This document shows, one piece after another, positions 1 through 44,053 of a stretch of DNA of 44,053 nt (position 1 is the stretch's first letter; each line of letters opens with the position of its first letter). The notes under the pieces are model-generated. The model did no database searches. It had not been told where the DNA came from and worked only from the letters and a program-made list of their open reading frames with translations. The DNA comes from a virus (lineage: Duplodnaviria; Heunggongvirae; Uroviricota; Caudoviricetes). A program made the translations under genes and the position numbers. The stretch spans positions 1 through 44,053 of the IMG/VR virus record IMGVR_UViG_2597489870_000002; one strand, 5' to 3'.

Positions 1-1257
1 GTGCTTACCGATACAAAATTAAAAAACCTCAAGCCACAGGACAAACTGTACAAAGTTTCCGATCGTGACGGGCTGTATGTAGCTGTGCTTACGTCAGGTA
101 CGGTCTCGTTTCGCTATGACTACCGTATCAACGGTCGCCGCGAAACACTGGTAATCGGGCAGTATGGGCGTGACGGTATCAGCCTGGCAGAAGCGCGAGA
201 AGAACTGATTGCTGCAAAGAAGCTGCTTAAAGCAGGCCAGTCGCCGGCTGCGGCTAAACGTGACGGTATCAAAAAGATTCGTGGTGCCGAGACGTTTGCG
301 GTACATACCGACAGTTATATGAAACACGTCATCCTGGCTGAAAGTACCCGTGCAATGAAGCAGGCGGTGATCGACCGTGACATACTTCCGGTTCTTGGCA
401 ACAAAATGATGGCTGAAATTACCACATCGATGGTTCGTGATTTGTGTGACCGGATTGTCGAACGCGGTGGTCGGGCAACAGCAGTACAGGCCAGGGAGAT
501 CATCAGCAGCGTATACCGTCACGCCAATGACCGTGGTCATGGTTTGTTTAATCCTGCTGCTGACATTAAACCTTCGTCTATCGCCATATTTAAACCACGA
601 GAGCGAACACTGACACCAGAAGAAATTGGTCTGTTCTTCCGCACGCTGGATGCCATTGGTGCTATGGGCACTATGAAAATGGCTTTAAAGCTGGTGCTTA
701 TCACTATGGTTCGTAAAGGCGAATTCACCAATGCAACGTGGGATGAAATAGATTTTAAAAAATGGACATGGACAATTCCTTCAGACCGCATGAAGGGAAG
801 CCGGGCGCATGTTATTTACCTGCCTAAACAGGCTCAGGATATATTGGTCGGGTTGCAGATGTGCGCTGGTGGAAGTGAATATCTGGTTCCTGGTCGTTAC
901 AATTTCAGGAAGCCATTATCTAATGCCGCGCTGAACTCTCTGATCGACAGAACGGTGAAAATAATAAATGAAGATGGTGAGCATATTCAGGACTTCACCG
1001 TACACGATATGCGCCGTACAGCCAGTACGTTGTTGCATGAGGCTGGTTATCCTTCAGACTGGATTGAAAAGGCTCTGGCACATGAGCAGAAAGGTGTGCG
1101 CGCCGTATATAACAAAGCGGAATACGCCAGACAGCGCGCCTACATGTTGCAGCAGTGGTCCGATATGATTGATTCCTGGATTAACGGGGAGCATACGGAT
1201 CTGATTCCGTTCTCCCCGTCGAAGTTTGAGAGGTGGATGGAAGGCAGTAATAAATAA
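1..1257 (+). CDS. int: Phage integrase, tyrosine recombinase (P4-type with N-terminal arm-binding domain)
   Basis: 418-aa ORF with a GTG start at the window edge. N-terminus MLTDTKLKNLKP..YKVSDRDGLYV is typical of P4-like integrases. C-terminal catalytic signature HDMRRT..LAHE..VY. Confidence 0.9.
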   Translation: MLTDTKLKNLKPQDKLYKVSDRDGLYVAVLTSGTVSFRYDYRINGRRETLVIGQYGRDGISLAEAREELIAAKKLLKAGQSPAAAKRDGIKKIRGAETFAVHTDSYMKHVILAESTRAMKQAVIDRDILPVLGNKMMAEITTSMVRDLCDRIVERGGRATAVQAREIISSVYRHANDRGHGLFNPAADIKPSSIAIFKPRERTLTPEEIGLFFRTLDAIGAMGTMKMALKLVLITMVRKGEFTNATWDEIDFKKWTWTIPSDRMKGSRAHVIYLPKQAQDILVGLQMCAGGSEYLVPGRYNFRKPLSNAALNSLIDRTVKIINEDGEHIQDFTVHDMRRTASTLLHEAGYPSDWIEKALAHEQKGVRAVYNKAEYARQRAYMLQQWSDMIDSWINGEHTDLIPFSPSKFERWMEGSNK

Positions 1258-1259
1258 TT

Positions 1260-1919
1260 CTATCCTTCCTGGACTTTGGTAAGCGTCAGATTTCCGCAGA
1301 ACACTGCGCCGGTGTCGATGTACATCTGGTTTGCATACACCAGTGGGTGATGTGCTGGCGTATGACCGAAGATGAACAAATCGGCACCGGTTATCTCCGA
1401 GACAATACCGTCCTGCGCGTCGCTAACCCGCTCACGATTCCATATCACCATTTCTTCCGGTACTGGCTTATCGAATGCGTATTCGTTGTGCGGGTAGTCT
1501 GCGTGGCAGATGACGACCTTCTTATTGCCGGTAACCAGTTCGATAATCATCGGGAGGTTGGTAATCTTTGGCAGAAGGTATTTGAGTTGCACATCCTGCT
1601 CAGAATCAAGTTGGTGCCACCATCCACCGCCGTTTGACATCCAATGTCCGAAACTTCCGCCGTTGACCAGTGCATCCAGCATCATCTGCTCATGGTTGCC
1701 ACGAACAGCTCGGAACCACGGCATAGTAATCAAATCCAGGCATTCGACGTTTTCAGCGCCGCGGTCAACAAGGTCACCAACGGAAATAAGCAAATCTCGC
1801 GCCGGGTCGAATGAAACTTTGTCGAGTTCGTTCATCAGCAGCGTGTAGCACCCATGCAGATCGCCGACGACGAAGATATTGCACCAGTCATCGCCATTGA
1901 TGCGTTGATATAGGTTCAT
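1260..1919 (-). CDS. Ser/Thr protein phosphatase (lambda-PPase / PrpA-like metallophosphoesterase)
   Basis: Motifs GDLHGC, GDLVDRG and RGNHE. The likely ATG at 1919 (MNLYQRING) forms an ATGA overlap with the upstream gene's stop at 1916. Convergent with int, leaving only a 2-nt gap. Confidence 0.85.
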
Positions 1920-2566
1920 GCTACACGCTCCCGCCCCTGGTTGTCTGTTGGTGACAGCGGAGCATTGCTGAATGCATTTGTTAATCTGGCAATATCCAAC
2001 GCGTATCCAGGGTGTAGTTGCACTGCTGGGTCTTCGCACTGATTACCCCAAACATCGAAGCCATGAGACGACTGGCGGGCGAACAGTTCAATGCGAGAAA
2101 CATCGCCTAACAATTGCACAAGTTTTTCACGAACGACATCTGGTTTTCTTGAATGCTCAAGCCGCGGTGCGGTAAATGACTGAACGATACCTGCATTAAT
2201 GCGCGGAGGTAGTTTTCCCTTTACTGCAAACAGGCAATCTTCACTATTGGCGCGAGTCATGTGACCCATACCCATAACCAGTTTATCTGGTTGTCGACTA
2301 CCACATTTTATCCACGTGAATCCCTTCATGGTCATCAGACGGAATCCCCAGGCTTCAACAACTTTTAGTGCTTCGAGTGGTTGTGTTGGCACCCACCACA
2401 TGGCCAACAGACAGTTTTCATCGGCCAAATCCCACACAGGAAGGCGGCAGATATCCAGCACACTCATAACCGGATATTTAAAACCGGCACCGCGATTACC
2501 ATCTGCGGCTTTGTCCCGGTATACCCAGGGTGGATCTGCATAGATTAGTGTGTATTTCTTAGTCAT
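1916..2566 (-). CDS. MT-A70 family DNA N6-adenine methyltransferase
   Basis: DPPW motif in ..[15 protein letters not shown]... The rest of the sequence is MT-A70-like. The ATG at 2566 (MTKKYTL) is preceded by GGGGTGG; the track start at 2578 is a GTG. Confidence 0.8.
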
Positions 2567-2858
2567 AAACCACCCCACAACATCCTATGCCGCTATAGTC
2601 GCCACGGCGAAGGCCGTTACCTTTTGTGATACATTGGTCCCTGCGAACCGCGATCCTTGCACGCTCAACATCACCAGAAGCAACATCCATACACTGAAGC
2701 CAAAGGTGGGCGGCAATGCGGAACTGCCCTTTTTTCTCTCTTTCAATCGCGCGTTTTTCGATCTCTATCGCCGCAGGAGAAACGGCAACAACCTTTGAAG
2801 GGCTGCGCATTGAAACCTTGTTCATGTGATATTTTTCAAGTCTGCTTAACTTTCTCAC
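2559..2858 (-). CDS. Small hypothetical protein, possibly an ANR/PerC-like regulator
   Basis: 99-aa ORF in the leftward operon that overlaps the methylase start. The segment KKGQFRIAAHLWLQCMDVA..ERARIAVRRDQC resembles small ANR-type regulators; this is a weak recollection only. Confidence 0.5.
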   Translation of the reverse strand: MRKLSRLEKYHMNKVSMRSPSKVVAVSPAAIEIEKRAIEREKKGQFRIAAHLWLQCMDVASGDVERARIAVRRDQCITKGNGLRRGDYSGIGCCGVVYD

Positions 2859-2942
2859 TTAATCCAACCCTCTCTGAAAATTAATGCCAGCAGATAAAGC
2901 CATGCTGAAACAGAGGCCAGGAATAAGTACCATCATGACCAT
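2859..2942 (-). CDS. Candidate 27-aa hydrophobic peptide
   Basis: Hand translation gives MVMMVLIPGLCFSMALSAGINFQRGLD. Its TAA stop directly abuts the GTG start at 2858. Too short to appear in the ORF track. Confidence 0.2.
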   Translation of the reverse strand: MVMMVLIPGLCFSMALSAGINFQRGLD

Positions 2943-2967
2943 TTGCTCCAGTGCCTTAGCAGCGCAC

Positions 2968-3216
2968 TCATGCAGCGTTGCTCACAGGACGATAGACACG
3001 TTGCTGAACAGGAGGTTTTTTACCCTGGAACTCTGCCGGGCTTGCTGCCTGACGTTCATCAAGCCAACGCTCAACTTCATCACGGTTCCATGCGCAGCGT
3101 TTATCGGTGATATACCAGCGTTTAGGAAATTCCCCTGCGCGCTCCATACGGTCGATAGTGCTCCATGACAGTGGAACCACCGCCAGGAGTTCCTTCTTAC
3201 CTAATGCACCTTTCAT
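2968..3216 (-). CDS. AlpA-family DNA-binding protein / putative excisionase
   Basis: 82 aa. LSWSTIDRMERAGEFPKRWYITDKRCAWNRDEVERWL matches the AlpA/Xis-type HTH pattern. Confidence 0.75.
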   Translation of the reverse strand: MKGALGKKELLAVVPLSWSTIDRMERAGEFPKRWYITDKRCAWNRDEVERWLDERQAASPAEFQGKKPPVQQRVYRPVSNAA

Positions 3217-3265
3217 AAATACCTCTCTTGGTTGCAGTGCGGCGCGCGTGGCGCCGCGGTGGTGG

Positions 3266-4207
3266 TTACATAGATGTTTCGTTTAATTCTTCCCGACGAA
3301 CGCTGTAAACGTCGGTGGCTTTTGCCAGCAGTTCGTCATCATCTGAAAGTTTTTGTGCAATGTATTTGTAAGCCTTATCCAGTTCGGAGACAGTGCTGTA
3401 ATTCATCGCTGCGCTGGTAAAGGCCATCAGCATTTCTTCTGGATCACGGCTATCCGATTTACGCGTTTGCTCATCAGGCTTTTTCGCTGGTTTAGCGTTG
3501 ATCAGACTGTTCATTCCCGCAGCAGTGGTCGTTTGCGGAGTAATGTCTCGCTCAACGCGCGGTGCCGTTTCCTGTAATTCGTCTGGGGTGTAGACGCCCA
3601 TGATTACGTCAGGACAGTGCAGGCGAGACCAGCGTTTTGTCGCAAGGTATGCGAGTTGTTGTTTCGGATCACTGGCCCAAAGTGTGGAGTTTCTTACCTG
3701 TGCTTGAGACAGCATTAACTCAAGCACTCGAGGTTGATCCTCGCCCTTCATGGTTGCCCATACGCGAACACCGCAGCCTTCTTCGTCTTTTAGAGTCCAG
3801 CCTGGTGCGATATATGGATTGCCGTTTTTGGATGTTTTCTCAACAAACTTACCGATCACGCGTTCCCACGGCCCAAACCACTCGTAGTTGATGCGATCTT
3901 TTGTTGGCGACATCGTTGAGATAACTGCGTTTACTAATTGGGCTTCATAACCTAGCGTGCCGTTCACAACATGGGTTTTCTGAGCCACGGCAAACGGGTT
4001 CATTCCCCACTGCGCAGCCTGCATTGCCACGGCCATGCAATCAGCTGATTTCCCGGCGAGGTGCGCCGGTACCGTTACGCGGCTTTGCGCCATTACCTCG
4101 GCGAATTTCATCAGTTGGTTCAAGCCGTCTGGGCTGAAAATAGTTGCAGCAGTTCCAGCGATTGCTGTGTCTACTGGTGCGTTGATGTTTGCGATGTCGT
4201 TGCTCAT
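3266..4207 (-). CDS. recT: RecT-family single-strand annealing recombinase
   Basis: RecT-like core (AVAMQAAQWGMNPFAVAQKTHVVNGTLGYEAQLVNAVI). The ATG at 4207 (MSNDIAN) overlaps the stop of the upstream exonuclease gene (ATGA). Confidence 0.8.
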   Translation of the reverse strand: MSNDIANINAPVDTAIAGTAATIFSPDGLNQLMKFAEVMAQSRVTVPAHLAGKSADCMAVAMQAAQWGMNPFAVAQKTHVVNGTLGYEAQLVNAVISTMSPTKDRINYEWFGPWERVIGKFVEKTSKNGNPYIAPGWTLKDEEGCGVRVWATMKGEDQPRVLELMLSQAQVRNSTLWASDPKQQLAYLATKRWSRLHCPDVIMGVYTPDELQETAPRVERDITPQTTTAAGMNSLINAKPAKKPDEQTRKSDSRDPEEMLMAFTSAAMNYSTVSELDKAYKYIAQKLSDDDELLAKATDVYSVRREELNETSM

Positions 4208-5025
4208 ATGTACATATCCTGTTTGCGTGCCCACTCAGGGCGTTTAATGATTTCCACACCGCCCCATTCATCATTGATGCGGCATTCGTGATAGGTATTC
4301 AGATCCCGGCGGAACAGAGCGTGCCCGGCATCGACATCCTGCGCATCCAGCTCGAACACGCGTACCGGATACCGACCACAATCAATGCTTTCGCTCACGG
4401 CAAGAAAGAAAAAACCATGCGGCTGACCAGTAACCCTCATTGCGCCTTCGCGGTACATTGCGTCCTGCACGTGGTAGCGGAATTCCTCGATGTGGCGTGC
4501 AAAACGGTCCATATCTGCAACCTTTTTCACGTCGACGATCACGTTGTGCTCGTTCAGCCATTTGTCTGGACGAATTCGGCACAACTCACCCGTCTCTTCA
4601 TCGTTCCAGTACATTGATGCTTCGCAGTAACCAGGTGCTTCCAACATCCAGCGTGCCGCCGGGTGAGCCATTGCGCTATCACGCATCAGCTCCAGTTTCC
4701 GCCACTGCTCGGCATCAAGTACCGTAATCCCCATATCCGCCACATCACGAAGAAATGCCTCTTCGTCAGCTTTACCTTGTTTCGTCCGACGATCGAATTT
4801 CGGTGAAACAATGAAGCGTTTGTCGAACTCTCTAGGCTCCAGAAGCAGACAGTGCAATGCGGTTCCCATATCCAGTGCAGACTTTTTCTCTTCGTCTTCT
4901 GGTGCTGCCTGAACCCATTTAAGAAGCGCCGGATTCTTGGCAACCATGTCCAGTTGCGACTTACTCACGCCGTCACCGGCGTGGTAGTCCTCATTGCTGA
5001 TGTCGAAATAGATGCCAGTATTCAT
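4204..5025 (-). CDS. RecE-like PD-(D/E)XK exonuclease (exonuclease VIII C-terminal domain type)
   Basis: 273 aa. The N-terminus MNTGIYFDISNEDYHAGDGVSKSQL.. is typical of RecE-like / DUF3799 nucleases. Translationally coupled to recT. Confidence 0.7.
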   Translation of the reverse strand: MNTGIYFDISNEDYHAGDGVSKSQLDMVAKNPALLKWVQAAPEDEEKKSALDMGTALHCLLLEPREFDKRFIVSPKFDRRTKQGKADEEAFLRDVADMGITVLDAEQWRKLELMRDSAMAHPAARWMLEAPGYCEASMYWNDEETGELCRIRPDKWLNEHNVIVDVKKVADMDRFARHIEEFRYHVQDAMYREGAMRVTGQPHGFFFLAVSESIDCGRYPVRVFELDAQDVDAGHALFRRDLNTYHECRINDEWGGVEIIKRPEWARKQDMYI

Positions 5026-5228
5026 AACTTAACCTTGTATTCGTTCTGCTTGTTGGAACGGGTTCCATCGTGGAAATATATTGCGCTCCTGGTTACCTCT
5101 ACCCATTTGCGACGTTCAAGCTCAGCGATGAACCAAGAAACCTTCGATCTTGAGATACCAAGAATCTTTGCCATATCTCGGATGCTGTGTTTTCCACCTC
5201 GCAGCAATGAGAGGAGTGTTGGTTTCAT
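5022..5228 (-). CDS. Small winged-HTH protein
   Basis: 68 aa with SIRDMAKILGISRSKVSWFIAELERRKWV. Start and stop both overlap the neighbouring genes. Confidence 0.6.
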   Translation of the reverse strand: MKPTLLSLLRGGKHSIRDMAKILGISRSKVSWFIAELERRKWVEVTRSAIYFHDGTRSNKQNEYKVKL

Positions 5229-5524
5229 GCCGCGTCCCTCTGCCCATCAAGCTGATCAGCCAGATCCCAGCGGGCGATAATTGCCATTGCCTCGCGCCGG
5301 TAGGCATCCATTAGTTCTTCGAACTCAGGGCTGTCTTTAGCGGCCTCCAGTACTTCCTGGCGAACGCCTTTAACTGTTACAACGTCGAAAGTTGATGCCA
5401 GTTGATGAAGCCGGATACTCTCAATCAGTTCGACTTGTCGGTCATATAGCTGTTCTGACAGGCGGTAGTCCTTGTCGAATTCCAGCATGATTTTTTGAAG
5501 ATTTTTCTGCTGATTAACGTTCAT
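5225..5524 (-). CDS. Hypothetical early protein
   Basis: ORF 5225..5539. The ATG at 5524 is preceded by GGGAGGG. Lies in the operon with coupled boundaries. Confidence 0.6.
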   Translation of the reverse strand: MNVNQQKNLQKIMLEFDKDYRLSEQLYDRQVELIESIRLHQLASTFDVVTVKGVRQEVLEAAKDSPEFEELMDAYRREAMAIIARWDLADQLDGQRDAA

Positions 5525-5526
5525 TA

Positions 5527-5679
5527 TCAGCCCTCCCATATCTCGTTATCGTTGGCCACATCGCGAGCTTCTTTGCTGACGAAAGCCCACTTAATGCCTT
5601 CCTGTAAGGTGCGGAACTTCCAGCTCATGAATCCGCATGCAGTAACGCAGTACCAACCGTTGATGATTTTCCACTGCAT
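5527..5679 (-). CDS. Hypothetical 50-aa protein, first gene of the leftward early operon
   Basis: Hand translation begins MQWKIINGWYCVTACGFMSWKF.. The SD GAGGTAA lies 9 nt upstream, and the stop is coupled to the next start (TGATAATG). Below the track's size cut-off. Confidence 0.45.
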   Translation of the reverse strand: MQWKIINGWYCVTACGFMSWKFRTLQEGIKWAFVSKEARDVANDNEIWEG

Positions 5680-5697
5680 AACTTGTTACCTCGGTCT

Positions 5698-5776
5698 GTT
5701 ACCGTTGAGGTAATGATTATGCGTATTTGGTTTGGTGTCAATAGATATGAGTTAAAAAAATTACCCTTAAGGTAAT
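5698..5776. promoter_or_regulatory. Two ATTACC-N5-GGTAAT operators flanking a putative leftward early promoter
   Basis: GTTACCGTTGAGGTAAT (5698-5714) and a perfect ATTACCCTTAAGGTAAT (5760-5776). Between them, GGTGTCAATAG (5734-5744) has a complement containing TTGACA. An ATTTGGTT box lies at 5725-5732. Confidence 0.6.
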
Positions 5777-5786
5777 TGTGCAGGCA

Positions 5787-5811
5787 ATAAAAAAGCCGCC
5801 AGAAGGCGGCT
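5787..5811 (-). terminator. Rho-independent terminator after the repressor gene
   Basis: Stem AGCCGCC / GGCGGCT with loop AGAA. On the minus strand it is followed by a T-run (TTTTTTATT). Confidence 0.8.
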
Positions 5812-5832
5812 TACTTACTGAAAAATATGATT

Positions 5833-6417
5833 TTATTGTTTGTTTTTTTCGTTCTGGTTGATGACAAATTCAATGTAACTTTCGATCTTTGCTTTCTCGG
5901 TTTCGGGTAACAATGCGTAGCGCGAGCGGTCATAGTTGATGGTCGCAGGGTCGTGCGGGTGAATCAGTAATTCATAGCCGTGACGCCCGAATGCGGATGC
6001 AACATTCTCCAGGGTGGAAATGGAAACGCTGACCTCATTGTTTAACAGGCGGCTGATTGTCACCTGGGCGACGCCGGATGCGCGGTGAAGTTTTCCCTGT
6101 GTTGAAAGGTCGCGGCTTTCGCTCATCCAGCGTTCCAGGTTGTGAGCCGCCAGCTGACCTATATCGCTCGGGCCGACAGGCTGAAAACCTTCCTGAGAAA
6201 GCGAGCGATCGATATCAAGCCAGTTACGGGGTTTATTGGCGGCAGCTTCAATTTTTCGCGCAACCTGGTCGCCGATAACCTTCTTGCCAAGAGCCCAGCG
6301 GTTTACCAGATTTGCCTGAGTTCCAAGTTTTTCTGCCATCCGCGTCTGAACACCATTGAATTCACGGTCGATCAAGTCGTTGAGATTTTGCCTGCGGACG
6401 TCCTGGATACTTTTCAT
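5833..6417 (-). CDS. Prophage repressor candidate with two XRE-type HTH domains and no obvious S24 peptidase domain
   Basis: 194 aa. HTH1 is QTRMAEKLGTQANLVNRWALGKK and HTH2 is LHRASGVAQVTISRLLNNEVSVSISTLENVASAF. Divergent from the cro-like gene across an operator-rich spacer. Confidence 0.7.
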   Translation of the reverse strand: MKSIQDVRRQNLNDLIDREFNGVQTRMAEKLGTQANLVNRWALGKKVIGDQVARKIEAAANKPRNWLDIDRSLSQEGFQPVGPSDIGQLAAHNLERWMSESRDLSTQGKLHRASGVAQVTISRLLNNEVSVSISTLENVASAFGRHGYELLIHPHDPATINYDRSRYALLPETEKAKIESYIEFVINQNEKNKQ

Positions 6418-6471
6418 TTTCTGGAAAATCGCCTCATATATGAATCAGTAGATGATTCAATTTAAAGCAAT

Positions 6472-6536
6472 ATTACCCAACAGGTAAATGCACCCCATAG
6501 GTAACTATCCTTGATTTTTGTTACCTTATGGGTGAA
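6472..6536. promoter_or_regulatory. Immunity-region operators (three palindrome copies)
   Basis: ATTACCCAACAGGTAAA (6472-6488) abuts TGCACCCCATAGGTAAC (6489-6505). GTTACCTTATGGGTGAA (6520-6536) lies between a TTGTTA -35-like hexamer and a TATTAT -10-like hexamer for the rightward gene. Confidence 0.6.
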
Positions 6537-6571
6537 TATTTATTATCTGAAATAAATATCAGGCAATAGCT

Positions 6572-6802
6572 ATGAGCGATAACGGACATTTCGATTTCAA
6601 AAAGCACTGGCTTGCACTTACTCCGGATGAGCGTGAAGCCTTCGCACAGGAAGCCGGAACGACGAGTCACTATATCCAGACTCACTTAACAGGTAAGCGC
6701 AAAATGCCAGGTAAGGTATTGATGAATGGGCTTTTTAAAGCCTGTAAAACAAGACAATGGCTGCGCTCAAAAGCAGAACTGGCATACTTCTTCTACTCAT
6801 GA
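6572..6802 (+). CDS. Cro-like small DNA-binding protein
   Basis: 76 aa, divergent from the repressor. AQEAGTTSHYIQTHLTGKRKMP is HTH-like. Confidence 0.6.
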   Translation: MSDNGHFDFKKHWLALTPDEREAFAQEAGTTSHYIQTHLTGKRKMPGKVLMNGLFKACKTRQWLRSKAELAYFFYS

Positions 6803-6823
6803 TATCCAGCCACAACCCTCTGT

Positions 6824-6847
6824 AGACCGCCATCCGGCGGTCTTTTC
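6824..6847 (+). terminator. Rho-independent terminator after the cro-like gene
   Basis: Stem AGACCGCC / GGCGGTCT with loop ATCC, followed by TTTTC. Confidence 0.7.
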
Positions 6848-6856
6848 ATATCTATT

Positions 6857-6891
6857 CGTACCTCAAAGGTAATAAAAAACCAAATGTGGTT
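6857..6891 (+). promoter_or_regulatory. Palindrome plus ATGTGGTT box
   Basis: CGTACCTCAAAGGTAAT (6857-6873), then ATGTGGTT (6884-6891) embedded in AACCAAATGTGGTT. Confidence 0.5.
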
Positions 6892-6953
6892 GATCTTTTT
6901 TTTGTGTCAGCACAAAATAACCGTAATCCCAATACTAATAACAGGGCTTACCA

Positions 6954-7153
6954 TGGAAATCATTACACGTATTGATGCCGCAAAGCGCGGACTTAAACGC
7001 TATTACACCGGAAAACAATGTAAGCACGGACATGACAGTGAACGCTGGGTTTACAACGGACACTGTGTTGAGTGCACCATGGAATCAAACCGTCGCATCA
7101 GGGCAGAGATTAAGCAGATCATGATTAATTCCTCCCCACAACACTCAAGCTGA
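6954..7153 (+). CDS. Small Cys/His-rich (zinc-ribbon-like) protein
   Basis: The internal ATG at 6954 (MEIITRIDAAKRGLKRYYTGKQCKHGHDSERWVYNGHCVECT) is preferred over the track start at 6884, which is part of a regulatory motif. Confidence 0.55.
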
Positions 7154-7168
7154 TAGCGGAGATTAATC

Positions 7169-7984
7169 ATGAGCAGACATGCAACAGATTGGGCTTGGGA
7201 GACAGATCCAGGCAGCTCATCATTAAAGCTCATACTGCTCTCGATGGCTGACAGAGCCGATGAATATAACCTCTGCTACCCCAGCATAGAACGCCTCGTT
7301 AAAGACACTTGCCTGAATAAAAAAACCGTGCAGGCCGGGCTTATATCGCTCATGAAAATGGGGCTTATTTCAGATACCGGAGAGAGAAAGGGAGCGACAA
7401 AAAGAGTGCGGGTTTTCTCTCTTAATATAACCAAAAACGGGAACATTAAAGGCAACCGAGAGGGGGTCAATGAACCCGAAAACGGTAATGTTACCGAAAA
7501 CGGGAATATACCCAAAAACGGGATGTTGAATGATCCCAAAAACGGGATGTTGAATGATCCCAAAAACGGGATCCAGAACCAGTCATATAACCAGTCATTT
7601 AACCAAGAGAGGGAGAGCAGGACAAAAAACGGGGATTCTGTGCATCATGACCCCGGCGCAAACAACGCCGTGATGAATAACTTTGTTCCTCTTGGTGGGC
7701 CAGGGCAATTAGGCAAATTTGTCATGCATGAACAATGGCAGCCATCAGATGACTTTCTTCGGAAAAGCTCATTGCAGGGGATCTACCTGGACAGTCTGCC
7801 AACGGCACAGGAACTTGCAGAGTTCAGAATTTACTGGATGGCTGAGGGTAAGGCATACCATCAGGCACAGTGGGAGCAGAAGCTGGCAAGGCGGCTGCAG
7901 ATTAGCAGACAGAAGCAATCAACATTACCTGATAACAACGTTCCGCACTGGAACAGCCCTGAAGCATGGGAGGATTTCTTGTGA
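7169..7984 (+). CDS. Replication initiator (lambda O-like role) with N-terminal wHTH
   Basis: 271 aa. The N-terminus ATDWAWETD..LKLILLSMADRADEYNLCYPSIERLVKDTCLNKKTV is typical of phage replication-protein HTH domains. The gene contains the iteron array and is followed by a P-like gene. Confidence 0.7.
   Translation: MSRHATDWAWETDPGSSSLKLILLSMADRADEYNLCYPSIERLVKDTCLNKKTVQAGLISLMKMGLISDTGERKGATKRVRVFSLNITKNGNIKGNREGVNEPENGNVTENGNIPKNGMLNDPKNGMLNDPKNGIQNQSYNQSFNQERESRTKNGDSVHHDPGANNAVMNNFVPLGGPGQLGKFVMHEQWQPSDDFLRKSSLQGIYLDSLPTAQELAEFRIYWMAEGKAYHQAQWEQKLARRLQISRQKQSTLPDNNVPHWNSPEAWEDFL
7430..7605 (+). repeat. Origin-type iterons inside the initiator gene
   Basis: Six copies of CC(A/G)AAAACGG(G/T)A, with ACGG at 7437, 7482, 7500, 7518, 7542 and 7566. 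These include a perfect 24-bp tandem CCCAAAAACGGGATGTTGAATGAT x2 (7511-7558) plus a partial third copy. AACCAGTCATWT x2.5 follows at about 7575-7605. Confidence 0.75.
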
Positions 7985-8766
7985 ACAACGTTTTTACCGC
8001 GATACAAAACCGTGACGGAGAAGCCCTTTCTCGCATGTCAGGTTATGAGCATCAGTACACCAACAATGACAACGTGGTGAACATGTCAGCAGAGAGGCTT
8101 GTTGATGCCCTTTTCAAACAGCTGAAACAACTGTTTCCGGCGGCAGTGGTAACCAACCTGAAGACGCCAGAGCAGGAAGTTGCTGCAAAACAGCAGTGGA
8201 TTGCTGCGTTTGCCGAAGGGGGGATCCGAACCCGTGAACAGGTTTCTGCTGGTATGCGCCACGCCCGCGCCAGCGAATCTCCGTTCTGGCCGTCGCCAGG
8301 GCAATTTATCAAGTGGTGCAAAGACAGCAAGATGGTTCTTGGCGTCACCATTGACGATGTGATGGCGGAGTTTCACCGGTACAGCAAGGAAAAAAGTTTA
8401 TATCCTGGTGGTCCCGAAAGATTCCCGTGGCGGCATCCGGTTATGTACTGGGTCGTATGTGATACCCGCCGTGCAATGTATCAGCGCCAGCTTAGCGAGA
8501 TTGAGGTTGAGAAACACGCGCGCAGGCTGCTCGATGATTGGGCGAAAAAGGTGGCTTCCGGACAGCAGATACCCGATCCGGTGATCAGCATACAGGCAAA
8601 GCCAGAGCCCATGAGTACACCTCCGGACACAGGGAGAGACGTTTACCACCCGCCAGGGCGAAGTTTCGGGTGCATGCCTAACGCCGCCACCCTGGGGGGA
8701 ATAACACCGGCGCAGTGGCTGATGGAGGAATACAGGCGGGGAAAGGCGGCAGGATTTATCAAGTAA
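7981..8766 (+). CDS. Lambda P-like replication protein (helicase loader)
   Basis: Collinear similarity to lambda P from memory: QQWIAAFAEGGIRTREQVSAGMRHARASESPFWPSPGQFIKWCK versus lambda RRQWVLAFRENGITTMEQVNAGMRVARRQNRPFLPSPGQFVAWC. The start is uncertain: GTG at 7981 overlapping the upstream TGA, or ATG at 7966. Confidence 0.8.
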   Translation: MNNVFTAIQNRDGEALSRMSGYEHQYTNNDNVVNMSAERLVDALFKQLKQLFPAAVVTNLKTPEQEVAAKQQWIAAFAEGGIRTREQVSAGMRHARASESPFWPSPGQFIKWCKDSKMVLGVTIDDVMAEFHRYSKEKSLYPGGPERFPWRHPVMYWVVCDTRRAMYQRQLSEIEVEKHARRLLDDWAKKVASGQQIPDPVISIQAKPEPMSTPPDTGRDVYHPPGRSFGCMPNAATLGGITPAQWLMEEYRRGKAAGFIK

Positions 8767-8771
8767 TACCA

Positions 8772-8791
8772 GCGCGATAGCGCATTTTTTT
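8772..8791 (+). terminator. Possible short terminator
   Basis: GCGC-GATA-GCGC followed by seven T residues. The stem is short. Confidence 0.4.
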
Positions 8792-8802
8792 ACGTCTCAA
8801 TA

Positions 8803-8881
8803 ATTACCTATGAGGTAATAAAATATTCTAAAATCTATTGATTTCGTGTCTTATGTGGTTTTTAATTACCTCAGGGGTAAA
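8803..8881 (+). promoter_or_regulatory. Two palindromes bracketing a promoter-like region
   Basis: Perfect ATTACCTATGAGGTAAT (8803-8819). TTGATT (8838-8843), a 17-nt spacer containing ATGTGGTT (8853-8860), then TTTAAT (8861-8866). ATTACCTCAGGGGTAAA (8865-8881) ends 3 nt before the ATG at 8884. Confidence 0.55.
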
Positions 8882-8883
8882 TC

Positions 8884-9228
8884 ATGAGAAAACAGATACA
8901 GGCTCTTGGTCGACTCAAAACAGGCCAGATGAACAAAACAGAATCTGCGTATTGTCAGCACCTTGAGATGCGTAAACGTGCAGGAGAAATCGTCTGGTAT
9001 CGATTTGAGGGTATCAAGCTGCGGTTAGCTGACAACACGTTCTATACGCCAGATTTCGCTGTGATGCTCGCCACCGGAGAGATGGAACTGCACGAAGTGA
9101 AAGGTTTCTGGACCGACGACGCCAGGGTGAAAACCAAAGTCGCAGCAGACCAGTACCCGTTTCGCATTATCGGGGTAACGGTTAAGCCAAAGAAAGCGGG
9201 TGGCGGGTGGAACGTCGAAGAGTTCTAA
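8884..9228 (+). CDS. DUF1064-type protein (putative PD-(D/E)XK nuclease/resolvase)
   Basis: 114 aa. The pattern NKTESAYCQHLE..W.FEGIKLRLA..TFYTPDF..ELHEVKG matches DUF1064 as I remember it. Confidence 0.65.
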   Translation: MRKQIQALGRLKTGQMNKTESAYCQHLEMRKRAGEIVWYRFEGIKLRLADNTFYTPDFAVMLATGEMELHEVKGFWTDDARVKTKVAADQYPFRIIGVTVKPKKAGGGWNVEEF

Positions 9229-9289
9229 ATCGACGATCCTTTTTGATATCAACGTAATCAATAACTTATACGGGTAAGCGAGGGTAAAT

Positions 9290-9403
9290 GTGAAGAAGAA
9301 ATATACGGTTGGCGCAAAGGTAATGCTGGCAATCATATTCATAGCCAACATAGTTTCCGTTGCTGCGCTGGTTTGGTACATGGCTAAGGAGCTATCAGCA
9401 TGA
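9290..9403 (+). CDS. Candidate 37-aa membrane peptide
   Basis: Hand translation gives VKKKYTVGAKVMLAIIFIANIVSVAALVWYMAKELSA. GAGGGTAAA lies upstream, and the stop overlaps the next ATG (ATGA at 9400). Confidence 0.35.
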   Translation: MKKKYTVGAKVMLAIIFIANIVSVAALVWYMAKELSA

Positions 9404-9873
9404 AACCAACATACGAAGAACTTGAAGCCAAGTGCGCGGCTCTGGCTGCGGAGAACGCGGGGCTGAAGGCTAAGGGCCGCGAGCTTCTGGGTGAAGCGTG
9501 CGCCGTGTACGCAAAGTTCAATAAACTGATCGACCCGGCGATCGGGGATTTTATCGATGGTCAGACGCTTCATGAATTCCAGTATGTGCTCGACTGCGAA
9601 ACCCCGGCGACGGACGCTTTCCTGGCTGAAGTGCGGGCAAGTGCGCGTAATGAGGGCATCAACTATGCCGCCAGTCGTCTCGCAGCTGCATTCAATCATG
9701 GTTTCGTTGATAAGCCGCTGGCTGAAGTCTGCGACGTGGTACGCATGATTCTGGACACCAAAGAAGAACTGGCAAACTCCACGCTGCCAGCTGCTGATGG
9801 GATATCTGGCGAGTACGCAGAGAAGTTTCTCGCAGAGTTCGCCGCCCAACTTCGCAAAGGCGGTGAGGCATGA
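9400..9873 (+). CDS. Hypothetical protein with N-terminal coiled coil
   Basis: 157-aa ORF with ATGA coupling at both ends. Confidence 0.65.
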   Translation: MKPTYEELEAKCAALAAENAGLKAKGRELLGEACAVYAKFNKLIDPAIGDFIDGQTLHEFQYVLDCETPATDAFLAEVRASARNEGINYAASRLAAAFNHGFVDKPLAEVCDVVRMILDTKEELANSTLPAADGISGEYAEKFLAEFAAQLRKGGEA

Positions 9874-10067
9874 GCGACAACACCAAAGAGCTGAATTATA
9901 ACCCGGAAGACCCTGAAAAAATGCAACTCCCGAATGGTAAGACCTGCGGCGACTGCGCCCATATCCGTCGCTGTAAGGCAATTTTCGGGCATACAGAAAC
10001 GGATACCTATTGCGACTGGTCGCCATCTCGTTTCATTCCCGTGAAGACTGAAGGAGCCGCGCTATGA
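9870..10067 (+). CDS. Hypothetical small Cys-containing protein
   Basis: 65 aa with ATGA coupling at both ends. Confidence 0.6.
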   Translation: MSDNTKELNYNPEDPEKMQLPNGKTCGDCAHIRRCKAIFGHTETDTYCDWSPSRFIPVKTEGAAL

Positions 10068-10378
10068 GTCTATTCCAGTGCGAAAACTGCGGGTGCTGTG
10101 AAAACACGGCGCTCTCATCACAAGGGTGCGTCGGGTTCTTCGAAAAACTATTTGATTGGTCTTATGCGCCAGAGCGAAAAGGAATGCGTTTATGTAGCGC
10201 GTGTGCGCCGGTTAAATACCGCGATGGTAACTCGACGAGATTTGGTGAATGGCATGATGTATTCCCACGGGTATACCTGCCGAAAGGGATGTTCGTAACC
10301 AACGGTGTTGTTAACTTAGCCCATCGAGATACCGGAGATGAAGACTATATGAAATACGCTCTGGAGGTATCCCAATGA
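10064..10378 (+). CDS. Hypothetical Cys-rich protein
   Basis: 104 aa with CENCGCCEN...CSAC. Coupled to its neighbours. Confidence 0.6.
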   Translation: MSLFQCENCGCCENTALSSQGCVGFFEKLFDWSYAPERKGMRLCSACAPVKYRDGNSTRFGEWHDVFPRVYLPKGMFVTNGVVNLAHRDTGDEDYMKYALEVSQ

Positions 10379-10761
10379 CAGCACTCAACAAACAGGCGCT
10401 GCTAATCGAAAACGGTCAACTTGTTGCCGATACTCTACGCCACTTAGCCGATAACGAAATCGACTCTGATTATTTTGCTATCACCTCAACGAGTGAGAAC
10501 GGCACTGAAATTGAGCATGAACTGGTTATAACTGATTATGCTCTACAGGCTGCAGGAACAGTAGACGAATTGGTTAGAGCGCTAGAAGCCGCAGAGAAGC
10601 GCATAGCAGAACTGGAAGCGGTGCGTGAAGTGTTTTTACGTGCAAAGGCTCTGATGTATCAATCTGGCGGTGCGCCCATCGAAAACTCGCTGAATCCGAT
10701 TGATGCGTGGTTGTATGACGCAGAACGCGCTGCCGCTGGCATTGGCGTGAAGGGGGAGTGA
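10375..10761 (+). CDS. Hypothetical protein (ead/Ea22-like coiled coil?)
   Basis: 128 aa. MTALNKQAL...EKRIAELEA resembles Ea22-like proteins; this is a weak call. Confidence 0.55.
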   Translation: MTALNKQALLIENGQLVADTLRHLADNEIDSDYFAITSTSENGTEIEHELVITDYALQAAGTVDELVRALEAAEKRIAELEAVREVFLRAKALMYQSGGAPIENSLNPIDAWLYDAERAAAGIGVKGE

Positions 10762-10762
10762 G

Positions 10763-11128
10763 ATGGCGCTGACGAAAAAACAACGCGCAGAGCTACGCAT
10801 GAAGTTTGGCGGTCGCTGTGCTTATTGCGGGTGCGAGCTTGGTGATAAGTGGCATGCCGACCACGTTAAGCCTGTCATTCGTTTTGATGGGAATATGCTT
10901 CACCAGGAACGTGACGATATATCAAACATGGTTCCAGCATGCCACCCATGCAATCTGCACAAGCATTGCAGTAGCCTGGAAGATTACCGGCGAATTATCG
11001 GCGATGGTCGTCGCGAGTTCCTTGTATCCGGGAAAGGAAAAGCGCTGGTTCGTATGGGATTGGTTGAAATGAAATCTGACCCAGTGGTGTTCTGGTTTGA
11101 AAAATATCAAGAAGGGGCTACGGCATGA
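10763..11128 (+). CDS. HNH endonuclease
   Basis: CAYCGCEL..WHADHVKPV...VPACHPCNLHKH. Confidence 0.85.
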   Translation: MALTKKQRAELRMKFGGRCAYCGCELGDKWHADHVKPVIRFDGNMLHQERDDISNMVPACHPCNLHKHCSSLEDYRRIIGDGRREFLVSGKGKALVRMGLVEMKSDPVVFWFEKYQEGATA

Positions 11129-11979
11129 CAACTAACCACCCGGCGCACGGTCCTGTATCACTCGATCGCCTGCGCCAGATAAGCGAAATACTCAGCAAAG
11201 CAGCAGCACAAAGCGACGGCGGCAATCTTGGCTACGCAATGGCTGATGCTGTGAAGGTGATTGAAGGGGTGATTGCAGCGTTTGGTGCCGAGCCTGTGCT
11301 TTATGCCGCGGAGGAAACTCTTGCTTATGCCAGGATGGGTGAGCTTCACCTTAAGTGCCTGTCTCAGCCAATGGGATATGCGGTAATTCCACTCTACACT
11401 ACCCCGCCAGCGCAGGTAGTGCCGGAGAATTGCGTAACAGCAGAACACCGTCGCGTTATTGAAATGCTGCTCAATGTTTGCGGGGCCGCATTCGAACTCG
11501 CAGATGATAGCTGTCAGCAAGATGTTGATGGCGAAGAGTGCCACGTTGTTCCAGACGACGCATTTCAGAAGCTAAGTGATGCGCTGGACGAAATAGAAAA
11601 CACTCTCCCGACAGAAGATGTCGACAGGCCAGACGTATTTCTTGCCTGGTCGGCAATGCCAAGGGCAGCGCTGAAATCTATTCTCCAGGCTGGCAACTCT
11701 CCGGTAACTCCGGATGACGTACTCCGCATGGACTGGCTGGTATCTAAAACCGTTGATGTTCGTGAGCCTATGGTTTACGGAAGCCATAGCATTTTCTGGT
11801 CGCAGACCATCACGGATGAAGATGACGATTATCACGCGACCAAATTACGTGAGCAAATCGATGCAGCTATGGCAGCTGAGCAGGCAGCAGCCCCGCAGCA
11901 GGGCGTGAAGTCAGCGCTTGAGCATGGAATGCAGCGTTACGCCGGGGCTATGCAAAAACTGTCAGAAGGAGATAAGTGA
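11125..11979 (+). CDS. Hypothetical protein
   Basis: 284-aa ORF with an ATGA overlap to the HNH gene. Confidence 0.65.
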   Translation: MTTNHPAHGPVSLDRLRQISEILSKAAAQSDGGNLGYAMADAVKVIEGVIAAFGAEPVLYAAEETLAYARMGELHLKCLSQPMGYAVIPLYTTPPAQVVPENCVTAEHRRVIEMLLNVCGAAFELADDSCQQDVDGEECHVVPDDAFQKLSDALDEIENTLPTEDVDRPDVFLAWSAMPRAALKSILQAGNSPVTPDDVLRMDWLVSKTVDVREPMVYGSHSIFWSQTITDEDDDYHATKLREQIDAAMAAEQAAAPQQGVKSALEHGMQRYAGAMQKLSEGDK

Positions 11980-12176
11980 TGGATAAATGTCGCGGAGTTT
12001 TAGGCTTTCTGTTCGGTCATTCATATCGTCATGCAATTACCAGAGGCTATCCTTCCGCAAAACTTGGGGAAGTGAAAGGTAGCAGCTCGTTCATCATCAG
12101 TTTGATAGATAAAACAAGGCCAGAGACATTTCATGGCATCTACTGCAAGCGATGCGGGAAGGTGATCAATGGCTAA
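11979..12176 (+). CDS. Hypothetical small protein
   Basis: The ATG at 11979 overlaps the upstream TGA. The track start is a GTG at 11976. Confidence 0.5.
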   Translation: MDKCRGVLGFLFGHSYRHAITRGYPSAKLGEVKGSSSFIISLIDKTRPETFHGIYCKRCGKVING

Positions 12177-12507
12177 ATCCGCAGCAGAACGCAAAAAAGC
12201 GCAGCGGACCCGCCAGGCAGAAGCCGGTAACCGCAAGCTGGAACTGGTGCTCGACGAGCAGGAAATGGAGATGCTGGCGCTAAACTGCGCCGCCCGTCGC
12301 CCTGGTCGTGCGCCGTATGACATGAACGAGTACATCGCGTTGCTTATCCGCCAGGACGATGCGCGAGTGCGTGGCCGTATCAAGTCAATCAGTGCCAACA
12401 AGTGCGGGAAGTGCGGCGATGCGCTGCCAGTTGAGTCGTGTCCGTGCGATGGTGATTCTCAGTGCTGGGTGACACGTGGCTGGCATGAGACTAAATTATC
12501 AGTGTGA
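12169..12507 (+). CDS. Hypothetical protein with RHH-like N-terminus and Cys-rich C-terminus (possible regulator)
   Basis: 112 aa. SAAERKKAQRTRQAEAGNRKLELVLDEQEMEML, then CGKCGD..CPCDGDSQC. The last gene before the packaging module. Confidence 0.6.
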   Translation: MAKSAAERKKAQRTRQAEAGNRKLELVLDEQEMEMLALNCAARRPGRAPYDMNEYIALLIRQDDARVRGRIKSISANKCGKCGDALPVESCPCDGDSQCWVTRGWHETKLSV

Positions 12508-12537
12508 CAGTCACGCTAGCGACAATAAATTGCAATG

Positions 12538-12564
12538 GCCGCCGACTATGGCGGCTTTGTTTTG
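12538..12564 (+). terminator. Rho-independent terminator
   Basis: Stem GCCGCC / GGCGGC with loop GACTAT, followed by TTTGTTTT. Confidence 0.75.
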
Positions 12565-12573
12565 CGTGTTACT

Positions 12574-12608
12574 ATTACCAAAACGGTAATTATTACTTTG
12601 GTGGTAAC
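12574..12608 (+). promoter_or_regulatory. Tandem palindromes immediately upstream of terS
   Basis: Perfect ATTACCAAAACGGTAAT (12574-12590) and ATTACTTTGGTGGTAAC (12592-12608). The ATG is at 12610. Confidence 0.6.
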
Positions 12609-12609
12609 A

Positions 12610-13206
12610 ATGCCCGCAGAACCAAAGGCACCAAAACGCAAATCAACGCAGTACAAGCCACTGACAGCGATGCAGGAGGCTTACGCGCAGGAATATACCA
12701 AATGCCCAGAGAATCAGACGCAGGCAGCGATTAACGCAGGATTCTCACCTAATACGGCAGCGGTCAAAGCCAGCGTCATGATGCGTGATGAGCGCATTCA
12801 GAAACGAATAGCTGAACTGATGGAAGAGCGCAACAAGCGACTGCGCGTCAGTGCTGATTACGTGCTACTCCGTCTGGTGGAAATTGACCAGATGGATGTG
12901 ATGGATATCCTGAACGACGATATGAGCATCAAGCCGGTTTCAGAATGGCCCAAGGTCTGGCGGCAGTACCTGACAGGGTTCGAGCTTGCCGACATGTTCG
13001 AAGGTCGTGGCGACGAGAAAGAATTGGTTGGCATCCTCAAAAAAATAAAATGGCCGGACAAGGTGAAGAACCTTGAGCTTATCGGTAAGCACGTCGACGT
13101 CAACGCGTTCAAAGAGCGCCTTGAGGTATCCGGTACCGTCACCATTGCCGACCGCATGGCGAAGGCCCGCCGTCGTGTGAAAGAGCAGGCTGGTGGTGAA
13201 GAATGA
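12610..13206 (+). CDS. terS: Terminase small subunit
   Basis: Internal ATG at 12610 (MPAEPKAP..). LTAMQEAYAQEYTKCPENQTQAAINAGFSPNTAAVKASVMMRDERIQKRI fits the Terminase_2 small-subunit pattern. ATGA coupling to terL. Confidence 0.8.
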   Translation: MPAEPKAPKRKSTQYKPLTAMQEAYAQEYTKCPENQTQAAINAGFSPNTAAVKASVMMRDERIQKRIAELMEERNKRLRVSADYVLLRLVEIDQMDVMDILNDDMSIKPVSEWPKVWRQYLTGFELADMFEGRGDEKELVGILKKIKWPDKVKNLELIGKHVDVNAFKERLEVSGTVTIADRMAKARRRVKEQAGGEE

Positions 13207-14684
13207 CAGCTGCAGCCATGTCGCCGGAAGAGCAACTCGTCGAGGATATCGCAGGGTTCACGTATGACCCGCTGGGCTATGCGTTGTATGCGTTCCCGTG
13301 GGGAGAAGAGGGCACTGAGCTGGCACATGCCACCGGTCCCCGAAAATGGCAGGCCGACGCATTCCGCGAGATACGCGATCACCTCCAGAATCCGGCAACA
13401 CGTCACCAGCCGATAATGCTGGCTCGCGCATCCGGTCATGGCATCGGTAAATCTGCGTTCATCTCGATGCTGATTAACTGGGGCATGTCGACCTGTGAAG
13501 ACTGCAAGGTAGTGGTGACAGCCAACACCGACAACCAGTTACGCACCAAAACATGGCCGGAAATCATCAAATGGTCGAACCTGGCTATCACAAAAGAATG
13601 GTTTACCTGCACCGCCACGGCGATGTACAGCAACGATCCGGGTCACGACAAACGCTGGCGCGCTGACGCAATCCCATGGTCTGAGCATAACACCGAGGCA
13701 TTTGCCGGACTGCACAACGAGCGAAAGCGCATCATCGTCGTATTCGACGAAGCGTCCAACATTGCCGATCTGGTGTGGGAAGTAGCAGAGGGTGCTCTGA
13801 CGGACGAGGACACCGAGATTATCTGGGTGGCGTTCGGAAACCCGACGCGTAACACCGGGCGTTTCCGCGAATGCTTCCGCAAGTACAAGCACCGCTGGAA
13901 GTGCGCGCAGATTGACAGCCGCACCGTGGAAGGAACCAACAAGGAGCAACTGCAAAAATGGGTGGACGACTACGGCGAGGATAGCGACTTCGTGAAAGTC
14001 CGTGTACGCGGGATCTTCCCTGATGCGTCTGAAAACCAGTTCATCCCATCCGGACTGACGCAACCAGCTGTTGGCAGGGTTATTACTCCGGCACAGGTCC
14101 AGCATGCTGCTGTAGTTCTTGGAGTCGACCCGTCTCACCAGGGTAAAGACCCCGCAGTTATCTACCTGAGGCAGGGGCTGCACTGCAAAAAACTCGGGGA
14201 GTGGCAGCGTACCACTGACGATGTGCTGTTTGCGAAAGTGATTGCCGACTTCGAGGATCAGTACCAGGCTGACGCTGTGTTTATCGATTACGGCTATGGC
14301 ACAGGTCTTAAATCTGTTGGCGATAACTGGGGGCGCAACTGGACGCTGATAATGTTCGGCAGCGGTACGGCAGATCCCGAGATGGGCAACAAACGCGGCG
14401 AGATGTATAAATCCGCCCGTGACGCGCTGAAGCTTGGTGCGCAACTGGATAGCCAGGAACTTGCCGACGAACTGAGCGCACCTGAATACAAAGTCAGGCT
14501 GAAGGACAGCAGGAAGATTTTACAGGACAAGGACGAGGTGAAAGAATTGCTTGGCCGGTCACCGAACAATGCCGACGCCTATGTGCTGACTTATGCCGCT
14601 CCTGTTACCAAAAAACAGTTCAACTATGGGCAGCAGCAAAGCCAGCAGGGTAAGGCTCTCACAGAGTACGATCCCTATGCTTGA
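13203..14684 (+). CDS. terL: Terminase large subunit
   Basis: 493 aa. Walker-A-like ASGHGIGKSAF, VVFDEAS (Walker B-like), and its position after terS. Confidence 0.85.
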   Translation: MTAAAMSPEEQLVEDIAGFTYDPLGYALYAFPWGEEGTELAHATGPRKWQADAFREIRDHLQNPATRHQPIMLARASGHGIGKSAFISMLINWGMSTCEDCKVVVTANTDNQLRTKTWPEIIKWSNLAITKEWFTCTATAMYSNDPGHDKRWRADAIPWSEHNTEAFAGLHNERKRIIVVFDEASNIADLVWEVAEGALTDEDTEIIWVAFGNPTRNTGRFRECFRKYKHRWKCAQIDSRTVEGTNKEQLQKWVDDYGEDSDFVKVRVRGIFPDASENQFIPSGLTQPAVGRVITPAQVQHAAVVLGVDPSHQGKDPAVIYLRQGLHCKKLGEWQRTTDDVLFAKVIADFEDQYQADAVFIDYGYGTGLKSVGDNWGRNWTLIMFGSGTADPEMGNKRGEMYKSARDALKLGAQLDSQELADELSAPEYKVRLKDSRKILQDKDEVKELLGRSPNNADAYVLTYAAPVTKKQFNYGQQQSQQGKALTEYDPYA

Positions 14685-14707
14685 AAAAGCCCGCGAATCG
14701 GCGGGCT
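14684..14707 (-). terminator. Terminator for the reverse-oriented 201-aa gene
   Basis: Stem AGCCCGC / GCGGGCT (14688-14707) with an A-run on the plus strand, which reads as a T-run on the minus strand. Confidence 0.7.
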
Positions 14708-14727
14708 AGTTGTGACATGTCACGGCT

Positions 14728-15333
14728 TTAGTCCTGTAAATATTCTTCGGTGCTCACAGCCAGCCGGCCTTCTAACAGTTCAGCGTGAGTGCTATCAATG
14801 ATAACCGAATGATGCGGGTGAACATTTTGAGCCAGCCATTTAATTACTGGTCTTGTCACTTCTTCGAATGAGTCAGCTAAGGCTTTGTTTGTGTCTGTGA
14901 TATTGCAATCACCAAGATTAATGGCATCAAATCCAGCGTTGATGGCTTCCGCAATATTGGTGGCATTGGTTTTATCGAATTGCCCATTCTGAATAAGCGC
15001 CGCATGCAGACATTGTAACTTCATGTTGTATAAGTGTTCTCGCATGTAATCATCATCACTTTTTTCTTTAGCGTAAACAGCGCGAGAAATATCAAATACA
15101 TTACCTTTTTCCATTTCCGTCCGCTGGGCTGCAATCCAGTCATGACTTGTAACGCTAGTCCCATGGTCTTCACTAAGCGGTAACCCGGCCAGTCGTTCAC
15201 CAGGAATTACCTCGTAATGCATTTCGTTACCGGCAAAAACACCATAAAAAATAGAGTCATCAGCTTGAACGATGCGGGAATATTTTAAAGGCCATTCATT
15301 TAGATATTTAGCCAACATATCAACTGTTTTCAT
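14728..15333 (-). CDS. Hypothetical 201-aa moron protein
   Basis: AT-rich ORF in the opposite orientation between terL and the portal gene. SD AAGGTGAG lies upstream. I recognise no motif in it. Confidence 0.7.
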   Translation of the reverse strand: MKTVDMLAKYLNEWPLKYSRIVQADDSIFYGVFAGNEMHYEVIPGERLAGLPLSEDHGTSVTSHDWIAAQRTEMEKGNVFDISRAVYAKEKSDDDYMREHLYNMKLQCLHAALIQNGQFDKTNATNIAEAINAGFDAINLGDCNITDTNKALADSFEEVTRPVIKWLAQNVHPHHSVIIDSTHAELLEGRLAVSTEEYLQD

Positions 15334-15344
15334 AATCTCACCTT

Positions 15345-15368
15345 AAAAAAATGCCCACCGGAGTGGGC
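15345..15368 (-). terminator. Rho-independent terminator downstream of the tRNA transcript
   Basis: On the minus strand: GCCCAC-TCCG-GTGGGC followed by ATTTTTTT. Confidence 0.75.
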
Positions 15369-15541
15369 GAACTGGAAGCAAGGATGCCTTCCATGGCAGT
15401 TACGGGTTTACAGCGCAACGTCATCGCAATGGCGTTCTGCTGTAAAAGTGACGGTGGTCAGCATCAAGGGAAACTGCCACCGCCAATAGCTACACAGCAT
15501 CGTTCTTATGGGCGCTTCATCACGGTCCTAAGGCGTGATTC

Positions 15542-15618
15542 TGGTGCGGCATGCAGGATTCGAACCTGCGGCCAACCGCTTAGAAGGCGGTTGCTCTATC
15601 CAACTGAGCTAATGCCAC
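15542..15618 (-). tRNA. tRNA-Arg (anticodon UCU), argU-like, with CCA encoded
   Basis: Hand-folded cloverleaf: GTGGCAT-TA-GCTC-AGTTGGATA-GAGC-A-ACCGC-CTTCTAA-GCGGT-TGGCC-GCAGG-TTCGAAT-CCTGC-ATGCCGC-A-CCA. Confidence 0.9.
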
Positions 15619-15881
15619 AACGCTGAGAGCACTCCCATCTTTGCTAATGGGCTTCAAGAGCGGCAGGCCTACCACTTGGAATGCTCTCATCGTTGCATCC
15701 TCGTCTATTCCGAGGTGTCACACCGTATCGCCACGATGGTGAGTCGTCATGTCCGTGCTTACCTGACACTGGCTTGCACATTCCGGCTACCCGGCTGGGG
15801 AAGTAGCATCAAGTGAACCCATCCGGACCGCTGCGGCACATGTGCCATATACCGTACATCCACTGCGTCACATCAACATCA

Positions 15882-15960
15882 ATTACCTAAAAGGTAATAT
15901 CTGATGTTATAGGTGTCAATAGCCTACGCTAAATAAATCATATGTGGTTAAATTGGTAAT
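15882..15960. promoter_or_regulatory. Palindrome and promoter-like elements between the tRNA unit and the head operon
   Basis: Perfect ATTACCTAAAAGGTAAT (15882-15898). GGTGTCAATAG (15912-15922) has a complement containing TTGACA. ATGTGGTT (15942-15949), N5, then GGTAAT (15955-15960). Confidence 0.55.
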
Positions 15961-15987
15961 AATTTAATTGCGTACGGAGCTATTGCT

Positions 15988-16194
15988 ATGTGTATCGGCA
16001 GCAAGCCATCAGTGCCAGCAGCACCAGAAGTACAGGCCGCGCCACAGGAGCAGGATGCAGCAGTTGTCAGTTCTCGTGACGACGAAGAGCGCCGCCGCCG
16101 TGCAGCCGCTGGCCGCAGTTCCACTCTGCTGACTGGTGCACAGGGCGACACCTCAACCGCAAACACCAGCGGTAAAACGCTGCTCGGTCAGTAA
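15988..16194 (+). CDS. Small hypothetical protein preceding the portal gene
   Basis: 68 aa with the SD GGAG upstream. First gene of the head operon. Confidence 0.6.
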   Translation: MCIGSKPSVPAAPEVQAAPQEQDAAVVSSRDDEERRRRAAAGRSSTLLTGAQGDTSTANTSGKTLLGQ

Positions 16195-16208
16195 CGGAGT
16201 AGGCAGAG

Positions 16209-17888
16209 ATGGCGGAAACCGAAAAAGAGCGTCTGCTGAAGCAGCTCGCACAGCTGAAGAGTGAGCGCACATCGTTCGAGTCACACTGGCGTGACCTGAG
16301 CGATTTTATCAATCCGCGCGGTTCCCGCTTTCTGACGTCTGATGTAAACCGTGATGATCGTCGTAACACTAAGATTATTGATCCTACCGGTTCAATGGCT
16401 CAGCGCATTCTGTCCAGCGGCATGATGTCCGGCATCACCAGTCCGGCCCGCCCATGGTTCAAACTGGCAACGCCTGACCCTGACATGATGGATTATGGTC
16501 CGGTTAAGGTGTGGCTTGAAGTCGTGCAGCGCCGTATGAACGAAGTGTTCAACAAGTCGAACCTGTATCAGTCATTGCCTGTCATGTACGCCAGCCTGGG
16601 TACTTTCGGTACCGCTGCAATGGCTGTGCTCGAAGATGACCAGGACGTGATTCGCACAATGCCTTTCCCGATTGGCTGCTACTACCTGGCTAACAGCCCG
16701 CGCGGCAGCGTCGACACATCCTTCCGTCAGTTCTCCATGACTGTTCGTCAACTGGTGCAGGAATTTGGGCTGGATAACGTCAGCTCATCGGTGCAGGGGA
16801 TGTGGCAAAACGGCACGTATGAAACGTGGATCGAAGTTAACCACTGCATCACGCCAAACGTTAACCGCGACACCGGGAAGATGGACAGCAAGAACAAGCC
16901 ATTCCGCTCTGTCTACTTCGAGACTGGCGGCGACGCTGACAAGCTGCTGCGTGAATCCGGCTTTGATGAATTCCCGATCCTTGCTCCGCGCTGGGAAGTG
17001 AACGGCGAAGACGTTTACGCCTCATCCTGCCCTGGCATGCTGGCACTCGGTCAGGTTAAAGCCCTTCAGGTTGAGCAGAAACGTAAAGCGCAACTGATCG
17101 ATAAGGCTACCAACCCGCCAATGGTTGCACCTACCTCGCTAAAAACACAGCGTGTTTCCCTGCTGCCTGGTGATGTGACGTACCTCGACGTGTTGAGCGG
17201 TCAGGACGGTTTCAAACCTGCATATCTGGTAAACCCGAATACTGCAGATCTTCTGGCTGACATTCAGGATACCCGCCAGACCATCAACAGCGCCTACTTC
17301 GTCGACCTCTTCATGATGCTGCAAAACATCAACACCCGCTCGATGCCTGTTGAAGCGGTGATCGAAATGAAAGAAGAAAAACTTCTGATGTTGGGGCCGG
17401 TTCTGGAGCGTCTGAACGACGAATGTCTTAATCCTCTCATTGACCGCGCTTTCTCGATGATGGTGCGTAAAAACATGCTGCCGCCACCGCCTGACGCGAT
17501 GGAAGGCATGCCCCTGAAGGTCGAATACATTTCCGTCATGGCTCAGGCGCAGAAGTCTATCGGCCTGTCCAGTCTGGCGTCCACGGTTAACTTCATTGGT
17601 CAACTTGCGCAAGCGAAACCAGAAGCTCTCGACAAACTCAACGTTGATCAGGCGATCGATGCATTCGCTGATATGTCCGGAGTGTCTCCAACCGTTATTG
17701 TTCCGCAGGAACAGGTTGAGCAGGCCCGCCAGCAACGGGCACAGCAGCAACAGCAGCAACAAATGATGGCGATGGGGATGGCGGCGGCACAGGGTGCCAA
17801 GACGCTAAGCGAAGCTAAAACTTCGGATCCGAGTGTTTTGTCAGCTATGGCGAATGCAGTTAGTGGTCAGGGTGGGCAATCACAATGA
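16209..17888 (+). CDS. Portal protein (by size and position)
   Basis: 559 aa. The first large gene of the head module, with a Gln-rich C-terminal tail. Confidence 0.7.
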   Translation: MAETEKERLLKQLAQLKSERTSFESHWRDLSDFINPRGSRFLTSDVNRDDRRNTKIIDPTGSMAQRILSSGMMSGITSPARPWFKLATPDPDMMDYGPVKVWLEVVQRRMNEVFNKSNLYQSLPVMYASLGTFGTAAMAVLEDDQDVIRTMPFPIGCYYLANSPRGSVDTSFRQFSMTVRQLVQEFGLDNVSSSVQGMWQNGTYETWIEVNHCITPNVNRDTGKMDSKNKPFRSVYFETGGDADKLLRESGFDEFPILAPRWEVNGEDVYASSCPGMLALGQVKALQVEQKRKAQLIDKATNPPMVAPTSLKTQRVSLLPGDVTYLDVLSGQDGFKPAYLVNPNTADLLADIQDTRQTINSAYFVDLFMMLQNINTRSMPVEAVIEMKEEKLLMLGPVLERLNDECLNPLIDRAFSMMVRKNMLPPPPDAMEGMPLKVEYISVMAQAQKSIGLSSLASTVNFIGQLAQAKPEALDKLNVDQAIDAFADMSGVSPTVIVPQEQVEQARQQRAQQQQQQQMMAMGMAAAQGAKTLSEAKTSDPSVLSAMANAVSGQGGQSQ

Positions 17889-18181
17889 CAGATTACGAAG
17901 ACGATCAACTGAAAGAAGAAAACGCCCGTAAGCAACGTGACATGGCGCAGCGTGAAATTGATGACATTCGCTTTGTCATGAGCAGTGAACAGGGGCGTCG
18001 CGTTGTCTGGTCGGTGCTGGAGAAAGGCCGTGTGTTTTCCGCTATCTCACCGATGGACGCTATGGCAATGGCATTTAATGAGGGGCAACGCAATCTGGCG
18101 CTGGAACTGTTTCAGCGCGTTATGGCGCATTGCCCTGAACAGTATTTGAAGATGGCCAAAGAGGCCAGTGAACAGGAGTGA
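17885..18181 (+). CDS. Hypothetical head-module protein
   Basis: 98 aa with an ATGA overlap to the portal gene. Confidence 0.6.
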   Translation: MTDYEDDQLKEENARKQRDMAQREIDDIRFVMSSEQGRRVVWSVLEKGRVFSAISPMDAMAMAFNEGQRNLALELFQRVMAHCPEQYLKMAKEASEQE

Positions 18182-18183
18182 TC

Positions 18184-18879
18184 ATGAGTTTATTTGAGCG
18201 TTTGCTGTATCGCCGTCTTTGCAATGAGCAACCAGTCGATGGTGGAGCAGCTCCGGCTGCGTCAGAACCGTCAGCGCCTGCAGGTGATAACCCTGCTCCA
18301 GTTGGTGATCCATCACAACTGGAAGGTGATAAGCCACAACCTGTTGCTGATGGCGATAAACCTGCTGATGACAAAAAGCCTGAAAACGATAAGCAGGATG
18401 AAAAAAAGGACGGCGATAAACCAGAGGGTGCGCCTGAGAAGTACGAGTTTCAGGCTGCCGAAGGCGTAGAGCTGGATACAGAAGCGTTGAAGGAATTCGA
18501 GCCGGTGGCGCGAGAACTTAACCTGACCAACGAGCAAGCGCAAAAGCTGGTTGATGCTTATCCGAAGATTCTGGCAGGTGTTCAGCAGCGCCAGGCAGAA
18601 GCCTGGCAGAAAACAACCGAGCAGTGGGCTGCGGATGTAAAAGCTGACAAAGAAATCGGTGGCGACAAGTTGATTTCTAACCTTAGCGCCGCACAGCGTG
18701 CGCTTGACCAGTTCGGGACACCTGAACTCAAAGAATATCTGAACACCACCGGACTGGGTAATCACCCTGATCTGGTCAAAACGTTCGTGAAAATCGGAAA
18801 GGCGATGTCTGAAGATGGCATGGTCACCGGTGGTAATGAAGGCCAGCGTAGTGCGGCCGAAGTGCTCTATGGCAAATAA
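18184..18879 (+). CDS. Scaffolding protein candidate
   Basis: ATG at 18184 after AGGAG. Acidic, Pro/Lys-rich GDKP repeats followed by a helical C-terminus. Lies between the portal and capsid genes. Confidence 0.6.
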   Translation: MSLFERLLYRRLCNEQPVDGGAAPAASEPSAPAGDNPAPVGDPSQLEGDKPQPVADGDKPADDKKPENDKQDEKKDGDKPEGAPEKYEFQAAEGVELDTEALKEFEPVARELNLTNEQAQKLVDAYPKILAGVQQRQAEAWQKTTEQWAADVKADKEIGGDKLISNLSAAQRALDQFGTPELKEYLNTTGLGNHPDLVKTFVKIGKAMSEDGMVTGGNEGQRSAAEVLYGK

Positions 18880-18893
18880 GAGAGGAAATGACA

Positions 18894-19880
18894 ATGGCTG
18901 TTAAAGGCTTAACTGCGCTAACGCTGGCTGACTGGGGTAAGCGCGTCGATCCAAACGGGAAAGTCGATAAGATTATCGAGCTTCTCGGTCAAACTAACCC
19001 GATCCTTCAGGATATGCCTTTTGTCGAAGGGAACCTTCCTACGGGACACCGAACCACCATTCGTTCTGGTTTACCTTCAGCTACCTGGCGTTTGCTGAAC
19101 TATGGCGTACAGCCAAGCAAATCAACCACAGTGCAGGTCACCGATTCCGTTGGCATGCTGGAAACCTATGCTGAAGTCGATAAGTCACTGGCTGATCTGA
19201 ACGGCAATACCGCCGAATTCCGCCTGTCTGAAGACCGAGCATTTATTGAAGCGATGAATCAGCAGATGGCGCAGACGCTGTTTTATGGTGATTCCAGCGT
19301 TAACCCTCAGCAGTTTATGGGACTGTCCTCCCGCTATTCCAGCCTGTCTGCGGGTAATGCTCAGAACATCATTGATGCTGGTGGCACGGGTACAGATAAC
19401 ACCTCAATCTGGTTAGTGGTGTGGGGCGAAAACACCGTGCATGGCATCTTCCCGAAAGGGCAGAAGGCTGGCATCCAGATGGAAGATAAAGGCCAGGTGA
19501 CACTGGAAGATGCTAATGGCGGCAAGTACGAAGGCTACCGTACCCATTACAAATGGGACAACGGACTTGCTCTGCGTGACTGGCGTTATGTTGTTCGCAT
19601 TGCAAACATCGATGTCAGCAATCTTTCAGAACCTTCCTCTGCCGCAAATATTGCGAAGTTGATGGTTAAAGCACTACATCGCATTCCAAACCGTGGCATG
19701 GGCCGCCCGGTGTTCTACATGAACCGCACTGTAGGCCAGACTCTTGATCTGCAGTCTCTGGAGAAAACATCCCTGGCTATCAGCGTAAAAGAGACAGAAG
19801 GCGAGTGGTGGACTTCATTCCGTGGTGTACCAATCCGTGAAACTGATGCGCTTCTGGAAACAGAAGCCCGCGTGGTGTAA
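18894..19880 (+). CDS. Major capsid protein (by size and position)
   Basis: About 328 aa, after the scaffold gene, with SD GAGGAAA upstream. A stem-loop at 19897-19916 follows the stop. Confidence 0.7.
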   Translation: MAVKGLTALTLADWGKRVDPNGKVDKIIELLGQTNPILQDMPFVEGNLPTGHRTTIRSGLPSATWRLLNYGVQPSKSTTVQVTDSVGMLETYAEVDKSLADLNGNTAEFRLSEDRAFIEAMNQQMAQTLFYGDSSVNPQQFMGLSSRYSSLSAGNAQNIIDAGGTGTDNTSIWLVVWGENTVHGIFPKGQKAGIQMEDKGQVTLEDANGGKYEGYRTHYKWDNGLALRDWRYVVRIANIDVSNLSEPSSAANIAKLMVKALHRIPNRGMGRPVFYMNRTVGQTLDLQSLEKTSLAISVKETEGEWWTSFRGVPIRETDALLETEARVV

Positions 19881-19931
19881 CGCCTGTTATTAACCTGTGG
19901 GTCGTAACAGACCCACTAATGGAGAAAGAAG

Positions 19932-20369
19932 ATGATCACCGACAAACTGTTGATGTTCTCCGAAGCACAGGCGGTAACTGATACCGCGGCTTCTACTGAC
20001 GTAATCGATCTCGGTCCAATTGATGGGAAACGTCGTGATATCGGCGTGGGTTACCCGCTTGAGTTTTGGGCGCTGGTTAACACAGCCGCCGCAGCAAGCG
20101 GTGATGCAACTGTAAACATCCAGTTGCAGACGAGTGAGGATAACAGCTCATGGACCACTATTTATGATAGTGGTGCACTGGCAAAGACCGCCCTGACAGC
20201 AGGTAAACGAGTTGTTTCTGCAAAGGTGCCTGCCGGTGTTCAGCGATATCTGCGTGTTAACTACTCCGTCGCAACTGGCCCACTAACGGCTGGCGAATTC
20301 ACTGCTGGTATCAGTCTTGATGTTGATGCCAATACGCCGTATCCGATCCGCTCAAAAGTAACTGGTTAA
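19932..20369 (+). CDS. Capsid decoration/cement protein candidate (Bbp16-like?)
   Basis: 145 aa directly after the capsid gene, with SD GGAGAAAG upstream. The family assignment is from memory only. Confidence 0.45.
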   Translation: MITDKLLMFSEAQAVTDTAASTDVIDLGPIDGKRRDIGVGYPLEFWALVNTAAAASGDATVNIQLQTSEDNSSWTTIYDSGALAKTALTAGKRVVSAKVPAGVQRYLRVNYSVATGPLTAGEFTAGISLDVDANTPYPIRSKVTG

Positions 20370-20379
20370 GGTGATATCG

Positions 20380-20715
20380 ATGTCAGGTGAGCAACCAAGA
20401 TACCGCGTTCTGCGCCTCTCTCATATCCATAACACTCTGTGGCCGGAGGGGGCAGAAATCGAATACGAAGGTGAGCCTGGTAGCGCACTGGAACCTGTTA
20501 ACGATGCAGCCAGACAGGCAAAAGCAAAAGTTGCAGGAAAGGTGTCAATGGCAGCAACCAGCACCAAAATCATCAACGATGTGTCAGATGATGGTGAACT
20601 GGATAAGCTCCGTGAAGAGTACGAATTGCTCTTTAACGAGAAGCCACACCATAACGCTAAAGCCGAAACGCTCCGCGAGAAGATCGCAGATAAGCGTAAA
20701 GAACTAGGCGTGTAA
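20380..20715 (+). CDS. Hypothetical head protein
   Basis: ATG at 20380 after AAGGTGA. Its composition looks more protein-like than the overlapping alternative frame at 20387..20707. Confidence 0.6.
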   Translation: MSGEQPRYRVLRLSHIHNTLWPEGAEIEYEGEPGSALEPVNDAARQAKAKVAGKVSMAATSTKIINDVSDDGELDKLREEYELLFNEKPHHNAKAETLREKIADKRKELGV

Positions 20716-20731
20716 GCCTCGCGAATCCGAC

Positions 20732-20754
20732 AAGGGGCTTCGGCCCCTTTATTG
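20732..20754 (+). terminator. Stem-loop / weak terminator
   Basis: AAGGGGC-TTCG-GCCCCTT followed by TATTG. Confidence 0.45.
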
Positions 20755-20765
20755 CAGGAGTGTAT

Positions 20766-21089
20766 ATGGAACTCGTAAACCTCAAAACCGGCACTGACAG
20801 CTACCAGGATGAGAGCGGAGAAACCAGAACTCGCGATGAATACCCGTGGGGGCTGTGCATCACTCTTAATAACGACACATTGAATAAGCTGAAGGCGCAA
20901 CCTAAGGGCGTCGGAACGGAAGTGATGATAACTGCAAAGGCTGTTATTCGAGGCCTGTCTGCCAGAGAAACTGACGATGGCGTTAATCGCAGCGCCGATC
21001 TGCAGATCACTGATATGGCGATCGCTCCTGTTTCCGGGGATGTAGAAAAATCAGCGGCTGAAACTCTGTACGGTAACGGAGGTGAGTGA
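20766..21089 (+). CDS. Hypothetical virion-module protein
   Basis: The ATG at 20766 lies 7 nt after AGGAG. Confidence 0.6.
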   Translation: MELVNLKTGTDSYQDESGETRTRDEYPWGLCITLNNDTLNKLKAQPKGVGTEVMITAKAVIRGLSARETDDGVNRSADLQITDMAIAPVSGDVEKSAAETLYGNGGE

Positions 21090-21694
21090 TGGCCTCTGTA
21101 GTAGAGATCTGTAATCGTGCGCTGTCCAATATTGGCAACAGCCGCAGCATTAACAGCCTGACGGAAGCCAGCAAGGAAGCGGGGGAATGTTCGCTGCACT
21201 TTGAGGCCTGCCGTGATGCTGTGCTTTCTGATTTTGACTGGAACTTTGCTACCAAACGCGTGGCGCTTGCAGATACGAGCAATCCACCGCCTGACTGGGA
21301 ATATGCGTACCAGTACCCGTCAGATTGTCTGCGCATTACTGAAATTATGCTTCCTGGTGTACGCAATCCAACAGCAGCAATGCGCGTTCAGTACGAAGTT
21401 GGTGCAGACACCAACGGAACAGGAAAGTTGATCTACACAGACCAGCCTCAGGCATGGCTCAAGTATGTCTCTCGCGTTACAGATGTGAACATGTTTGATG
21501 CCATTTTTATGGAGGCGTTGGCCTGGCGTCTTGCGGCAGCTATTAACATGGCGCTGACTGGGAATACAGACCTCGGTACGTTTGCCCTCAATATGTACAA
21601 TCGCGTGATTCTTAGTGCTGGCTCGCATAGCCAGAATGAATCACAGGAACCACAGCCACCGGTTGATGAGTTTACCATTGCGAGGTTGTCCTGA
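21089..21694 (+). CDS. Hypothetical head-tail joining candidate
   Basis: About 201 aa, with TGATG coupling at both ends. Confidence 0.55.
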   Translation: MASVVEICNRALSNIGNSRSINSLTEASKEAGECSLHFEACRDAVLSDFDWNFATKRVALADTSNPPPDWEYAYQYPSDCLRITEIMLPGVRNPTAAMRVQYEVGADTNGTGKLIYTDQPQAWLKYVSRVTDVNMFDAIFMEALAWRLAAAINMALTGNTDLGTFALNMYNRVILSAGSHSQNESQEPQPPVDEFTIARLS

Positions 21695-24171
21695 TGGCTA
21701 TCAGTTGGATCCAGCCCAGCTTTGCCGGTGGTGAGATTGGACCGTCGTTGTACGGGCGTATTGACATGGCGAAGTACCAGGTGGCATTGCGCAAGTGCGA
21801 TAACTTTATCGTGCGGCAGTATGGCGGCGTTGAGAATCGCCCGGGAACGCGCTTCGTCGGCGAAGCCAAATACCCGACGCGCAAATGCCGTCTTATTCCT
21901 TTCCAGTTCTCGACCGTCCAGACTTATGCGCTGGAGTTCGGGCACAACTACATGCGCGTTATCAAAGATGGTGCGTATGTGCTGAACAGCAGCAATGTGA
22001 TTTATGAGCTGGCGATGCCATATGCTGATACCGACCTTTTCCGCATAAAATTCACGCAGAGCGCTGACGTTCTGACGCTGGTGCATCCTGCATACCCGCC
22101 GAAAGAACTGCGCCGCTACGCGCACGACAACTGGCAGATCGTCGACGTAACCACCAAAAACGGACCGTTCGAAGATATTAACGTTGACGAAACAGTGAAG
22201 GTATACGCCAGCGCCAGCACCGGAACCATTACGTTGACGGCAAGTTCTGCCATCTTCGGTGCTGAGCAGGTCGGAAAACTGTTCTATCTCGAGCAGCCTG
22301 CTATTGATTCCGTACCGGTATGGGAAACCAGCAAGACCACAGCAATCAACGATGTCCGCCGTGCAGACAGCAACTACTACCGTGCCAATACTTCCGGCAA
22401 GACCGGGACCCTGCGCCCTTCTCACACAGAAGGGATGTCGTGGGATGGGTGGGGCGGAACCGGTGATAGTGATACCGGAATCCAGTGGGAATACCTGCAC
22501 AGCGGTTTCGGCATTGCGCGCATCACTGCGGTATCCAGCGACGGCCTGACCGCCACTGCTACGGTGGTTAGCTACATCCCGTCCCAGGTTGTAGGATCGG
22601 CGAATGGCAGCTACAAGTGGGCACGGTACGCATGGAACAGTGTCAACGGCTACCCGAGCACGGTTGTTTACTATCAGCAGCGCCTGTATTTCGCCGCGTC
22701 CACCGCGTATCCACAAACGATCTGGGCGAGCCGGACCGGAGACTATAAGGACTTCGGCAAGAATAACCCTATTCAGGATGACGATCGCATCATCTACACC
22801 TACGCCGGGCGACAGGTGAATGAGATCCGCCATCTTATTGACGTCGGCAACCTGGTCGCGCTGACATCCGGCGGGGAATATACGATATCCGGAGACCAGA
22901 ATAAGGTCCTCACGCCGTCGGCGTTTTCGTTCAGTTCGCAGGGTAACAACGGCTCCAGCAATGTGCCGCCGATCGCGGTGGCAAACATCGCGCTGTTCAT
23001 CCAGGAAAAGGGGAGCGTGGTGCGCGATCTGGCCTATTCCTTCGACGTCGACGGATACCAAGGTACTGACCTGACCATACTGGCAAACCACCTCTTTCAG
23101 AAGCGCAGCATTGTCGACTGGTCATTCTGCATCGTGCCGTACAGCAGCGCGTTCTGCATTCGTGATGACGGCAAACTGCTGGTGCTGACCTATCTGCGCG
23201 ATCAGCAGGTGTTCGCATGGGCGCCGCAGTCCAGCACCGGAAAGTACGAAAGCACCTGCTCCATCAGCGAAGGCAGCGAGGACGCTGTTTATTTCGTGGT
23301 TAACCGGACCATCAATGGGCAGACGAAACGTTACATCGAGCGCCTGTCCAGCCGCCTGTTTACCAGTGATGAAGATGCATTCTTTGTCGACTGCGGTCTG
23401 AGCTATGACGGACGCAATACCTCAACACGTACTATGACCATCAGCGGAGGCAGTGGTGACTGGAGCTATCAGGTTGACTACCCGGTGACGATAAGCGGCG
23501 GGGCGTATTTCGTTGGCACCGACGTTGGCGCGCAGATCCAGTTCCCGTACTCAGAAACGGATCCTGATACCGGCGAAGTGGTGGCGAAAGAATTGCGTGG
23601 CGACATCATCTCCGTAACGAGTAATACCGCCGTGGTTGTTCGCTTCAACCGTAACGTACCCGCGTTACTGCGCACTGCGGCCACAACTAACTGGCAGATG
23701 GCCCGCCAGACTTTCAGCGGCCTGTCACACCTCGAAGGCCAGACAGTCAACATCCTCTCCGATGCCAGCGTAGAGCCACAGAAAATCGTAACCGGTGGCG
23801 CTGTCACGCTGGAGTCACCTGGCGCGGTGGTGCATATCGGGTTGCCGATCACCGCTGAATTCGAAACGCTGGACATCAACATTAACGGGCAGGAAACGCT
23901 GCTGGATAAAAAGCAGGTGATACCCACTGTCACGATGGTGGTCAACGCCAGCCGAGGCATCTGGGCAACCACACCAGGTGGTGAGTGGTACGAGTATCCG
24001 CAGCGGGAATTCGAGTTCTACGACGATCCGGTTGATGACGCTACCGGGAAGGTGGAAGTGAAGCTCGACAGCAACTGGGACAAGAACGGACGCGTTAAGG
24101 TGCGCCAGCTCGACCCACTGCCGCTTTCTGTTCTGGCGGTCCTGCCGCGATTGACTGTCGGGGGATTCTGA
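21694..24171 (+). CDS. Large virion structural protein (tail hub/tubular candidate)
   Basis: 825 aa, coupled to both neighbours. The role is inferred from position only. Confidence 0.6.
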   Translation: MAISWIQPSFAGGEIGPSLYGRIDMAKYQVALRKCDNFIVRQYGGVENRPGTRFVGEAKYPTRKCRLIPFQFSTVQTYALEFGHNYMRVIKDGAYVLNSSNVIYELAMPYADTDLFRIKFTQSADVLTLVHPAYPPKELRRYAHDNWQIVDVTTKNGPFEDINVDETVKVYASASTGTITLTASSAIFGAEQVGKLFYLEQPAIDSVPVWETSKTTAINDVRRADSNYYRANTSGKTGTLRPSHTEGMSWDGWGGTGDSDTGIQWEYLHSGFGIARITAVSSDGLTATATVVSYIPSQVVGSANGSYKWARYAWNSVNGYPSTVVYYQQRLYFAASTAYPQTIWASRTGDYKDFGKNNPIQDDDRIIYTYAGRQVNEIRHLIDVGNLVALTSGGEYTISGDQNKVLTPSAFSFSSQGNNGSSNVPPIAVANIALFIQEKGSVVRDLAYSFDVDGYQGTDLTILANHLFQKRSIVDWSFCIVPYSSAFCIRDDGKLLVLTYLRDQQVFAWAPQSSTGKYESTCSISEGSEDAVYFVVNRTINGQTKRYIERLSSRLFTSDEDAFFVDCGLSYDGRNTSTRTMTISGGSGDWSYQVDYPVTISGGAYFVGTDVGAQIQFPYSETDPDTGEVVAKELRGDIISVTSNTAVVVRFNRNVPALLRTAATTNWQMARQTFSGLSHLEGQTVNILSDASVEPQKIVTGGAVTLESPGAVVHIGLPITAEFETLDININGQETLLDKKQVIPTVTMVVNASRGIWATTPGGEWYEYPQREFEFYDDPVDDATGKVEVKLDSNWDKNGRVKVRQLDPLPLSVLAVLPRLTVGGF

Positions 24172-24635
24172 TGATTAAAGCTCAGATCGTACCGGCCACC
24201 GCAGCGCATATCGAAGCCATGCTGCCGCATGTCCGCCAGGCTGACGTTGATGAATTTCTGGCAACAAACGGGTGGAGCCCGCGCCGCGTTCTGGAAACCG
24301 GTCTGCGCACGTCAACTTTCTCCTGCGCCGGGCTTATCAACGGGGAAGTGGTGACCATCTTCGGCGTGGCCCCGGCATCAATGATCGGCGGCAACGGTAT
24401 CCCGTGGATGGTGGGCACCGATGCGCTGGAGATATACCAGCGCACTTTCCTGCGCCGCTGCGGGAAAGTGGTCAATGCAATGCTGGCTGTTTACCCGTAT
24501 CTTGAAAACTATGTTGATGCCCGCAACCACACAGCGCGTATCTGGCTGCACTGGCTGGGATTCACCATTGAAGAACCACAGCCGTACGGCATTAACAACC
24601 TACCGTTTCACCGATTCCACATGGAGAGAAAATAA
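24171..24635 (+). CDS. Hypothetical virion-module protein, GNAT-like C-terminal pattern
   Basis: 154 aa. NHTARIWLHWLGFTIEE resembles the acetyltransferase-fold motif seen in some podovirus internal proteins. Low certainty. Confidence 0.45.
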   Translation: MIKAQIVPATAAHIEAMLPHVRQADVDEFLATNGWSPRRVLETGLRTSTFSCAGLINGEVVTIFGVAPASMIGGNGIPWMVGTDALEIYQRTFLRRCGKVVNAMLAVYPYLENYVDARNHTARIWLHWLGFTIEEPQPYGINNLPFHRFHMERK

Positions 24636-25177
24636 TGTGTAGCCCGGCTATAGCAATGGTTGCAGTCACAGTGGCATCAACTGCCGCATCAATGTACAGC
24701 CAAAATCAGCAGGCAAAATACACTTCTGCGGTAGCAGAGAAAAATGCCGATGTGGCAGAGGCTCAGGCTCAGGATTCCATAAACAGAGGTAACGCAGAGG
24801 CAGATCAGCGTCGTAGAGAAATGCGCCAACGACAAGGGACGCAGGCGGCAACCATGGCGGCAACTGGCGCAGAATTGGGCAGCGGTTCATCCCTGGACAT
24901 CTTCGGAGATACTGCGCAATTCGGTGCGCTAGATGCGTTGACTACTGTGAATAATGCCCAGAGAGAGGCCTATGGTTTTCGTGTTCAGGGGGCAAATTAT
25001 CAGTCTCAGGCAGATTCAGCGCGCAGTGCAGGAAGTGCAGGCTTGACTCAGACATTACTAACCGCGCCACTGAAGGCATATGGGGCTTATCAGATGGGCG
25101 GTGGCACTTGGAATCCTTTTTCGCAAAGTAAATCGGCCCCTATATCTGCCGCAATAGGCACGCCAACCGGTCGATAA
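24635..25177 (+). CDS. Hypothetical virion protein
   Basis: 180 aa. Hydrophobic N-terminus, then a Gln/Ala-rich region. Confidence 0.6.
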   Translation: MCSPAIAMVAVTVASTAASMYSQNQQAKYTSAVAEKNADVAEAQAQDSINRGNAEADQRRREMRQRQGTQAATMAATGAELGSGSSLDIFGDTAQFGALDALTTVNNAQREAYGFRVQGANYQSQADSARSAGSAGLTQTLLTAPLKAYGAYQMGGGTWNPFSQSKSAPISAAIGTPTGR

Positions 25178-25189
25178 GGAGATACCGAA

Positions 25190-27700
25190 ATGCCAACAGT
25201 ACCAACAGTCACTGGTCGTCAGGTTGAAAGTCGCGGGTTTCAGTCTCCAGGGCTACAAACATTTAATACTCCACAGATGGGCGATGTTTTAGGAGGGGTT
25301 GCTGATAAATATGTCGATGTTTTTGCACAGGCAAAGCAGCGCGCTGATGTTGCTCAGGCTCAGGATGCATCATTGCAACTCAGCCAGATTTCCAGTGATC
25401 TGCTGACTAACCCGGATACTGGGCTGCTGAATCTCCAGGGTAAAAATGCGCTCGGCAAAGGTCAGGAGTACACCCAGCAGTTCGATGCTCAGGCAGAGCA
25501 GATCGCGATGACACTGCCGGAAGGTGCCAGGGCTGGTTTTATGCAGCAGGCGCAGCAGCAACGCATTCAGTTCACAACCCAGGCTGGTCGACATGAGATT
25601 AGCCAACTTAATGCCTATGAAGAAGGTCAGTTCCAGGCGACGCTGGCGAACAACGGAAAATTAGCCGCATCTGCCTACGGCGACAATGCTAACTATGTAC
25701 TCTACAACCAGCAGACTTTCCAGCAGATTGAAGATTACGGCGCTGCACATGGCTGGAGTTCTGAACAGATTCAAGCCAAAAAAATTGAGTTCAAAGAGAA
25801 GGTTGCTGATGCGTCACTGTCGCAGTGGTCGGCTAACAACTCCATTGAGTTCATTCAGAGCAATGGCGAGTTAAGCGATACGGTTACCGGCTCCCGCCGT
25901 GCAGTATCAGAAGGTGGTTCTGGTGATAGCGCTCGTGGCATTCGCAACAATAACCCCGGCAACCTCGAGTACAGCAAAACCAATCCGTGGGTAGGCCAGA
26001 CCGGTGATGATGGTCGCTTTGCCAAATTCGAAACGCCAGAGCACGGCATTCGCGCGCTAGGGCGCAACCTGCTTTCGTACCAACGCCAGGGGATTGATAC
26101 CGTCAACGACATCATTAACCGCTGGGCGCCGCCGTCTGACAATAACAACACCGACACCTATATCCAGGCAGTATGTGCGCAGCTCGGCGTGACTCCTGAC
26201 CAGCCTCTTGATGCATCAAACCCTGACACACTAAAGGCTTTGTGTGCCTCAATTATCCAGCATGAGAACGGCAGCCAGCCATACAGCGATCAGCAACTTG
26301 CTACTGGTGTTAGCGCGGCTATTGGCCTCTCTCAGCTTCCAACCAGCACAAAACGTTACACAGGTAATGCGGCATTCGATGCTGCATCTCCGGAGGCGCA
26401 GGCGACATTCCTTCGCCAGGCTGATCAGATCCGCAAACAGCAGCAGGCTGAATACCGCACCAATATCGACAGCCGTGTACGTGATGCCAGCGCGGCATAC
26501 ATGCGCGGCGTCGATTTCCCCAATGCGCCTACGCAGAACGACTTTATGGCGGCGTACGGCGTGCGTGAAGGAAACCTGCGTTACACCGAGTTCAGGAATA
26601 CGCAGATCGCCGGGCAATACATTGGTTCATTCCGTAATATGCCGACCAGTAGCATTCAGGCGGCAGTAGAAAACCTGAAGCCAGACACCGGTGAAACTGG
26701 TGAAGGATATGCAGCGCGCGCCCAAACCTATGATGCCGTTGTCTCTGCTGCCAGTACTGTTCTTGCGCAACGTAAAGCAGACCCAATTCAGTTTTCACTT
26801 TCTTCCGGGCAAACAAAGCCTATCGATATGACCAACCAGAACAATTTCAGCCAGACGATTGCCCTTCGTGCCTCTCAGGCTGCAGAACTGGCTAAATCAT
26901 ACGGCACGCCGCTGACATTCTTTTCCAAAGATGAAGCTAATCAGATCGGTGCTTTCTTCCGTGATGCACCAGTTTCTCAGCAGTCTGCATACCTCGACAC
27001 CATTCGGCAGAGTACTGGCGGTGGTCAGGTATATATGTCGGCGCTTCAGCAGATCAGCACCAATGCCCCATCGGCAGCTGTCGCCGGGATCCTTATGGAT
27101 AAGCCTGGCGGTGTTGTGGCTGAGAAAAACTGGTTTAACCCTGATGTTTCTGTATCACCTGAATCGGCAGCACAAACAATCCTTTCTGGTGCTGCAGCTC
27201 GCAAAGGTACAGGTGATGTGAAAGGCATACCAATGCCGAAAGATAACGATCTTCGTCTTGAGTTCTCTGACATGGTGAAGGATGCGTTTGCCGGTGACGC
27301 GCATGGCGCATCAATGGCCTACGAAATAGCGAAGGACTATTACGCTGGCGTGATGGCGAAGAAGGGCGTTGTATCAGGTGAGATTGACAGTGACACATGG
27401 AAGCAGGCTGTTAACGTAGCTACTGGCGGCGTACATGACTATAACGGCATGGGAAGCGTGCTGTTACCGTGGGGTATGTCTGCCGAGCAATTTGATAAAC
27501 AAGTTGATCAGGCCTGGAAAACACAGGTGACTGATGCAGGAATAAAAGCCCCACCAGGGCAGTATGGGCTGCAAAGCTATGGAGATAGCCAGTATCTGGT
27601 GAAGCTCGGCACCGGGTATTTGCTGAAAGATGATGGAACTCCTGTCGTTATCGATCTCACACAACAGCGCCAGAGGTTCTCAGGGGGGATCCCGCAATGA
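25190..27700 (+). CDS. Large internal/ejection protein with a putative cell-wall-active domain
   Basis: 836 aa with SD AAGGAG upstream. The segment ARGIRNNNPGNLEYSKTNPWVGQ..FAKFETPEHGIRALGRNLLSY recurs in phage structural proteins that have been linked to peptidoglycan; this is from memory. Confidence 0.6.
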   Translation: MPTVPTVTGRQVESRGFQSPGLQTFNTPQMGDVLGGVADKYVDVFAQAKQRADVAQAQDASLQLSQISSDLLTNPDTGLLNLQGKNALGKGQEYTQQFDAQAEQIAMTLPEGARAGFMQQAQQQRIQFTTQAGRHEISQLNAYEEGQFQATLANNGKLAASAYGDNANYVLYNQQTFQQIEDYGAAHGWSSEQIQAKKIEFKEKVADASLSQWSANNSIEFIQSNGELSDTVTGSRRAVSEGGSGDSARGIRNNNPGNLEYSKTNPWVGQTGDDGRFAKFETPEHGIRALGRNLLSYQRQGIDTVNDIINRWAPPSDNNNTDTYIQAVCAQLGVTPDQPLDASNPDTLKALCASIIQHENGSQPYSDQQLATGVSAAIGLSQLPTSTKRYTGNAAFDAASPEAQATFLRQADQIRKQQQAEYRTNIDSRVRDASAAYMRGVDFPNAPTQNDFMAAYGVREGNLRYTEFRNTQIAGQYIGSFRNMPTSSIQAAVENLKPDTGETGEGYAARAQTYDAVVSAASTVLAQRKADPIQFSLSSGQTKPIDMTNQNNFSQTIALRASQAAELAKSYGTPLTFFSKDEANQIGAFFRDAPVSQQSAYLDTIRQSTGGGQVYMSALQQISTNAPSAAVAGILMDKPGGVVAEKNWFNPDVSVSPESAAQTILSGAAARKGTGDVKGIPMPKDNDLRLEFSDMVKDAFAGDAHGASMAYEIAKDYYAGVMAKKGVVSGEIDSDTWKQAVNVATGGVHDYNGMGSVLLPWGMSAEQFDKQVDQAWKTQVTDAGIKAPPGQYGLQSYGDSQYLVKLGTGYLLKDDGTPVVIDLTQQRQRFSGGIPQ

Positions 27701-29499
27701 GTTACTTTGGTCTTAACGCTGTTAACCAGAATCAGCAACTGGATGAAGCAGCGTCTAACCCAGCAGGATTTAATACCGATGTCGGCTTCTTCGATAACTC
27801 AGGTACCGCTGCGGTATCAGGTCTGTATTCTGGACTGGTTGCCAAACCTGACCAGCTTCTATGGGCTGGAATGGATAAGATCGTCTCGCCCATCGCGAAG
27901 TTCGTTAACGAAAATACTTCCATTAACGACACTTCTGCCGAGTACATTGCGGAACAGCGTAAGCTCGCAGAGCAACAGGTTAAACGCCTGACGCCTGACG
28001 CAGCAACAACAGGCACCGCTGGTCAGGTTCTTCATGGTCTGTTCGACATGGGCGGGCAGGCGGTCGTTGGTACACTGCTTTCTGGTCCTGCCGGCGGGGC
28101 TGCCGCCGTCACTGCGTTGCAGGGTTTCTCTGAGTTTGAACGCTTGACTGCTCAGGGAGTAGATTTCAGGACTGCTCAGGAAGCTGGTCTGGTGCAGGGT
28201 GTCACTGCTGGCGCTGGCACATTGATCCCTATGAGCCTAGGTCTACGCGCTGGTGGTGCGCTGGCAGAAAGTGTTGGCGCACAACTGGCGAGAACAGGTG
28301 AAAGTGCTGTGCGTAATGTTGCAGCTACTGCTGTTCGCGCCGCTCCAGACATCGCATATGCAGCCGGAACTAACATTGCCTTTGGCATGGCGCAGCGTGG
28401 TCTAACAGCAAAGACACTGCGTGATGGCGGTTATAACGAAATGGCGAATCAATATGATGTATTTGATCGCCAGTCTATCGCCATTGATGCTGTTCTTGGT
28501 GTGGCGTTTGGTGGTGTAGGTCGGTTCCTTAACGCCCGCGGTGAGAGCGCTGCAGCTCCTGAATTTTCCCCGGCTGAGGTGGATGCTGCGCTGGCGGCTA
28601 ATGCCTCACATCACGCTGAGATTGATGTAGCCCCTGGCGTTCCTGTTAATGTCCTGTCACGTGATGCGCATATCCAGGCACTACAGAAGGCTATGAATGA
28701 CGTAAGCCAGGGCCGTGCAGTTGATGTGACCAGCATTGCCGAACCAGCATCATTTAGTGATATTCCAGGTCGGAGAAACCTTATTTCTCAGGCTATCGAT
28801 GAAACCTTGTATCGTACTGAAGAGGGAAGCACACAAGTTGCGGTTGATACCAGAGCGCTGGAACAGCAAGCGGCTCAGGCTTTAGATGTTGAGCAAGTTA
28901 ATCAATTGCAGTCTGATATCACTGGCATCGAGAGATCCATTGAAACTCTCAACCAGGAGCGTGCTGGAGTGCTGAACGAACAACCATCTGGTAGCGGGAA
29001 AGAGTTGTCACGTGCACGTTCAGCGCGTCAGGAAAGACTGCGTGATATTGACCAGCGAATCAATGACGAGTCGGTCAGGCTACAGACTGCAAAAGATAAT
29101 CTGGCGGCGAATGTAGAGGGTGGCGTTAACTTCGAGGCGCGGGCAGAACTTGTACGGCGTCAGCAGGCAGAAAGCGATCTGAACGCACAGGCCATGTCAT
29201 TCTATAAAACAGCAGAAGTGCGCACTTCTGATGAAACAGCACCTTTTGAACCAAGCGCCGTATTGCGACAGGCAGAGCAAAGGCCAACGGCGGAACAGGC
29301 CGGGGATATGGATCTTCGTATCGCTGAAGATTCACTGGTTGAGTCTCCGGACATGATGATCACCGTCCTTGATGATGAAGGAAACCCGCAGTCGCGAAGC
29401 GCTCGGGAAGTGCTGGACGAAGCAAGCAGAGAGAACGAACAGGCAATACAGGATTCCAGCCTCTTTGATGTGGCTGTCTCGTGTTTCTTGAGAGGGTAA
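27697..29499 (+). CDS. Internal/ejection protein candidate
   Basis: 600 aa with an ATGA overlap. Gly/Ala-rich hydrophobic central segment. Confidence 0.6.
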   Translation: MSYFGLNAVNQNQQLDEAASNPAGFNTDVGFFDNSGTAAVSGLYSGLVAKPDQLLWAGMDKIVSPIAKFVNENTSINDTSAEYIAEQRKLAEQQVKRLTPDAATTGTAGQVLHGLFDMGGQAVVGTLLSGPAGGAAAVTALQGFSEFERLTAQGVDFRTAQEAGLVQGVTAGAGTLIPMSLGLRAGGALAESVGAQLARTGESAVRNVAATAVRAAPDIAYAAGTNIAFGMAQRGLTAKTLRDGGYNEMANQYDVFDRQSIAIDAVLGVAFGGVGRFLNARGESAAAPEFSPAEVDAALAANASHHAEIDVAPGVPVNVLSRDAHIQALQKAMNDVSQGRAVDVTSIAEPASFSDIPGRRNLISQAIDETLYRTEEGSTQVAVDTRALEQQAAQALDVEQVNQLQSDITGIERSIETLNQERAGVLNEQPSGSGKELSRARSARQERLRDIDQRINDESVRLQTAKDNLAANVEGGVNFEARAELVRRQQAESDLNAQAMSFYKTAEVRTSDETAPFEPSAVLRQAEQRPTAEQAGDMDLRIAEDSLVESPDMMITVLDDEGNPQSRSAREVLDEASRENEQAIQDSSLFDVAVSCFLRG

Positions 29500-29503
29500 T
29501 TTG

Positions 29504-31978
29504 ATGAGACAGGAATGTATTCAGGCAGTACAGCAGGCAGCTAAGCGCACACTGACAGCGCGCGAGATTCAGGATATTGAAGATCGTATCTACCGCAACA
29601 TGCGTTCACTTGCCAGAGATGACCCAGCGTCGTGGCGTCAGCTTACTGATGCTGAGAGATTACGCCGCGCCGGGCAACTGGCATCCGATGAACTTCAGCG
29701 AGAGGCTGCTCTCAAAAAACGCCGTGTCGCTTTGACCATTTCTGCCAGACAGCGCTTGGACAACTTCATTAACAACTATCAAGGCGCAGATGGAAAATTG
29801 GGTGCGCTCAATCGAACTATCGCTTTCAGTGCTGATGGTAAATCGAATTTTTTGTCTGTTGAGTCGCGTACGAAAGCTACCCGTGATTACGCATTAAGCC
29901 AGTTACAGGAGGCTTTCGAAGCTGTTGACCCTCGTTTCTTTGGCCTGTTTGAAGATGAAGCAGGCGTGCGCGATCTGGTGTTCGAGATGCGTGGGCAGAA
30001 TACCGGCAATGCTAAGGCCAGAAAAGGGGCGAAAGCGTGGGGAGAAGTTACTGAACTGCTGCGACGTCGGTTCAATGATGCTGGTGGTGATATCGGGTAC
30101 CTGGAAAACTGGGGTATTCCACAACATCACTCGATGGAAAAGGTTGGTGCAGTAACAAAGGATAAATGGGTCAGTGACGTGATCGGAAAACTTGACCGAA
30201 AATATTACACCCGCTCCGACGGTCAGTTGATGAGTGATTCTGAGCTTACTGCCTTTCTTGGCGAAGCATATAACACCATCGCCACTGGTGGGCTGAATAA
30301 GCTTACTGATACTGGAATGCGAATTTCCGGTGCACGTGCTAACCGTGGTAATGCATCACGACAGATACATTTCAAAGATGCAGATTCCTATCTGCAATAT
30401 CAGCAACTTTATGGCGATCGCTCTCTATGGGAAATCATGGTCGGTCACCTTGAAGGTATCAGTAAAGATATTGCACTGGTGGAAACATATGGCCCAAACC
30501 CCGATCATGTTTTCCGCTCTCTTCTTGATCAGGTGAAGGCAGAAACGGCAACAGCTAACCCGAGTAAAACCGGTAAAGTCGAGCGGCTGGCGAACAACAC
30601 AGAGAATCTGTACAACTTTATTTCCGGAAAGACACAGCCTGTAGCGAATCCGCACATCGCGCGATGGTCTGACAATATCCGCAACTGGCTGGTTGCCAGC
30701 AGACTCGGATCCGCGTTGCTGTCATCGTTCTCTGATCTTGGAACCATGTATCTGTCTGCGAAGGTTACCAACCTTCCAATGAACCAGTTATTCCGCAACC
30801 AGCTTGAAGCTATGGACCCAACGAACCGTACAGAACTTGCGCTGGCGCGCCGCGCTGGTCTGGCGATGGAATCTCTACTTGGCAGCGTTAACCGCTGGGC
30901 GATGGATAATATGGGGCCGTCTGTGTCTCGTTGGGCGGCAACGGCGGTAATGCGTGCCAGTGGGCTTACAGCATGGTCAGATGCGCACAAGCGCGCCTAT
31001 GGCGTAACTATGATGGGAAGCCTGGGAGAAGTAGTGTCACGGACACCAGACCTTCGTAGCCTCGATGACTCTGATTTTCGTATCCTTAAAAGCAAAGGGA
31101 TTACTGACACAGACTGGAGCGTATGGAAGCTGGCGCAACAGGAGGACTGGGGGAACGGTAATAATACGATGCTGACACCGGAAAGCATTATGCGTATCCC
31201 TGATTCAGCAGTTAAACATCTTGGTGAGCCTGAACGTGTGAAATTTGAGGCAATGCGTAAACTGCTCGGTGCCGTAACTGAAGAAGTTGATATGGCTGTT
31301 ATTACACCGGGCGCACGTGAACAGATGTTCGTAGGGTCTGGTCTTCAGCGTGGAACATGGAAAGGTGAATTAACGAGAAGTGTTTTCCTGTTTAAATCGT
31401 TCCCTATCTCGGTTGTTATGCGTCACTGGTCACGCGCTATGGGTATGCCGTCTGCTGGTGGGCGTGCAGCATATATAGCAACGTTTTTAGCAAGCACAAC
31501 CATGCTTGGTGCTCTTTCCATGCAGATTACTGATCTTATTAATGGGAGAAATCCAAAGGAAATGACCGGTGACCACATGGTTAAATTCTGGATAAATGCA
31601 TTTTTAAAAGGTGGTGGAGCTGGGTTGTACGGTGATTTTCTTTTCTCTGACCACACTAGGTACGGGAGCGGCGCGCTGGCGTCGATGCTTGGCCCGGTAG
31701 CTGGTCTGGTTGATGACGTAGTGAAGATAGCTCAGGGCATACCTCTAAATGCTGTGGAAGGGAAGAACGAGCAGACTGGTGGTGATCTGGTTAAGCTGGG
31801 GAAGGGTCTGATGCCAGGTGCGAATCTCTGGTACTTGAAGGCGGCTCTCGATCACATGATCTTTAACCAGATGCAGGAGTATTTTTCACCAGGCTATTTG
31901 CGTAAAATGGAGCAACGTTCGAAGAAAGAGTTTAATCAGACATACTGGTGGCGACCTCAGGATGTCACTCCGCAATAA
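29504..31978 (+). CDS. Large internal/ejection protein candidate
   Basis: About 824 aa with hydrophobic segments near the C-terminus. The last gene of the rightward structural block before the accessory island. Confidence 0.6.
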   Translation: MRQECIQAVQQAAKRTLTAREIQDIEDRIYRNMRSLARDDPASWRQLTDAERLRRAGQLASDELQREAALKKRRVALTISARQRLDNFINNYQGADGKLGALNRTIAFSADGKSNFLSVESRTKATRDYALSQLQEAFEAVDPRFFGLFEDEAGVRDLVFEMRGQNTGNAKARKGAKAWGEVTELLRRRFNDAGGDIGYLENWGIPQHHSMEKVGAVTKDKWVSDVIGKLDRKYYTRSDGQLMSDSELTAFLGEAYNTIATGGLNKLTDTGMRISGARANRGNASRQIHFKDADSYLQYQQLYGDRSLWEIMVGHLEGISKDIALVETYGPNPDHVFRSLLDQVKAETATANPSKTGKVERLANNTENLYNFISGKTQPVANPHIARWSDNIRNWLVASRLGSALLSSFSDLGTMYLSAKVTNLPMNQLFRNQLEAMDPTNRTELALARRAGLAMESLLGSVNRWAMDNMGPSVSRWAATAVMRASGLTAWSDAHKRAYGVTMMGSLGEVVSRTPDLRSLDDSDFRILKSKGITDTDWSVWKLAQQEDWGNGNNTMLTPESIMRIPDSAVKHLGEPERVKFEAMRKLLGAVTEEVDMAVITPGAREQMFVGSGLQRGTWKGELTRSVFLFKSFPISVVMRHWSRAMGMPSAGGRAAYIATFLASTTMLGALSMQITDLINGRNPKEMTGDHMVKFWINAFLKGGGAGLYGDFLFSDHTRYGSGALASMLGPVAGLVDDVVKIAQGIPLNAVEGKNEQTGGDLVKLGKGLMPGANLWYLKAALDHMIFNQMQEYFSPGYLRKMEQRSKKEFNQTYWWRPQDVTPQ

Positions 31979-31987
31979 GGAAGTGTT

Positions 31988-32161
31988 GTGTTTTTAATTA
32001 TTTTGAGTGTGATAATTTCTGGTGGGTTGTTATTTATTGACCGCTACAAATATTTTCTTAACCCTCAGACTCAAGCTATTTGCTGGTTCATCTTTGTTGT
32101 GCAGGGAATAGTTCTTGTTGCAAGCCTTATTGAGGGGAGGCCTCTGATTTTTACTGGGTAA
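31988..32161 (+). CDS. Candidate 57-aa two-TM membrane protein
   Basis: Hand translation gives VFLIILSVIISGGLLFIDRYKYFLNPQTQAICWFIFVVQGIVLVASLIEGRPLIFTG. GTG start after AAGGAAG. Below the track's size cut-off. Confidence 0.35.
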   Translation: MFLIILSVIISGGLLFIDRYKYFLNPQTQAICWFIFVVQGIVLVASLIEGRPLIFTG

Positions 32162-32173
32162 ATAGGTGACTAC

Positions 32174-32470
32174 ATGCAAGCGATAGGATTCATTGTTTAT
32201 ATCGTCGTTGGCCTTTTTCAGTTGGCAGCAATTATGGCTGGGCTTGAATCATGGTGGGGATTGCATTGGATAATTGCAGCCCCCATTGCTTTCATCGTGA
32301 GCTATATTCCATTTGTTGGAGCGATTGTTGGTATGGTTGGTGCTGTGGATGTATGGCGGTGGGAGTGGTGGCAGGCTGGCCTTCTCTTCTTTGGTGGGAT
32401 CATCTTTGCTATTGTCTGCGGTGGAATGTCATCATTTTTCGAATGGCTATCATTCAGAAAAAGAGTGTGA
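32174..32470 (+). CDS. 98-aa polytopic membrane protein (moron)
   Basis: Three to four hydrophobic segments and Trp-rich loops. Followed by a terminator. Confidence 0.65.
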   Translation: MQAIGFIVYIVVGLFQLAAIMAGLESWWGLHWIIAAPIAFIVSYIPFVGAIVGMVGAVDVWRWEWWQAGLLFFGGIIFAIVCGGMSSFFEWLSFRKRV

Positions 32471-32478
32471 CATGTCAC

Positions 32479-32503
32479 AGGCCGCTTTCGCGGCCTTGTT
32501 TTT
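32479..32503 (+). terminator. Rho-independent terminator
   Basis: AGGCCGC-TTTC-GCGGCCT followed by TGTTTTT. Directly preceded by the palindrome TGTGACATGTCACA (32466-32479). Confidence 0.8.
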
Positions 32504-32663
32504 AACGAATGCCACCGCCGCCCGGGCGGGAATCCGCAGAACGCCCACCGCAGCGGGAGCCGTCAGCGGCAGTATCGCTGTCGTGCTGACAACGACCGGC
32601 AAAGGCCTGAGTTGAAGCTACCAGAGACAACAAAACGAACAGTGCAGCAAATGCTTTTTTCAT
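32502..32663 (-). CDS. Small secreted peptide (signal peptide plus a 31-aa Cys/Gly/Arg-rich mature part)
   Basis: Internal ATG at 32663. The product is MKKAFAALFVLLSLVASTQAFA | GRCQHDSDTAADGSRCGGRSADSRPGGGGIR. Confidence 0.45.
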   Translation of the reverse strand: MKKAFAALFVLLSLVASTQAFAGRCQHDSDTAADGSRCGGRSADSRPGGGGIR

Positions 32664-32734
32664 TGTGAAATTTCCATCTATAAGCCACCTCAATGTGGCG
32701 TCAATGAGTGTAGCACTGACTTTTGTTTCGTCCA

Positions 32735-32758
32735 CAAAAAAGCCCGCGGCGCGGGCTT
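32735..32758 (-). terminator. Rho-independent terminator after the 125-aa gene
   Basis: AAGCCCGC-GGC-GCGGGCTT. An A-run on the plus strand gives a T-run on the minus strand. Confidence 0.7.
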
Positions 32759-33134
32759 AATTAACTTCGAGGATAATAGAATCTTTAGACTTGAATCCCA
32801 CTTTCCTCATGGCTGTAATGACGTTTTGGATAATCCACGTTTTCCCAAACTCTCTTTCGTGTACAATGGCGCAAGGAAAATGAAGGGCGCTTTTGTTGCA
32901 CTTTATGGTGAAAGTTGTACCTTCGGCAAAATCCAAAACAGTCTGCAGATGTGCAGATATAAACGATTTAAACACATCTTCAAGCTCAGCAAGAGTAATT
33001 GGCGGTTTGTTCCTCTCGTCGTTCAGGCGTTCATATGCTGCATGAAATGAAAAGTGAATTCTTGCCGCATCTTCTTGCAAGATCTCGTTAATCTCATCCT
33101 CAAGATCAATGAGTTGTTGTTCTGTTATAGACAT
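32757..33134 (-). CDS. Hypothetical 125-aa protein, second gene of a bicistronic moron
   Basis: AT-rich. Its start overlaps the upstream gene by 10 nt. The acidic N-terminal helix is followed by IHFSFHAAYERLNDER..ITLAELEDVF, which is loosely reminiscent of small toxin folds. Confidence 0.65.
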   Translation of the reverse strand: MSITEQQLIDLEDEINEILQEDAARIHFSFHAAYERLNDERNKPPITLAELEDVFKSFISAHLQTVLDFAEGTTFTIKCNKSALHFPCAIVHEREFGKTWIIQNVITAMRKVGFKSKDSIILEVN

Positions 33135-33343
33135 AGATAACGGGATGTCGCCTCACTTATTTTTTGATTTAATTCATCATCATTGGATGCGCGTACAGTA
33201 GCAACATGCTTACTTTGGCGTAGGGTCCCAATTCTGATATCAAATTCTTCATTATCGAAAGAGTCAACGAAAACAGCTTTACCAGTTTCTGGATGGTAAA
33301 AAGAGGCATAGTTTTGGTTGAGTTGCATATCAAATTTAAACAT
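33125..33343 (-). CDS. Hypothetical 72-aa protein, first gene of a bicistronic moron
   Basis: 72-aa ORF with the SD GGGAGGATG upstream. A palindrome operator lies about 120 nt upstream. Confidence 0.6.
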   Translation of the reverse strand: MFKFDMQLNQNYASFYHPETGKAVFVDSFDNEEFDIRIGTLRQSKHVATVRASNDDELNQKISEATSRYLCL

Positions 33344-33459
33344 ATCATCCTCCCATACGGGAACAGACGTGACTTACATACGGTGTGATTTTGACTAGTT
33401 AACTTTCTGCAGCAAAACCATCACGGTAACTACAAACTAAAATGTTACAAATCAACTTT

Positions 33460-33476
33460 CTTACCTTTGGGGTAAT
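33460..33476. promoter_or_regulatory. Palindrome operator upstream of the 72/125-aa operon
   Basis: CTTACCTTTGGGGTAAT. Confidence 0.5.
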
Positions 33477-33540
33477 AGTACGCTATTCACCTGCAATCTG
33501 TACAGAATTATTTAAAGGCACATCCCTGTGCCGCCGCCCG

Positions 33541-34233
33541 TCAGAAGAACCCTGCCTTGTCGTTGATGTACTCCGCGTGCGTCTGGATATCACGCAGGCA
33601 TTTGCTCACACCGACGATGTAGCAGAACATGGTGGTCAGTTCCGCCGCCGCGCCCGATACATCATGCCCGTCGTCCTGCAACTGGTTTAGCAGATTCATC
33701 AGCAGTGAGTTCTCCGTCAGGCCGAGAACACCAGACGGCGAGTGAATCAGGCTACGGTAGCCTGGCTTCAGTGGGGCACTGTAGGTTTTGTTCTCTATCT
33801 TCATTGCCTGCATCACTGCTGATGCTGTGGCGTTGGCTACCTGGTCGGCAACCATCTTTATGCGCTCTTCCTGCGGGAGCGAGTTTTTAATGTAGCTTCC
33901 GGTGCGGCGGATCTGAGGAAGAACCTCACCTGTAACCCATTCAAGAAATCTGAATGCTCTCGTTCCCTCAGTCATTGCCTCTTTGCAACGCAGAATAAGG
34001 ATGTAGAGACCTGATTCTGAAACGATGGATAGTTCTTGTATTCCACCAGGGGTCTGTATTGAATACAGCCCCTTTTTGTTCCAGCCTTTTTTATCAAGTT
34101 TTCTCGCTTGTGTAACATCAATATTCAAAGCATTGCACACATCTTTGGTGACAAACCAAGGTTCTCCGTCAATCATGAACATACGGATCTGGCAGGATGA
34201 CTCAAAGGAAAAGATGGAAGGTTTGGTATTCAT
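33541..34233 (-). CDS. Bro-N/KilA-N-type antirepressor
   Basis: ATG at 34233 (MNTKPSIFSFESSCQIRMFMIDGEPWFVTKDVCNALNI = BRO-N pattern). The C-terminal roughly 75 aa are paralogous to ORF 35379..35636. Confidence 0.75.
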   Translation of the reverse strand: MNTKPSIFSFESSCQIRMFMIDGEPWFVTKDVCNALNIDVTQARKLDKKGWNKKGLYSIQTPGGIQELSIVSESGLYILILRCKEAMTEGTRAFRFLEWVTGEVLPQIRRTGSYIKNSLPQEERIKMVADQVANATASAVMQAMKIENKTYSAPLKPGYRSLIHSPSGVLGLTENSLLMNLLNQLQDDGHDVSGAAAELTTMFCYIVGVSKCLRDIQTHAEYINDKAGFF

Positions 34234-34499
34234 GGCGATCACCTTTGTAGTTAGGTTAATCACCACCGCTGAGACCAATCAGATGGTGGTGAACTGTGCA
34301 GAGTTGGTCTTACCGGCTACAAAGGAACCCGGCGCACCTTTCGGTGCCCCCACACAGCCCACCATAGAATAGGTGCGCTTTACACATAAAAAAACCGCTT
34401 ATGCGGCGTATGTGCCTCTGTAGTAATCCGGGAGACCAATCCCGGCACTGGATTTTGCCAGTGCCTGATTACTATGGCACAAGAGGAGTGCGATGTAAA

Positions 34500-34609
34500 T
34501 TTACCGCAAAGGTAATGATAAGCGAGGAGAAATATCAAAATCAACCGTATTTGGTTGATGGAGTTTAACGCTTGATCACCTGAAAGCAAGATATTACCTT
34601 TAAGGTAAT
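34500..34609. promoter_or_regulatory. Two palindromes and an ATTTGGTT box in the ant / 242-aa divergent region
   Basis: TTTACCGCAAAGGTAAT (34500-34516). TCAACCGTATTTGGTTGA (34541-34558), an inverted repeat containing ATTTGGTT (34549-34556). Perfect ATTACCTTTAAGGTAAT (34593-34609). Confidence 0.55.
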
Positions 34610-34628
34610 GTTATTGTGAGGAAAAGCA

Positions 34629-35357
34629 ATGGAAGTTTTCTGGATAGTTGTTGGTGTGGTTGCGGTGATTATTTACGTTATCAACCAGAACAAGACTAAG
34701 ATCTCTGATCGTACGGTCGTTAATCAGAACAAAACGATAAAGACCGAAGATGGGGAGATAACGATTAATCGTACACAGGTGATAGACCGCACCTCCACTC
34801 AGTTTCACAAAGCTGGAGGTGATGCGCCTAATATTTCCGTACCTCCTGATTATGATAGTGCGGTAATCCAGACATATTATAAACAGCAGGAGTTAGCAAA
34901 AGAGAGGCAACTGATTCAGCCAAAGCCATTTACAGCAGAGCTGCCACCTGGTGTGTCAACGCGTCCGACATATCATGGAAGATTCCCTGGTGATGACATA
35001 TCGTCTCAGTCACCTAAAAAAGCACTTCAGGTAGTATCAGAGCCAGCAAGAATACCTTCTGTGTCGCCGCCAAAAGAAGAATCAGCTAACAGAGTTTCAA
35101 GTGGTAGCAAGCAGTGTTTGCGATGCAGAATAAACCTTCCATATGAAAAATTCAGGAAATCTTCAAAAAATCCAGATGGATTGACTAAGTGGTGTGCAAG
35201 GTGTCTCGATGGCCCAAAGAATACACGCCATATGAAGTGGTGCCCAATTTGTAATGTCCGCAGAAAACGAACCAGCTTTTACCCTAATAATCAAAATGCG
35301 GATGGCTTAATGGCATGGTGCAAAACGTGCTGGGACGAGCACAAAGCGAAACGATAG
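34629..35357 (+). CDS. Membrane-anchored protein with two C-terminal zinc-ribbon repeats
   Basis: 242 aa. N-terminal TM MEVFWIVVGVVAVIIYVI. Repeats CLRCRINLPYEKFRKSSKNPDGLTKWCARC and CPICNVRRKRTSFYPNNQNADGLMAWCKTC. Confidence 0.7.
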   Translation: MEVFWIVVGVVAVIIYVINQNKTKISDRTVVNQNKTIKTEDGEITINRTQVIDRTSTQFHKAGGDAPNISVPPDYDSAVIQTYYKQQELAKERQLIQPKPFTAELPPGVSTRPTYHGRFPGDDISSQSPKKALQVVSEPARIPSVSPPKEESANRVSSGSKQCLRCRINLPYEKFRKSSKNPDGLTKWCARCLDGPKNTRHMKWCPICNVRRKRTSFYPNNQNADGLMAWCKTCWDEHKAKR

Positions 35358-35380
35358 GCCGCTCTTGCGGCCTTTTCTTT
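35356..35380 (+). terminator. Rho-independent terminator
   Basis: AGGCCGC-TCTT-GCGGCCT followed by TTTCTTT. Confidence 0.8.
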
Positions 35381-35636
35381 ATGTGGTTTGTTTTCGTAAT
35401 TGTTCAGCACAATAGTCGAGATGTGTTTGCAGATCCTGCATAGACATCTGTGAGCTGGTGACGTAGTTAATCAGTGCAGTCAGTTCGGCAAGTGGGCCAT
35501 CGACATTAAATCCATCCTTATCGAGATCCCGGAGTAATTTCATCAAGTGCGATCCCTCCACCAGTGACCTGACGCCTCCCGGCGTGTGAATCCTTTCGGT
35601 AAATCCGTCTTCCAGTGGATAGTGATACTGCTGCAT
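35379..35636 (-). CDS. Small antirepressor-like protein, paralog of the Bro-N antirepressor C-terminal domain
   Basis: ATG at 35636 after GGGGAAGA (the track start is a TTG at 35654). About 40% identity by eye over about 77 aa: IHTPGGVRSLVEGSHLMKLLRDLDKDGFNVDGPLAELT..DLQTH versus IHSPSGVLGLTENSLLMNLLNQLQDDGHDVSGAAAELT..DIQTH. Confidence 0.7.
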   Translation of the reverse strand: MQQYHYPLEDGFTERIHTPGGVRSLVEGSHLMKLLRDLDKDGFNVDGPLAELTALINYVTSSQMSMQDLQTHLDYCAEQLRKQTT

Positions 35637-35655
35637 CTTATCTTCCCCATGCAAT

Positions 35656-35675
35656 AACTGTATATTTATACAGTA
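35656..35675. promoter_or_regulatory. LexA (SOS) box
   Basis: AACTGTATATTTATACAGTA matches 18/20 positions of TACTGTATATATATACAGTA, with CTGT-N8-ACAG intact. It lies 20-39 nt upstream of the 85-aa gene's start. Confidence 0.8.
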
Positions 35676-35711
35676 TCAAATAATTTGTTTGCTATCCAGC
35701 ACGTTTTGCGA

Positions 35712-35783
35712 ATCACCTGAAAGGTAATATCTGTTCGTATTTATGGGTTATCTATCCATATGTGGTTTTTCAGGTAATAGAAT
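35712..35783 (+). promoter_or_regulatory. Palindrome, ATGTGGTT box and -10-like element upstream of the tailspike gene
   Basis: ATCACCTGAAAGGTAAT (35712-35728). ATGTGGTT (35760-35767), N5, GGTAAT (35773-35778), overlapping TAGAAT (35778-35783). Confidence 0.55.
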
Positions 35784-36635
35784 AACCGGATATGCGGCGC
35801 AACGGGTGCTGCGACTATCTGGAGATTTAACATGACGGTCTCAACCGAAGTTGACCACAACGAATACACAGGTAACGGCGTTACGACATCATTTCCTTAT
35901 ACCTTTAGGGTTTTCAATAAATCTGATCTGGTAGTGCAGGTGATTGACCCTGACGAGAATATCACTGTGCTGGCTCTTGATACTGATTACACGGTGACGG
36001 GGGCTGGAGGATATACTGGCGGGAATGTCATCCTCACAACTGCTCTGGAGAATGGATTTCGTATTTCGATAGCACGTGAACTCCCAGTTACGCAGGAAAC
36101 CGATCTGCGCAATCAAGGCAAGTTCTTTGCAGAGGTGCATGAGGATGCTTTTGATAAGTTAACTATGCTGCTTCAACAGGTTAGAAGTTGGTTTAGTCTG
36201 GCGCTGCGCAAGCCGTCGTTTGTCGCAAACTACTATGATGCTCTTGGTAACTACATCCGCAATCTTCGTGACCCGTCACGTCCTCAGGATGCGGCCACCA
36301 AGAATTATGTCGACTCACTGGCAAGCATTAATCTGTCTAAAACGCTGAGAATGCCAGAGGCAGTACCAGAGCTTCCAAGCGCTGAGCTGAGAAAAAACAA
36401 AATTGTAGCAATGGATGATTCAGGAAATCCTATCATGGTTCTGCCTGAATCTGGTTCCGCTTCAGATGTAATGATTCAACTTGCATCAAGCAATGGTTTA
36501 AAGTTTATAGGTGATGTTCAGTCTGTTATAAAATTAAATGATGCTATCGGAAACATAGGTGATAAGATTTTTTTAAAGTCTTATGTTGAAGGTGAGAATA
36601 AAGGTGGTGGGATTCTTGTTGCTGTTGATAACTCA

Positions 36636-36643
36636 CTATTAGC
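36636..36643. repeat. Target-site duplication, left copy
   Basis: CTATTAGC, identical to 39343-39350. Confidence 0.9.
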
Positions 36644-36696
36644 GTAACCGGCTCATTTAAACCGTCTGGTCTGTTTCCTCCGGCTCTACAAAAATA

Positions 36697-37374
36697 ATGT
36701 CCATCATTTTTAATGGACACTATCGTATGAAACACCGGACCTGGATCACTGAAGCTTTACGTCTTCACTTTGAAGAACATTTACCCCGGGTTGTGGCCGG
36801 GCGTCGCCTGGGTGTACCAAAATCAACAGTTTGTAGTATGTTCGTGCGCTTTCGGAGAGCTGGCCTTTCGTGGCCTTTGCCCGCAGGCATGTCGGAGCAG
36901 GAACTTGATGCCTGCCTTTACGGACAATTTTCCACGGTACCAGTCGTACGTCCTGAAAGCACCGTTATATCCGAAGCCCCCGTGGTAAAAAAACGTCCCC
37001 GGCGGCCCAACTTCCCTTATGAGTTTAAAATCGCCTTAGTGGAGCAGTCACTGCAGCCCGGAGCCTGTGTGGCGCAGATCGCCCGGGAAAACGGAATCAA
37101 CGATAACCTGCTCTTCAACTGGCGCCATCAATACCGGAAAGGTGGCCTGCTGCCTTCCGGAAAAAATATGCCGGCACTGCTTCCCGTGACGTTAACGCCG
37201 GAGCCGGATAATAAAATCCCGGCCCCCGCACAGGAACCAGAGCAGATAAATACACCGTCCGACAGTCTGTGTTGTGAGCTGGTTCTGCCGGCCGGAACTC
37301 TCAGGCTTAAAGGTAAACTGACGCCGGCGTTATTACAGACACTTATCCGCGAAATAAAAGGGAGCAGCCACTGA
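36697..37374 (+). CDS. tnpA: IS66-family accessory protein TnpA (orfA)
   Basis: RRPNFPYEFKIALVEQSLQPGACVAQIARENGINDNLLFNWRHQYRKG. The start is uncertain (an alternative ATG lies at 36727). Confidence 0.75.
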   Translation: MSIIFNGHYRMKHRTWITEALRLHFEEHLPRVVAGRRLGVPKSTVCSMFVRFRRAGLSWPLPAGMSEQELDACLYGQFSTVPVVRPESTVISEAPVVKKRPRRPNFPYEFKIALVEQSLQPGACVAQIARENGINDNLLFNWRHQYRKGGLLPSGKNMPALLPVTLTPEPDNKIPAPAQEPEQINTPSDSLCCELVLPAGTLRLKGKLTPALLQTLIREIKGSSH

Positions 37375-37721
37375 TGATATCTCTCCCTGCAGGTTCGCGT
37401 ATCTGGCTGGTTGCAGGTATCACCGATATGCGAAATGGCTTTAACGGCCTGGCATCAAAAGTTCAGAACGTCCTGAAGGATGACCCGTTCTCCGGACACC
37501 TGTTCATCTTCCGCGGACGCCGGGGTGACCAGATAAAAGTGTTGTGGGCTGACAGTGACGGACTGTGCCTCTTCACCAAACGCCTGGAGCGGGGCCGCTT
37601 CGTCTGGCCAGTCACCCGTGACGGCAAGGTGCACCTTACTCCGGCTCAGTTATCCATGCTTCTTGAAGGTATCAACTGGAAGCACCCGAAACGAACGGAA
37701 CGCGCTGGAATCCGCATATAA
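37374..37721 (+). CDS. tnpB: IS66-family TnpB (orfB)
   Basis: 115 aa. ..RIWLVAGITDMRNGFNGLASKVQ..DPFSGHLFIFRGRRGDQIKVLWAD is the classic IS66 orf2. ATGA-type coupling to orfA. Confidence 0.9.
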   Translation: MISLPAGSRIWLVAGITDMRNGFNGLASKVQNVLKDDPFSGHLFIFRGRRGDQIKVLWADSDGLCLFTKRLERGRFVWPVTRDGKVHLTPAQLSMLLEGINWKHPKRTERAGIRI

Positions 37722-37740
37722 CCCGTTGTAAAGTGAGGAT

Positions 37741-39312
37741 ATGGACACCTCACTTGCTCATGAGAACGCCCGCCTGCGGGCACTGTTGCAGACGCAACAG
37801 GACACCATCCGCCAGATGGCTGAATACAACCGCCTGCTCTCACAGCGGGTGGCGGCTTATGCTTCCGAAATCAACCGGCTGAAGGCGCTGGTTGCGAAAC
37901 TGCAACGTATGCAGTTCGGTAAAAGCTCAGAAAAACTTCGTGCAAAAACCGAACGGCAGATACAGGAAGCACAGGAGCGAATCAGCGCACTTCAGGAAGA
38001 AATGGCGGAAACGCTGGGTGAGCAATATGACCCGGTACTGCCATCCGCCCTGCGCCAGTCTTCAGCCCGTAAACCGTTACCGGCCTCACTTCCCCGTGAA
38101 ACCCGGGTTATCCGGCCGGAAGAGGAATGCTGTCCTGCCTGTGGTGGTGAACTCAGTTCTCTGGGATGTGATGTGTCAGAGCAACTGGAGCTTATCAGCA
38201 GCGCCTTTAAGGTTATCGAAACACAACGTCCGAAACAGGCCTGTTGCCGGTGCGACCATATCGTGCAGGCACCAGTACCTTCAAAACCCATTGCACGCAG
38301 TTATGCCGGAGCGGGGCTTCTGGCCCATGTTGTCACCGGGAAATATGCAGACCATCTGCCGTTATACCGCCAGTCAGAAATATACCGTCGTCAGGGAGTG
38401 GAGCTGAGCCGTGCCACACTGGGGCGCTGGACAGGTGCTGTTGCTGAACTGCTGGAGCCGCTGTATGACGTCCTGCGCCAGTATGTGCTGATGCCCGGTA
38501 AAGTCCATGCTGATGATATCCCCGTCCCGGTCCAGGAGCCGGGCAGCGGTAAAACCCGGACAGCCCGGCTGTGGGTCTACGTCCGTGATGACCGTAACGC
38601 CGGTTCACAGATGCCCCCGGCGGTCTGGTTCGCGTACAGTCCGGACCGGAAAGGTATCCATCCACAAAATCACCTGGCCGGTTACAGCGGTGTGCTTCAG
38701 GCCGATGCTTACGGTGGTTACCGGGCGTTATACGAATCCGGCAGAATAACGGAAGCCGCGTGTATGGCTCATGCCCGGAGAAAAATCCACGATGTGCATG
38801 CAAGAGCGCCCACCTACATCACCACGGAAGCCCTGCAGCGTATCGGTGAACTGTATGCCATCGAGGCAGAGGTCCGGGGCTGTTCAGCAGAACAGCGTCT
38901 GGCGGCAAGAAAAGCCAGAGCCGCGCCACTGATGCAGTCACTGTATGACTGGATACAGCAACAGATGAAAACACTGTCGCGTCACTCAGATACGGCAAAA
39001 GCGTTCGCATACCTGCTGAAACAGTGGGATGCACTGAACGTGTACTGCAGTAATGGCTGGGTGGAAATCGACAACAACATCGCAGAGAACGCCTTACGGG
39101 GAGTGGCCGTAGGCCGGAAAAACTGGATGTTCGCGGGTTCCGACAGCGGTGGTGAACATGCGGCGGTGTTGTACTCGCTGATCGGCACATGCCGTCTGAA
39201 CAATGTGGAGCCAGAAAAGTGGCTGCGTTACGTCATTGAACATATCCAGGACTGGCCGGCAAACCGGGTACGCGATCTGTTGCCCTGGAAAGTTGATCTG
39301 AGCTCTCAGTAA
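37741..39312 (+). CDS. tnpC: IS66-family transposase TnpC (orfC)
   Basis: 523 aa with an N-terminal leucine-zipper-like coil, a CPACGG zinc motif and a DDE-type core (..LQADAYGGY..). Confidence 0.9.
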
Positions 39313-39342
39313 ATATCAATACGGTTCTGACGAGTCGCTTAC

Positions 39343-39350
39343 CTATTAGC
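39343..39350. repeat. Target-site duplication, right copy
   Basis: CTATTAGC. Confidence 0.9.
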
Positions 39351-40848
39351 AGATGATATAGTTATATTTAATGGTAATGGAGTGAAATGGAGACGTCTAT
39401 TTTTTACTGGTGAAGTAACTGTATTCGACGCTGGTTATACAGGCTCTGGCGACATTGCTCAATATATAAACAAAATAAATTCAGCAGGATATGACTGCGT
39501 TATTCCATGCTCAGGTGATTTTTCGAGTGCTATTGCAATAGATGTAAGCAAGGGCAGCGTAAGGGGGGTAAATAAATGCATACTTACCGAGATTCCAGGC
39601 GTATCTGGAGATTATGCGCTGACGATTGTTAACTCAAATACAGATTATGCTGACCGTGATGCAATTAATGCTACAGCTATCATTGACGGAGTAGCATTTA
39701 ATTTCATGGGCACCAAAAAAGTTGGTTTGGGAGGGGTAGGTACTGGGGATCTTTCAGAGTTGCGGATCAGTAACGTGGGTATGATTGGTTCCGCTGGTGT
39801 AGAATTCCTGGAAAATTCATATCGTTTGATGTTCGATAAATTTGCTATATCGAGAAGCTTTACCAACACTATCATTTTTAACTCGCCAGCAAATTCTGGT
39901 GAGGTTATTAAATTCAGTCACGGTTGGATGGTTGATAATGGTGGACCGCTAACATTTAATAACGGTCAATTTATTTTTGACTCATGCTCAATGCCTGCCG
40001 GGAAGAAAGTGGGTTATTTAGAGCCAAGTGTAATTATGCATGGCAACGCTCACGTTGTTTATGCTAACGGTAATGTCGAATTCCAGCCCGGGCAGAGCTT
40101 TGTAGCCTTTGTTGTGGATGGCAGTTCAAGGCTGTCAATCAAGGACACCACCATACTTACGCCTACTGGTTATTCAGCCATACCAATAATCGCAAATGAT
40201 GATGGGGTTGTGTCACTGACAAACTGCTCTCTTCCATTATATGACCAGAAGGATCTGGCTGCTGGCGCTGCTACTCGTCAAGTGATTGGTGGAAATAGTA
40301 AGAAGGTTATCTCCCGTGGATGCTACCCTCGGGCAGGTTTTATAACATCCAACTGGGATAAGGGTAATATAGTTAGTCCATTTATCAACGCGCTAAGTAA
40401 TGGTAGTGGTCAGTTCTCAAACTATTCCAACTGGGTTTTGGCACAAAAAGGTACAGGTGTCGTAACTGCGGGTACTGATACGGATGTCCCTAACACTGTT
40501 ATGTTTTCCAGATCACTGTATGTGAATATTCCATCGGTTGGGGCTGCTGCTGATTTTTATCAGGAATGCTTAGAATGCGAGCCAGGGCGGTATTTCCAGT
40601 TAGGTTTCTGGGCTAAAAATCAAGTTACAACAATTTCTGGAATTGAATTTTTTGATAAAGAAGGTAACTCAGTACAAGGTAAAGGAACATTTACAATTCC
40701 AACTGGTTCTACATTTAATTTCTACGCATTAATAGATGTTGTTCCTCCTGGTGCAAGTAAGGTTAGGATTGGATTTGATGTATCAGGATCGGTTGGTTCT
40801 CTTCATATCCATAATGCTATTTATGGATTGATATAAACACTAAATTTC

Positions 40849-40908
40849 CTTACCTTTAAGGTAAAGATTTTAAGATGCATTTAAGGTAATTATTACTCAT
40901 ATATGGTT
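40849..40908 (+). promoter_or_regulatory. Palindrome and ATATGGTT box upstream of the lysis cassette
   Basis: CTTACCTTTAAGGTAAA (40849-40865). GGTAATTATTACT (40885-40897) is the same 13-mer as at 12585-12597. ATATGGTT (40901-40908), then TGTGTATGAT. Confidence 0.5.
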
Positions 40909-40970
40909 TATTGTGTATGATGAACTCACCAACTAAGGGGGTTCATTATGCGCAGTAAACGGTGGTTGAT

Positions 40971-41375
40971 ATGTCAGCTCAGCTAACCAGTGAGTCTTTA
41001 AATCAGTGGCTTAGTATGGGTTCTCTGGCTGCGGTTATCGCCGGAGTTCCTCCCGAGGTGGCTCTTGGTGCTTTATCAGGCGCGGTAATATTTATTACCT
41101 CTGCCGTTGAGTACCCAATACGCCGCCGGGTTCTTCTGTCGATGCTCAGCTTTCTATGCGGGCTTCTATTCTACAAACCAACTGCATCAATCCTTATCGG
41201 CGTAGCCAGCCTGATCCCAACTATCACGCAGGATTCATTCGAGAAAGGGATCGTCTTCTCTGCTGGCGCGTTCGTGTCGGCAATCGTCGCAGTACGTATT
41301 GGTATCTGGCTCTATCACCGTTCCGACAATCCACGCGATTTAATCCCGGGGAGAAAAGACGATGACAACTCATGA
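40971..41375 (+). CDS. Holin candidate (multi-TM)
   Basis: 134 aa from the ATG at 40971 (an alternative GTG start lies at 40962). Three to four TM segments and a charged C-terminus. First gene of the lysis cassette. Confidence 0.65.
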   Translation: MSAQLTSESLNQWLSMGSLAAVIAGVPPEVALGALSGAVIFITSAVEYPIRRRVLLSMLSFLCGLLFYKPTASILIGVASLIPTITQDSFEKGIVFSAGAFVSAIVAVRIGIWLYHRSDNPRDLIPGRKDDDNS

Positions 41376-41670
41376 GCTGCTTTTACTCATTGCCAATGCG
41401 GTTATCTGTTCTGCGATAGCAATCCGCGTCGGAACCTTCCGGCGTAATGGATCGCAACACCGGCGGTGGGGTGGGTGGATAGCCTACTTCCTTATCGTAG
41501 CGTCAGCCAGCATCCCCGTACGCGCCGCATATGCAATCTGGTATCACACACCAATGGTCGCTGATTTATCAGAGGTAATTATCAATGCTGTCATGCTTGC
41601 CGCCGTTCTGAAGACGCGCGGTAACGTCGTGCAGATATTTAAAATATCGAGGTCTCAACATGGACATTAA
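41362..41670 (+). CDS. Second holin/antiholin-like membrane protein
   Basis: 102 aa with three TM segments. Overlaps both neighbouring genes. Confidence 0.6.
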   Translation: MTTHELLLLIANAVICSAIAIRVGTFRRNGSQHRRWGGWIAYFLIVASASIPVRAAYAIWYHTPMVADLSEVIINAVMLAAVLKTRGNVVQIFKISRSQHGH

Positions 41671-42286
41671 CCAGTTCCGGCGGGCAGCCGGTATTACTGA
41701 ACAACAGGCCACGCGCTGGTATTCACATATCTCCGCAGCCATGAAAGAGTTTGGCATTACCAAGCCAGATGATCAGGCGATGTTTATTGCGCAGGTCGGG
41801 CATGAGTCAGGAGGGTTTACTCGGTTACAGGAGAACTTCAACTACAACGTAAACGGGCTGTCCGGGTTTATCCGCGCCGGACGCATCACTCAGGACCAGG
41901 CCAACGCGCTGGGCCGAAAAACATATGAGAAGTCTCTGCCTCTGGAACGCCAGCGCGCGATCGCCAACCTAGTGTACAGCAAGCGCTACGGTAACAATGC
42001 GCCTGGTGATGGATGGAAATACCGTGCGCGTGGACTCATCGGTATTACGTTCCTCGATAACTACCGGGATTGCGGAAACGGTCTGAAGGTTGATCTGGTA
42101 GCACAGCCTGAACTGCTAGCGCAGGATGAGTATGCGGCCCGCAGCGCGGCGTGGTTCTTCGCCACTAAAGGCTGCATGAAGTACACCGGAGACATGGTGC
42201 GTGTAACGCAGATCATCAATGGCGGCCAGAACGGTATCGACGACCGGCGCGCGCGGTACATCACCGCCAGCAAGGTGCTTTTATGA
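41660..42286 (+). CDS. Endolysin, glycoside hydrolase family 19 (chitinase-like)
   Basis: FIAQVGHESGGFTRLQENFNY..YGNNAPGDGWKYRARGLIGITFLDNY is the GH19 phage-lysin pattern. Confidence 0.85.
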   Translation: MDINQFRRAAGITEQQATRWYSHISAAMKEFGITKPDDQAMFIAQVGHESGGFTRLQENFNYNVNGLSGFIRAGRITQDQANALGRKTYEKSLPLERQRAIANLVYSKRYGNNAPGDGWKYRARGLIGITFLDNYRDCGNGLKVDLVAQPELLAQDEYAARSAAWFFATKGCMKYTGDMVRVTQIINGGQNGIDDRRARYITASKVLL

Positions 42287-42765
42287 TCTGGGCGCTCGTC
42301 AAAGCGTACTGGAAACAGTTGCTTATCGTGTTGATGCTTGCTGCTCTGGTCATCAGTGGAGTTGTTGCCTGGAATGTACACGGCAGCCGCCAGTACGATG
42401 CTGGTTATGCAAAGGCAAAAGCAGACCGCAAAGCAGAAGATGATAAAGCTCGTCAGCACGACGAACAGGAGAAAGCGACCAATGAACGTGAAGCGCAGCA
42501 GAGGATCGACCAGGCGCGCAATGATGCTCTTGATGCTGCCGCTCGCGCTGGCAGGTTGCAGCAACAGCTCGTTGCCATCCGTGAGCAGCTCAGGCAGTAT
42601 AACGCCACTGTCGGCACTGGGTCGTCAGCCGCAGACACCGGAGTTTTGCTTACCGACGTGCTCAGCAAATCTCTCGAGCGAAACCGTCAGCTGGCAGAGT
42701 ACGCTGACCGGGCAGCCGAAGCCGGACGAGTCTGTGAAAAGCAGTACGATTCGTTGACCAGGTGA
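42283..42765 (+). CDS. Rz: i-spanin (Rz-like)
   Basis: 160 aa. N-terminal TM followed by a long coiled coil. ATGA overlap with the endolysin gene. Confidence 0.8.
   Translation: MIWALVKAYWKQLLIVLMLAALVISGVVAWNVHGSRQYDAGYAKAKADRKAEDDKARQHDEQEKATNEREAQQRIDQARNDALDAAARAGRLQQQLVAIREQLRQYNATVGTGSSAADTGVLLTDVLSKSLERNRQLAEYADRAAEAGRVCEKQYDSLTR
42482..42757 (+). CDS. Rz1: o-spanin (Rz1-like lipoprotein), embedded in the +1 frame of Rz
   Basis: Lipobox LALAGC|S followed by a Pro/Ser-rich mature part. AGGAG lies 10 nt before the ATG at 42482. Entirely inside the Rz gene. Confidence 0.75.
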   Translation: MNVKRSRGSTRRAMMLLMLPLALAGCSNSSLPSVSSSGSITPLSALGRQPQTPEFCLPTCSANLSSETVSWQSTLTGQPKPDESVKSSTIR

Positions 42766-42914
42766 CATGGCATTTTTCATGGTACTGATTTCCGGTGACG
42801 GTATATAAAACGGTACGGGAAAAATCAGGTTTAAGAAAGTTGTTACCAGTCAATTGCTTATGTTGTCCGTAAATAATTGAGTGGGAATGATTTGACCCTG
42901 CACTATGAATGAAC

Positions 42915-42944
42915 AAAACCCTCTGTTACTACAGAGGGTTTTTT
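42915..42944. terminator. Bidirectional rho-independent terminator at the prophage/host junction
   Basis: AAAACCCTCTG-TTACTA-CAGAGGGTTTT, with A-runs and T-runs on both sides. Confidence 0.8.
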
Positions 42945-42982
42945 ATCTTCAAGAATTATAGGATTGAAGTTACTAACATCGA

Positions 42983-43522
42983 TTAATTAAACCAGCTGTC
43001 CGATTTGTTCTCTTCTGCTTTGCCCACGCTTTTCATCAGATCGCGACCGCCTTCAGTCATATTTCTGTTGGCGTCAGCTTCAGATTGCACCACATCGGTT
43101 TGCGCAGCTTTGTGCTTCAGTTCCTGATCGATAAATTCGTTTTCTCGCTTAACGCGGGCTTCTTCTTTCGCCAGCGCCAGTTTTTGTTTCTGAATCTCTA
43201 AGCTGCGTAGCTCATCTTCATAACTTTGATCGCGTTTTTTGTCCGCAGAGGCTTCGGCGTCCAGTTTATCCTGACGAGCTTTCTTATTTGCCGCTGCCGT
43301 TGCCGCTCTTTTGTTAGCGGCGGCCTGGGCATTTGCGCGACGTTGCTTCTCTTGCTGGATTTCCCTGTTGCGCTCCGCGACCCATTCGTCATGCTGCCTT
43401 TGCTCTTCATTTTTACCTTGCTGTTCCGCTTCTGCGACAGCAGAGAGTTGATCCTGCAATGATGAGGCGATAGCCGGATAGCTTAAGGAGGCTAAGATGG
43501 CGCAAAGAAAAACTTTCTTCAT
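42983..43522 (-). CDS. yfgI: Host periplasmic coiled-coil protein, YfgI-like
   Basis: 179 aa with the signal peptide MKKVFLCAILASLSYPAIA. I recognise the sequence as E. coli YfgI from memory; this is unverified. Confidence 0.6.
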   Translation of the reverse strand: MKKVFLCAILASLSYPAIASSLQDQLSAVAEAEQQGKNEEQRQHDEWVAERNREIQQEKQRRANAQAAANKRAATAAANKKARQDKLDAEASADKKRDQSYEDELRSLEIQKQKLALAKEEARVKRENEFIDQELKHKAAQTDVVQSEADANRNMTEGGRDLMKSVGKAEENKSDSWFN

Positions 43523-43537
43523 GACTCCTCCTGATTA

Positions 43538-44053
43538 TTAGCTCTTTTCAGGACATTTGGTATTTGGCTGAATACGCGTTTCGTTATACGTCGTGGTAAT
43601 AACAACGGCTAAACCTGTCGTAAACTGGCACTCTTTACCCACCTGGGTAGAGGTATACACTTTGGTGCCTTCCTTATAGGTTAAAGAAACACCTTCCACT
43701 AAGGTTTTATCATTCACCATAGAACCCGCTGCCGCGCCTACAGCTCCGCCGCCAACTGCACCTGCCGTCGTTCCGGAATTGCTGCCAGACCCGACGTTGT
43801 GGCCGATAACACCGCCAGCGACTGCGCCAATAAGCGCGCCGAAGGCTTGTGCGTTCCGTTTATTTTGGGAGTTGTCTACGTCAACTTTTGCGGGAAGAAT
43901 GGAAATAATATTAACGGTTTTAGTTTCTTGTTTGGTATTCAGTTGATCGGTTTGATAAACATCGGCGGCATGATCGTCAGCATTTGACTGGCATCCTGCC
44001 AGAGTGAATGACGCTAACATTGCTACAGGCAGAAGACATTTTTTAAATTTCAT
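43538..44053 (-). CDS. yfgH: Host outer-membrane lipoprotein with glycine-zipper domain, YfgH-like
   Basis: 171 aa, lipobox LAGC, and GALIGAVAGGVIGH..GAVGGGAVGAAAG. Recognised as E. coli YfgH from memory; unverified. The start lies at the window edge. Confidence 0.6.
   Translation of the reverse strand: MKFKKCLLPVAMLASFTLAGCQSNADDHAADVYQTDQLNTKQETKTVNIISILPAKVDVDNSQNKRNAQAFGALIGAVAGGVIGHNVGSGSNSGTTAGAVGGGAVGAAAGSMVNDKTLVEGVSLTYKEGTKVYTSTQVGKECQFTTGLAVVITTTYNETRIQPNTKCPEKS

Follow-up and report, generated by a model that had tools for sequence, protein, structure and literature searches.

Results

The palindrome and its earlier annotation

What is a single short palindrome doing at the head of almost every transcription unit of a prophage, and which protein recognizes it? 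The window that we analyzed, 44,053 nucleotides long, is a phiV10-like (Uetakevirus) prophage whose host is E. coli ETEC H10407. Its repeat is a 17-bp palindrome, ATTACC-N5-GGTAAT, with strict dyad symmetry and a constrained, A/T-rich centre. An earlier note on this DNA had listed 16 copies by eye and left open whether the motif was already described for epsilon15/phiV10-like phages. It was: in GenBank record AY150271.2 of epsilon15, the seven perfect copies carry the label "protein_bind, repressor, lysogeny". That record labels perfect copies only, so that O_R, the lysis site and the int site are unannotated there, and the labels may themselves be a computational prediction. The observation is real, well explained and largely known already; its core claim is present in the epsilon15 record.

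Number and placement of the sites

The sequence given in the earlier note is present at all 16 of its coordinates. It counted six perfect copies; an exact scan of the window found five, compared to 0.00 expected from shuffles (Table 1). With up to two mismatches allowed, we observed 16 copies against 1.08 expected. Among them are six with one mismatch and three real copies with two (Table 1); the other two matches of this grade, at 10215 and 41389, are both coding and no more than chance would give. The weak copies at 6520 and 6489 have three and four mismatches, respectively, and alignment shows that relatives have operators at both positions.

A 19-bp PWM, trained on epsilon15, SPC32H, Tyrion and BUCT711 only, returned 16 matches in the window at a cut-off of at least 10 bits; mononucleotide shuffles gave 0.5. 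Fifteen of these 16 matches fall within the intergenic 8.4% of the window (Fisher p~1e-15). The assertion that every copy is intergenic agrees with the RefSeq annotation of the same DNA, which has no site inside a coding sequence, but the terS pair does fall within the longest possible terS open reading frame. The pair is upstream of the terS start codon as annotated in epsilon15, SPC32H and Tyrion. Neither mismatch nor PWM scans found sites in the 16-kb head-tail operon. The adjacent 50 kb of host chromosome held no sites with one mismatch or fewer and two with two mismatches, both of them coding. A layout of terminator followed by site had also been proposed, and we recovered it at 6824-6843 and 12537-12556; the third hairpin cited, near 8772, was below our scanner's detection, though it corresponds to a terminator annotated in phiV10. 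Taken with the promoter overlaps described below, this placement supports the proposal that the palindromes are operators heading nearly every transcription unit.

Table 1. Candidate operators, promoter and regulatory genes in the window
Feature	Coordinates	Strand	Remarks
O_L proximal operator	5698..5714		GTTACCGTTGAGGTAAT, 1 mismatch; overlaps -10 and +1 of leftward early promoter
PL	5713..5741	-	TTGACA-17-AATCAT; -35 invariant in six genomes
O_L distal operator	5760..5776		Perfect; 18 bp upstream of PL -35
rep	5833..6417	-	194-aa repressor; full-length match to SPC32H Rep, PDB 5D50_A, E 4e-42
O_R3-like operator	6472..6488		1 mismatch
O_R2-like operator	6489..6505		Degenerate, TGCACC-N5-GGTAAC, 4 mismatches; abuts O_R3
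O_R1-like operator	6520..6536		3 mismatches; PWM 15.5 bits
Cro-like HTH protein	6572..6802	+	76 aa, phrog_35
Operator after cro terminator	6857..6873		2 mismatches; 13 bp past terminator stem
Distal operator, DUF1064/nin-like unit	8803..8819		Perfect; 18 bp upstream of -35 TTGATT (8838-8843)
Proximal operator, DUF1064/nin-like unit	8865..8881		1 mismatch; 2-bp overlap with -10 TTTAAT (8861-8866)
terS tandem operator pair	12574..12608		12574-12590 perfect; 12592-12608 two mismatches
Operator between leftward tRNA-Arg/201-aa unit and head operon	15882..15898		Perfect
Operator, 72/125-aa genes	33460..33476		1 mismatch
Operator heading leftward isrK-C4-BroN/Ant unit	34500..34516		1 mismatch
Operator before 242-aa gene	34593..34609		Perfect; 19 bp from gene
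ant	35379..35636	-	Small antirepressor, full-length SPC32H Ant homolog, PDB 5D50_E, E 1.7e-47
LexA box	35658..35673		CTGTATATTTATACAG; 22 bp upstream of ant start
Operator between ant and tailspike gene	35712..35728		1 mismatch; orthologous to annotated epsilon15 site 19895-19911
Weak operator upstream of lysis cassette	40849..40865		2 mismatches

Promoter geometry

About ten sites overlap or flank -35 or -10 hexamers, and their position relative to those hexamers differs from site to site. PL and the nin-like promoter have the same layout: a distal operator, 18 bp, the -35, 17 bp, and a -10 that overlaps the proximal operator by 2 bp. The O_L operators (5698/5760) are 62 bp apart, centre to centre, as are the nin-like operators (8803/8865). 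Read off site positions in the window and in 11 other genomes and loci, this spacing is 61 to 63 bp at both promoters wherever both sites were detected. Alignment reveals a tripartite O_R between the divergent rep and cro-like genes. On the minus strand, a half-site of the O_R3-like operator is also the candidate -35 of the rep promoter; the O_R2-like position is occupied by a good site in epsilon15 and SPC32H; and the O_R1-like operator sits in the PR spacer, between an invariant -35, TTGATT (6511-6516), and the -10. The operator past the cro terminator lies 16 bp upstream of a candidate replication-unit promoter, TTGATC-17-CAAAAT.

Promoter elements are also built into several of the remaining sites. 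The operator at 15882 contains the -10 of a leftward promoter (TACCTT, 15896..15891), whose -35 (15919..15914) reads TTGACC in BUCT711 and TTGACA in the other five of the six genomes. Upstream of the 72/125-aa genes, the candidate leftward promoter TGTACA-18-TACTAT has a -10 that overlaps its operator by 2 bp. The operator at 34500 shares 2 bp with one -10 (TATCAT, 34520..34515) and is abutted by the -35 (34499..34494) of a second promoter; Rfam matches to isrK and C4 follow at 34282-34464, upstream of the BroN-Ant gene. By direct sequence reading, the candidate promoter of the 242-aa gene, TTGATC-17-TACCTT, has its -10 inside the operator. At terS, the tandem pair is flanked by the terminator at 12537-12556 and the likely start at 12610, and no sigma-70 promoter is visible between that terminator and the start codon. 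Sites orthologous to the lysis operator occur in phiV10, epsilon15, SPC32H and Tyrion. The distance is too great for simple occlusion at the head, tailspike and lysis units, where roughly 70 to 80 bp separate the operator centre from the likeliest rightward start point downstream of it. A second conserved box, CATATRTGGTT, is present at the promoters of rightward units.

Rep as the candidate binder

Which protein binds the palindrome? The earlier note nominated the 194-aa product of 5833..6417, and both its homology to Rep and the co-occurrence of half-site and Rep described below point to it as the best candidate. This product shares 100% identity with the repressors of phiV10 and ZX5 but only about 42% with Rep of epsilon15 and of SPC32H, the phage whose Rep and Ant were crystallized (PDB 5D50 and 5D4Z). 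Its helix N36-L-V-N-R-W41 is conserved: Rep proteins only 42 to 54% identical overall share the helix NL(V/I)(N/S)RW, with N36, R40 and W41 invariant, and the operator is unchanged. Pfam found no S24 peptidase domain in Rep and matched HTH families only, HTH_3 among them.

In published accounts, SPC32H Rep contacts DNA through its N-terminal domain and forms dimers and tetramers through its middle HTH-like domain and C terminus (PMC9986798; PMC9638917); the tetramer binds palindromic DNA and is disassembled by Ant (PMC9638917; PMC9986798). The full-length match to 5D50_A spans this plan of N-terminal DNA-binding, middle dimerization and C-terminal tetramerization domains, with the roles taken from PMC9986798. 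These domain roles speak against the suggestion that one polypeptide places two HTH domains on the two half-sites, as does the perfect dyad symmetry, which calls for two identical domains. When a repressor 100% identical to that of the window is overexpressed, lytic growth is blocked and the mRNAs of endolysin and holin fall by more than 99.9% (PMC9782041).

The motif is shared by the relatives of this prophage. The genomes of phiV10, epsilon15, SPC32H, Tyrion and BUCT711 each contain 14 to 18 copies, compared to about 1 expected; alignments place these at orthologous positions, where the flanks diverge and the motif is kept. The window sites at terS, head, tailspike, PL and nin are orthologous to annotated epsilon15 repressor sites, and prophages of six further genera also contain the motif. 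In the cI of the unrelated Pseudomonas siphovirus PseuP_224, the N-terminal domain is of the Rep type (39% identity); this phage has five ATTACC-N4-GGTAAT sites, only around cI, against 0.3 expected, and no Cro-like homolog was found in it. In a Paraburkholderia relative the helix is changed (SIVNQH), the motif is absent and a Cro-like homolog is present. Hence, the TTACC half-site co-occurs with the Rep N-terminal HTH domain, unrelated phages included. No natural change of Rep specificity was found, so the genus offers no true covariation test.

Alternative readings

Could another regulator be the main binder? It is very unlikely that the sites serve chiefly the Cro-like 76-aa protein (6572..6802) or the 112-aa Cys-rich protein (12169..12507) instead of Rep, as part of a lytic-phase switch or as targets of a late activator. 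The Cro-like HTH, AGTTSHYIQTHLT, is invariant in five genomes, the 112-aa protein, whose gene immediately precedes terS, is a member of phrog_536 ("transcriptional regulator"), and the sites of the late units stand far upstream of where the core promoters probably are, a position typical of activators. However, the immunity region has a tripartite O_R and a paired O_L, PseuP_224 combines the half-site and a Rep-type cI without a Cro-like homolog, a Serratia prophage keeps the operator though its Cro-like helix is heavily changed, and the epsilon15 record assigns the sites to the repressor. Because its HTH is also invariant across the genus, the Cro-like protein may be a second binder of some or all of the same operators; such lambda-like sharing would agree with Rep as the main binder.

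A slightly smaller chance still goes to stoperators of the L5 type, at which bound repressor would block elongating polymerase inside units and not initiation. The terS pair, set between terminator and start codon with no recognizable promoter, would suit that role, as would the third site that epsilon15-type PL has in its transcribed leader and the many sites per genome. Yet the sites at promoter hexamers and the site-free head-tail operon argue against it, and the sites are symmetric and so have no orientation. We give almost no credence to the idea that the palindrome is not a protein-binding operator at all but an element of promoters, a sequence involved in recombination or marking mosaic boundaries, or a repeat that arose by chance. 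A half-site can indeed supply bases of a -10 (TACCTT, NNNNAT|TACC) or resemble a -35 hexamer (TTTACC), and sites do stand at module boundaries, but neither the strict dyad symmetry and constrained A/T centre, nor the varying position relative to promoter hexamers, nor the retention of the motif while flanks diverge would be expected, and zero copies are expected by chance. We conclude that the palindromes are ordinary operators, merely dispersed.

Discussion

A model for silencing and release

We put at roughly 85% the probability that the palindromes are operators of an SPC32H/epsilon15-type repressor, Rep. With half-sites 11 bp apart, the N-terminal HTH domains of Rep would bind as a symmetric pair, one per TTACC half-site. 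In contrast to lambda, terminators cut the genome into about a dozen small units, nearly each headed by its own operator: int (its site just outside the window), PL, the rep promoter with PR, the replication genes, the nin-like block, terS, the accessory genes, the isrK-C4-Ant unit, the 242-aa gene, the tailspike and lysis. The leftward tRNA unit and the rightward head operon share one operator. Bound Rep should exclude RNA polymerase, since most operators overlap the -10 and +1, fall within the spacer or adjoin the -35. At PL and the nin-like promoter, the second operator 18 bp upstream of the -35 would put two sites, 62 bp apart, on the same face of the DNA, where a Rep tetramer could bridge them. 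Induction would proceed without Rep cleavage: LexA-controlled Ant would dismantle the tetramer, releasing all units together. Physical binding by Rep, repression at each individual unit and looping are all things that we infer from sequence.

A wider version of this model is conceivable, though we consider it doubtful. Rep tetramers might bridge pairs among roughly 16 dispersed operators (the 62-bp pairs plus single sites 70 to 80 bp upstream of late promoters), so that a single looped network of repressor and DNA would hold the entire prophage, its late, lysis and int units too, until Ant releases it at once, while the timing of rightward units would be set separately through the CATATRTGGTT box.

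The analysis provides a complete operator map for a prophage of the reference ETEC strain H10407 and shows how a genome that terminators divide into a dozen units can be silenced by one repressor that cannot be cleaved, paired with an antirepressor under LexA control. Public annotation apparently lacks three features: the conserved 62-bp operator pairs, the -10 elements built into operator half-sites, and the association, across unrelated phages, of the TTACC half-site with the N-terminal domain of Rep.

Comparison with known systems

The annotated repressor sites of epsilon15 and the Rep-Ant switch of SPC32H/SPN1S share with the window the identical 17-bp motif, its positions at terS, head, tailspike, PL and nin, homologous Rep and Ant proteins, and a LexA box at ant. 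The window differs in having extra site-bearing accessory units (33460, 34500, 34593) and one fewer PL site, because a 66-bp leader segment is absent. As in lambda OR/OL, the divergent rep and cro-like genes are separated by a tripartite operator, one operator occupies the PR spacer, and the candidate -35 of the rep promoter coincides in part with an operator half-site. Unlike in lambda, the repressor has no RecA-cleavable S24 domain, and the late genes do not form one operon under an antiterminator; late, lysis and int units have operators too.

The earlier note had likened the sites to the stoperators of L5. That analogy is loose. Both systems silence globally and have numerous repressor sites in each genome that lie outside the immunity region, but L5 sites are asymmetric 13-mers, oriented with transcription, that act on elongation. 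The window sites are perfect dyads with no fixed orientation, most overlap a -35, -10 or +1 and are not oriented inside transcribed regions downstream of promoters, and the terS pair alone is ambiguous in this respect. The repressor of the Streptomyces phage phiC31 recognizes conserved 17-bp inverted repeats that lie between genes, where transcription units begin. The window likewise has a highly conserved, intergenic 17-bp inverted repeat at unit starts, whereas host, protein and motif sequence are all unrelated.

In P1, one C1 repressor serves many operators dispersed through the genome, including Op51 at the c4-icd-ant (immI) operon; these operators are asymmetric 17-mers, and C1 is unrelated to the window Rep. 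A set of P1-type asymmetric operators with a C1-family repressor is ruled out here by the palindromic motif and by a repressor, an HTH tetramer, that matches Pfam HTH_3 and PDB 5D50. In both systems, however, one repressor controls many scattered operons directly, and the window operator at 34500, like Op51, heads a C4 antisense RNA/antirepressor operon (Rfam isrK and C4; BroN-Ant gene). The window sites are closer to the P1 C1 network than to the stoperators of L5.

A dispersed intergenic palindrome in a Uetakevirus prophage

The window is the exact reverse complement of positions 2839786-2883838 of E. coli ETEC H10407 (NC_017633.1). It is a phiV10-like Uetakevirus prophage adjoining guaA; the last ~1.1 kb at its right end is host chromosome (yfgI, yfgH), not phage. 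An IS66-family element (ISCro1: tnpA, tnpB, transposase) splits the tailspike gene, the N-terminal piece of which (35832..) is a pseudogene in RefSeq. The H10407 prophage is probably unable to produce infectious particles.

An earlier note had listed 16 copies of a palindrome, ATTACC-N5-GGTAAT, at the heads of transcription units. Every position it listed does carry the sequence it gave, but an exact scan of the window found five perfect copies (5760, 8803, 12574, 15882 and 34593) rather than the six it had counted; shuffled sequences contained none. When up to two mismatches were allowed, there were 16 matches against 1.08 expected. Sites 6520 and 6489 have three and four mismatches, respectively. 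To avoid circularity, we trained a 19-bp position weight matrix only on epsilon15, SPC32H, Tyrion and BUCT711, with a cut-off of at least 10 bits. It returned 16 matches in the window, compared with 0.5 in shuffled windows, and 15 of the 16 were intergenic, with intergenic DNA making up 8.4% of the window (Fisher p~1e-15). Positions that had not been selected for were also constrained: A/T occupies the centre in 96% of 61 sites and 88% of the positions next to the 17-mer. Among intergenic hexamers, ATTACC ranks second, just behind the overlapping AGGTAA, and 22 of its 51 copies are intergenic.

On the RefSeq gene map no site lies in a coding sequence, the terS pair excepted. That pair lies within the longest possible terS reading frame; the terS start annotated in epsilon15, SPC32H and Tyrion is 1 bp past the second site, equivalent to window position 12610. 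Comparison with host DNA, which the earlier note had proposed, gave only chance-level matches: the adjacent 50 kb of chromosome contains no site with at most one mismatch and two sites with two mismatches, both coding. Two candidates in the window were rejected as coding and at chance level. One is at 10215. The other, ATTGCCAATGCGGTTAT (two mismatches), is also found in epsilon15, SPC32H and Tyrion, and is kept across these relatives because it lies inside the coding sequence of the conserved holin gene.

Was the motif already known in epsilon15/phiV10-like phages? It was: the epsilon15 record AY150271.2 carries seven "protein_bind, repressor, lysogeny" features that are exactly the seven perfect copies in that genome (three at PL, the leftward early promoter, and one each before the nin-like DUF1064 block, terS, the head operon and the tailspike gene). 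The genomes of phiV10, epsilon15, SPC32H, Enterobacter phage Tyrion and Klebsiella phage BUCT711 have 14-18 copies each with at most two mismatches, against about 1 expected, and the motif also occurs in prophages of Superficieibacter, Erwinia, Klebsiella, Citrobacter, Scandinavium and Serratia. The 2007 epsilon15 genome paper reportedly gives the consensus as ATTACCWDWWNGGTAAT. No paper came up in a literature text search for that string, and nothing of relevance in one for ATTACC/GGTAAT combined with the words "operator" and "phage". The epsilon15 annotation already makes public the motif, its wide scatter and its link to the repressor. Features that might still be added to public annotation are a fuller list of sites (O_R, the operator region of the rep/cro spacer, and the lysis, int and accessory units), along with the 62-bp pairs, -10 elements that lie within operators and the N4 variant of PseuP_224 described below.

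Putative operators at promoters

Promoter elements coincide with the sites at several units (see table). At PL, all six genomes compared share an unchanged -35 element and an unchanged operator pair, and the nin-like promoter repeats the layout. At both promoters the operator pair is spaced 61-63 bp centre to centre in every case in which the two sites were detected, as read from their positions in the window and in 11 other genomes and loci. This is about six helical turns, so both sites would lie on the same face of the DNA. In O_R, the 6472 half-site read on the other strand is a candidate -35 element of the rep promoter. For the leftward promoter at 15882, BUCT711 has TTGACC as the -35 sequence and the other five genomes have TTGACA. 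We conclude that the sites are predicted classical occluding operators, not oriented roadblocks.

Another conserved site, ATTACC-N5-GGTATA, is found off the left end of the window, 41-57 bp before position 1, and is 42 bp upstream of the start of the integrase gene. Its counterparts are at 26869 in phiV10, 26881 in epsilon15, 26959 in SPC32H, 28567 in Tyrion and 12619 in BUCT711. The int unit, too, therefore has a putative operator, just beyond the window.

Coordinates of sites and associated features (window positions unless a record is named)
Position	Strand	Feature	Layout or sequence
5760, 5698		PL	O(5760), 18 bp, TTGACA, 17 bp, AATCAT; last two bases of AATCAT are first two of O(5698)
5833-6417	-	Rep (194 aa)	
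6472, 6489, 6520		O_R, tripartite	6472 and 6489 abut, then invariant TTGATT; 6520 fills spacer of rightward early promoter PR
6572-6802	+	Cro-like protein (76 aa)	
6884	+	Second box, post-cro gene	
8803, 8865		nin-like promoter	O(8803), 18 bp, TTGATT, 17 bp, TTTAAT overlapping O(8865)
8853	+	Second box, nin-like block	
12169-12507		112-aa product	
12504-12556		Promoter-like segment	GTGACA-16-TAAATT; hairpin 12537-12556
15882		Leftward promoter towards tRNA-Arg and 201-aa gene	-10 TACCTT within operator
15942	+	Second box, head	
33460		Candidate leftward promoter	TGTACA-18-TACTAT; -10 overlaps operator by 2 bp
33541-34233	-	BroN protein	
34282-34369	-	C4 antisense RNA (Rfam, 78.6 bits)	
34388-34464	-	isrK Hfq-binding RNA (Rfam, 73 bits)	
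34407-34394	-	Terminator in isrK/C4 region	
34500		Promoter	TTGATT-18-TATCAT; -10 overlaps operator by 2 bp
34593		Candidate promoter (direct sequence reading)	-10 TACCTT within operator
35379-35636	-	Ant	
35381		Second box, sixth exact copy	
35760	+	Second box, tailspike	ATGTGGTT
36697-39312		IS66-family element	
40901	+	Second box, lysis	ATATGGTT
41389-41405		Rejected holin-gene match	
42983-44053		Host chromosome	
L017 48881-48897		Site upstream of integrase	
L022 19921-19975, 20796-20837		PseuP_224 N4 sites, confined to immunity region	

Late units and a second conserved box

The head, tailspike and lysis units, all rightward, have their operator centred roughly 70-80 bp upstream of the likeliest start point, and the strongly conserved DNA follows the operator. 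Sigma-70 promoters sought at these units and at terS yielded candidates that were weak or not conserved; TTGATA-17-TACCTT was rejected as the lysis promoter, being absent in SPC32H. At terS, two operators occupy the 53 bp between terminator and start codon, and no promoter is visible in that interval. Repression at this unit might depend on bridged operators, on a roadblock or on interference with an activator.

A second conserved box, CATATRTGGTT (CATATGTGGTT), lies 27-60 bp downstream of the palindrome at five rightward units and is invariant or nearly so in the six genomes. At the head, tailspike and lysis units it is followed 7-10 nt later by an invariant -10-like hexamer that lacks a good -35. 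To judge from sequence, the box resembles a promoter element that depends on an activator. There is a sixth exact copy, within the coding sequence of ant.

The 112-aa product belongs to phrog_536, "transcriptional regulator"; its N-terminus is basic and its C-terminus is rich in Cys (CGKCG...CPCDGDSQC), and it had no matches in PDB, Pfam or NCBIfam. Just past its stop codon is a promoter-like segment with a predicted start at the foot of a terminator hairpin. The segment is conserved in epsilon15 and Tyrion, not in phiV10.

The half-site follows Rep

Over its full length the 194-aa product, Rep, is homologous to SPC32H Rep (PDB 5D50_A, E 4e-42), and Ant is homologous to SPC32H Ant (5D50_E, E 1.7e-47). 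The ant gene is preceded, at a distance of 22 bp, by a LexA box, CTGTATATTTATACAG. No S24 peptidase domain is present in Rep. According to two reports, SPC32H Rep has N-terminal DNA-binding, middle dimerisation and C-terminal tetramerisation domains, binds palindromic sites as a tetramer and is taken apart by Ant (PMC9638917, PMC9986798). The idea that one chain places two HTH domains on the two half-sites is thus not supported, since the middle domain is for dimerisation. Window Rep is 100% identical to Rep of phage vB_EcoP_ZX5, overexpression of which abolished free phage and lowered the mRNAs of endolysin and holin by over 99.9% (PMC9782041). A second antirepressor-type gene encodes the BroN protein, the C-terminal ~80 residues of which match phrog_450, the family of small SPC32H-type Ant proteins; it therefore looks like a BroN-Ant fusion.

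Could the Cro-like protein set the site instead? Conservation failed to separate the two proteins, as both HTHs are invariant within the genus. Nor did covariation help: TTACC-N5-GGTAA is kept with all 86 Rep homologs, the most distant of them 52% identical, and at three further prophage loci, so there was no specificity change to exploit. The putative recognition helix, NL(V/I)(N/S)RW, is kept across Rep proteins only 42-54% identical (N36, R40 and W41 invariant), with the operator unchanged; matches from the genome-contig scan share the helix by construction, as it was the search pattern. More distant relatives were informative. The cI of Pseudomonas siphovirus PseuP_224 has a Rep-like N-terminal domain (39% identity over residues 4-68) and a C-terminal part that aligns with S24-type repressors. 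This phage lacks a Cro-like homolog and has five ATTACC-N4-GGTAAT sites (0.3 expected), three upstream and two downstream of cI. A Serratia prophage keeps the operator despite a heavily changed Cro-like helix, and a Paraburkholderia relative with the Rep helix SIVNQH has a Cro-like homolog and no motif. Together, these comparisons argue that the half-site follows the Rep N-terminal domain. The Cro-like protein may share sites with Rep. What is specific to Uetakevirus is that the sites are widely dispersed.

Comparison with known systems

The L5 stoperators, to which the sites had been likened, prove a poor model: the window sites differ from them in both symmetry and position. Rep also differs from lambda-type CI in having no cleavage domain. 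P1 C1 acts through a network of dispersed operators, and phiC31 has intergenic 17-bp repeats; the window sites may be likened to both. A further possible likeness is to P1 immI (c4-icd-ant), as operator 34500 heads a unit of isrK/C4 antisense RNA and antirepressor. The C4 and isrK matches are located between this operator and the BroN antirepressor gene, and a predicted promoter, TTTACA-17-CATAGT, would start at ~34464, the isrK 5' end. Every defining feature of the epsilon15/SPC32H Rep-operator system that could be tested was found in the window, and we conclude that the window belongs to that system.

What the first reader, a model, noticed from the sequence alone, without database searches (positions are those of the whole stretch)
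5725..40908. Second recurrent box (c)ATGTGGTT accompanying the palindromes
**Occurrences.**
- Exact ATGTGGTT, all on the plus strand: 6884, 8853, 15942, 35381 and 35760.
- One-mismatch forms: ATTTGGTT at 5725 and 34549, ATATGGTT at 40901.

Seven of the eight lie 10-45 bp downstream of an ATTACC-N5-GGTAAT site. The exception is 35381, which sits beside a terminator.

**Shared late-type architecture.** Upstream of the head operon and of the tailspike gene the arrangement is the same: AAAGGTAATATCTG, then 31-43 nt, then catATGTGGTT, N5, GGTAATA.

**Position relative to the promoter.** At 8853 the box fills the spacer between a TTGATT -35-like hexamer and a TTTAAT -10-like hexamer. At 35760 it would sit at about -29 to -22 relative to TAGAAT, with no good -35 hexamer. 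That pattern suggests activator-dependent promoters.

**Statistics.** An 8-mer is expected about 1.3 times on both strands combined in this window. I have not scanned the coding sequence exhaustively.
Basis: seen in the sequence. Interest (0 to 1): 0.5.

Follow-up and report, generated by a model that had tools for sequence, protein, structure and literature searches.

The report
Second regulatory dyad of ε15-like prophage
The recurring ATGTGGTT box is real: it is one half of a 14-base palindromic site (about AACCATATATGGTT) found in nearly every promoter region of this ε15/phiV10-type E. coli prophage and its relatives, and it most likely marks where a second, so far unstudied phage regulator binds next to the known repressor sites.

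Summary
The window is an ε15/phiV10-like (Uetakevirus) prophage of E. coli ETEC H10407. All eight listed copies are at the stated coordinates. As a bare 8-mer the count is marginal: 5 found against 1.8 expected, and one-mismatch forms are not enriched.

The box is mis-delimited. It is the right half of a 14-bp dyad, A(A/T)(C/T)CATAT(A/G)TGGTT, i.e. AACC-N6-GGTT.

- **Distribution.** A matrix built only from relatives' late promoters finds 6 loci of at least 13 bits in the 3.7 kb of intergenic DNA. It finds none in 40 kb of coding DNA. Shuffled intergenic DNA gives 0.14.
- **Conservation.** The same sites recur at syntenic positions in ε15, SPC32H, Tyrion and BUCT711, flanked by variable sequence.
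- **Exception.** The 35381 copy is the last codons of the antirepressor gene.
- **Palindromes.** ATTACC-N5-GGTAAT is the known Rep operator.

The dyad sits in core promoters at three positions. It overlaps the -35 (centre about -41) at P(gp40) and P(BRO). It fills the spacer at PL and Pmiddle. It covers about -36 to -20 at the head, tailspike and lysis promoters.

Best reading: an operator for a second phage HTH dimer, probably the 434-Cro-like gp39 homologue. The "activator box" idea is only partly supported.

The parts
5719..5732 (.). Dyad copy ATGCGTATTTGGTT (weak left half). It forms the last 14 nt of the 17-nt spacer of the leftward early promoter PL (TTGACA 5741-5736, AATCAT 5718-5713, minus strand). 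The Rep operator 5698-5714 lies 4 nt away.
   Evidence: (13.8 bits). The syntenic copy in Tyrion is near-perfect (ATCCATATATGGTT). A copy is present in BUCT711 and absent in eps15 and SPC32H.
6878..6891 (.). Dyad copy AACCAAATGTGGTT (perfect AACCA/TGGTT arms) between the gp39-like gene's terminator and the gp40-like gene. Rep-like operator 6857-6873 lies 4 nt upstream. The last TT of the dyad starts the -35-like TTGATC (6890-6895), followed by a 17-nt spacer and CAAAAT (6913-6918). The dyad centre is at about -41.
   Evidence: The arrangement operator-N4/5-dyad-GATCTTTTTT is conserved in eps15 (33749), SPC32H (34799), Tyrion (35385) and BUCT711 (6013).
8847..8860 (+). Dyad copy TGTCTTATGTGGTT (degenerate left half). 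It forms the last 14 nt of the spacer of Pmiddle: TTGATT 8838-8843, TCG, dyad, TTTAAT 8861-8866. Rep operator 8865-8881 begins inside the -10. A second Rep operator lies at 8803-8819.
   Evidence: The same architecture, with better dyads, is seen in Tyrion (AACCGTATATGGAT), BUCT711 (ATCCGTTTATGGTT) and eps15 (ACTCATTTGTGGTT).
15936..15949 (+). Dyad copy AATCATATGTGGTT upstream of the head operon (gp3-like gene at 15988). It is followed by N5, the GGTAAT half-site 15955-15960 and -10-like TAATTT/AATAAT. Rep operator 15882-15898 lies 37 nt upstream.
   Evidence: (19.7 bits). The invariant block AT(G/A)TGGTTAAATTGGTAATAATTTAAT is seen in 57 distinct relatives, flanked by variable segments.
34543..34556 (.). 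Dyad copy AACCGTATTTGGTT in the divergent region between the BRO-N gene (33541-34233, minus) and gene 34629-35357. On the minus strand its last TT starts the -35 of a leftward promoter, TTGATT-18-TATCAT (34544-34515). The -10 of that promoter runs into Rep operator 34500-34516.
   Evidence: (14.8/14.6 bits).
35754..35767 (+). Dyad copy ATCCATATGTGGTT upstream of the tailspike gene (35832). It is followed by N5, the GGTAAT half-site 35773-35778 and -10 TAGAAT 35778-35783. The dyad spans about -36 to -23. Rep-like operator 35712-35728 lies 25 nt upstream.
   Evidence: (21.7 bits). Sixty distinct relatives keep AT.CATATnnGGTT-N5-GGTAATAGAAT, while about 25 nt upstream is variable.
40895..40908 (+). 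Dyad copy ACTCATATATGGTT upstream of the lysis cassette (holin at 40971). GGTAAT half-site 40885-40890 lies 4 nt upstream and -10 TATGAT 40916-40921 lies 7 nt downstream. Rep-like operator at 40849-40865.
   Evidence: (19.4 bits). In 45 distinct relatives the flanks differ completely and conservation starts at (A)ACCATATATGGTT, mostly a perfect palindrome. Seven have no Rep site nearby.
35381..35388 (+). An ATGTGGTT copy that is NOT part of the family. It is the reverse complement of the last codons (ACC ACA TAA, ...QTT*) of the antirepressor gene 35379-35636 (minus), next to the terminator 35356-35373.
   Evidence: The Ant C-terminus ...RKQTT* is conserved in eps15, SPC32H and Tyrion. The 14-mer scores below 9 bits.
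6572..6802 (+). gp39-like gene (76 aa, WP_001282459.1), the first and only gene between PR and a terminator. It is the best candidate for the dyad-binding protein (434-Cro/YdaS-like HTH).
   Evidence: (phrog_35 'transcriptional repressor').
5833..6417 (-). Rep repressor (194 aa), homologue of SPC32H Rep (PDB 5D50). It binds the ATTACC-N5-GGTAAT palindromes that accompany the dyads.
   Evidence: (eps15 record annotates these palindromes as repressor binding sites).
12169..12507 (+). 112-aa predicted regulator (RHH-like beta-alpha-alpha plus a Cys-rich C-terminus), the last gene before terS. It is the alternative candidate for a late regulator acting on the dyad.
   Evidence: (phrog_536).

Best explanation
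ATGTGGTT is the right half of a 14-bp dyad-symmetric site, consensus A(A/T)(C/T)CATAT(A/G)TGGTT (AACC-N6-GGTT). This site is a second family-wide operator of epsilon15-like (Uetakevirus) phages. It is distinct from the Rep operator ATTACC-N5-GGTAAT (core ACC-N5-GGT).

One copy lies in each of seven transcription-control regions of this prophage. It is always inside or touching the core promoter, and usually 3-5 bp from a Rep half-site.

**Proposed binding protein (inferred, not shown).** It is probably bound by a dimer of a small phage HTH protein. The best candidate is the 76-aa gp39 homologue. This is a 434-Cro/YdaS-like protein made from the only promoter that lacks the dyad (PR) as soon as Rep is inactivated.

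**Proposed effects (all inferred from geometry).**
- Where the dyad overlaps the -35 by 2 bp (centre about -41, like CI at OR2): P(gp40) for replication genes and the leftward BRO-N promoter. Here it would help RNA polymerase.
- Where it fills the -35/-10 spacer: PL and Pmiddle. Here it would turn transcription down, as Cro does.
- At the head, tailspike and lysis promoters it covers about -36 to -20, where no consensus -35 exists. Here it either substitutes for the -35 (activation) or delays late transcription.

**Shown versus inferred.** Shown: the motif, its dyad symmetry, its restriction to regulatory DNA, its syntenic conservation and its geometry. Inferred: the identity of the protein and the sign of regulation.
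For: **Motif reality.**
- A PWM made only from relatives' late promoters finds 6 loci of at least 13 bits in 3.7 kb of intergenic DNA and 0 in 40.3 kb of coding DNA.
- Shuffled intergenic DNA gives a mean of 0.135, and 0 of 1000 shuffles reach 3.
- Three of the six loci (5719, 6878, 34543) are not homologous to the training sites.

**Dyad symmetry.**
- 6878 reads AACCAAATGTGGTT.
- Relatives' lysis promoters carry the perfect palindrome AACCATATATGGTT, with conservation starting exactly there.

**Synteny.** Strong hits occur only at the equivalent regulatory regions in eps15, SPC32H, Tyrion and BUCT711.

**Constraint beyond sigma70.** Conserved non-consensus bases (the invariant C and T inside the -35-position hexamer T.CATA, and GGTT inside the spacer) point to a constraint other than sigma70 recognition.

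**Independence from Rep.**
- The half-site and spacing differ from the Rep operator.
- 7 of 45 distinct lysis promoters have the dyad with no Rep site within 70 nt.
- Rep operators at terS and PR have no dyad.

**Promoter geometry.**
- PL is TTGACA-17-AATCAT with the dyad as spacer.
- Pmiddle has the same layout in five genomes.
- P(BRO) is TTGATT-18-TATCAT with the dyad overlapping the -35.
- P(gp40) has GG[TTGATC]-16/17-CAAAAT conserved in five genomes.

**gp39 as candidate.**
- It matches phrog_35, 'transcriptional repressor'.
- Its HTH resembles that of the Rep N-terminal domain.
- The AF2 model has pLDDT 83. Its best fold matches are the 434 repressor DNA-binding domain, YdaS, 434 Cro and R-M C-proteins.
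- From established knowledge, 434 operators are 14-bp ACAA-N6-TTGT, the same geometry as the dyad.
- The recognition helix AGTTS(H/N)YIQTHLTG is nearly invariant across the whole narrow family, matching an invariant DNA target.
- It is the sole gene of the dyad-less PR transcript.
Against: - No binding or expression data exist. The protein assignment rests on fold, geometry and gene position only.
- All candidate regulators (gp39, the 112-aa RHH-like protein, PerC-like, AlpA-like) co-occur with the dyad in every genome checked. Presence/absence and covariation therefore could not discriminate between them.
- The fold matches have weak E-values, 0.7 and above.
- A Cro-like repressor sitting on the core of late promoters is unusual. 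The strongest dyads are at the late promoters and the weakest at PL and Pmiddle. PL lacks the dyad in eps15 and SPC32H. This fits a positive late role better than simple Cro-type turn-down.
- The P(gp40) promoter assignment matches only 8 of 12 consensus positions and was not called by the scan.
- The relatives used for footprinting are phylogenetically close.
Confidence: 0.5

Rival explanations
1. The dyad is the recognition site of a dedicated late-gene activator. It replaces the missing -35 at the head, tailspike and lysis promoters. The activator would be the 112-aa RHH-like/Cys-rich regulator encoded just before terS, or another phage factor. The early and middle copies would serve feedback shut-off, as with phi29 p4, Mu C or the T4 MotA box.
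For: - Late promoters have good -10 hexamers (TAGAAT, TATGAT) and no consensus -35.
- In the lysis promoter nothing upstream of the dyad is conserved.
- The late copies are the strongest, at 19-22 bits.
- The 112-aa protein matches phrog_536, 'transcriptional regulator'. It is predicted as beta-alpha-alpha (RHH-like), is conserved in all five genomes, and sits last in the middle operon, the classic place for a late activator.
Against: - The distance from the dyad to the -10 is not fixed: 10 nt at tailspike and head, 7 nt at lysis.
- The element also occupies spacers and -35 edges of non-late promoters.
- SPC32H, a viable phage with the same dyads, has a replaced N-terminal arm in its homologue. 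The residues preceding the RHH strand differ.
- The family extends to N15 gp46 and to Yersinia and Vibrio phages in other contexts.
- The AF2 model has low confidence, pLDDT 60.
Confidence: 0.2
2. The dyad is an auxiliary, lower-affinity part of an extended Rep binding site. One DNA-binding pair of the Rep tetramer sits on ATTACC-N5-GGTAAT. The other pair, or the C-terminal HTH_3 domain, sits on the adjacent dyad two helical turns away.
For: - A Rep half-site lies 3-5 bp from the dyad at PL, P(gp40), Pmiddle and lysis, and 5 bp away at head and tailspike.
- Centre-to-centre distance is about 20 bp.
- Rep is a tetramer with two DNA-binding pairs (PMC9638917 discussing SPC32H Rep; PDB 5D50 match).
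- Rep has a second HTH_3 domain.
- The cores are related: ACC-N5-GGT against ACC-N6-GGT.
Against: - Half-site sequence and spacing differ from the operator.
- Dyads occur without any Rep site in 7 of 45 lysis promoters.
- Rep operators occur without dyads at terS, PR and 33460.
- The Rep C-terminal HTH region is poorly conserved between phages that share the same dyad.
- At PR, tandem Rep operators abut with 17-bp spacing, a different geometry.
Confidence: 0.12
3. The dyad is a loading site for a promoter-proximal antiterminator, analogous to the lambda QBE or the P. aeruginosa AlpA-binding element. Both of those lie between -35 and -10. Loading would let polymerase read through the terminators that punctuate this genome.
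For: - At PL and Pmiddle the dyad occupies the same spacer position as the ABE, which lies at -25 to -20 of PalpB (PMC7969949, PMC9371919).
- terS is preceded by a terminator and tandem Rep operators with no room for a promoter, so read-through from Pmiddle is needed.
- Terminators are annotated inside the operons of eps15 and phiV10.
Against: - No Q-like or P. aeruginosa AlpA-like protein was found. The AlpA-family protein here is an 82-aa excisionase-type wHTH (best match PDB 8C3T). It is unrelated to the 8-helix P. aeruginosa AlpA.
- A dyad suggests a dimer, whereas AlpA loads as a monomer on an asymmetric site.
- At late promoters the dyad is not in the spacer.
- No clear sigma-dependent pause element lies at a fixed distance.
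Confidence: 0.06
4. There is no separate function. The similarity would reflect chance plus shared ancestry (duplicated promoter cassettes) and AT-rich promoter composition.
For: - The exact 8-mer count is only marginally above chance.
- The head and tailspike regions share a longer block, AAAGGTAATATCTG...catATGTGGTT-N5-GGTAATA, that could be a duplication.
- Many footprinting sequences are close relatives.
Against: - The ratio is 6 intergenic loci to 0 coding loci, with 0.135 expected.
- The element is flanked by variable or unrelated sequence at tailspike and lysis.
- It is present at non-homologous loci (PL, P(gp40), P(BRO)) and at syntenic places in genomes whose Rep is only 42-45% identical.
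- The palindromic symmetry is not explained by promoter composition.
Confidence: 0.04

Closest known systems
Lambdoid CI/Cro operator systems, especially phage 434 (14-bp operators ACAA-N6-TTGT bound by 434 repressor and Cro)
   Same: It is a 14-bp dyad with 4-bp outer half-sites and a 6-bp AT-rich centre. It is placed in or against core promoters. A small five-helix HTH protein with a 434-repressor/Cro-like predicted fold is encoded by the first gene of the rightward early transcript. At two promoters the site overlaps the -35 by 2 bp, like OR2 at PRM.
   Different: In 434 and lambda, repressor and Cro share the same operators, clustered at OL and OR. Here the presumed Cro-like site differs from the Rep operator. 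It is dispersed over seven promoter regions, including the late (head, tailspike, lysis) operons. Binding has not been demonstrated.
Rep operator of epsilon15/SPC32H-type phages (ATTACC-N5-GGTAAT; annotated 'repressor' protein_bind sites in AY150271; Rep structure PDB 5D50)
   Same: Same genomes and same promoter regions, often 3-5 bp apart. The cores are related (ACC...GGT). Both are distributed genome-wide in front of every operon.
   Different: The half-sites differ (AACC against ATTACC), as does the spacing (N6 against N5 between ACC and GGT). The dyad occurs without Rep sites and Rep sites occur without the dyad. The dyad is not annotated in any record examined.
Restriction-modification controller (C) proteins and their C-boxes; phi29 p4
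   Same: A small dimeric regulator acts positively or negatively depending on whether its dyad lies at the -35 edge or over the core promoter. C-proteins are among the fold matches of gp39. For phi29 p4, one protein switches early promoters off and a late promoter on.
   Different: There is no sequence-level family membership. C-boxes are paired sites at a single promoter. p4 binds far upstream (about -82) and bends DNA. No experimental support exists here.
Promoter-embedded antiterminator sites (lambda QBE; P. aeruginosa AlpA-binding element GGGACG-N5-GGTA between -35 and -10)
   Same: At PL and Pmiddle the dyad fills the -35/-10 spacer. The genome relies on read-through of several terminators.
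   Different: No Q/AlpA-type protein was identified. The element is symmetric. At late promoters it is not in the spacer.

Membership tests
Cro/CI-type (XRE, 434-like) operator | Dyad-symmetric site of about 14-17 bp | tested here: met
   AACCAAATGTGGTT at 6878. Perfect AACCATATATGGTT in relatives' lysis promoters and in Tyrion.
Cro/CI-type (XRE, 434-like) operator | Located in or overlapping core promoter elements of regulated operons | tested here: met
   Spacer of PL and Pmiddle; -35 edge of P(gp40) and P(BRO); about -36 to -20 at late promoters.
Cro/CI-type (XRE, 434-like) operator | Cognate small HTH dimer encoded in the immunity region | tested here: inconclusive
   The gp39 homologue has a 434-repressor/YdaS-like predicted fold and matches phrog_35. 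Dimerisation and specificity are unknown.
Cro/CI-type (XRE, 434-like) operator | Specific protein-DNA binding demonstrated | not testable with these tools
   Needs EMSA, footprinting or ChIP.
Rep operator (ATTACC-N5-GGTAAT) | Half-sites ATTACC/GGTAAT separated by 5 bp | tested here: not met
   The dyad is AACC-N6-GGTT. The matches to the palindrome pattern listed are separate 17-mers, none of which covers a dyad.
Rep operator (ATTACC-N5-GGTAAT) | Obligate association with the Rep palindrome, as would be expected of a composite site | tested here: not met
   7 of 45 distinct lysis promoters have the dyad with no Rep site within 70 nt. Rep sites at terS and PR lack dyads.
Activator box of -35-less late promoters (MotA-box / Ogr / Mu C type) | Target promoters lack a functional -35 but have a good -10 | tested here: inconclusive
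   True for head and lysis. The tailspike has TTCATA/TCCATA at -35 (3-4 of 6) with TAGAAT. Not true for PL and Pmiddle.
Activator box of -35-less late promoters (MotA-box / Ogr / Mu C type) | Fixed distance between box and -10 | tested here: not met
   The gap from GGTT to the -10 is 10 nt (tailspike, head), 7 nt (lysis), 0 nt (PL, Pmiddle) and about 21 nt (P(gp40), P(BRO)).
Activator box of -35-less late promoters (MotA-box / Ogr / Mu C type) | Restricted to one temporal class of genes | tested here: not met
   Found at early-left, replication, middle, antirepressor-like and late operons.
Antiterminator loading site (QBE/ABE) | Q- or AlpA(Pae)-type antiterminator encoded by the element | tested here: not met
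   Among the ten small early-region, regulatory and antirepressor proteins scanned, none is Q-like. The AlpA-family protein matches the excisionase-type 8C3T, not P. aeruginosa AlpA. The remaining middle-operon ORFs were not scanned.
Antiterminator loading site (QBE/ABE) | Element between -35 and -10, with a sigma-dependent pause element downstream | tested here: inconclusive
   The spacer position holds at PL and Pmiddle only. No consistent -10-like pause element was identified.

The most novel reading that the evidence does not exclude
A single small Cro-like protein (gp39) acts as the master temporal switch of epsilon15-like phages through one dispersed dyad. From about -41 it activates the replication and antirepressor promoters. 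From the spacer it shuts down the early promoters. At about -30 it replaces the -35 at all three late promoters. Together with genome-wide Rep operators, this would be a two-protein, two-operator 'flat' circuit controlling every operon, with no Q-type antiterminator and no dedicated late activator.
Probability: 0.2. Interest if true: 0.65.

Novelty: new member of a known kind. Interest (0 to 1): 0.45.

Why it matters
Epsilon15, phiV10 and SPN1S/SPC32H are model and applied phages, used for serotype conversion, reporter phages and the structurally solved Rep-Ant switch. What times their middle and late transcription is not known, and neither is the function of the conserved gp39-type protein.

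A second, family-wide operator present in nearly every promoter region gives a concrete, cheap-to-test hypothesis for that missing layer. It also provides defined late-promoter cores (dyad plus -10) for engineering. Finally, it shows that the Rep palindromes alone do not describe the regulatory code of these prophages.

Tried and rejected
1. **Bare 8-mer statistics.** These are marginal, and one-mismatch forms are not enriched. They were replaced by a PWM and positional analysis.
2. **Literature.**
   - The epsilon15 genome paper and the two SPC32H Rep/Ant papers are not held.
   - A full-text search for the dyad sequences returned only unrelated primers.
   - The ZX5 paper gives predicted promoters only.
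3. **P. aeruginosa AlpA lead.** The element position is similar, but the protein family is unrelated to the phage's AlpA-family wHTH.
4. **Covariation test for the binding protein.**
   - The gp39 recognition helix and the dyad are both invariant across the family.
   - All candidate regulators co-occur in all five genomes.
   - The test therefore has no discriminating power.
5. **Rep-anchored loci.** All 80 returned loci (L324-L403) encode Rep identical to the window's and added nothing.
6. **More distant relatives.**
   - The L128-L137 group carries a Q-like antiterminator gene upstream of the tailspike and lacks the dyad there.
   - Sodalis phiSG1 is a mosaic and is uninformative.
   - N15 gp46 is a homologue of the 112-aa protein, but in an unrelated context.
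7. **Host-factor sites.** CRP, Fis, IHF, PhoP, DnaA and sigma54 motifs were compared by eye from memory and do not fit. This was not a formal test.
8. **Alternative late -10.** Reading a -35 'TTGnnn' from the dyad's end, as at P(gp40), gives no conserved -10 at the late promoters.

Full report
**Context.** The window is identical to E. coli ETEC H10407 NC_017633.1 2839786-2883838, reverse-complemented. It is an epsilon15/phiV10-like (Uetakevirus) prophage. Its layout, in window coordinates:
- integrase at 1-1257;
- a leftward early operon, 1260-5679;
- the Rep repressor, 5833-6417 (minus strand);
- a 76-aa gp39-like gene, 6572-6802, followed by a terminator;
- replication genes;
- a middle operon from 8884;
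- terS and terL;
- the head operon from 15988;
- a tailspike gene split by an IS66-family element;
- the lysis cassette from 40971.

The ATTACC-N5-GGTAAT palindromes that the finding refers to are already known. The epsilon15 GenBank record annotates them as repressor binding sites in front of terS, the head operon, the tailspike and the early promoters. The window's Rep is a clear homologue of SPC32H Rep, PDB 5D50. They are highly non-random here: 5 exact and 16 at up to 2 mismatches, against 0 and 1.08 expected.

**Checking the observation.**
- Seven lie 11-44 nt downstream of a Rep-type palindrome.
- As a bare 8-mer the evidence is thin: 5 copies against 1.79 expected, with 4 of 100 shuffles reaching 5.
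- One-mismatch variants are not enriched, 45 against 38.7.
- The signal is positional. AT[AGT]TGGTT occurs 9 times on both strands, 8 of them in the 8.4% of the window that is intergenic.
- The exception, 35381, is the reverse complement of the last codons and stop of the antirepressor gene (...RKQTT*). These are conserved at protein level in relatives. This copy is coding sequence, not a regulatory box.

**What the box really is.** I collected relatives around five anchors (portal, tailspike N-terminus, holin, DUF1064 and Rep), 80 IMG/VR loci each. I also used four complete genomes (epsilon15, SPC32H, Tyrion, BUCT711).
- Upstream of the lysis cassette the flanks of different relatives are unrelated, because of different moron insertions. 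Conservation begins exactly at (A)ACCATATATGGTT, a perfect 14-bp palindrome, followed by TATTGTG-TATGAT.
- Upstream of the tailspike, 60 distinct sequences keep operator, about 25 variable nt, then AT.CATATnnGGTT-N5-GGTAATAGAAT.
- Upstream of the head operon an invariant block AT(G/A)TGGTTAAATTGGTAATAATTTAAT is flanked by variable patches.
- In the window, 6878-6891 reads AACCAAATGTGGTT with perfect AACCA/TGGTT arms.

The unit is therefore a dyad, A(A/T)(C/T)CATAT(A/G)TGGTT, i.e. AACC-N6-GGTT. The apparent plus-strand bias reflects which half happens to be degenerate at each site.

**Statistics of the dyad.** I built a PWM from 40 distinct 14-mers taken only from relatives' head, tailspike and lysis promoters and scanned both strands.
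- At 13 bits or more the window has six loci: 5719, 6878, 15936, 34543, 35754 and 40895. All are intergenic, and none lies in the 40.3 kb of coding DNA.
- Shuffled intergenic DNA gives 0.135 loci on average. None of 1000 shuffles reaches 3.
- Three of the six loci are not homologous to the training sites.
- The seventh copy, 8847-8860, has a degenerate left half and scores low. Its syntenic counterparts in Tyrion, BUCT711 and epsilon15 score 13-21 bits.
- In every genome the strong hits fall only in the same regulatory regions: PL (not in epsilon15 or SPC32H), the gp39/gp40 intergenic region, the middle-operon promoter, head, tailspike, lysis, and an antirepressor/BRO region.
- These genomes have Rep proteins only 42-45% identical to the window's, so the conservation is not simply recent common descent of the whole region.
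- An exact lysis-promoter block is also found in Citrobacter braakii, C. werkmanii and Superficieibacter electus genomes.

**Geometry.** Three arrangements recur.
- **(A) Dyad overlapping a -35 by 2 bp, centre about -41.**
  - P(gp40) reads GG[TTGATC]-17-CAAAAT, followed by a Rep half-site. This is conserved in five genomes.
  - The leftward promoter toward the BRO-N gene reads TTGATT-18-TATCAT, running into Rep operator 34500-34516.
- **(B) Dyad as the last 14 nt of a 17-nt spacer.**
  - PL reads TTGACA-CCA-dyad-AATCAT-TACC... on the minus strand, matching 10 of 12 consensus positions.
  - Pmiddle reads TTGATT-TCG-dyad-TTTAAT-TACC....
  - In both, the Rep operator starts inside the -10.
- **(C) Late promoters.**
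  - At tailspike and head the dyad spans about -36 to -23, followed by N5, a GGTAAT half-site and TAGAAT or TAATTT.
  - At lysis it spans about -33 to -20, with TATGAT 7 nt downstream.

A Rep half-site lies 3-5 bp from the dyad at most sites. The two elements are separable, though. Seven of 45 distinct lysis promoters have the dyad with no Rep site within 70 nt, and the Rep operators at terS, PR and 33460 have no dyad.

In the tailspike promoter the hexamer at the -35 position is T.CATA. Its invariant C and T are non-consensus, and its variable position is the second, where the consensus has T. GGTT inside the spacer is also conserved. This points to a constraint other than sigma70 recognition.

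**Who binds it (inference).** The symmetry and the 4+6+4 layout match operators of 434-type HTH dimers (ACAA-N6-TTGT, from established knowledge).

Evidence on the gp39 homologue:
- It matches phrog_35, 'transcriptional repressor'.
- Its HTH weakly resembles that of the Rep N-terminal domain.
- Its AF2 model (pLDDT 83) is closest to the 434 repressor DNA-binding domain, YdaS, 434 Cro, SinR and R-M C-proteins. TM-scores are 0.55-0.65, although the E-values are weak.
- Its family is narrow: 48 clusters, all at least 61% identical. Its recognition helix AGTTS(H/N)YIQTHLTG is almost invariant, as is the dyad.
- It is the only gene transcribed from PR before a terminator, and PR is the one early promoter without the dyad.

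The related cores of the two operators (ACC-N5-GGT for Rep, ACC-N6-GGT for the dyad) parallel the distant similarity of the two HTH domains.

Evidence on the main alternative, the 112-aa protein encoded just before terS:
- It matches phrog_536 and is predicted beta-alpha-alpha plus a Cys-rich tail, but with pLDDT of only 60.
- Its homologue in SPC32H has a different N-terminal arm although the dyads are unchanged.
- The family also occurs in N15 and in Yersinia and Vibrio phages.

The other two candidates are poor fits:
- The PerC-like protein resembles ANR-type non-DNA-binding regulators.
- The AlpA-family protein is an excisionase-type wHTH, unrelated to the P. aeruginosa AlpA antiterminator.

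**How it probably works.**
- By analogy with CI/434 repressor at OR2 and with C-proteins, a dimer centred near -41 could activate P(gp40) and P(BRO).
- In a spacer it should repress. This would be a Cro-like turn-down of PL and Pmiddle.
- At the late promoters the sign is open. The variable distance to the -10 (7 against 10 nt) and the overlap with the core promoter favour a repressive or timing role.

My estimates are about 0.9 that the dyad is a functional cis-element, about 0.7 that it is the operator of a phage-encoded regulator other than Rep, and about 0.4-0.45 that this regulator is gp39. I also put about 0.35-0.4 on its acting positively at the late promoters.

**Novelty.** The Rep palindromes are known. 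The dyad is not annotated in the epsilon15, phiV10, SPC32H, Tyrion or BUCT711 records examined. The epsilon15 record is otherwise richly annotated with repressor, IHF, RNase III and integrase sites. A full-text search for the sequence found nothing relevant, but the key primary papers were not available to read. It is best classed as a new member of a known kind: a second operator in a temperate-phage switch. It is of moderate interest to phage biologists.

Noticed in passing
window 35832-36516, 36697-39312, 39382-40836: The tailspike gene is split by an IS66-family element (tnpA, tnpB and the ISCro1-family transposase). RefSeq marks the N-terminal part as a pseudogene, so this prophage probably cannot make functional virions.
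   Followed up: partly
window 35658-35673: A near-consensus LexA box, CTGTATATTTATACAG, lies just upstream of the 85-aa antirepressor gene (35379-35636, minus strand; 88% identical to SPC32H Ant). This indicates SOS-controlled antirepression as described for SPC32H. The tailspike promoter diverges from it.
   Followed up: partly
window 12537-12608: terS is preceded by an intrinsic terminator (GGCCGCCGACTATGGCGGC plus a T-run, 12537-12563). Directly after it come two tandem Rep operators (12574-12590 and 12592-12608), leaving no room for a promoter. terS and terL must therefore depend on read-through from the middle operon. The RefSeq terS start (12529) overlaps these elements and is probably too far upstream.
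   Followed up: partly
window 40909-40957: The lysis-cassette leader can form a long hairpin (-28 kcal/mol) that encloses the Shine-Dalgarno-like AAGGGGG. Its 5' arm contains the putative -10 TATGAT, so only read-through transcripts from upstream would carry the whole hairpin. The epsilon15 record annotates the equivalent stretch as an RNase III site.
   Followed up: partly
window 5734-5744 and 15912-15922: An identical 11-mer, GGTGTCAATAG, occurs at both places. It is the reverse complement of a TTGACA -35. One copy is the -35 of PL. The other probably belongs to a leftward promoter for tRNA-Arg (15542-15618) and gene 14728-15333, whose -10 would lie inside Rep operator 15882-15898.
   Followed up: no
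loci L128-L137 and L159 (tailspike relatives, 50-56% identity): This group of relatives carries a gene fragment similar to the Q antiterminator of Stx phages just upstream of the tailspike, and it lacks the dyad there. Instead it shows different repeated motifs, such as ATCCAAATGGTTAAT. These relatives may use a different late-control system.
   Followed up: partly
L404 (SPC32H) 38350-38632: The SPC32H homologue of the 112-aa pre-terS regulator has a different, shorter N-terminus (MATTTTRRQNLLE...) in place of the basic helix. This looks like a recombination junction and not a frameshift.
   Followed up: partly
window 6432-6445; L003 33405-33418: Weaker dyad-like palindromes occur in the rep-gp39 intergenic region: CCTCATATATGAAT just upstream of the rep start codon in the window, and ATTCAGATATGAAT next to PR in epsilon15 and SPC32H. 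They are not at conserved positions, so they may be chance or possible autoregulatory sites.
   Followed up: no

Follow-up and report, generated by a model that had tools for sequence, protein, structure and literature searches.

In phage HK022 the RNA element putL lies just downstream of the early promoter, the same place as the RNA described below, and put needs no dedicated phage protein (PMC9378689). Put is about 70 nt long, folds into two stems with a V shape and is present in two copies, after PL and PR; it is defined by read-through that depends on the zinc-binding domain of the RNA polymerase β′ subunit. Phage lambda has a long structured untranslated leader between its leftward early promoter and first gene, with nutL (boxA/boxB, used with N) and an RNase III site. 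The phage-plasmids P1 and P7 have dispersed repressor operators, one of which, Op(ban), drives an early operon with tRNAs. The T4 tRNA cluster is co-transcribed with the stable RNAs C and D, and temperate enterobacterial phages carry argU-like tRNA-Arg(UCU) genes that supply a rare AGA-decoding tRNA.

The window analysed here, a stretch of 44,053 nt, is an epsilon15/phiV10-like (Uetakevirus) prophage of ETEC H10407, as judged by synteny and nucleotide similarity to epsilon15, phiV10 and SPN1S. It displays the Uetakevirus synteny terS, terL, reverse cassette, gp3 and portal. All of the elements listed in the original prediction were found where it had placed them. The interruption between terL and portal, which it had taken for an oddity of this DNA, proved to be standard, as terL, reverse cassette, gp3 and portal follow one another in epsilon15, phiV10, SPN1S, SPN9TCW, Tyrion and others. 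Across the Uetakeviruses the cassette between terL and portal is conserved as a module. Its transcript would contain, in order, a pseudoknotted RNA (the core), the P6 helix with a variable insert, tRNA-Arg(UCU), four trailer hairpins, the strong terminator T5 and, directly behind it, the SD and ATG of an exchangeable cargo gene. We tentatively interpret the region as an early accessory transcription unit of the epsilon15-like prophage; with the proposals for promoter, core RNA, tRNA and cargo taken together, this interpretation approaches an even chance of being correct without reaching it.

The -35 hexamer of the cassette, TTGACA (15914-15919, minus strand), lies inside an 11-mer, CTATTGACACC, that is common to the early-left promoter (5734-5744). 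Exactly two copies of this 11-mer (GGTGTCAATAG) occur in the window, at 15912 and 5734, with about 0.02 extra copies expected by chance. The spacing TTGACA-17 nt-TACCTT is kept in six phages. The palindrome ATTACCTAAAAGGTAAT (15882-15898), with perfect 7-bp arms around 3 nt, overlaps the weak -10 TACCTT (15891-15896) as well as the start of transcription predicted near 15884. Motif enrichment and the GenBank record of epsilon15, in which the homologous site carries a repressor-binding annotation, lead us to predict that this palindrome (ATTACCT-N3-AGGTAAT) is an operator of the prophage repressor. The window contains five perfect matches to ATTACC-N5-GGTAAT and 11 with at most one mismatch, compared with 0 and 0.07 in mononucleotide shuffles of the window. 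Perfect copies are located next to the repressor gene (5833-6417) at the early-left promoter, ahead of terS, ahead of the isrK/C4/antirepressor unit and in the cassette. The enrichment and placement of these sites establish a predicted operator regulon, and the cassette unit is apparently under phage repressor control. Dispersed operators are a feature shared with P1 and P7, from which the window differs in operator sequence, virion type and the position of the core in its operon.

Because the operator overlaps the -10, the promoter is predicted to be regulated, as originally suggested. Coverage of both -10 and start site further predicts a unit that is silent in the lysogen and fired early. 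The sigma70 promoter, with its -10 and start inside the operator, would fire immediately on infection or induction, and the cassette is probably repressed in the lysogen. The original prediction had instead proposed a lysogen-expressed moron, in which RNAs of the leader and trailer regulate the 201-aa gene, itself assigned to host modulation or defence. Lysogens often express prophage tRNAs and morons, and the cassette does possess its own promoter and operator (15882-15919), terminators at 15345 and 14683, and an AT-rich, foreign-looking ORF. However, a moron would also be expressed from the repressed prophage, and an operator that copies the early-left-promoter motif and covers the -10 argues against such expression. 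The RNA is moreover independent of the identity and presence of cargo and is found in early lytic operons of other phages, and we consider the lysogen-expressed moron quite improbable.

Downstream of the promoter we identified a conserved structured RNA of about 160 nt, the core (15697-15856, minus strand), using alignment A2, covariation counts and the covariance model R1, which scored 148 bits at the window locus. The core begins about 28 nt into the predicted transcript and consists of five helices, one of them a pseudoknot. On the minus strand we assigned the hairpin H1 (15834-15854), with the palindrome GGCACATGTGCC at 15835-15846; P2 (15790-15827); an invariant segment, GGUAGCCGGAAUGUGCAAG, of which the last 17 nt correspond to 15773-15789; a variable P3; the hairpin P4 (15733-15747), whose loop CACC (15738-15741) forms the pseudoknot with GGUG (15721-15724); and the hairpin P5 (15699-15715). 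Across the alignment 98% of 832 cells were paired, compared with 28-55% in slid controls. Double (compensatory) changes were present in 11 of 26 pairs, and none of 500 shuffles did as well; every aligned sequence contains an exact 17-mer or 23-mer anchor, and the sequences are interrelated, so that their diversity is limited. About 60 positions were invariant, many of them unpaired, and G·U pairs assigned the core to the minus strand. The folding of a 567-nt RNA was superior to that of 100 out of 100 dinucleotide shuffles (z = -3.65). At the level of sequence, these comparisons establish the structure, strand and conservation of the core. Covariation in the core, in P6 and in the terminator bears out the earlier claim of a real, conserved and structured non-tRNA RNA.

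A long-range pairing of GCACAU (in H1) with AUGUGC, suggested by RNAalifold, was rejected on account of an uncompensated U-to-C change in the independent variants L221 and L273; the local H1 covaries. The longest leader ORF in an ORF scan was at most 46 aa, with its reading frame changed in relatives, and a 45-aa candidate (15644-15781) was discarded, as indels in phiV10 and further relatives put it out of frame. Searching the leader (15620-15885) against Rfam 15 at E≤10 gave no match, nor did the leader of the related locus L174. Literature searches on Uetakevirus, anti-sRNAs, Pas sRNAs, mEp phages and put-like elements yielded no relevant prior description of the core.

The core was present in 1778 of 5426 complete E. 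coli genomes, or about a third, as well as in Salmonella, Klebsiella, Citrobacter, Enterobacter, Kosakonia and P1-like plasmids. Its carriers fall into three unrelated phage groups, each with its own location for the RNA. Uetakeviruses have it in the cassette of the terL–portal gap. In SfV/lambdoid phages it lies in the leader of the leftward early operon, a short way past cI and the promoter. In P1-like phage-plasmids it precedes ban within the Op(ban) operon, which C1 controls, and in P7, D6, SJ46 and RCS47 the same RNA is found between tRNA-Ile and ban. With the window included, the core is roughly 30-50 nt 3′ of an early promoter or its inferred start, and in mEp390, Stx2a_1447 and Ayreon it is roughly 40-50 nt 3′ of the leftward one. 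It was always sense-oriented in operon leaders and had neither a promoter nor a terminator of its own. Of 143 loci, 47 had a tRNA beside the core, before or after it, and the other 96 had no adjoining tRNA. Taken together, this modular distribution establishes the core, as far as comparative genomics can, as an autonomous and horizontally mobile module. In all records inspected the core either lacked annotation or was covered by nothing but spurious hypothetical proteins, and no RNA element is annotated at its position in P7. The CPS-53 prophage of E. coli K-12 retains yfdP and yfdQ and has lost the core. The original prediction had overlooked the leader core as an independent, widely distributed RNA module.

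We favour a role for the core as a cis-acting element that would alter transcription elongation. As a functional analogue of nutL/putL, it would act in cis on the transcribing RNA polymerase and prevent termination in the long untranslated leader, such that some polymerases pass the terminators T2 and T5 into the cargo gene. Like put, the core is a structured RNA encoded in cis after a repressor-controlled early promoter and with intrinsic terminators downstream. The density of sense-strand terminator-like hairpins was 1.53 per kb over the first 600 nt past the core and 0.10 per kb further downstream, values that include false positives of the predictor such as a long stem in L174. In contrast to put, the core has five helices with a pseudoknot, a different architecture at about twice the size, and is without similarity to put; the read-through activity that defines put is only predicted for the core. 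There is also one copy per phage, with single copies in the window, L174 and L175, and no second core near the rightward early promoter of L174 or L175, the cro side included. P1-like phages have the core in the middle of an operon, and at some loci a distance of about 130 nt or more separates it from the promoter; both the single copy and these positions speak against a nut- or put-like role. The R1 model found no match (E≤1) in HK022 24-31 kb, which we take to be the stretch spanning PL and PR; the HK022 record annotates neither cI nor nun.

The resemblance to lambda is similarly incomplete. The core likewise sits in a long structured untranslated leader, and relatives such as L174 contain long stems that are potential RNase III substrates; the epsilon15 record marks an 'RNaseIII' site in the intergenic region of its terL–portal cassette. 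However, core loci do not have the conserved boxA/boxB of lambda nut, and the first two ORFs downstream of the core in L174 and L175 gave no N-family Pfam match. A boxA-like 9-mer, CGCTCTTGA, was seen only in the variable, non-conserved P6 insert of H10407 and Tyrion. A wider proposal, possible but on balance doubtful, is that the core represents an unrecognised autonomous RNA class inserted by temperate enterobacterial phages in early-operon leaders, either as a put-unrelated, RNA-only processive antiterminator or as a new ribozyme, aptamer or decoy. It would be carried by about a third of sequenced E. coli and would have been overlooked because of the K-12 CPS-53 deletion.

The terminators after the core fit a stand-alone non-coding RNA gene equally well. 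The core and P6 could be a stable non-coding RNA released from the early transcript, acting in trans on a conserved host protein or RNA in takeover or as a counter-defence decoy or sponge. Possible routes of release are RNase P cleavage at the 5′ end of the tRNA here, 3′ processing of tRNA-Ile in P1-like phages, and cleavage by RNase III or RNase E. The long unpaired stretches that never vary hint at a binding partner that is itself conserved, and the tRNAs adjoining the core would punctuate such an RNA; T4 RNAs C and D are comparable in being structured RNAs that are co-transcribed with phage tRNAs and would be released by tRNA processing. We know of no sequence relationship between these T4 RNAs and the core, nor of their presence in operon leaders of unrelated phages. 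Early repressor-controlled expression at a locus shared with anti-defence cargo would also suit a trans-acting RNA. Yet the module always enters operon leaders in the sense orientation and brings no promoter or terminator; in L112 and the P1-like phages it lies 25-95 nt upstream of an ORF, resembling a 5′ UTR; and no target or partner can be named. We regard a trans-acting stable RNA as rather unlikely. The multi-helix pseudoknotted fold with its many invariant unpaired positions is also typical of ribozymes and aptamers, and several self-cleaving ribozyme classes are phage-borne and often beside tRNAs, as the core is. A catalytic or processing element, be it a self-cleaving ribozyme of a new class or a 5′ domain that resists RNases and sets or shields the ends of early transcripts, is nonetheless improbable, given that the core matched no known ribozyme family and no cleavage site could be inferred.

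Following the core on the minus strand, the P6 domain (15619-15695) is formed by the helix CAACGAUGAGAGCAUUCC/GGGAGUGCUCUCAGCGUUG around a variable insert and ends at tRNA position -1. This helix includes the long-range stem GAGAGCATTCC/GGGAGTGCTCTC (15678-15688 with 15625-15636) and has compensatory variants in other loci. The adjacent tRNA-Arg(UCU), with an encoded CCA end (15542-15618, minus strand), was detected by ARAGORN (anticodon tct at position 35) and by Rfam (RF00005, 71 bits against a gathering threshold of 29), confirming the argU-like tRNA originally noted and indicating that it is intact as judged by these models. The tRNA is an optional module, absent from epsilon15, Tyrion and most core-carrying loci. 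RNase P and 3′ trimming would free it, and it would then supplement AGA decoding in a phage with raised AGA/AGG use: per 1000 codons the prophage uses AGA 5.1 and AGG 3.9 times, compared with roughly 2 and 1 in K-12.

The 3′ trailer (15369-15541, minus strand) contains four hairpins, T1 (15519-15539), T2 (15442-15484), T3 (15407-15446) and T4 (15373-15393), with 94.8% of cells paired; its sequence is strongly conserved and displays little covariation. T2 is terminator-like, with a GC-rich stem and then a U-run. The intrinsic terminator T5 (15345-15368, minus strand; DNA GCCCACTCCGGTGGGC + T7, RNA GCCCACUCCGGUGGGC + U7) has 7 pairs and a T7 run (scan 15345-15372), and two of its stem pairs covary across relatives (AC/GU versus GG/CC). 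A further terminator hairpin, AGCCCGCCGAUUCGCGGGCUUUUUC (14683-14707, minus strand), is common to the convergent terL and cargo ORF, and the phiV10 record has a terminator annotated at the equivalent place. Leader and trailer might alternatively be mere flanks of a tRNA precursor or decayed tRNA genes, for which T-arm-like hairpins in the P6 inserts of SPN9TCW, L174, L146 and L008 could be cited. Such hairpins were seen in these relatives only, and neither ARAGORN nor Rfam detected any additional or degenerate tRNA in the window. With two-thirds of core loci devoid of a tRNA and the non-tRNA helices maintained by compensatory changes, this origin is highly improbable.

The cargo slot (14728-15344, minus strand) consists of the SD AAGGUGA (15331-15344) and the 201-aa ORF (14728-15333), which has a GC content of 42% compared with 50.5% for the window. 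The ORF combines a common 140-aa module (phrog_4846) with a C-terminal module of about 50 aa. Related prophages keep it, as the original prediction required: of 535 E. coli records matching the region, about 520 cover the N-terminal 140 aa and the RNA region. The protein matched no Pfam family, including Tad2 (PF11195), only families of unknown function in PHROGs, and nothing in the PDB by sequence and profile searches; NCBIfam and PADLOC gave sub-threshold noise, including a meaningless 17-bit Cas3 match that lends no support to a defence moron. An AlphaFold2 model (pLDDT 53.8, pTM 0.28) was too poor for use.

Comparison of relatives establishes that the slot after T5 is variable in predicted content, with Tad2-like anti-defence proteins, PF13876 proteins, an HNH endonuclease or the 140-aa family; the Tad2-like domain was found in the same slot of L005 (4.2e-26) and L147 (1.9e-24). 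The 201-aa protein would be an early accessory factor, plausibly in counter-defence. The identifiable cargo of relatives is anti-defence (Tad2-like) rather than defence, and the RNA is unchanged whatever the cargo, also without cargo and in unrelated phages, which speaks against a riboregulator or attenuator dedicated to the 201-aa gene. Altogether, structured RNA, regulated promoter and ORF conservation are supported from the original prediction, and lysogen expression, riboregulation, degenerate tRNAs and a defence role are not. In 32 loci the cargo ORF begins directly after T5, leaving no space for a promoter, and its expression therefore requires read-through. In 11 Uetakevirus loci a second operator and promoter follow T5, which suggests that T5 can be a genuine unit end, as a stable RNA would have it.

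To our knowledge put is the only phage RNA that antiterminates without a dedicated phage protein. If the core acts on RNA polymerase it would be the second, and far more widespread than put, given its frequency in E. coli and its presence in other enterobacteria and P1-like plasmids. If it is instead a trans-acting RNA or ribozyme, it would add a new and abundant class of RNA to the bacterial species that has been studied most. Either way, the core flags early-operon starts and an accessory (counter-defence) gene slot, and would aid prophage annotation and the discovery of anti-defence genes. Recognising it also allows spurious "hypothetical protein" annotations to be corrected, as in Ayreon, mEp390, Tyrion and phiV10 (phiV10p04). 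Beyond the tRNA, an Rfam scan of the whole window matched C4 and isrK elsewhere in the prophage, where a P1-type C4 antisense RNA is present with an antirepressor.

PGAP annotation of the whole window describes a complete epsilon15-like prophage with an integrase (1-1257), an early-left operon running from 5679 to 1260, an HTH repressor gene (5833-6417, minus strand) and the gene order terS, terL, cassette, gp3, portal and capsid genes. The cassette region is 100% identical to the E. coli ETEC H10407 chromosome (NC_017633.1), and the nearest phages are Uetakeviruses: SPN1S, SPN9TCW and SPC32H at ~97%, followed by phiV10, TL-2011b, Tyrion and epsilon15. Reverse-oriented DNA in the terL-gp3/portal gap is the usual arrangement in Uetakevirus genomes, and in the GenBank entry for epsilon15 this stretch already carries annotations for a terminator, an "RNaseIII" site, an IHF site and a repressor site; as a gene arrangement, the cassette is already known from these genomes. 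All elements of the original prediction, which had described a promoter, leader, tRNA, hairpin-rich RNA, terminator and ORF on the minus strand, were found in place, confirming the observation; its interpretation was supported in part. ARAGORN and Rfam both returned a single tRNA-Arg(UCU) at 15542-15618.

The cassette promoter on the minus strand reads TTGACA-17 nt-TACCTT, with its -10 element within a palindrome (15882-15898; 7-bp arms, 3-nt spacer), a layout kept in an alignment of six phages. The 11-mer GGTGTCAATAG occurs in the window solely at 15912 and 5734, where ~0.02 copies would be expected by chance. The palindrome matches the motif ATTACC-N5-GGTAAT, present in the window in 5 perfect copies and in 11 at one mismatch or fewer, compared with 0 and 0.07 in mononucleotide shuffles. 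The early-left promoter beside the repressor gene has a copy on either side (5698 and 5760); further copies lie near the cro side or precede terS (12574) and the isrK/C4/antirepressor unit (34500 and 34593). Judged from these sites, the cassette would be a member of the repressor regulon and silent in the lysogen, the opposite of the lysogen expression first proposed, because its -10 element falls inside a palindrome of the repressor-operator type. The perfect operator at 12574-12590 lies inside the PGAP-called terS start (12529/12535), and the epsilon15 operator is found 20 nt upstream of terS. The real terS start is probably near 12613, which would place the packaging and structural operon directly under repressor control.

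The 567-nt RNA outfolded 100 of 100 dinucleotide shuffles (z = -3.65). Alignment of the leader from six phages gave conserved blocks with variable inserts between them, and ~180 nt of the leader recurred by BLAST in many loci otherwise unlike the window. Public genomes and viral contigs were scanned with a conserved 17-mer from the leader, and 32 non-redundant copies of the ~160-nt core (15697-15856, minus strand) were aligned. Five helices are backed by the alignment: H1, a hairpin; P2 at its base, topped by a hairpin that varies; P4, whose loop of 7 nt reads YUCACCA; P5; and a pseudoknot in which CACC of the P4 loop pairs with GGUG downstream. Paired cells amounted to 98% of 832, and sliding the 3' partners as a control reduced pairing to 28-55%. 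Both sides had changed in 11 of the 26 core pairs, and none of 500 shuffles equalled the observed values, in a set of mutually related sequences gathered through exact anchors, which limits its diversity and makes some positions "invariant" by construction. Frequent G·U pairs identify the minus strand as the functional one, as for the tRNA. An alternative long-range pairing from RNAalifold was contradicted by an uncompensated change in two metagenome variants. The covariance model built on the core recognized a single copy in the window (148 bits), and Rfam 15 gave no match to the core even at E<=10. The core RNA may well represent a new and very widespread family of phage RNAs.

Three settings of the core are known. 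Besides Uetakeviruses, it occurs in SfV-like/lambdoid phages (mEp390, mEp460, cdtI, Ayreon and Stx2a/Stx2c phages), directly after cI, the cI terminator and the leftward early promoter, and in P1-like phages (P7, D6, SJ46 and RCS47), between tRNA-Ile and ban within the C1-controlled Op(ban) operon. Clustering by neighbouring genes recovered the identical three classes. Among 143 core loci, 29 have tRNA-Arg(UCU) downstream, 18 an upstream tRNA (tRNA-Ile, P1-like) and 96 none nearby. The core was found in 1778 of 5426 complete E. coli genomes, with as many as 4 places in one genome and 257 places on plasmids; the 25 matches listed from these genomes had no annotated feature under the core. It is missing from the CPS-53 region examined in E. 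coli K-12, which may be why it has so far not been studied. In that region (L300, 9247-9605) yfdP/yfdQ, which follow the core in SfV-like phages, are kept and the leader is replaced by repetitive sequence (GATTTTGACGGGTCA repeats). One viral contig (L069) carries two tandem cores ~650 nt apart (3998-4154 and 4805-4959), the second more divergent at 117.6 bits, and the H10407 chromosome (NC_017633.1 / NZ_CP007594.1) has a second core match outside the window. 'Hypothetical protein' CDSs overlapping the core or leader in deposited phage genomes (Ayreon, L298 3484-3603; mEp390, L175 2574-2816; Tyrion, L006 1915-2076; phiV10, L004 phiV10p04) are probably spurious.

Between core and tRNA, the P6 domain (15619-15695, minus strand) forms a long-range helix from CAACG to CGUUG around a variable insert, ending at tRNA position -1, and its pairing is preserved in the variants GAUGAGAGC/GCUCUCAGC, AGGUAAGAGC/GCUCUUUCC and AAAGCGC/GCGCUCU. 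The trailer, consisting of hairpins T1-T4 and the terminator T5 (15345-15368, minus strand), is highly conserved in sequence and 94.8% paired; clear covariation is confined to T5, apart from one case each in T1 and T2. T2, with its GC-rich stem and subsequent U-run, is itself terminator-like. Lambdoid leaders also contain T1-like, T2-like and other modules of this RNA, so that the whole RNA is a mosaic of shared modules. Epsilon15 (L001 2641-2723, compared with window 15442-15830) is without the tRNA and most of the core, and its deletion junction, between CCCTTG and ATGCTGACC, matches an 11-nt repeat found in the P2 and T2 loops alike, pointing to a deletion mediated by the repeat. A UYCCUUG motif is recurrent in P2/T2 loops over many loci. 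The variable P6 insert of the window contains a boxA-like CGCUCUUGA followed by a small hairpin (CCCAU...AUGGG; 15634-15662, minus strand), common only to the window and phage Tyrion, which may represent a nut-like site or have arisen by chance. T-arm-like hairpins (CTGGTTCAATTCCAG, GTCCGTTCGATTCGGAC) in the P6 inserts of SPN9TCW (L003), L174 (2610-2705), L146 and L008 may be leftovers of tRNAs or else T-loop modules; ARAGORN, run on the SPN9TCW locus, found no tRNA in its insert.

An ORF begins directly after T5, behind a conserved AAGGTGA, in 32 loci, and these cargo ORFs belong to unrelated families (a 140-aa family, PF13876, Tad2-like in two loci, HNH endonuclease and several others). The window's 201-aa ORF (14728-15333, minus strand) is AT-rich as predicted (GC 42%), and hundreds of related prophages carry intact members of its family. 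It is a fusion of small modules, its N-terminal 139 aa being a member of the 140-aa family. Pfam, PDB and NCBIfam gave it no assignment, PADLOC returned noise only and the AlphaFold model was of too low quality for use. At 11 loci, what comes next after T5 is not a cargo ORF but a second operator and a TATAAT promoter. An operator after T5 overlaps a -10 at or close to the consensus (such as ATTACCTTAAAGGTATAAT) in the Uetakevirus loci L053, L072, L077, L127, L142, L157, L165 and L172, whose accessory genes thus have a putative repressor-controlled promoter of their own. The slot resembles a site for early accessory genes involved in counter-defence.

The unit joins a conserved, mobile structured RNA to an intact tRNA, an operator-covered promoter and terminators ahead of a promoter-less cargo gene. 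With AGA and AGG at 5.1 and 3.9 per 1000 prophage codons, the tRNA-Arg(UCU) would add to AGA decoding capacity. For the core we tentatively favour action in cis on elongating RNA polymerase, a mechanism that we regard as possible rather than probable. It is favoured because the core occupies the position of nutL or putL in lambdoid genomes (PMC9378689), because the first two ORFs downstream of it in L174 and mEp390 (L175) have no N-family match, because the leaders are long and untranslated, and because the diverse cargo genes need read-through of T5. Sense terminator-like hairpins, ~15-fold enriched right downstream of the core, also argue for cis action, but are equally compatible with a stand-alone non-coding RNA, and the chief alternative is a stable RNA that is processed and acts in trans. 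Counting against cis action, the core shows no similarity to put, the antiterminator RNA of HK022 (covariance-model search of HK022 24-31 kb), is present in one copy per phage and lies mid-operon in P1-like phages. A ribozyme or RNA-protecting element is a further possibility. Our overall description of the unit falls a little short of an even chance of being correct, and the function of the core RNA is now open to direct testing.

Elsewhere in the prophage, PGAP places ISCro1, an IS66-family element (tnpA, tnpB and transposase), at ~36697-39312 beside a truncated ORF, and the prophage may be defective because of this insertion. Downstream of the operators at 34500 and 34593, Rfam matches at gathering level identify isrK (34388-34464, minus strand) and the C4 antisense RNA (34282-34369, minus strand), with a BRO-N antirepressor gene (33541-34233) immediately downstream. 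This unit resembles P1 immI-type antirepressor control, here in a podovirus prophage.

What the first reader, a model, noticed from the sequence alone, without database searches (positions are those of the whole stretch)
32757..33476. AT-rich overlapping 72-aa/125-aa bicistron with its own operator and terminator: candidate toxin-antitoxin or exclusion module
**What the sequence shows.**
- Two small genes on the minus strand overlap by 10 nt (33125-33134).
- They are preceded by a palindrome operator (33460-33476).
- They are closed by a terminator (32735-32758).
- The cassette is clearly more AT-rich than the flanking structural genes.

**Interpretation.** I recognise neither protein. The 125-aa product has an acidic N-terminal helix followed by ..IHFSFHAAYERLNDER..ITLAELEDVF and beta-strand-like segments. 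This loosely recalls small RNase-type toxins with an H-x-x-x-x-R signature, as in DUF4258. That resemblance is speculative.

A small, tightly coupled two-gene architecture in a prophage accessory slot is the typical look of TA, abortive-infection or superinfection-exclusion modules.
Basis: inference. Interest (0 to 1): 0.55.

Follow-up and report, generated by a model that had tools for sequence, protein, structure and literature searches.

The report
RegB-like RNase toxin–antitoxin pair in prophage
Two small overlapping prophage genes most likely form an undescribed toxin–antitoxin pair: the 125-aa protein is predicted to fold like the mRNA-cutting enzymes T4 RegB and RelE, and the 72-aa acidic protein is its constant partner.

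Summary
The window is a Uetakevirus-like prophage of E. coli ETEC H10407. The two overlapping minus-strand genes, the terminator and the low GC content are all real.

The claim that the cassette has "its own operator and terminator" is not supported. The 5-bp-arm palindrome is at chance level. Both it and the terminator lie in conserved flanks that other E. coli prophages share around different cargo, including YafO-toxin pairs.

The 72-aa acidic partner sits immediately upstream in 22 of 22 phage-like contigs. It also accompanies the toxin across gamma- and betaproteobacteria, including non-prophage sites. In 6 of 22 species genomes the RNase gene is frameshifted, deleted, truncated or absent, and the partner ORF is still intact in 5 of them. 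That is a toxin–antitoxin signature.

Verdict: probably a new type II-like TA family with a RegB-like RNase toxin. Toxicity, neutralisation and any defence role are untested.

The parts
33125..33343 (-). 72-aa acidic protein (pI 5.2), the candidate antitoxin. Annotated as WP_000472086 'hypothetical protein'; phrog_14630.
   Evidence: ORF with SD GGGAGG at 33349-33354. It matches no Pfam, NCBIfam, PADLOC or PDB relative. The family is conserved, with invariant NYASF...VDSFDN.EF, and its members have pI 4.05-5.16. It lies directly upstream of a RegB-like gene in 22/22 viral contigs and in 20/22 species genomes, where 16 downstream genes are intact and 4 are damaged.
32757..33134 (-). 125-aa protein with a predicted RegB/RelE-like endoribonuclease fold, the candidate toxin. 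Annotated as WP_000028685 'hypothetical protein'; phrog_14518.
33125..33134 (-). 10-nt overlap of the antitoxin stop codon with the toxin start codon (translational coupling).
   Evidence: In homologues the junction is a 1-10-nt overlap or a gap of at most 7 nt.
32734..32758 (-). Rho-independent terminator that closes the slot. It is shared by all cargo alleles.
   Evidence: It is conserved in TL-2011b, E. coli 4/1-1 and Klebsiella, with loop changes only.
33461..33475 (-). TTACC-N5-GGTAA palindrome, the last conserved element of the left flank. It is not specific to this cassette.
   Evidence: It is statistically at chance level. Its arms are conserved in alleles with unrelated cargo.
32759..33455 (-). 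The exchangeable cargo segment (about 700 bp, 38.7% GC) inside a conserved prophage slot.
   Evidence: Only 4 of 5426 complete E. coli genomes carry this cargo, while 464 carry the flanks. Breakpoints come from pairwise BLAST and alignment.
33541..34278 (-). Upstream Bro-N (antirepressor-like) gene on the same strand. It may be co-transcribed with the cassette.
   Evidence: Pfam Bro-N at 2e-13. RefSeq annotates the start at window 34233. Only a weak hairpin (GGCACAgggaTGTGCC, 33517-33532) separates it from the cassette.
34282..34499 (-). Regulatory RNAs of a P1 immI-like / Gifsy-1-like operon heading the bro-cassette operon: promoter-like site 34471-34499, isrK 34388-34464 and C4 antisense RNA 34282-34369.
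   Evidence: Rfam gathering-score hits of 73 and 78.6 bits. Promoter-like TTTACA-17-(TG)CATAGT and the isrK terminator come.

Best explanation
The cassette is a two-protein (type II-like) toxin-antitoxin module carried as exchangeable cargo in an accessory slot of a Uetakevirus-like prophage.

- The 125-aa protein is a RegB/RelE-fold endoribonuclease. By analogy with RegB, RelE and YoeB it would cut mRNA, possibly on or near the ribosome, by a metal-independent cyclizing mechanism. His31 would act as general acid/base, and Arg36, Arg41, Arg110 and Lys111 would hold the scissile phosphate.
- The 72-aa acidic protein is made first from the same transcript, is translationally coupled, and binds and masks the RNase.
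- When synthesis of the pair stops or the partner is degraded (loss of the element, stress, or phage-induced shut-off), free RNase arrests translation. That would stabilise the prophage and/or abort infection by other phages.

Shown here: gene structure, fold prediction, conserved residues, co-inheritance, mobility, and asymmetric decay. Inferred: RNase activity, toxicity, neutralisation by binding, the trigger, and the biological role.
2. Active site. H31, R36, R41, E50, T107 and R110 are invariant over 47 sequences that are only 24-73% identical to the query. hhalign against a RegB family alignment pairs H31 with H48, D35/R36 with D51/R52 and I46 with I58 (P = 0.0017). H48 is a catalytic His of RegB.
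3. RegB is toxic when expressed in E. coli. It served as the toxic control, giving 6% of control transformants (PMC7291057). A resident RegB-like enzyme would therefore need an inhibitor.
4. Coupling. There is a 10-nt overlap. The partner is directly upstream in 22/22 toxin-seeded viral contigs. It also accompanies the toxin in Klebsiella, Pantoea, Yersinia, Rahnella, Cellvibrio, Microbulbifer, Burkholderia, Chromobacterium and others, at 41-68% partner identity.
5. Asymmetric decay. Of 22 antitoxin-seeded species genomes, the toxin is frameshifted in 2, carries a 26-aa internal deletion in 1, has a premature stop in 1 and is absent in 2. The 72-aa ORF is intact in 5 of these 6.
6. Autonomy. 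Copies lie between metabolic genes in Pantoea allii and in a 405-kb chromosomal contig. Only the two genes plus the RBS are homologous to the window there.
7. Slot context. Alternative alleles of the same slot include a small ORF plus a YafO-family toxin (26.3 bits, cutoff 25) and other two-gene sets.
8. Charge. The partners are uniformly acidic, pI 4.05-5.16.
Against: - There is no experimental evidence of toxicity, RNase activity or binding.
- RegB's second catalytic His68 aligns with Lys56, which is only about 50% conserved.
- The H10407 toxin is acidic overall (pI 5.2, net -7, mostly from the N-terminal helix), unlike basic RegB and RelE.
- The partner has no recognisable DNA-binding domain, and no cassette-specific operator exists. 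Classical autoregulation is therefore not evident.
- Remote relatives in large lytic-type phage genomes stand alone or are fused to other domains without this partner. The domain is therefore not always kept with an antidote.
- The two census samples (toxin-seeded close relatives versus antitoxin-seeded species representatives) are not matched.
Confidence: 0.6

Rival explanations
1. The pair is a phage-development function rather than an addiction or defence module. The RegB-like nuclease would reprogramme host or phage mRNA after induction or infection, as RegB does for T4 early mRNAs. The 72-aa protein would be a timing inhibitor, cofactor or chaperone. Both would be expressed from the antirepressor (isrK-C4-bro) operon.
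For: The closest structural relative is a phage developmental RNase. Remote homologues sit in long co-directional gene arrays of 138-222-kb phage-like contigs and in phiM12-type proteins. In three prophage types the pair lies directly downstream of an antirepressor gene, on the same strand, behind isrK and C4 regulatory RNAs and with no strong intervening terminator or promoter.
Against: The cargo is dispensable: only 4 of 464 E. coli prophages with this slot carry it, and others carry unrelated genes. The pair also occurs outside prophages. Toxin-only decay with the partner retained is not expected for a cofactor.
Confidence: 0.15
2. The 125-aa protein keeps the RelE/RegB fold but is not a nuclease. 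It would be, for example, a ribosome- or RNA-binding regulator or a decoy. The pair would be a non-toxic accessory complex.
Against: His, Arg, Arg, Glu, Thr and Arg are invariant across very divergent bacterial and phage members. H31 and R36 coincide with the RegB catalytic helix. Repeated inactivation of this gene only suggests it is costly.
Confidence: 0.12
3. The module is a dedicated anti-phage abortive-infection or superinfection-exclusion system that senses a phage protein, not a generic addiction module.
For: It sits in a prophage accessory hot-spot holding many alternative small modules, including membrane-protein pairs and YafO toxins. This is typical of defence islands in temperate phages (general knowledge).
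Against: No PADLOC model matches, no sensor-like domain is present, and there are no data on phage resistance. This rival overlaps the best explanation. It differs only in the trigger and the selected role.
Confidence: 0.1
4. Reversed polarity: the 72-aa protein is the toxin and the 125-aa protein is the antidote, in HigBA-like gene order.
For: Some TA families place the toxin first (general knowledge).
Against: The 125-aa protein carries the toxin fold. It is the 125-aa gene that is pseudogenised while the 72-aa gene persists. The 72-aa proteins are acidic, like antitoxins.
Confidence: 0.03

Closest known systems
Bacteriophage T4 RegB endoribonuclease (PDB 2HX6)
   Different: Sequence similarity is detectable only by profile-profile comparison (P = 0.0017). 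RegB His68 corresponds to Lys56. RegB is basic, is 153 aa long, stands alone in a lytic phage and has no known protein antidote. This protein is acidic, is 125 aa long and is always paired with a 72-aa partner. GGAG specificity and S1 dependence are unknown here.
RelE/RelB, YoeB/YefM, HigB/HigA, YafQ/DinJ and ParE/ParD type II toxin-antitoxin systems
   Different: There is no HMM-level match to any Pfam RelE, ParE, HigB or YoeB model. The active-site layout is RegB-like, not RelE-like. The partner has no RHH, HTH, Phd or AbrB DNA-binding domain and no relative in Pfam or PDB. No cassette-specific operator exists.
YafO-family toxin modules occupying the same slot in phage TL-2011b and many E. 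coli prophages
   Same: They have the same genomic position (between the Bro-N gene and the shared terminator), the same small-ORF-plus-toxin layout with overlap, and the same flanks.
   Different: The proteins are unrelated. YafO_toxin scores 26.3 bits for TL-2011b gp44 and does not hit the 125-aa protein. The upstream ORFs there are basic, not acidic.
   Different: There is no Pfam match at E <= 1 for the query or for 47 family members, and the BrnT structural score is far below those of RegB and RelE.

Membership tests
Type II toxin-antitoxin system | Two adjacent co-oriented small genes in one operon, usually overlapping or coupled | tested here: met
   There is a 10-nt overlap. The junction is conserved in 22/22 viral and 16+ genomic homologous loci.
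Type II toxin-antitoxin system | Toxin belongs to a fold or enzyme class that arrests growth | tested here: met
   The predicted fold is RegB/RelE-like. RegB is toxic in E. coli (PMC7291057). This holds at fold level only.
Type II toxin-antitoxin system | Toxin expression inhibits growth and the cognate antitoxin rescues it | not testable with these tools
   There is only indirect support: the toxin gene is inactivated or lost in 6/22 species loci, with the partner intact in 5 of the 6.
Type II toxin-antitoxin system | Antitoxin binds the toxin directly | not testable with these tools
Type II toxin-antitoxin system | Antitoxin carries a DNA-binding domain and autoregulates through an operator | tested here: not met
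   The partner shows no Pfam, NCBIfam or PDB DNA-binding domain. The palindrome is at chance level and belongs to the shared flank. This feature is not universal among TA systems.
T4 RegB endoribonuclease family | RelE-like two-helix/four-strand core preceded by an extra N-terminal helix | tested here: met
T4 RegB endoribonuclease family | Detectable sequence homology to RegB proteins | tested here: inconclusive
   The profile HMM does not find 2hx6 or T4 regB. hhalign of A2 against an 8-member RegB alignment gives P = 0.0017 over 36 columns centred on the catalytic helix.
T4 RegB endoribonuclease family | Catalytic His48 (with Arg52 on the same helix) | tested here: met
   H31 and R36 are invariant in 47 sequences and align to H48 and R52.
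T4 RegB endoribonuclease family | Second catalytic His68 | tested here: not met
   The aligned position is Lys56 in the window protein. It is Lys in only about half of the family.
T4 RegB endoribonuclease family | Cleavage within GGAG, stimulated by ribosomal protein S1 | not testable with these tools
   This needs biochemistry.
RelE/ParE superfamily as defined by Pfam sequence models | Match to a RelE, ParE, HigB, YoeB or YafQ HMM | tested here: not met
   hmmscan gives 0 families at E <= 1 for the query, and no such family appears among the 25 most frequent hits of 47 members.
DUF4258 (PF14076) | Match to the DUF4258 HMM | tested here: not met
Known anti-phage defence systems (PADLOC-DB 2.0) | Match to any defence-protein model | tested here: not met
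   The only hit is a spurious Cas8b match at E 0.009 for the 125-aa protein. The 72-aa protein has none.

The most novel reading that the evidence does not exclude
RegB-type ribonucleases may form a large, unrecognised superfamily rather than a T4 curiosity. The profile search found more than 630 clusters at 50% identity, and the family is absent from Pfam. One branch became stand-alone or fused domains in marine and T4-like phage proteins. Another branch became the toxin of a previously undescribed TA family, with a novel antidote that lacks a DNA-binding domain. That would be the first RegB-type nuclease with a dedicated protein inhibitor, the 'anti-RegB partner' once speculated for T4. In prophages the module is wired downstream of the antirepressor (isrK/C4-bro) operon, so the RNase could be released at induction or superinfection.
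Probability: 0.3. Interest if true: 0.7.

Novelty: new variant of a known kind. Interest (0 to 1): 0.55.

Why it matters
- It would add a new toxin family (RegB-like) and a new antitoxin family to the type II TA repertoire. The module is common in Klebsiella prophages: the index lists it in more than 3,000 blocks of the assembly collection.
- It would link the long-isolated T4 RegB nuclease to the TA world at the level of an actual toxin-antidote pair.
- It would give a name and a testable activity to a domain found in hundreds of phage protein clusters.
- The slot itself has conserved flanks and swappable two-gene cargo downstream of an antirepressor operon. It is a convenient natural catalogue of candidate prophage defence and addiction modules.

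Tried and rejected
- Pfam, NCBIfam, PADLOC and PDB-sequence searches of both proteins gave nothing usable. PHROGs returned only 'unknown function' families.
- The first AF2 run, on a shallow alignment of 20 close homologues, failed with pLDDT 46. Only after adding remote domain homologues did it reach pLDDT 97.
- The afdb50 library was unavailable.
- I looked for a homologue of the 72-aa partner next to T4 regB. The best hit was E = 0.23, the ORF just upstream, which is not significant.
- I looked for the 72-aa domain inside the multi-domain RegB-like proteins. The only hit was a frameshift artefact, P0098.
- Literature searches for the protein accessions and for 'RegB-like' returned 0 papers.
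- Rfam on the cassette gave only sub-threshold hits caused by the terminator hairpin.
- The 'operator' palindrome is rejected as cassette-specific.
- Other slot cargos are unrelated to either protein.
- The module is rare on plasmids (2 of 72,556 records) and in deposited phage genomes (2 of 50,697 records).

Full report
**Provenance and anatomy**

The window is 100% identical to E. coli ETEC H10407, NC_017633 around 2.84-2.88 Mb. It is a complete-looking temperate podovirus prophage with integrase, RecT, replication genes, terminase, portal, capsid, T7-gp14-like core proteins, holins and endolysin. It is related to TL-2011b and other Uetakevirus-type phages.

On the minus strand, a 72-aa ORF (33125-33343) with a strong SD overlaps a 125-aa ORF (32757-33134) by 10 nt. 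A canonical terminator hairpin plus T-run (32734-32758) begins inside the stop codon. The cassette is 38.7% GC against 50.5% for the window. Both ORFs are under strong purifying selection, with dN/dS of 0.08 and 0.03. The physical observation is therefore correct.

**The 'own operator and terminator'**

Pairwise BLAST and alignment against other E. coli prophages show that the flanks are 92-99% identical. Homology stops at 33456-33461 and resumes at 32757/8.

- The TTACC-N5-GGTAA palindrome (33461-33475) is the last conserved element of the left flank, and the terminator is the first element of the right flank. Both are present around completely different cargo.
- The palindrome has 5-bp arms and is not enriched over shuffles (5 observed, 2.0 +/- 1.8 expected, P = 0.09).
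- Of 5426 complete E. coli genomes, 464 have the flanks and only 4 carry this cargo.
- Other alleles hold a small basic ORF plus a YafO-family toxin (TL-2011b gp45/gp44; Pfam YafO_toxin 26.3 bits). Others hold a 62-aa plus 110-aa membrane-protein pair, a 55-aa plus 146-aa pair, a single 210-aa protein, or DUF4760 or DUF2335 proteins.

The feature is thus an exchangeable roughly 700-bp cargo in a conserved 'expression slot'.

**What the 125-aa protein is**

- No Pfam, NCBIfam, PADLOC or PDB-sequence match exists. PHROGs places it in an unannotated family and weakly matches the C-terminus of a 602-aa phage family.
- Close homologues (56-99% identity, all about 125 aa) occur in Escherichia, Enterobacter, Salmonella, Klebsiella and Pantoea.
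- A profile search of 1.84 billion cluster representatives found 634 proteins at E <= 1e-3. In these the whole domain (positions 3-121) is stand-alone, N-terminal or C-terminal in proteins of 200-1200 aa. One 5704-aa protein matched in nine stretches. Fusion partners include cytidylyltransferase-like and DUF3008 domains.
- The family consensus is ...FT.HF.DR.ND.RN.P.IT..EL...F ... TIMRKK.FK. Invariant residues are H31, R36, R41, E50, T107, R110 and F114. No Pfam family matches consistently across 47 members.
- With 20 close homologues AF2 failed (pLDDT 46). With the 47-sequence alignment it gave pLDDT 97 and pTM 0.89.
- Foldseek against PDB was uninformative. Against predicted viral structures it returned the phiM12 602-aa protein (TM 0.83) and an annotated RegB, 'site-specific RNA endonuclease' (E 6e-6, prob 1.0).
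- The topology is the RelE core preceded by an extra helix. The review PMC3014915 describes exactly this as the difference between RegB and RelE/YoeB.
- I rebuilt a RegB family alignment from eight T4-like phages. hhalign against it gave a local match (P = 0.0017). It superposes H31 on the catalytic H48, D35/R36 on D51/R52, I46 on I58 and F55 on F67. RegB's second catalytic His68 falls on Lys56, which is only partly conserved.
- Plain HMMs do not connect the families.

I conclude that the protein is a RegB-like member of the RelE/RegB endoribonuclease fold class. Membership of the RegB sequence family proper is not established.

**What the 72-aa protein is, and whether the pair is a unit**

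- The partner has no relative in Pfam, NCBIfam, PADLOC or PDB. It forms a tight family with invariant NYASF..G..VFVDSFDN.EF and a predicted C-terminal helix. All members are acidic, pI 4.05-5.16.
- Seeding with the toxin: 22 of 22 IMG/VR phage-like contigs (56-100% toxin identity) have the partner directly upstream.
- Seeding with the partner in one genome per GTDB species gave 22 loci. They come from Klebsiella, Pantoea, Winslowiella, Rahnella, Yersinia, Cellvibrionaceae, Microbulbifer, Saccharophagus, Thioploca, Oceanospirillaceae, Burkholderia, Pseudoduganella, a Pseudomonas megaplasmid and others.
- Sixteen of those loci have an intact RegB-like gene of about 125 aa within -10 to +7 nt of the partner's stop. 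In Winslowiella and Saccharophagus the toxin gene is frameshifted. In Pseudoduganella it has lost 26 internal residues. In P. silvicola it has an in-frame stop. In two MAGs it is absent. The partner ORF is intact in five of these six.
- A Chromobacterium prophage and a 405-kb chromosomal contig carry divergent intact pairs, with the partner 41-48% identical to the window protein.
- In Pantoea allii the pair sits between acyltransferase and cupin/ABC-transporter genes. Nucleotide homology to the window covers just the two genes and the RBS.

This combination is the genomic behaviour of a toxin-antitoxin module: strict linkage, autonomous mobility, and loss of the RNase gene but not of its partner. 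T4 RegB itself is toxic when cloned in E. coli (PMC7291057).

**Regulatory context**

- No sigma-70-like promoter scoring at least 9/12 lies in the 197-nt spacer upstream of the pair. Relative to other alleles, H10407 has a 7-nt deletion inside a TTGCAG-17-TACTAT promoter-like element of the shared flank.
- Upstream on the same strand is a Bro-N antirepressor-like gene. It is preceded by Rfam gathering-score matches to C4 antisense RNA (34282-34369) and isrK (34388-34464), and by a promoter-like site at 34471-34499.
- From my own knowledge, this resembles the phage P1 immI operon (c4-icd-ant) and the Salmonella Gifsy-1 IsrK antirepressor locus.
- In Klebsiella and Chromobacterium prophages the pair also follows an antirepressor gene.

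Whether the pair is read through from this operon or has its own weak promoter cannot be decided here.

**Mechanism and rivals**

- Most likely (about 0.6): a type II-like TA module with a RegB-like mRNA endonuclease toxin and a novel acidic protein antidote. It would serve prophage stabilisation and/or abortive infection.
- Rival 1 (about 0.15): a developmental RegB-like nuclease with a timing partner, expressed from the antirepressor operon.
- Rival 2 (about 0.12): a non-catalytic RelE-fold protein.
- Rival 3 (about 0.1): a dedicated phage-sensing defence system. This overlaps the main model.
- Rival 4 (about 0.03): reversed polarity.
- Main weaknesses: there is no experiment, sequence similarity to RegB is weak, the His68 equivalent is missing, the H10407 toxin is acidic overall, and no DNA-binding domain or operator was found. 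Partner-less relatives also exist in large phage genomes.

**Novelty**

- No paper in the library mentions the accessions or 'RegB-like', and no family model covers either protein.
- TA modules with RelE-fold toxins are well known, so this is a new variant, not a new kind.
- The RegB connection, the new antidote family and the large unannotated phage domain family give it moderate interest.

Noticed in passing
window 34282-34499 (- strand): Rfam gathering-score hits to C4 antisense RNA (34282-34369, 78.6 bits) and isrK Hfq-binding RNA (34388-34464, 73 bits). A promoter-like site lies at 34471-34499, directly upstream of the Bro-N antirepressor-like gene. This is a P1 immI-like / Gifsy-1 IsrK-like regulatory arrangement that may also control the cargo slot.
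   Followed up: partly
window ~35832-40836 (IS at ~36697-39312): The prophage tailspike or tail-fibre gene appears to be split by an IS66-family element (ISCro1: tnpA, tnpB and transposase). RefSeq flags one fragment as incomplete. The prophage is probably defective for virion production.
   Followed up: no
window 32759-33455, the slot between the Bro-N gene and the shared terminator; loci L002, L009, L046-L048: The slot is a hypervariable cargo site in about 460 complete E. coli genomes. Alleles include a small basic ORF plus a YafO-family toxin, a 62-aa plus 110-aa membrane-protein pair, a 55-aa basic plus 146-aa acidic pair, a single 210-aa protein, and DUF4760 or DUF2335 proteins. Most are unannotated and could be further defence or addiction modules.
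   Followed up: partly
proteins P0113-P0246; BFVD S5MQF5 (Sinorhizobium phage phiM12, 602 aa): The RegB-like domain is fused at the N- or C-terminus of 200-1200-aa phage proteins. Partners include cytidylyltransferase-like, nucleotidyltransferase and DUF3008 domains. One 5704-aa protein matched in nine stretches. Stand-alone copies lie in 138-222-kb contigs that also encode a plastocyanin-like protein, which suggests cyanomyoviruses. The function of these proteins is unknown.
   Followed up: partly
window 33476-33506 versus L002/L009 (alignment A5): H10407 lacks 7 nt (GACTGnG) that other alleles have between TTGCA and GGTGAA. In those alleles the spacing gives TTGCAG-17-TACTAT, a plausible slot promoter. 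The deletion may weaken cargo expression in H10407.
   Followed up: no
window 33517-33532 (- strand): The hairpin GGCACA-GGGA-TGTGCC, followed by TTTAAATAATT, lies just after the Bro-N stop codon. It may be a weak or leaky terminator separating bro from the cargo.
   Followed up: no
window 32502-32735 (- strand) and 32174-32470 (+ strand): Just downstream of the terminator is a small gene, annotated in RefSeq as 53 aa. It has a signal-peptide-like N-terminus and a Gly/Arg-rich tail (phrog_14503, 'membrane associated protein', moron category). It faces a convergent 98-aa multi-pass membrane protein (weak holin-family hit). Both are conserved with the slot.
   Followed up: no
L027, L028, L034, L039, L030, L042: These are natural pseudogene or orphan versions of the module: the toxin is frameshifted, internally deleted, stopped or missing. 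They could guide mutational mapping of essential toxin regions.
   Followed up: yes

Follow-up and report, generated by a model that had tools for sequence, protein, structure and literature searches.

The gene at positions 34,629 to 35,357 of the window (the whole 44,053-nucleotide stretch of viral DNA that was analysed, IMG/VR record IMGVR_UViG_2597489870_000002) encodes a protein made up of four parts: a transmembrane (TM) helix, a juxtamembrane β-hairpin, a Pro/Ser-rich linker, and a rigid C-terminal unit of two tandem Cys4 zinc modules. This organization is well supported, and so are three further conclusions. The protein is predicted to be a single-pass inner-membrane protein with 2–3 residues outside the membrane and the remainder in the cytoplasm. 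The zinc head is a binding module and not an enzyme, with ligand binding predicted. Finally, promoter, operator, gene and terminator make up a self-contained accessory cassette of epsilon15/phiV10-like temperate podoviruses. The best explanation of the whole, which we put forward tentatively, is a repressor-controlled membrane tether of the lytic phase, whose cytoplasmic ligand is most likely DNA.

The gene brings together a binding module of nuclease origin, a tether like that of ZipA, and apparent control by a phage operator. The parts are known, and their combination is a new variant.

The gene and its family

The 242-residue open reading frame reported in the preliminary description is present as listed, followed by a stop codon (Table 1). 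Its RefSeq entry (WP_000451762.1 / ETEC_RS30685) is a hypothetical protein, and in the original record of TL-2011b the gene is unannotated and entered as a misc_feature only. The protein matches PHROG 6762 (function unknown) over its full length (E = 2.5e-147, residues 1–242 on profile positions 1–242 of 242), and there are 33 clusters of homologues at 90% identity, which together establish a real, conserved gene. The copies in ETEC H10407 and SEC470 are 100% identical. Homologues are found in Serratia, Providencia, Citrobacter, Enterobacter, Salmonella, Pectobacterium, and Buttiauxella, and relatives of the protein in many Enterobacterales, Pasteurellaceae, and Neisseria. The scan of genome contigs gave 2 loci, compared to 79 in IMG/VR. 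No Pfam family and no name were found for the PHROG 6762 protein, NCBIfam gave zero matches to it, and the literature search found no paper on the family.

The prophage is a Uetakevirus-like element of ETEC H10407, integrated at guaA. It is defective in this reference strain, its tail fibre gene being broken by IS66. The cassette is located in the antirepressor (isrK/C4/BRO) region, between two antirepressor modules. The BRO-N antirepressor gene is on the minus strand (33541–34233), so the divergent arrangement noted earlier is correct, and the genes for the isrK and C4 sRNAs lie between the two. The surrounding region is compact and has clear limits, with dispersed operators, the isrK and C4 sRNAs, the BRO antirepressor, and a LexA-boxed mini-antirepressor. 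Antirepressor-based induction in a podovirus could be studied with this region as a model.

The gene was found in 129 complete E. coli genomes, compared to 531 that have the flanking segment, or about a quarter of the Uetakevirus-like prophages in such genomes. The phages phiV10 and ZX5 and further phage isolates lack it, and in EC.W1-9 the same slot holds a different cargo. In Serratia prophages the gene is at another position and in another orientation inside the accessory region.

Table 1. Features of the gene and its control region, in coordinates of the window.
Feature	Position	Strand	Remarks
Second operator, TTTACCGCAAAGGTAAT	34500..34516	.	1 mismatch; 93 bp from first operator
Inferred −35 hexamer, TTGATC	34572..34577	+	TTGAnn 17 nt upstream of −10
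Operator, ATTACCTTTAAGGTAAT	34593..34609	.	Perfect ATTACC-N5-GGTAAT copy; covers −10 and presumed start
Inferred −10 hexamer, TACCTT (TAnnnT)	34595..34600	+	Within left operator arm
Shine-Dalgarno, GAGGA	34618..34622	+	6 nt before ATG
Coding sequence, 242 aa	34629..35357	+	WP_000451762.1; PHROG 6762
TM helix, residues 3–22	34635..34694	+	Predicted N-out/C-in
Basic juxtamembrane segment, residues 23–58	34695..34802	+	Predicted β-hairpin 29–52
Disordered Pro/Ser-rich linker, residues 59–157	34803..35099	+	
Zinc module 1	35100..35219	+	Ligands C163, C166, C189, C192; treble-clef / β-β-α
Zinc module 2	35220..35354	+	Ligands C205, C208, C231, C234; plus basic C-terminal helix
Intrinsic terminator	35356..35383	+	7-bp stem (6 G-C pairs) and T-run; starts inside stop codon

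Membrane anchor, juxtamembrane hairpin and linker

The single N-terminal TM helix of the preliminary description is supported by the sole Kyte-Doolittle peak in the protein (residues 1–19) and by a helix in the AlphaFold2 model (residues 3–22, pLDDT about 90). There is no positive charge before the helix, while K22, K24, R28, and K35 follow it, a pattern found in all 30 homologues compared. By the positive-inside rule, the zinc domain, with the Cys repeats, is predicted to be in the cytoplasm and not in the periplasm. A membrane tether for such a domain, regarded as unusual in the preliminary description, is therefore supported. The mean identity of the helix is unusually high (75%), with W5, G9, and N21 conserved. 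An N-terminal hydrophobic segment is found in 87 of the 201 relatives retrieved.

The segment that follows the helix has a mean identity of 60%, and T39 and G42 are invariant. An Asn/Thr/Ile-rich repeat had been described here. The motif NQNKT does occur twice in the E. coli protein, but the second copy is THNRT, RQEKT, or RQRDT in homologues, and the conserved element behind it is the predicted β-hairpin, modelled at low confidence (pLDDT about 50). This hairpin may be an oligomerisation or partner-binding element. The strong conservation of the TM helix and hairpin suggests that the protein also oligomerises or touches a specific membrane partner.

The Pro/Ser linker is as described earlier, with 14 Pro and 11 Ser residues. 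It is predicted to be disordered, has an identity of 16%, and varies in length from 56 to 99 residues across the family. A short, weakly conserved helix is located at residues 77–93.

The zinc modules

Both units have the pattern C-x2-C-x8-F-x7-DG-x3-WC-x2-C exactly. The duplication is real, although the spacer of 8 residues after the first Cys pair is just outside the range of 9–13 given before. The four ligands of module 1 are invariant in all 30 homologues. For the ligands of module 2 the conservation is at least 90%, and the homologue P0033 stops before this module. Both zinc sites are modelled with pLDDT above 90. The zinc domain (residues 158–242) has a pI of 9.9, with 20 Lys and Arg residues compared to 6 Asp and Glu residues, and an RRKR stretch and Lys residues are near-invariant. 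Two is the maximum number of modules among the 87 membrane-type relatives, and 61 of them have exactly two; among the 201 relatives, the soluble ones have 1–8.

In the models, the second Cys pair of each module (C189/C192 and C231/C234) is placed where a strand ends and a helix begins (residues 190–194 and 232–241). The arrangement is therefore a treble clef / β-β-α, and 'zinc ribbon', the term used at first, is imprecise. A classical zinc ribbon, with both Cys pairs on β-turn knuckles, does not agree with this modelled placement. The modules are homologous to those attached to HNH nucleases. Like the HNH / His-Me endonucleases, each has a predicted Cys4 structural zinc site on a β-hairpin plus helix.

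Profile and structure searches gave matches to the zinc modules of HNH, endonuclease VII, and β-β-α-Me proteins. PHROG matches to endonuclease VII and HNH families, with E values down to 2.5e-11, cover the N-terminal, non-catalytic parts of the profiles only. A structure search of BFVD found 42 matches at E ≤ 1e-3, mostly HNH / β-β-α-Me proteins, and Foldseek E values for the modules reach down to 1e-7. A sequence search of solved structures gave no more than a weak match to the N terminus of PacI (E 0.11–0.48). Related modules are fused to HNH in one relative (P0199) and to DnaJ in another (P0104).

An active HNH nuclease is rejected, as the catalytic residues are absent. The conserved columns contain no catalytic His/Asn pair, the residue after the second CxxC being Leu or Trp and not Asn, and the hairpin of the modules has no conserved His. 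The modules are therefore predicted to bind and not to cleave. Pfam HNH and Endonuclease_7 gave no match even at E ≤ 10. Kinship with the phage's own HNH gene (10763–11128) is also rejected (hhalign probability 0.2%).

Stc1 (PF12898) is the only Pfam family that matches, at 19.5 bits, below its gathering threshold of 24.8, and the alignment covers module 1 only (profile positions 52–83). Relatives are above the threshold (P0183 at 26.6 bits, P0069 at 25.8, multi-repeat relatives at 56–60), and the eight conserved Cys residues that form two tandem zinc sites in this family are present here. The match to the sequence of the S. pombe Stc1 structure (2luy) is weak and not significant (E = 5.9).

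The residues H201-MKW-C205-PI-C208 literally fit the H-x3-C-x2-C motif of ZAS anti-sigma factors. This assignment is rejected since the predicted fold is wrong: the region is modelled as a β-hairpin / treble clef, with C205/C208 paired with C231/C234. No zf-HC2 or anti-sigma Pfam family matched at E ≤ 10.

Operator, promoter and terminator

The palindrome upstream of the gene, ATTACCTT-T-AAGGTAAT, is perfect as claimed and ends 19 nt before the ATG. The gene's own terminator was also found (AGGCCGC-tctt-GCGGCCT, 35356–35373, then TTTCTTT). With up to 3 mismatches on both strands, the operator 17-mer has 17 matches in comparison to 0.09 expected, and a scan with ATTACC-N5-GGTAAT (up to 2 mismatches) gave 16 sites in comparison to 1.5 expected. 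Judged by its sequence, the palindrome is one of about 13 predicted ATTACC-N5-GGTAAT operators in the prophage. The sites flank the HTH repressor gene (5833–6417, minus strand) on both sides (5698 and 5760; 6472). They are also located ahead of other operons, including late ones, and the motif could for this reason serve a regulator other than the repressor. The second operator upstream of the gene overlaps the leftward isrK/C4/antirepressor promoters or lies directly next to them, and looping could let it cooperate with the first.

The inferred −10 hexamer is weak, and a stricter consensus promoter scan missed the promoter of this gene. However, TTGAnn is exactly 17 nt upstream of TACCTT or TAACCT in 7 of 8 diverged lineages, with differing spacer sequences. 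An equivalent operator, centred 25–41 nt upstream of the ATG, is present at 9 of 15 diverged loci of homologues, and no recognisable operator was found at the other 6. In lineages with no ATTACC-type site, a generic search for recurring upstream palindromes gave nothing. The palindrome ATTAACC-N5-GGTTAAT precedes the gene in the Providencia lineage; it is not enriched within the retrievable late region of the Providencia prophage.

As the operator covers the −10 hexamer and presumed start, and recurs before homologues in other genera, the lysogen most likely keeps the gene repressed, with expression following infection or induction. The job of the protein probably belongs to lytic growth, since the phage's own operator appears to switch the gene off. 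A role of the palindrome as an upstream activator site is rejected, as the gap of 19 nt to the conserved start codon leaves a bound protein unable to activate from upstream. The genome paper of epsilon15 is said to report an ATTACC...GGTAAT operator. The literature search found neither a paper on the operator motif nor one describing transcriptomes of lysogens of the epsilon15/phiV10 type.

Proposed function

We propose that the prophage repressor, bound at the operator, would shut the gene off. Transcription would start early after infection, or once the antirepressors inactivate the repressor, and the protein would then hold a cytoplasmic ligand on the cytoplasmic side of the inner membrane during lytic development. 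DNA would be the most likely ligand, since the head is basic and its ancestry is tied to nucleases. The tether could have either of two roles. Competing incoming DNA could be kept from use, an early exclusion likened in timing to that of T4 Imm. Alternatively, the phage's own DNA could be organised at the membrane, as for phi29 p16.7. Should the head bind DNA, the protein would give a phage a new and simple means of acting on DNA at the membrane. A point against the proposal is that the host chromosome would swamp a DNA binder with no specificity.

A bolder version of the tether, which we regard as doubtful, is that the protein represents an unrecognised class of early, repressor-controlled tethers, in which nuclease-dead HNH-type modules hold DNA at the membrane for exclusion or DNA organisation. 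Exclusion may then consist of capturing rival genomes on entry during the lytic cycle, or the protein may be a Gram-negative counterpart of p16.7. The TM helix and hairpin of such a class may assemble as an oligomeric platform or engage the injection conduit.

The ligand could also be a protein, since Stc1 is a protein-protein adaptor. In this case a zinc head of the Stc1/LIM type would keep a cytoplasmic protein of the host or the phage sequestered at the membrane, for example a regulator, a defence nuclease, or a factor in replication or cell division, in anti-defence or host takeover on induction. Comparable logic is found with icd in the immI operon of P1. We consider this possible but unlikely. 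Stc1 is the sole Pfam match, with higher scores in relatives, the DnaJ fusion suggests that the head targets a protein machine, and the location between two antirepressor modules implies regulation in common. On the other hand, in both structure and sequence the modules are closest to those attached to nucleases, the very basic head has near-invariant RRKR and Lys residues, and the sequence of the S. pombe structure matches poorly. Moreover, the gene neighbourhood contains no conserved partner beyond antirepressors of varying type. A protein-binding head would make this gene a candidate anti-defence or host-takeover factor.

A defence function expressed from the prophage is a somewhat weaker prospect, and we think it rather improbable. 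It could take the form of superinfection exclusion at the inner membrane, like that of P22 SieA, or of abortive infection, in which the TM helices depolarise the membrane once the head senses foreign DNA, as in S. aureus PdpSau. The gene has the autonomy of a moron, with its own promoter and terminator, and it occupies a slot between ejection-protein and tailspike genes, where P22 has sieA/immI (PMC10883804). The N-terminal membrane helix and positive cytoplasmic C terminus correspond to the architecture of PdpSau (PMC10127798), and the helix is highly conserved and contains Gly. However, with an operator over its −10 hexamer and start, the gene is expected to be repressed in the lysogen. As this operator is of the immunity type, the gene would be off in the prophage, and the preliminary suggestion that incoming DNA is captured for exclusion fits poorly in a lysogen. 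A search of PADLOC-DB 2.0 gave 0 families at E ≤ 1. A weak 'Sie-like' match (PHROG 8545, E = 0.11) is non-significant and covers residues 4–58, the hydrophobic segment only, and so gives no homology to this known Sie family.

The preliminary description also proposed a regulator released by proteolysis, in which the zinc head, cut loose within or close to the TM helix, would go on to act on DNA. The long flexible linker between a DNA-binding-type head and the anchor, and a helix-weakening Gly in the TM helix, are compatible with this idea, but it is highly improbable. With 2–3 external residues there is no periplasmic sensor and hence no reception of a signal, and substrates of RseP-type site-2 cleavage have the reverse of the predicted N-out/C-in orientation. 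In addition, the head is not a sequence-specific type of DNA-binding domain, and the conservation of the TM helix argues for a function in the membrane.

It is barely credible that the Cys domain is periplasmic (N-in/C-out) and disulfide-bonded and acts there on phage as they enter: a lone N-terminal hydrophobic segment could serve as a signal anchor, but in every homologue no basic residue is ahead of it and four Lys/Arg residues are within the 16 residues after it, and the CxxC...CxxC modules are homologous to cytoplasmic nuclease zinc sites.

Comparison with known systems

The Cys4 knuckle-plus-helix fold is shared with the zinc modules of HNH, endonuclease VII, and β-β-α-Me nucleases, such as the β4-α2 repeat of Hpy99I and the N-terminal Cys4 site of PacI, and the motif C-x2-C ... 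F ... DG ... C-x2-C is common to these nuclease-attached modules. The repeat concerned in Hpy99I is non-catalytic, and similar N-terminal modules are found in many HNH proteins of phages and giant viruses. Unlike the nucleases, the present protein has no catalytic His/Asn or nuclease domain, is membrane-anchored, and has a fixed number of two modules. The tandem arrangement of eight Cys residues is shared with S. pombe Stc1 (PF12898). In comparison, Stc1 is a eukaryotic, soluble protein-protein adaptor of RNAi and heterochromatin.

E. coli ZipA is an architectural analogue, and no homology is claimed. Its N-terminal anchor is likewise N-out/C-in and leaves a tiny tail outside, and it has a charged juxtamembrane segment, a long, flexible Pro-rich linker, and a globular C-terminal binding domain, a design that tethers a cytoplasmic ligand to the membrane. 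The ZipA head binds FtsZ. The fold of the ZipA head is different, and the searches run gave no sequence similarity between the two proteins.

The layout of the region is like that of P1, in which C1 operators are scattered over the genome and the immI operon is c4-icd-ant. In both phages, dispersed operator copies control separate operons, and a C4 antisense RNA is upstream of the adjacent antirepressor. P1 differs in its operator sequence; here the operator is a symmetric 17-mer in a podovirus, and an isrK sRNA is present as well. A PHROG search gave no P1 homologue of the present protein.

P22 SieA is located in the inner membrane and encoded in the immI/ejection-protein-tailspike region (PMC10883804), and S. 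aureus PdpSau combines a membrane helix at its N terminus with a basic C terminus in the cytoplasm (PMC10127798). Both are accessory phage proteins that block other phages and are expressed from the prophage, whereas the present gene has a repressor-type operator over its promoter. PHROG and PADLOC searches gave no significant sequence similarity between either and the present protein.

The early membrane protein p16.7 of the Bacillus phage phi29, a functional analogue, has an N-terminal TM segment and a cytoplasmic domain that binds DNA and terminal protein, and it brings replicating phage DNA to the membrane (PMC4974454, citing Serna-Rico et al. 2003). The two proteins differ in that p16.7 has an unrelated, zinc-less DNA-binding fold, a Gram-positive host, and protein-primed replication, and in that DNA binding by the present protein is predicted from its head.

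The ORF and its protein family

The ORF at 34629-35357 (plus strand, 242 residues) is a real gene, with 'hypothetical protein' (WP_000451762.1) as its sole annotation. The record of phage TL-2011b (L001 5973-7061) has no gene call for it, and a misc_feature alone covers it. Its locus tags in H10407 (ETEC_RS30685) and SEC470 (DP32_RS29595) are out of series, pointing to a later addition in both annotations. The product matches PHROG 6762 (function unknown) over its full length (E=2.5e-147). Its homologues form 33 clusters with 38-93% identity, from sources that include Serratia, Providencia, Citrobacter, Enterobacter, Salmonella, Pectobacterium, Buttiauxella and Superficieibacter. When the search is made exhaustive, with a profile, 1738 proteins are recovered at E≤0.001, of which 25 reach E≤1e-30.

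In the family alignment three parts are conserved and one, a linker computed to be disordered, is variable (see the table). The preliminary description, of a membrane-anchored protein with a duplicated zinc-binding motif, is essentially correct. The NQNKT repeat is confined to the E. coli lineage, and the conserved feature at this place is a predicted β-hairpin (in a low-confidence model).

Features of the ORF product (residue numbers) and of the window (nucleotide positions)
Feature	Position	Strand	Remarks
TM helix	residues 1-22		mean identity 75%
Juxtamembrane segment	residues 23-58		mean identity 60%
Linker	residues 59-157		mean identity 16%; length 56-99 aa
Zinc domain	residues 158-242		mean identity 70%
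tRNA gene	15545-15618	minus	Rfam tRNA model, 71 bits; tRNA-Arg in RefSeq; between terminase region and portal operon
C4 antisense RNA	34369-34282	minus	Rfam, 78.6 bits
isrK sRNA (Hfq-binding)	34464-34388	minus	Rfam, 73 bits
85-aa gene	35379-35636	minus	downstream of ORF, convergent; homologue of epsilon15 gp19 and phiV10 p24
Credible operators	5698, 5760, 6472, 6857, 8803, 8865, 12574, 15882, 33460, 34500, 34593, 35712, 40849
(A/T)TATGTGGTT boxes	879, 6882, 8851, 15940, 35379, 35758, 40899	plus

The product has a single hydrophobic peak, at residues 1-19. The N-terminal tail is 'ME' in nearly all homologues, without a basic residue, and the helix is followed by Lys22, Lys24, Arg28 and Lys35. 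The positive-inside rule predicts an N-out/C-in protein. A Cys4 zinc site requires a cytoplasmic location, and the Cys repeats are placed there by this predicted topology rather than in the periplasm. With the TM helix and the hairpin so highly conserved, more than a passive anchor is implied, and oligomerization or a specific membrane partner is suggested.

The zinc domain

The motif in both units is exactly C-x2-C-x8-F-x7-DG-x3-WC-x2-C. Cys163, Cys166, Cys189 and Cys192 are invariant across the homologues, and the other four cysteines are kept in at least 90% of them (the homologue P0033 stops before the second module). Residues 158-242 are modelled by AlphaFold2 with pLDDT above 90, both within the full-length protein and alone. 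In this model each unit consists of a knuckle, a β-hairpin and a helix, with the second Cys pair at the strand-helix junction. The units thus appear to have a treble-clef (ββα) arrangement and not that of a classical zinc ribbon. As the linker between them (GPKNTxHxKWCP) is conserved and confidently modelled, the two units probably form one rigid body.

A Foldseek search against predicted viral structures gives 42 matches at E≤1e-3. Among those with a name, the majority are phage and giant-virus proteins annotated as HNH endonuclease, 'restriction endonuclease beta-beta-alpha-Me family', endonuclease VII or 'Stc1 domain'. PHROG matches to endonuclease VII, HNH and Lar-like profiles have E values of 2.5e-11 to 2e-5 and are confined to the N-terminal parts of these profiles. 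Stc1 is the sole Pfam match, with 19.5 bits here against a threshold of 24.8 bits and scores above threshold in relatives. The earlier suggestion of a nuclease-associated zinc domain is borne out. The catalytic motif of HNH or endonuclease VII enzymes is absent from the ORF product, by Pfam and by alignment columns, and the domain therefore appears to be a binding module without catalysis, descended from a zinc finger of the nuclease-associated type. No similarity links the ORF product to the HNH gene that the phage itself carries. The domain is strongly basic (pI 9.9), with near-invariant Lys/Arg residues that include an RRKR run, which favours nucleic acid as its putative ligand.

Module architectures were surveyed in relatives that include P0104, P0199, P0192, P0049 and P0062. 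An N-terminal hydrophobic segment is found in 87 of 201 retrieved relatives. Exactly two modules are present in 61 of these 87 and more than two in none, so the membrane-tethered form appears to be a distinct, fixed architecture. The soluble relatives have one to eight tandem modules, some beside helicase, HEAT or HTH domains. P0199 has one zinc module ahead of a bona fide HNH domain, and in P0104 zinc modules are fused to a DnaJ domain. Arrays of up to 10 matched repeats are found in large proteins that also have helicase/HEAT domains or a C-terminal HTH domain, and P0192 (Neisseria) has a single module behind a TM helix. Judged from these architectures, the zinc module appears to be widely reused for targeting.

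Genomic neighbourhood

The window is a complete prophage at guaA, which begins with the integrase gene (position 1) and extends to the lysis cassette (near 42.7 kb). ETEC H10407 and SEC470 show 100% identity to it over 34282-35831, compared in three segments. Among isolated phages the epsilon15/phiV10-like podovirus TL-2011b (Uetakevirus type) comes closest, with 95% identity over 34300-35700. An IS66-family element (tnpA, tnpB and an ISCro1-type transposase, 36697-39300) splits the tail fibre gene that starts at 35832, and the 5′ part of this gene is flagged as a pseudogene by PGAP. Due to this interruption infectious particles are unlikely, and the H10407 copy is probably defective.

The BRO-N antirepressor gene (33541-34233, minus strand) is immediately preceded by the isrK and C4 RNAs. 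This arrangement resembles the P1 immI and Gifsy-1 isrK control cassettes, here in a podovirus. A promoter-like TTTACA-17-CATAGT on the minus strand would start transcription at the 5′ end of isrK, and the operator at 34500-34516 abuts it. The 'terminator' annotated at the equivalent place in phiV10 is the isrK terminator. The isrK-C4 pair is located 0.9-2.4 kb from the homologous gene, on the strand of the ORF, in five of the 11 other loci searched.

On the other side of the ORF, the 85-aa product shares 42% identity with the last 74 residues of the BRO antirepressor (E=1e-15). Its gene has a LexA box close to consensus (CTGTATATTTATACAG / aaCTGTATATTTATACAGta, 35658-35673) 22 nt upstream and is a candidate for an SOS-inducible mini-antirepressor like Tum or GfoA. 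The ORF is thus flanked by two antirepressor modules, the BRO-N gene and this BRO-like gene, within the region that controls induction.

The ORF is an independent cassette. It is absent from phiV10, ZX5 and most isolated relatives. Among complete E. coli genomes it is found in 129, and the adjacent mini-antirepressor/tail-fibre leader segment in 531. In Serratia prophages the cassette is elsewhere within the accessory region, in the other orientation. In phage EC.W1-9 (L092 2827-3793), two unrelated ORFs (PHROG 9503 and PHROG 1651, both of unknown function) occupy the slot that is bounded by the isrK/C4 region and the gp19-like gene, and the operator-like TTTACCCTAGAGGTAGT precedes them. The slot therefore appears to be a cargo-exchange site for operator-controlled cassettes.

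Operator and promoter

The ORF had been credited with its own palindromic operator. The palindrome is present, at 34593-34609, but belongs to a phage-wide motif. A scan of the window for ATTACC-N5-GGTAAT, with up to two mismatches, gives 16 sites against 1.5 expected, about 13 of them credible. Copies flank the HTH repressor gene (5833-6417, minus strand), which identifies the motif as a putative immunity operator. Those at 5698 and 5760 are between this gene and the leftward early operon, while 6472 and further degenerate copies are between it and the cro-like gene. Others precede replication-region genes, the terminase gene, the portal operon, the tail fibre gene and the lysis cassette. This scattered layout recalls the dispersed C1 operators of phage P1.

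The putative promoter of the ORF, which the operator overlaps, has TTGATC exactly 17 nt 5′ of TACCTT, inside the left arm of the palindrome. Because its −10 hexamer is weak, it was not picked up in the standard promoter scan. TTGAnn-17-TACCTT (or TAACCT) is found in seven of eight diverged lineages, with differing spacer sequences. Nine of 15 diverged loci have an operator of this family, centred 25-41 nt 5′ of the homologue's ATG, and the motif is enriched within most of those nine. The conserved N-terminus fixes the start codon, and the palindrome is only 19 nt upstream of that codon. The transcription start must therefore be in the palindrome or 5′ of it, and any protein that occupies this site can have only a negative effect. 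On the most economical reading, the prophage repressor would keep the ORF off, with expression on infection or induction.

Two further elements were observed. A second palindrome, GTGACATGTCAC, lies about 55-70 nt 5′ of the homologue's ATG and immediately upstream of the −35 hexamer in seven loci of Citrobacter/Enterobacter/Superficieibacter type (L011, L066-L071), and is absent from the window; its spacing is wrong for a CRP site. The second box, (A/T)TATGTGGTT, occurs seven times with one mismatch or none, each time on the plus strand, against 2.6 expected; none of 100 shuffles reaches seven. Leaving aside the copy at 879, five of the six are 25-58 nt 3′ of an operator, before early, late, tail-fibre or lysis genes; one copy is just past the ORF terminator. 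The box is often followed by GGTAAT(A/G)AT, and may mark an activator site or promoters of a class of their own.

Proposed function

We propose a ZipA-like tether: in lytic development, the protein would keep a cytoplasmic ligand, which is most likely DNA, attached to the inner membrane. The two roles judged most likely are early exclusion of rival incoming genomes and membrane organization of the phage's own DNA.

The main rival is a protein-binding adaptor like Stc1, with an anti-defence or host-takeover role; the Stc1 matches are on its side, and the basic zinc domain favours nucleic acid instead. An exclusion or abortive-infection protein expressed in the lysogen, like SieA (PMC10883804) or PdpSau (PMC10127798), is argued against by the operator logic and by the lack of PADLOC matches. 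Exclusion by DNA capture at the membrane had been suggested in the preliminary description, and its lysogenic version is weakened by the predicted operator regulation. Its other suggestion, a regulator released by proteolysis, is unlikely, as is a periplasmic Cys-rich domain, which the predicted topology opposes.

For the tether, a counterpart in organizing phage DNA at the membrane would be p16.7 of phi29, as described in PMC4974454. The ORF product belongs to an uncharacterized family that combines known parts, namely a zinc module of the nuclease-associated type, a membrane tether and a cassette under repressor control.
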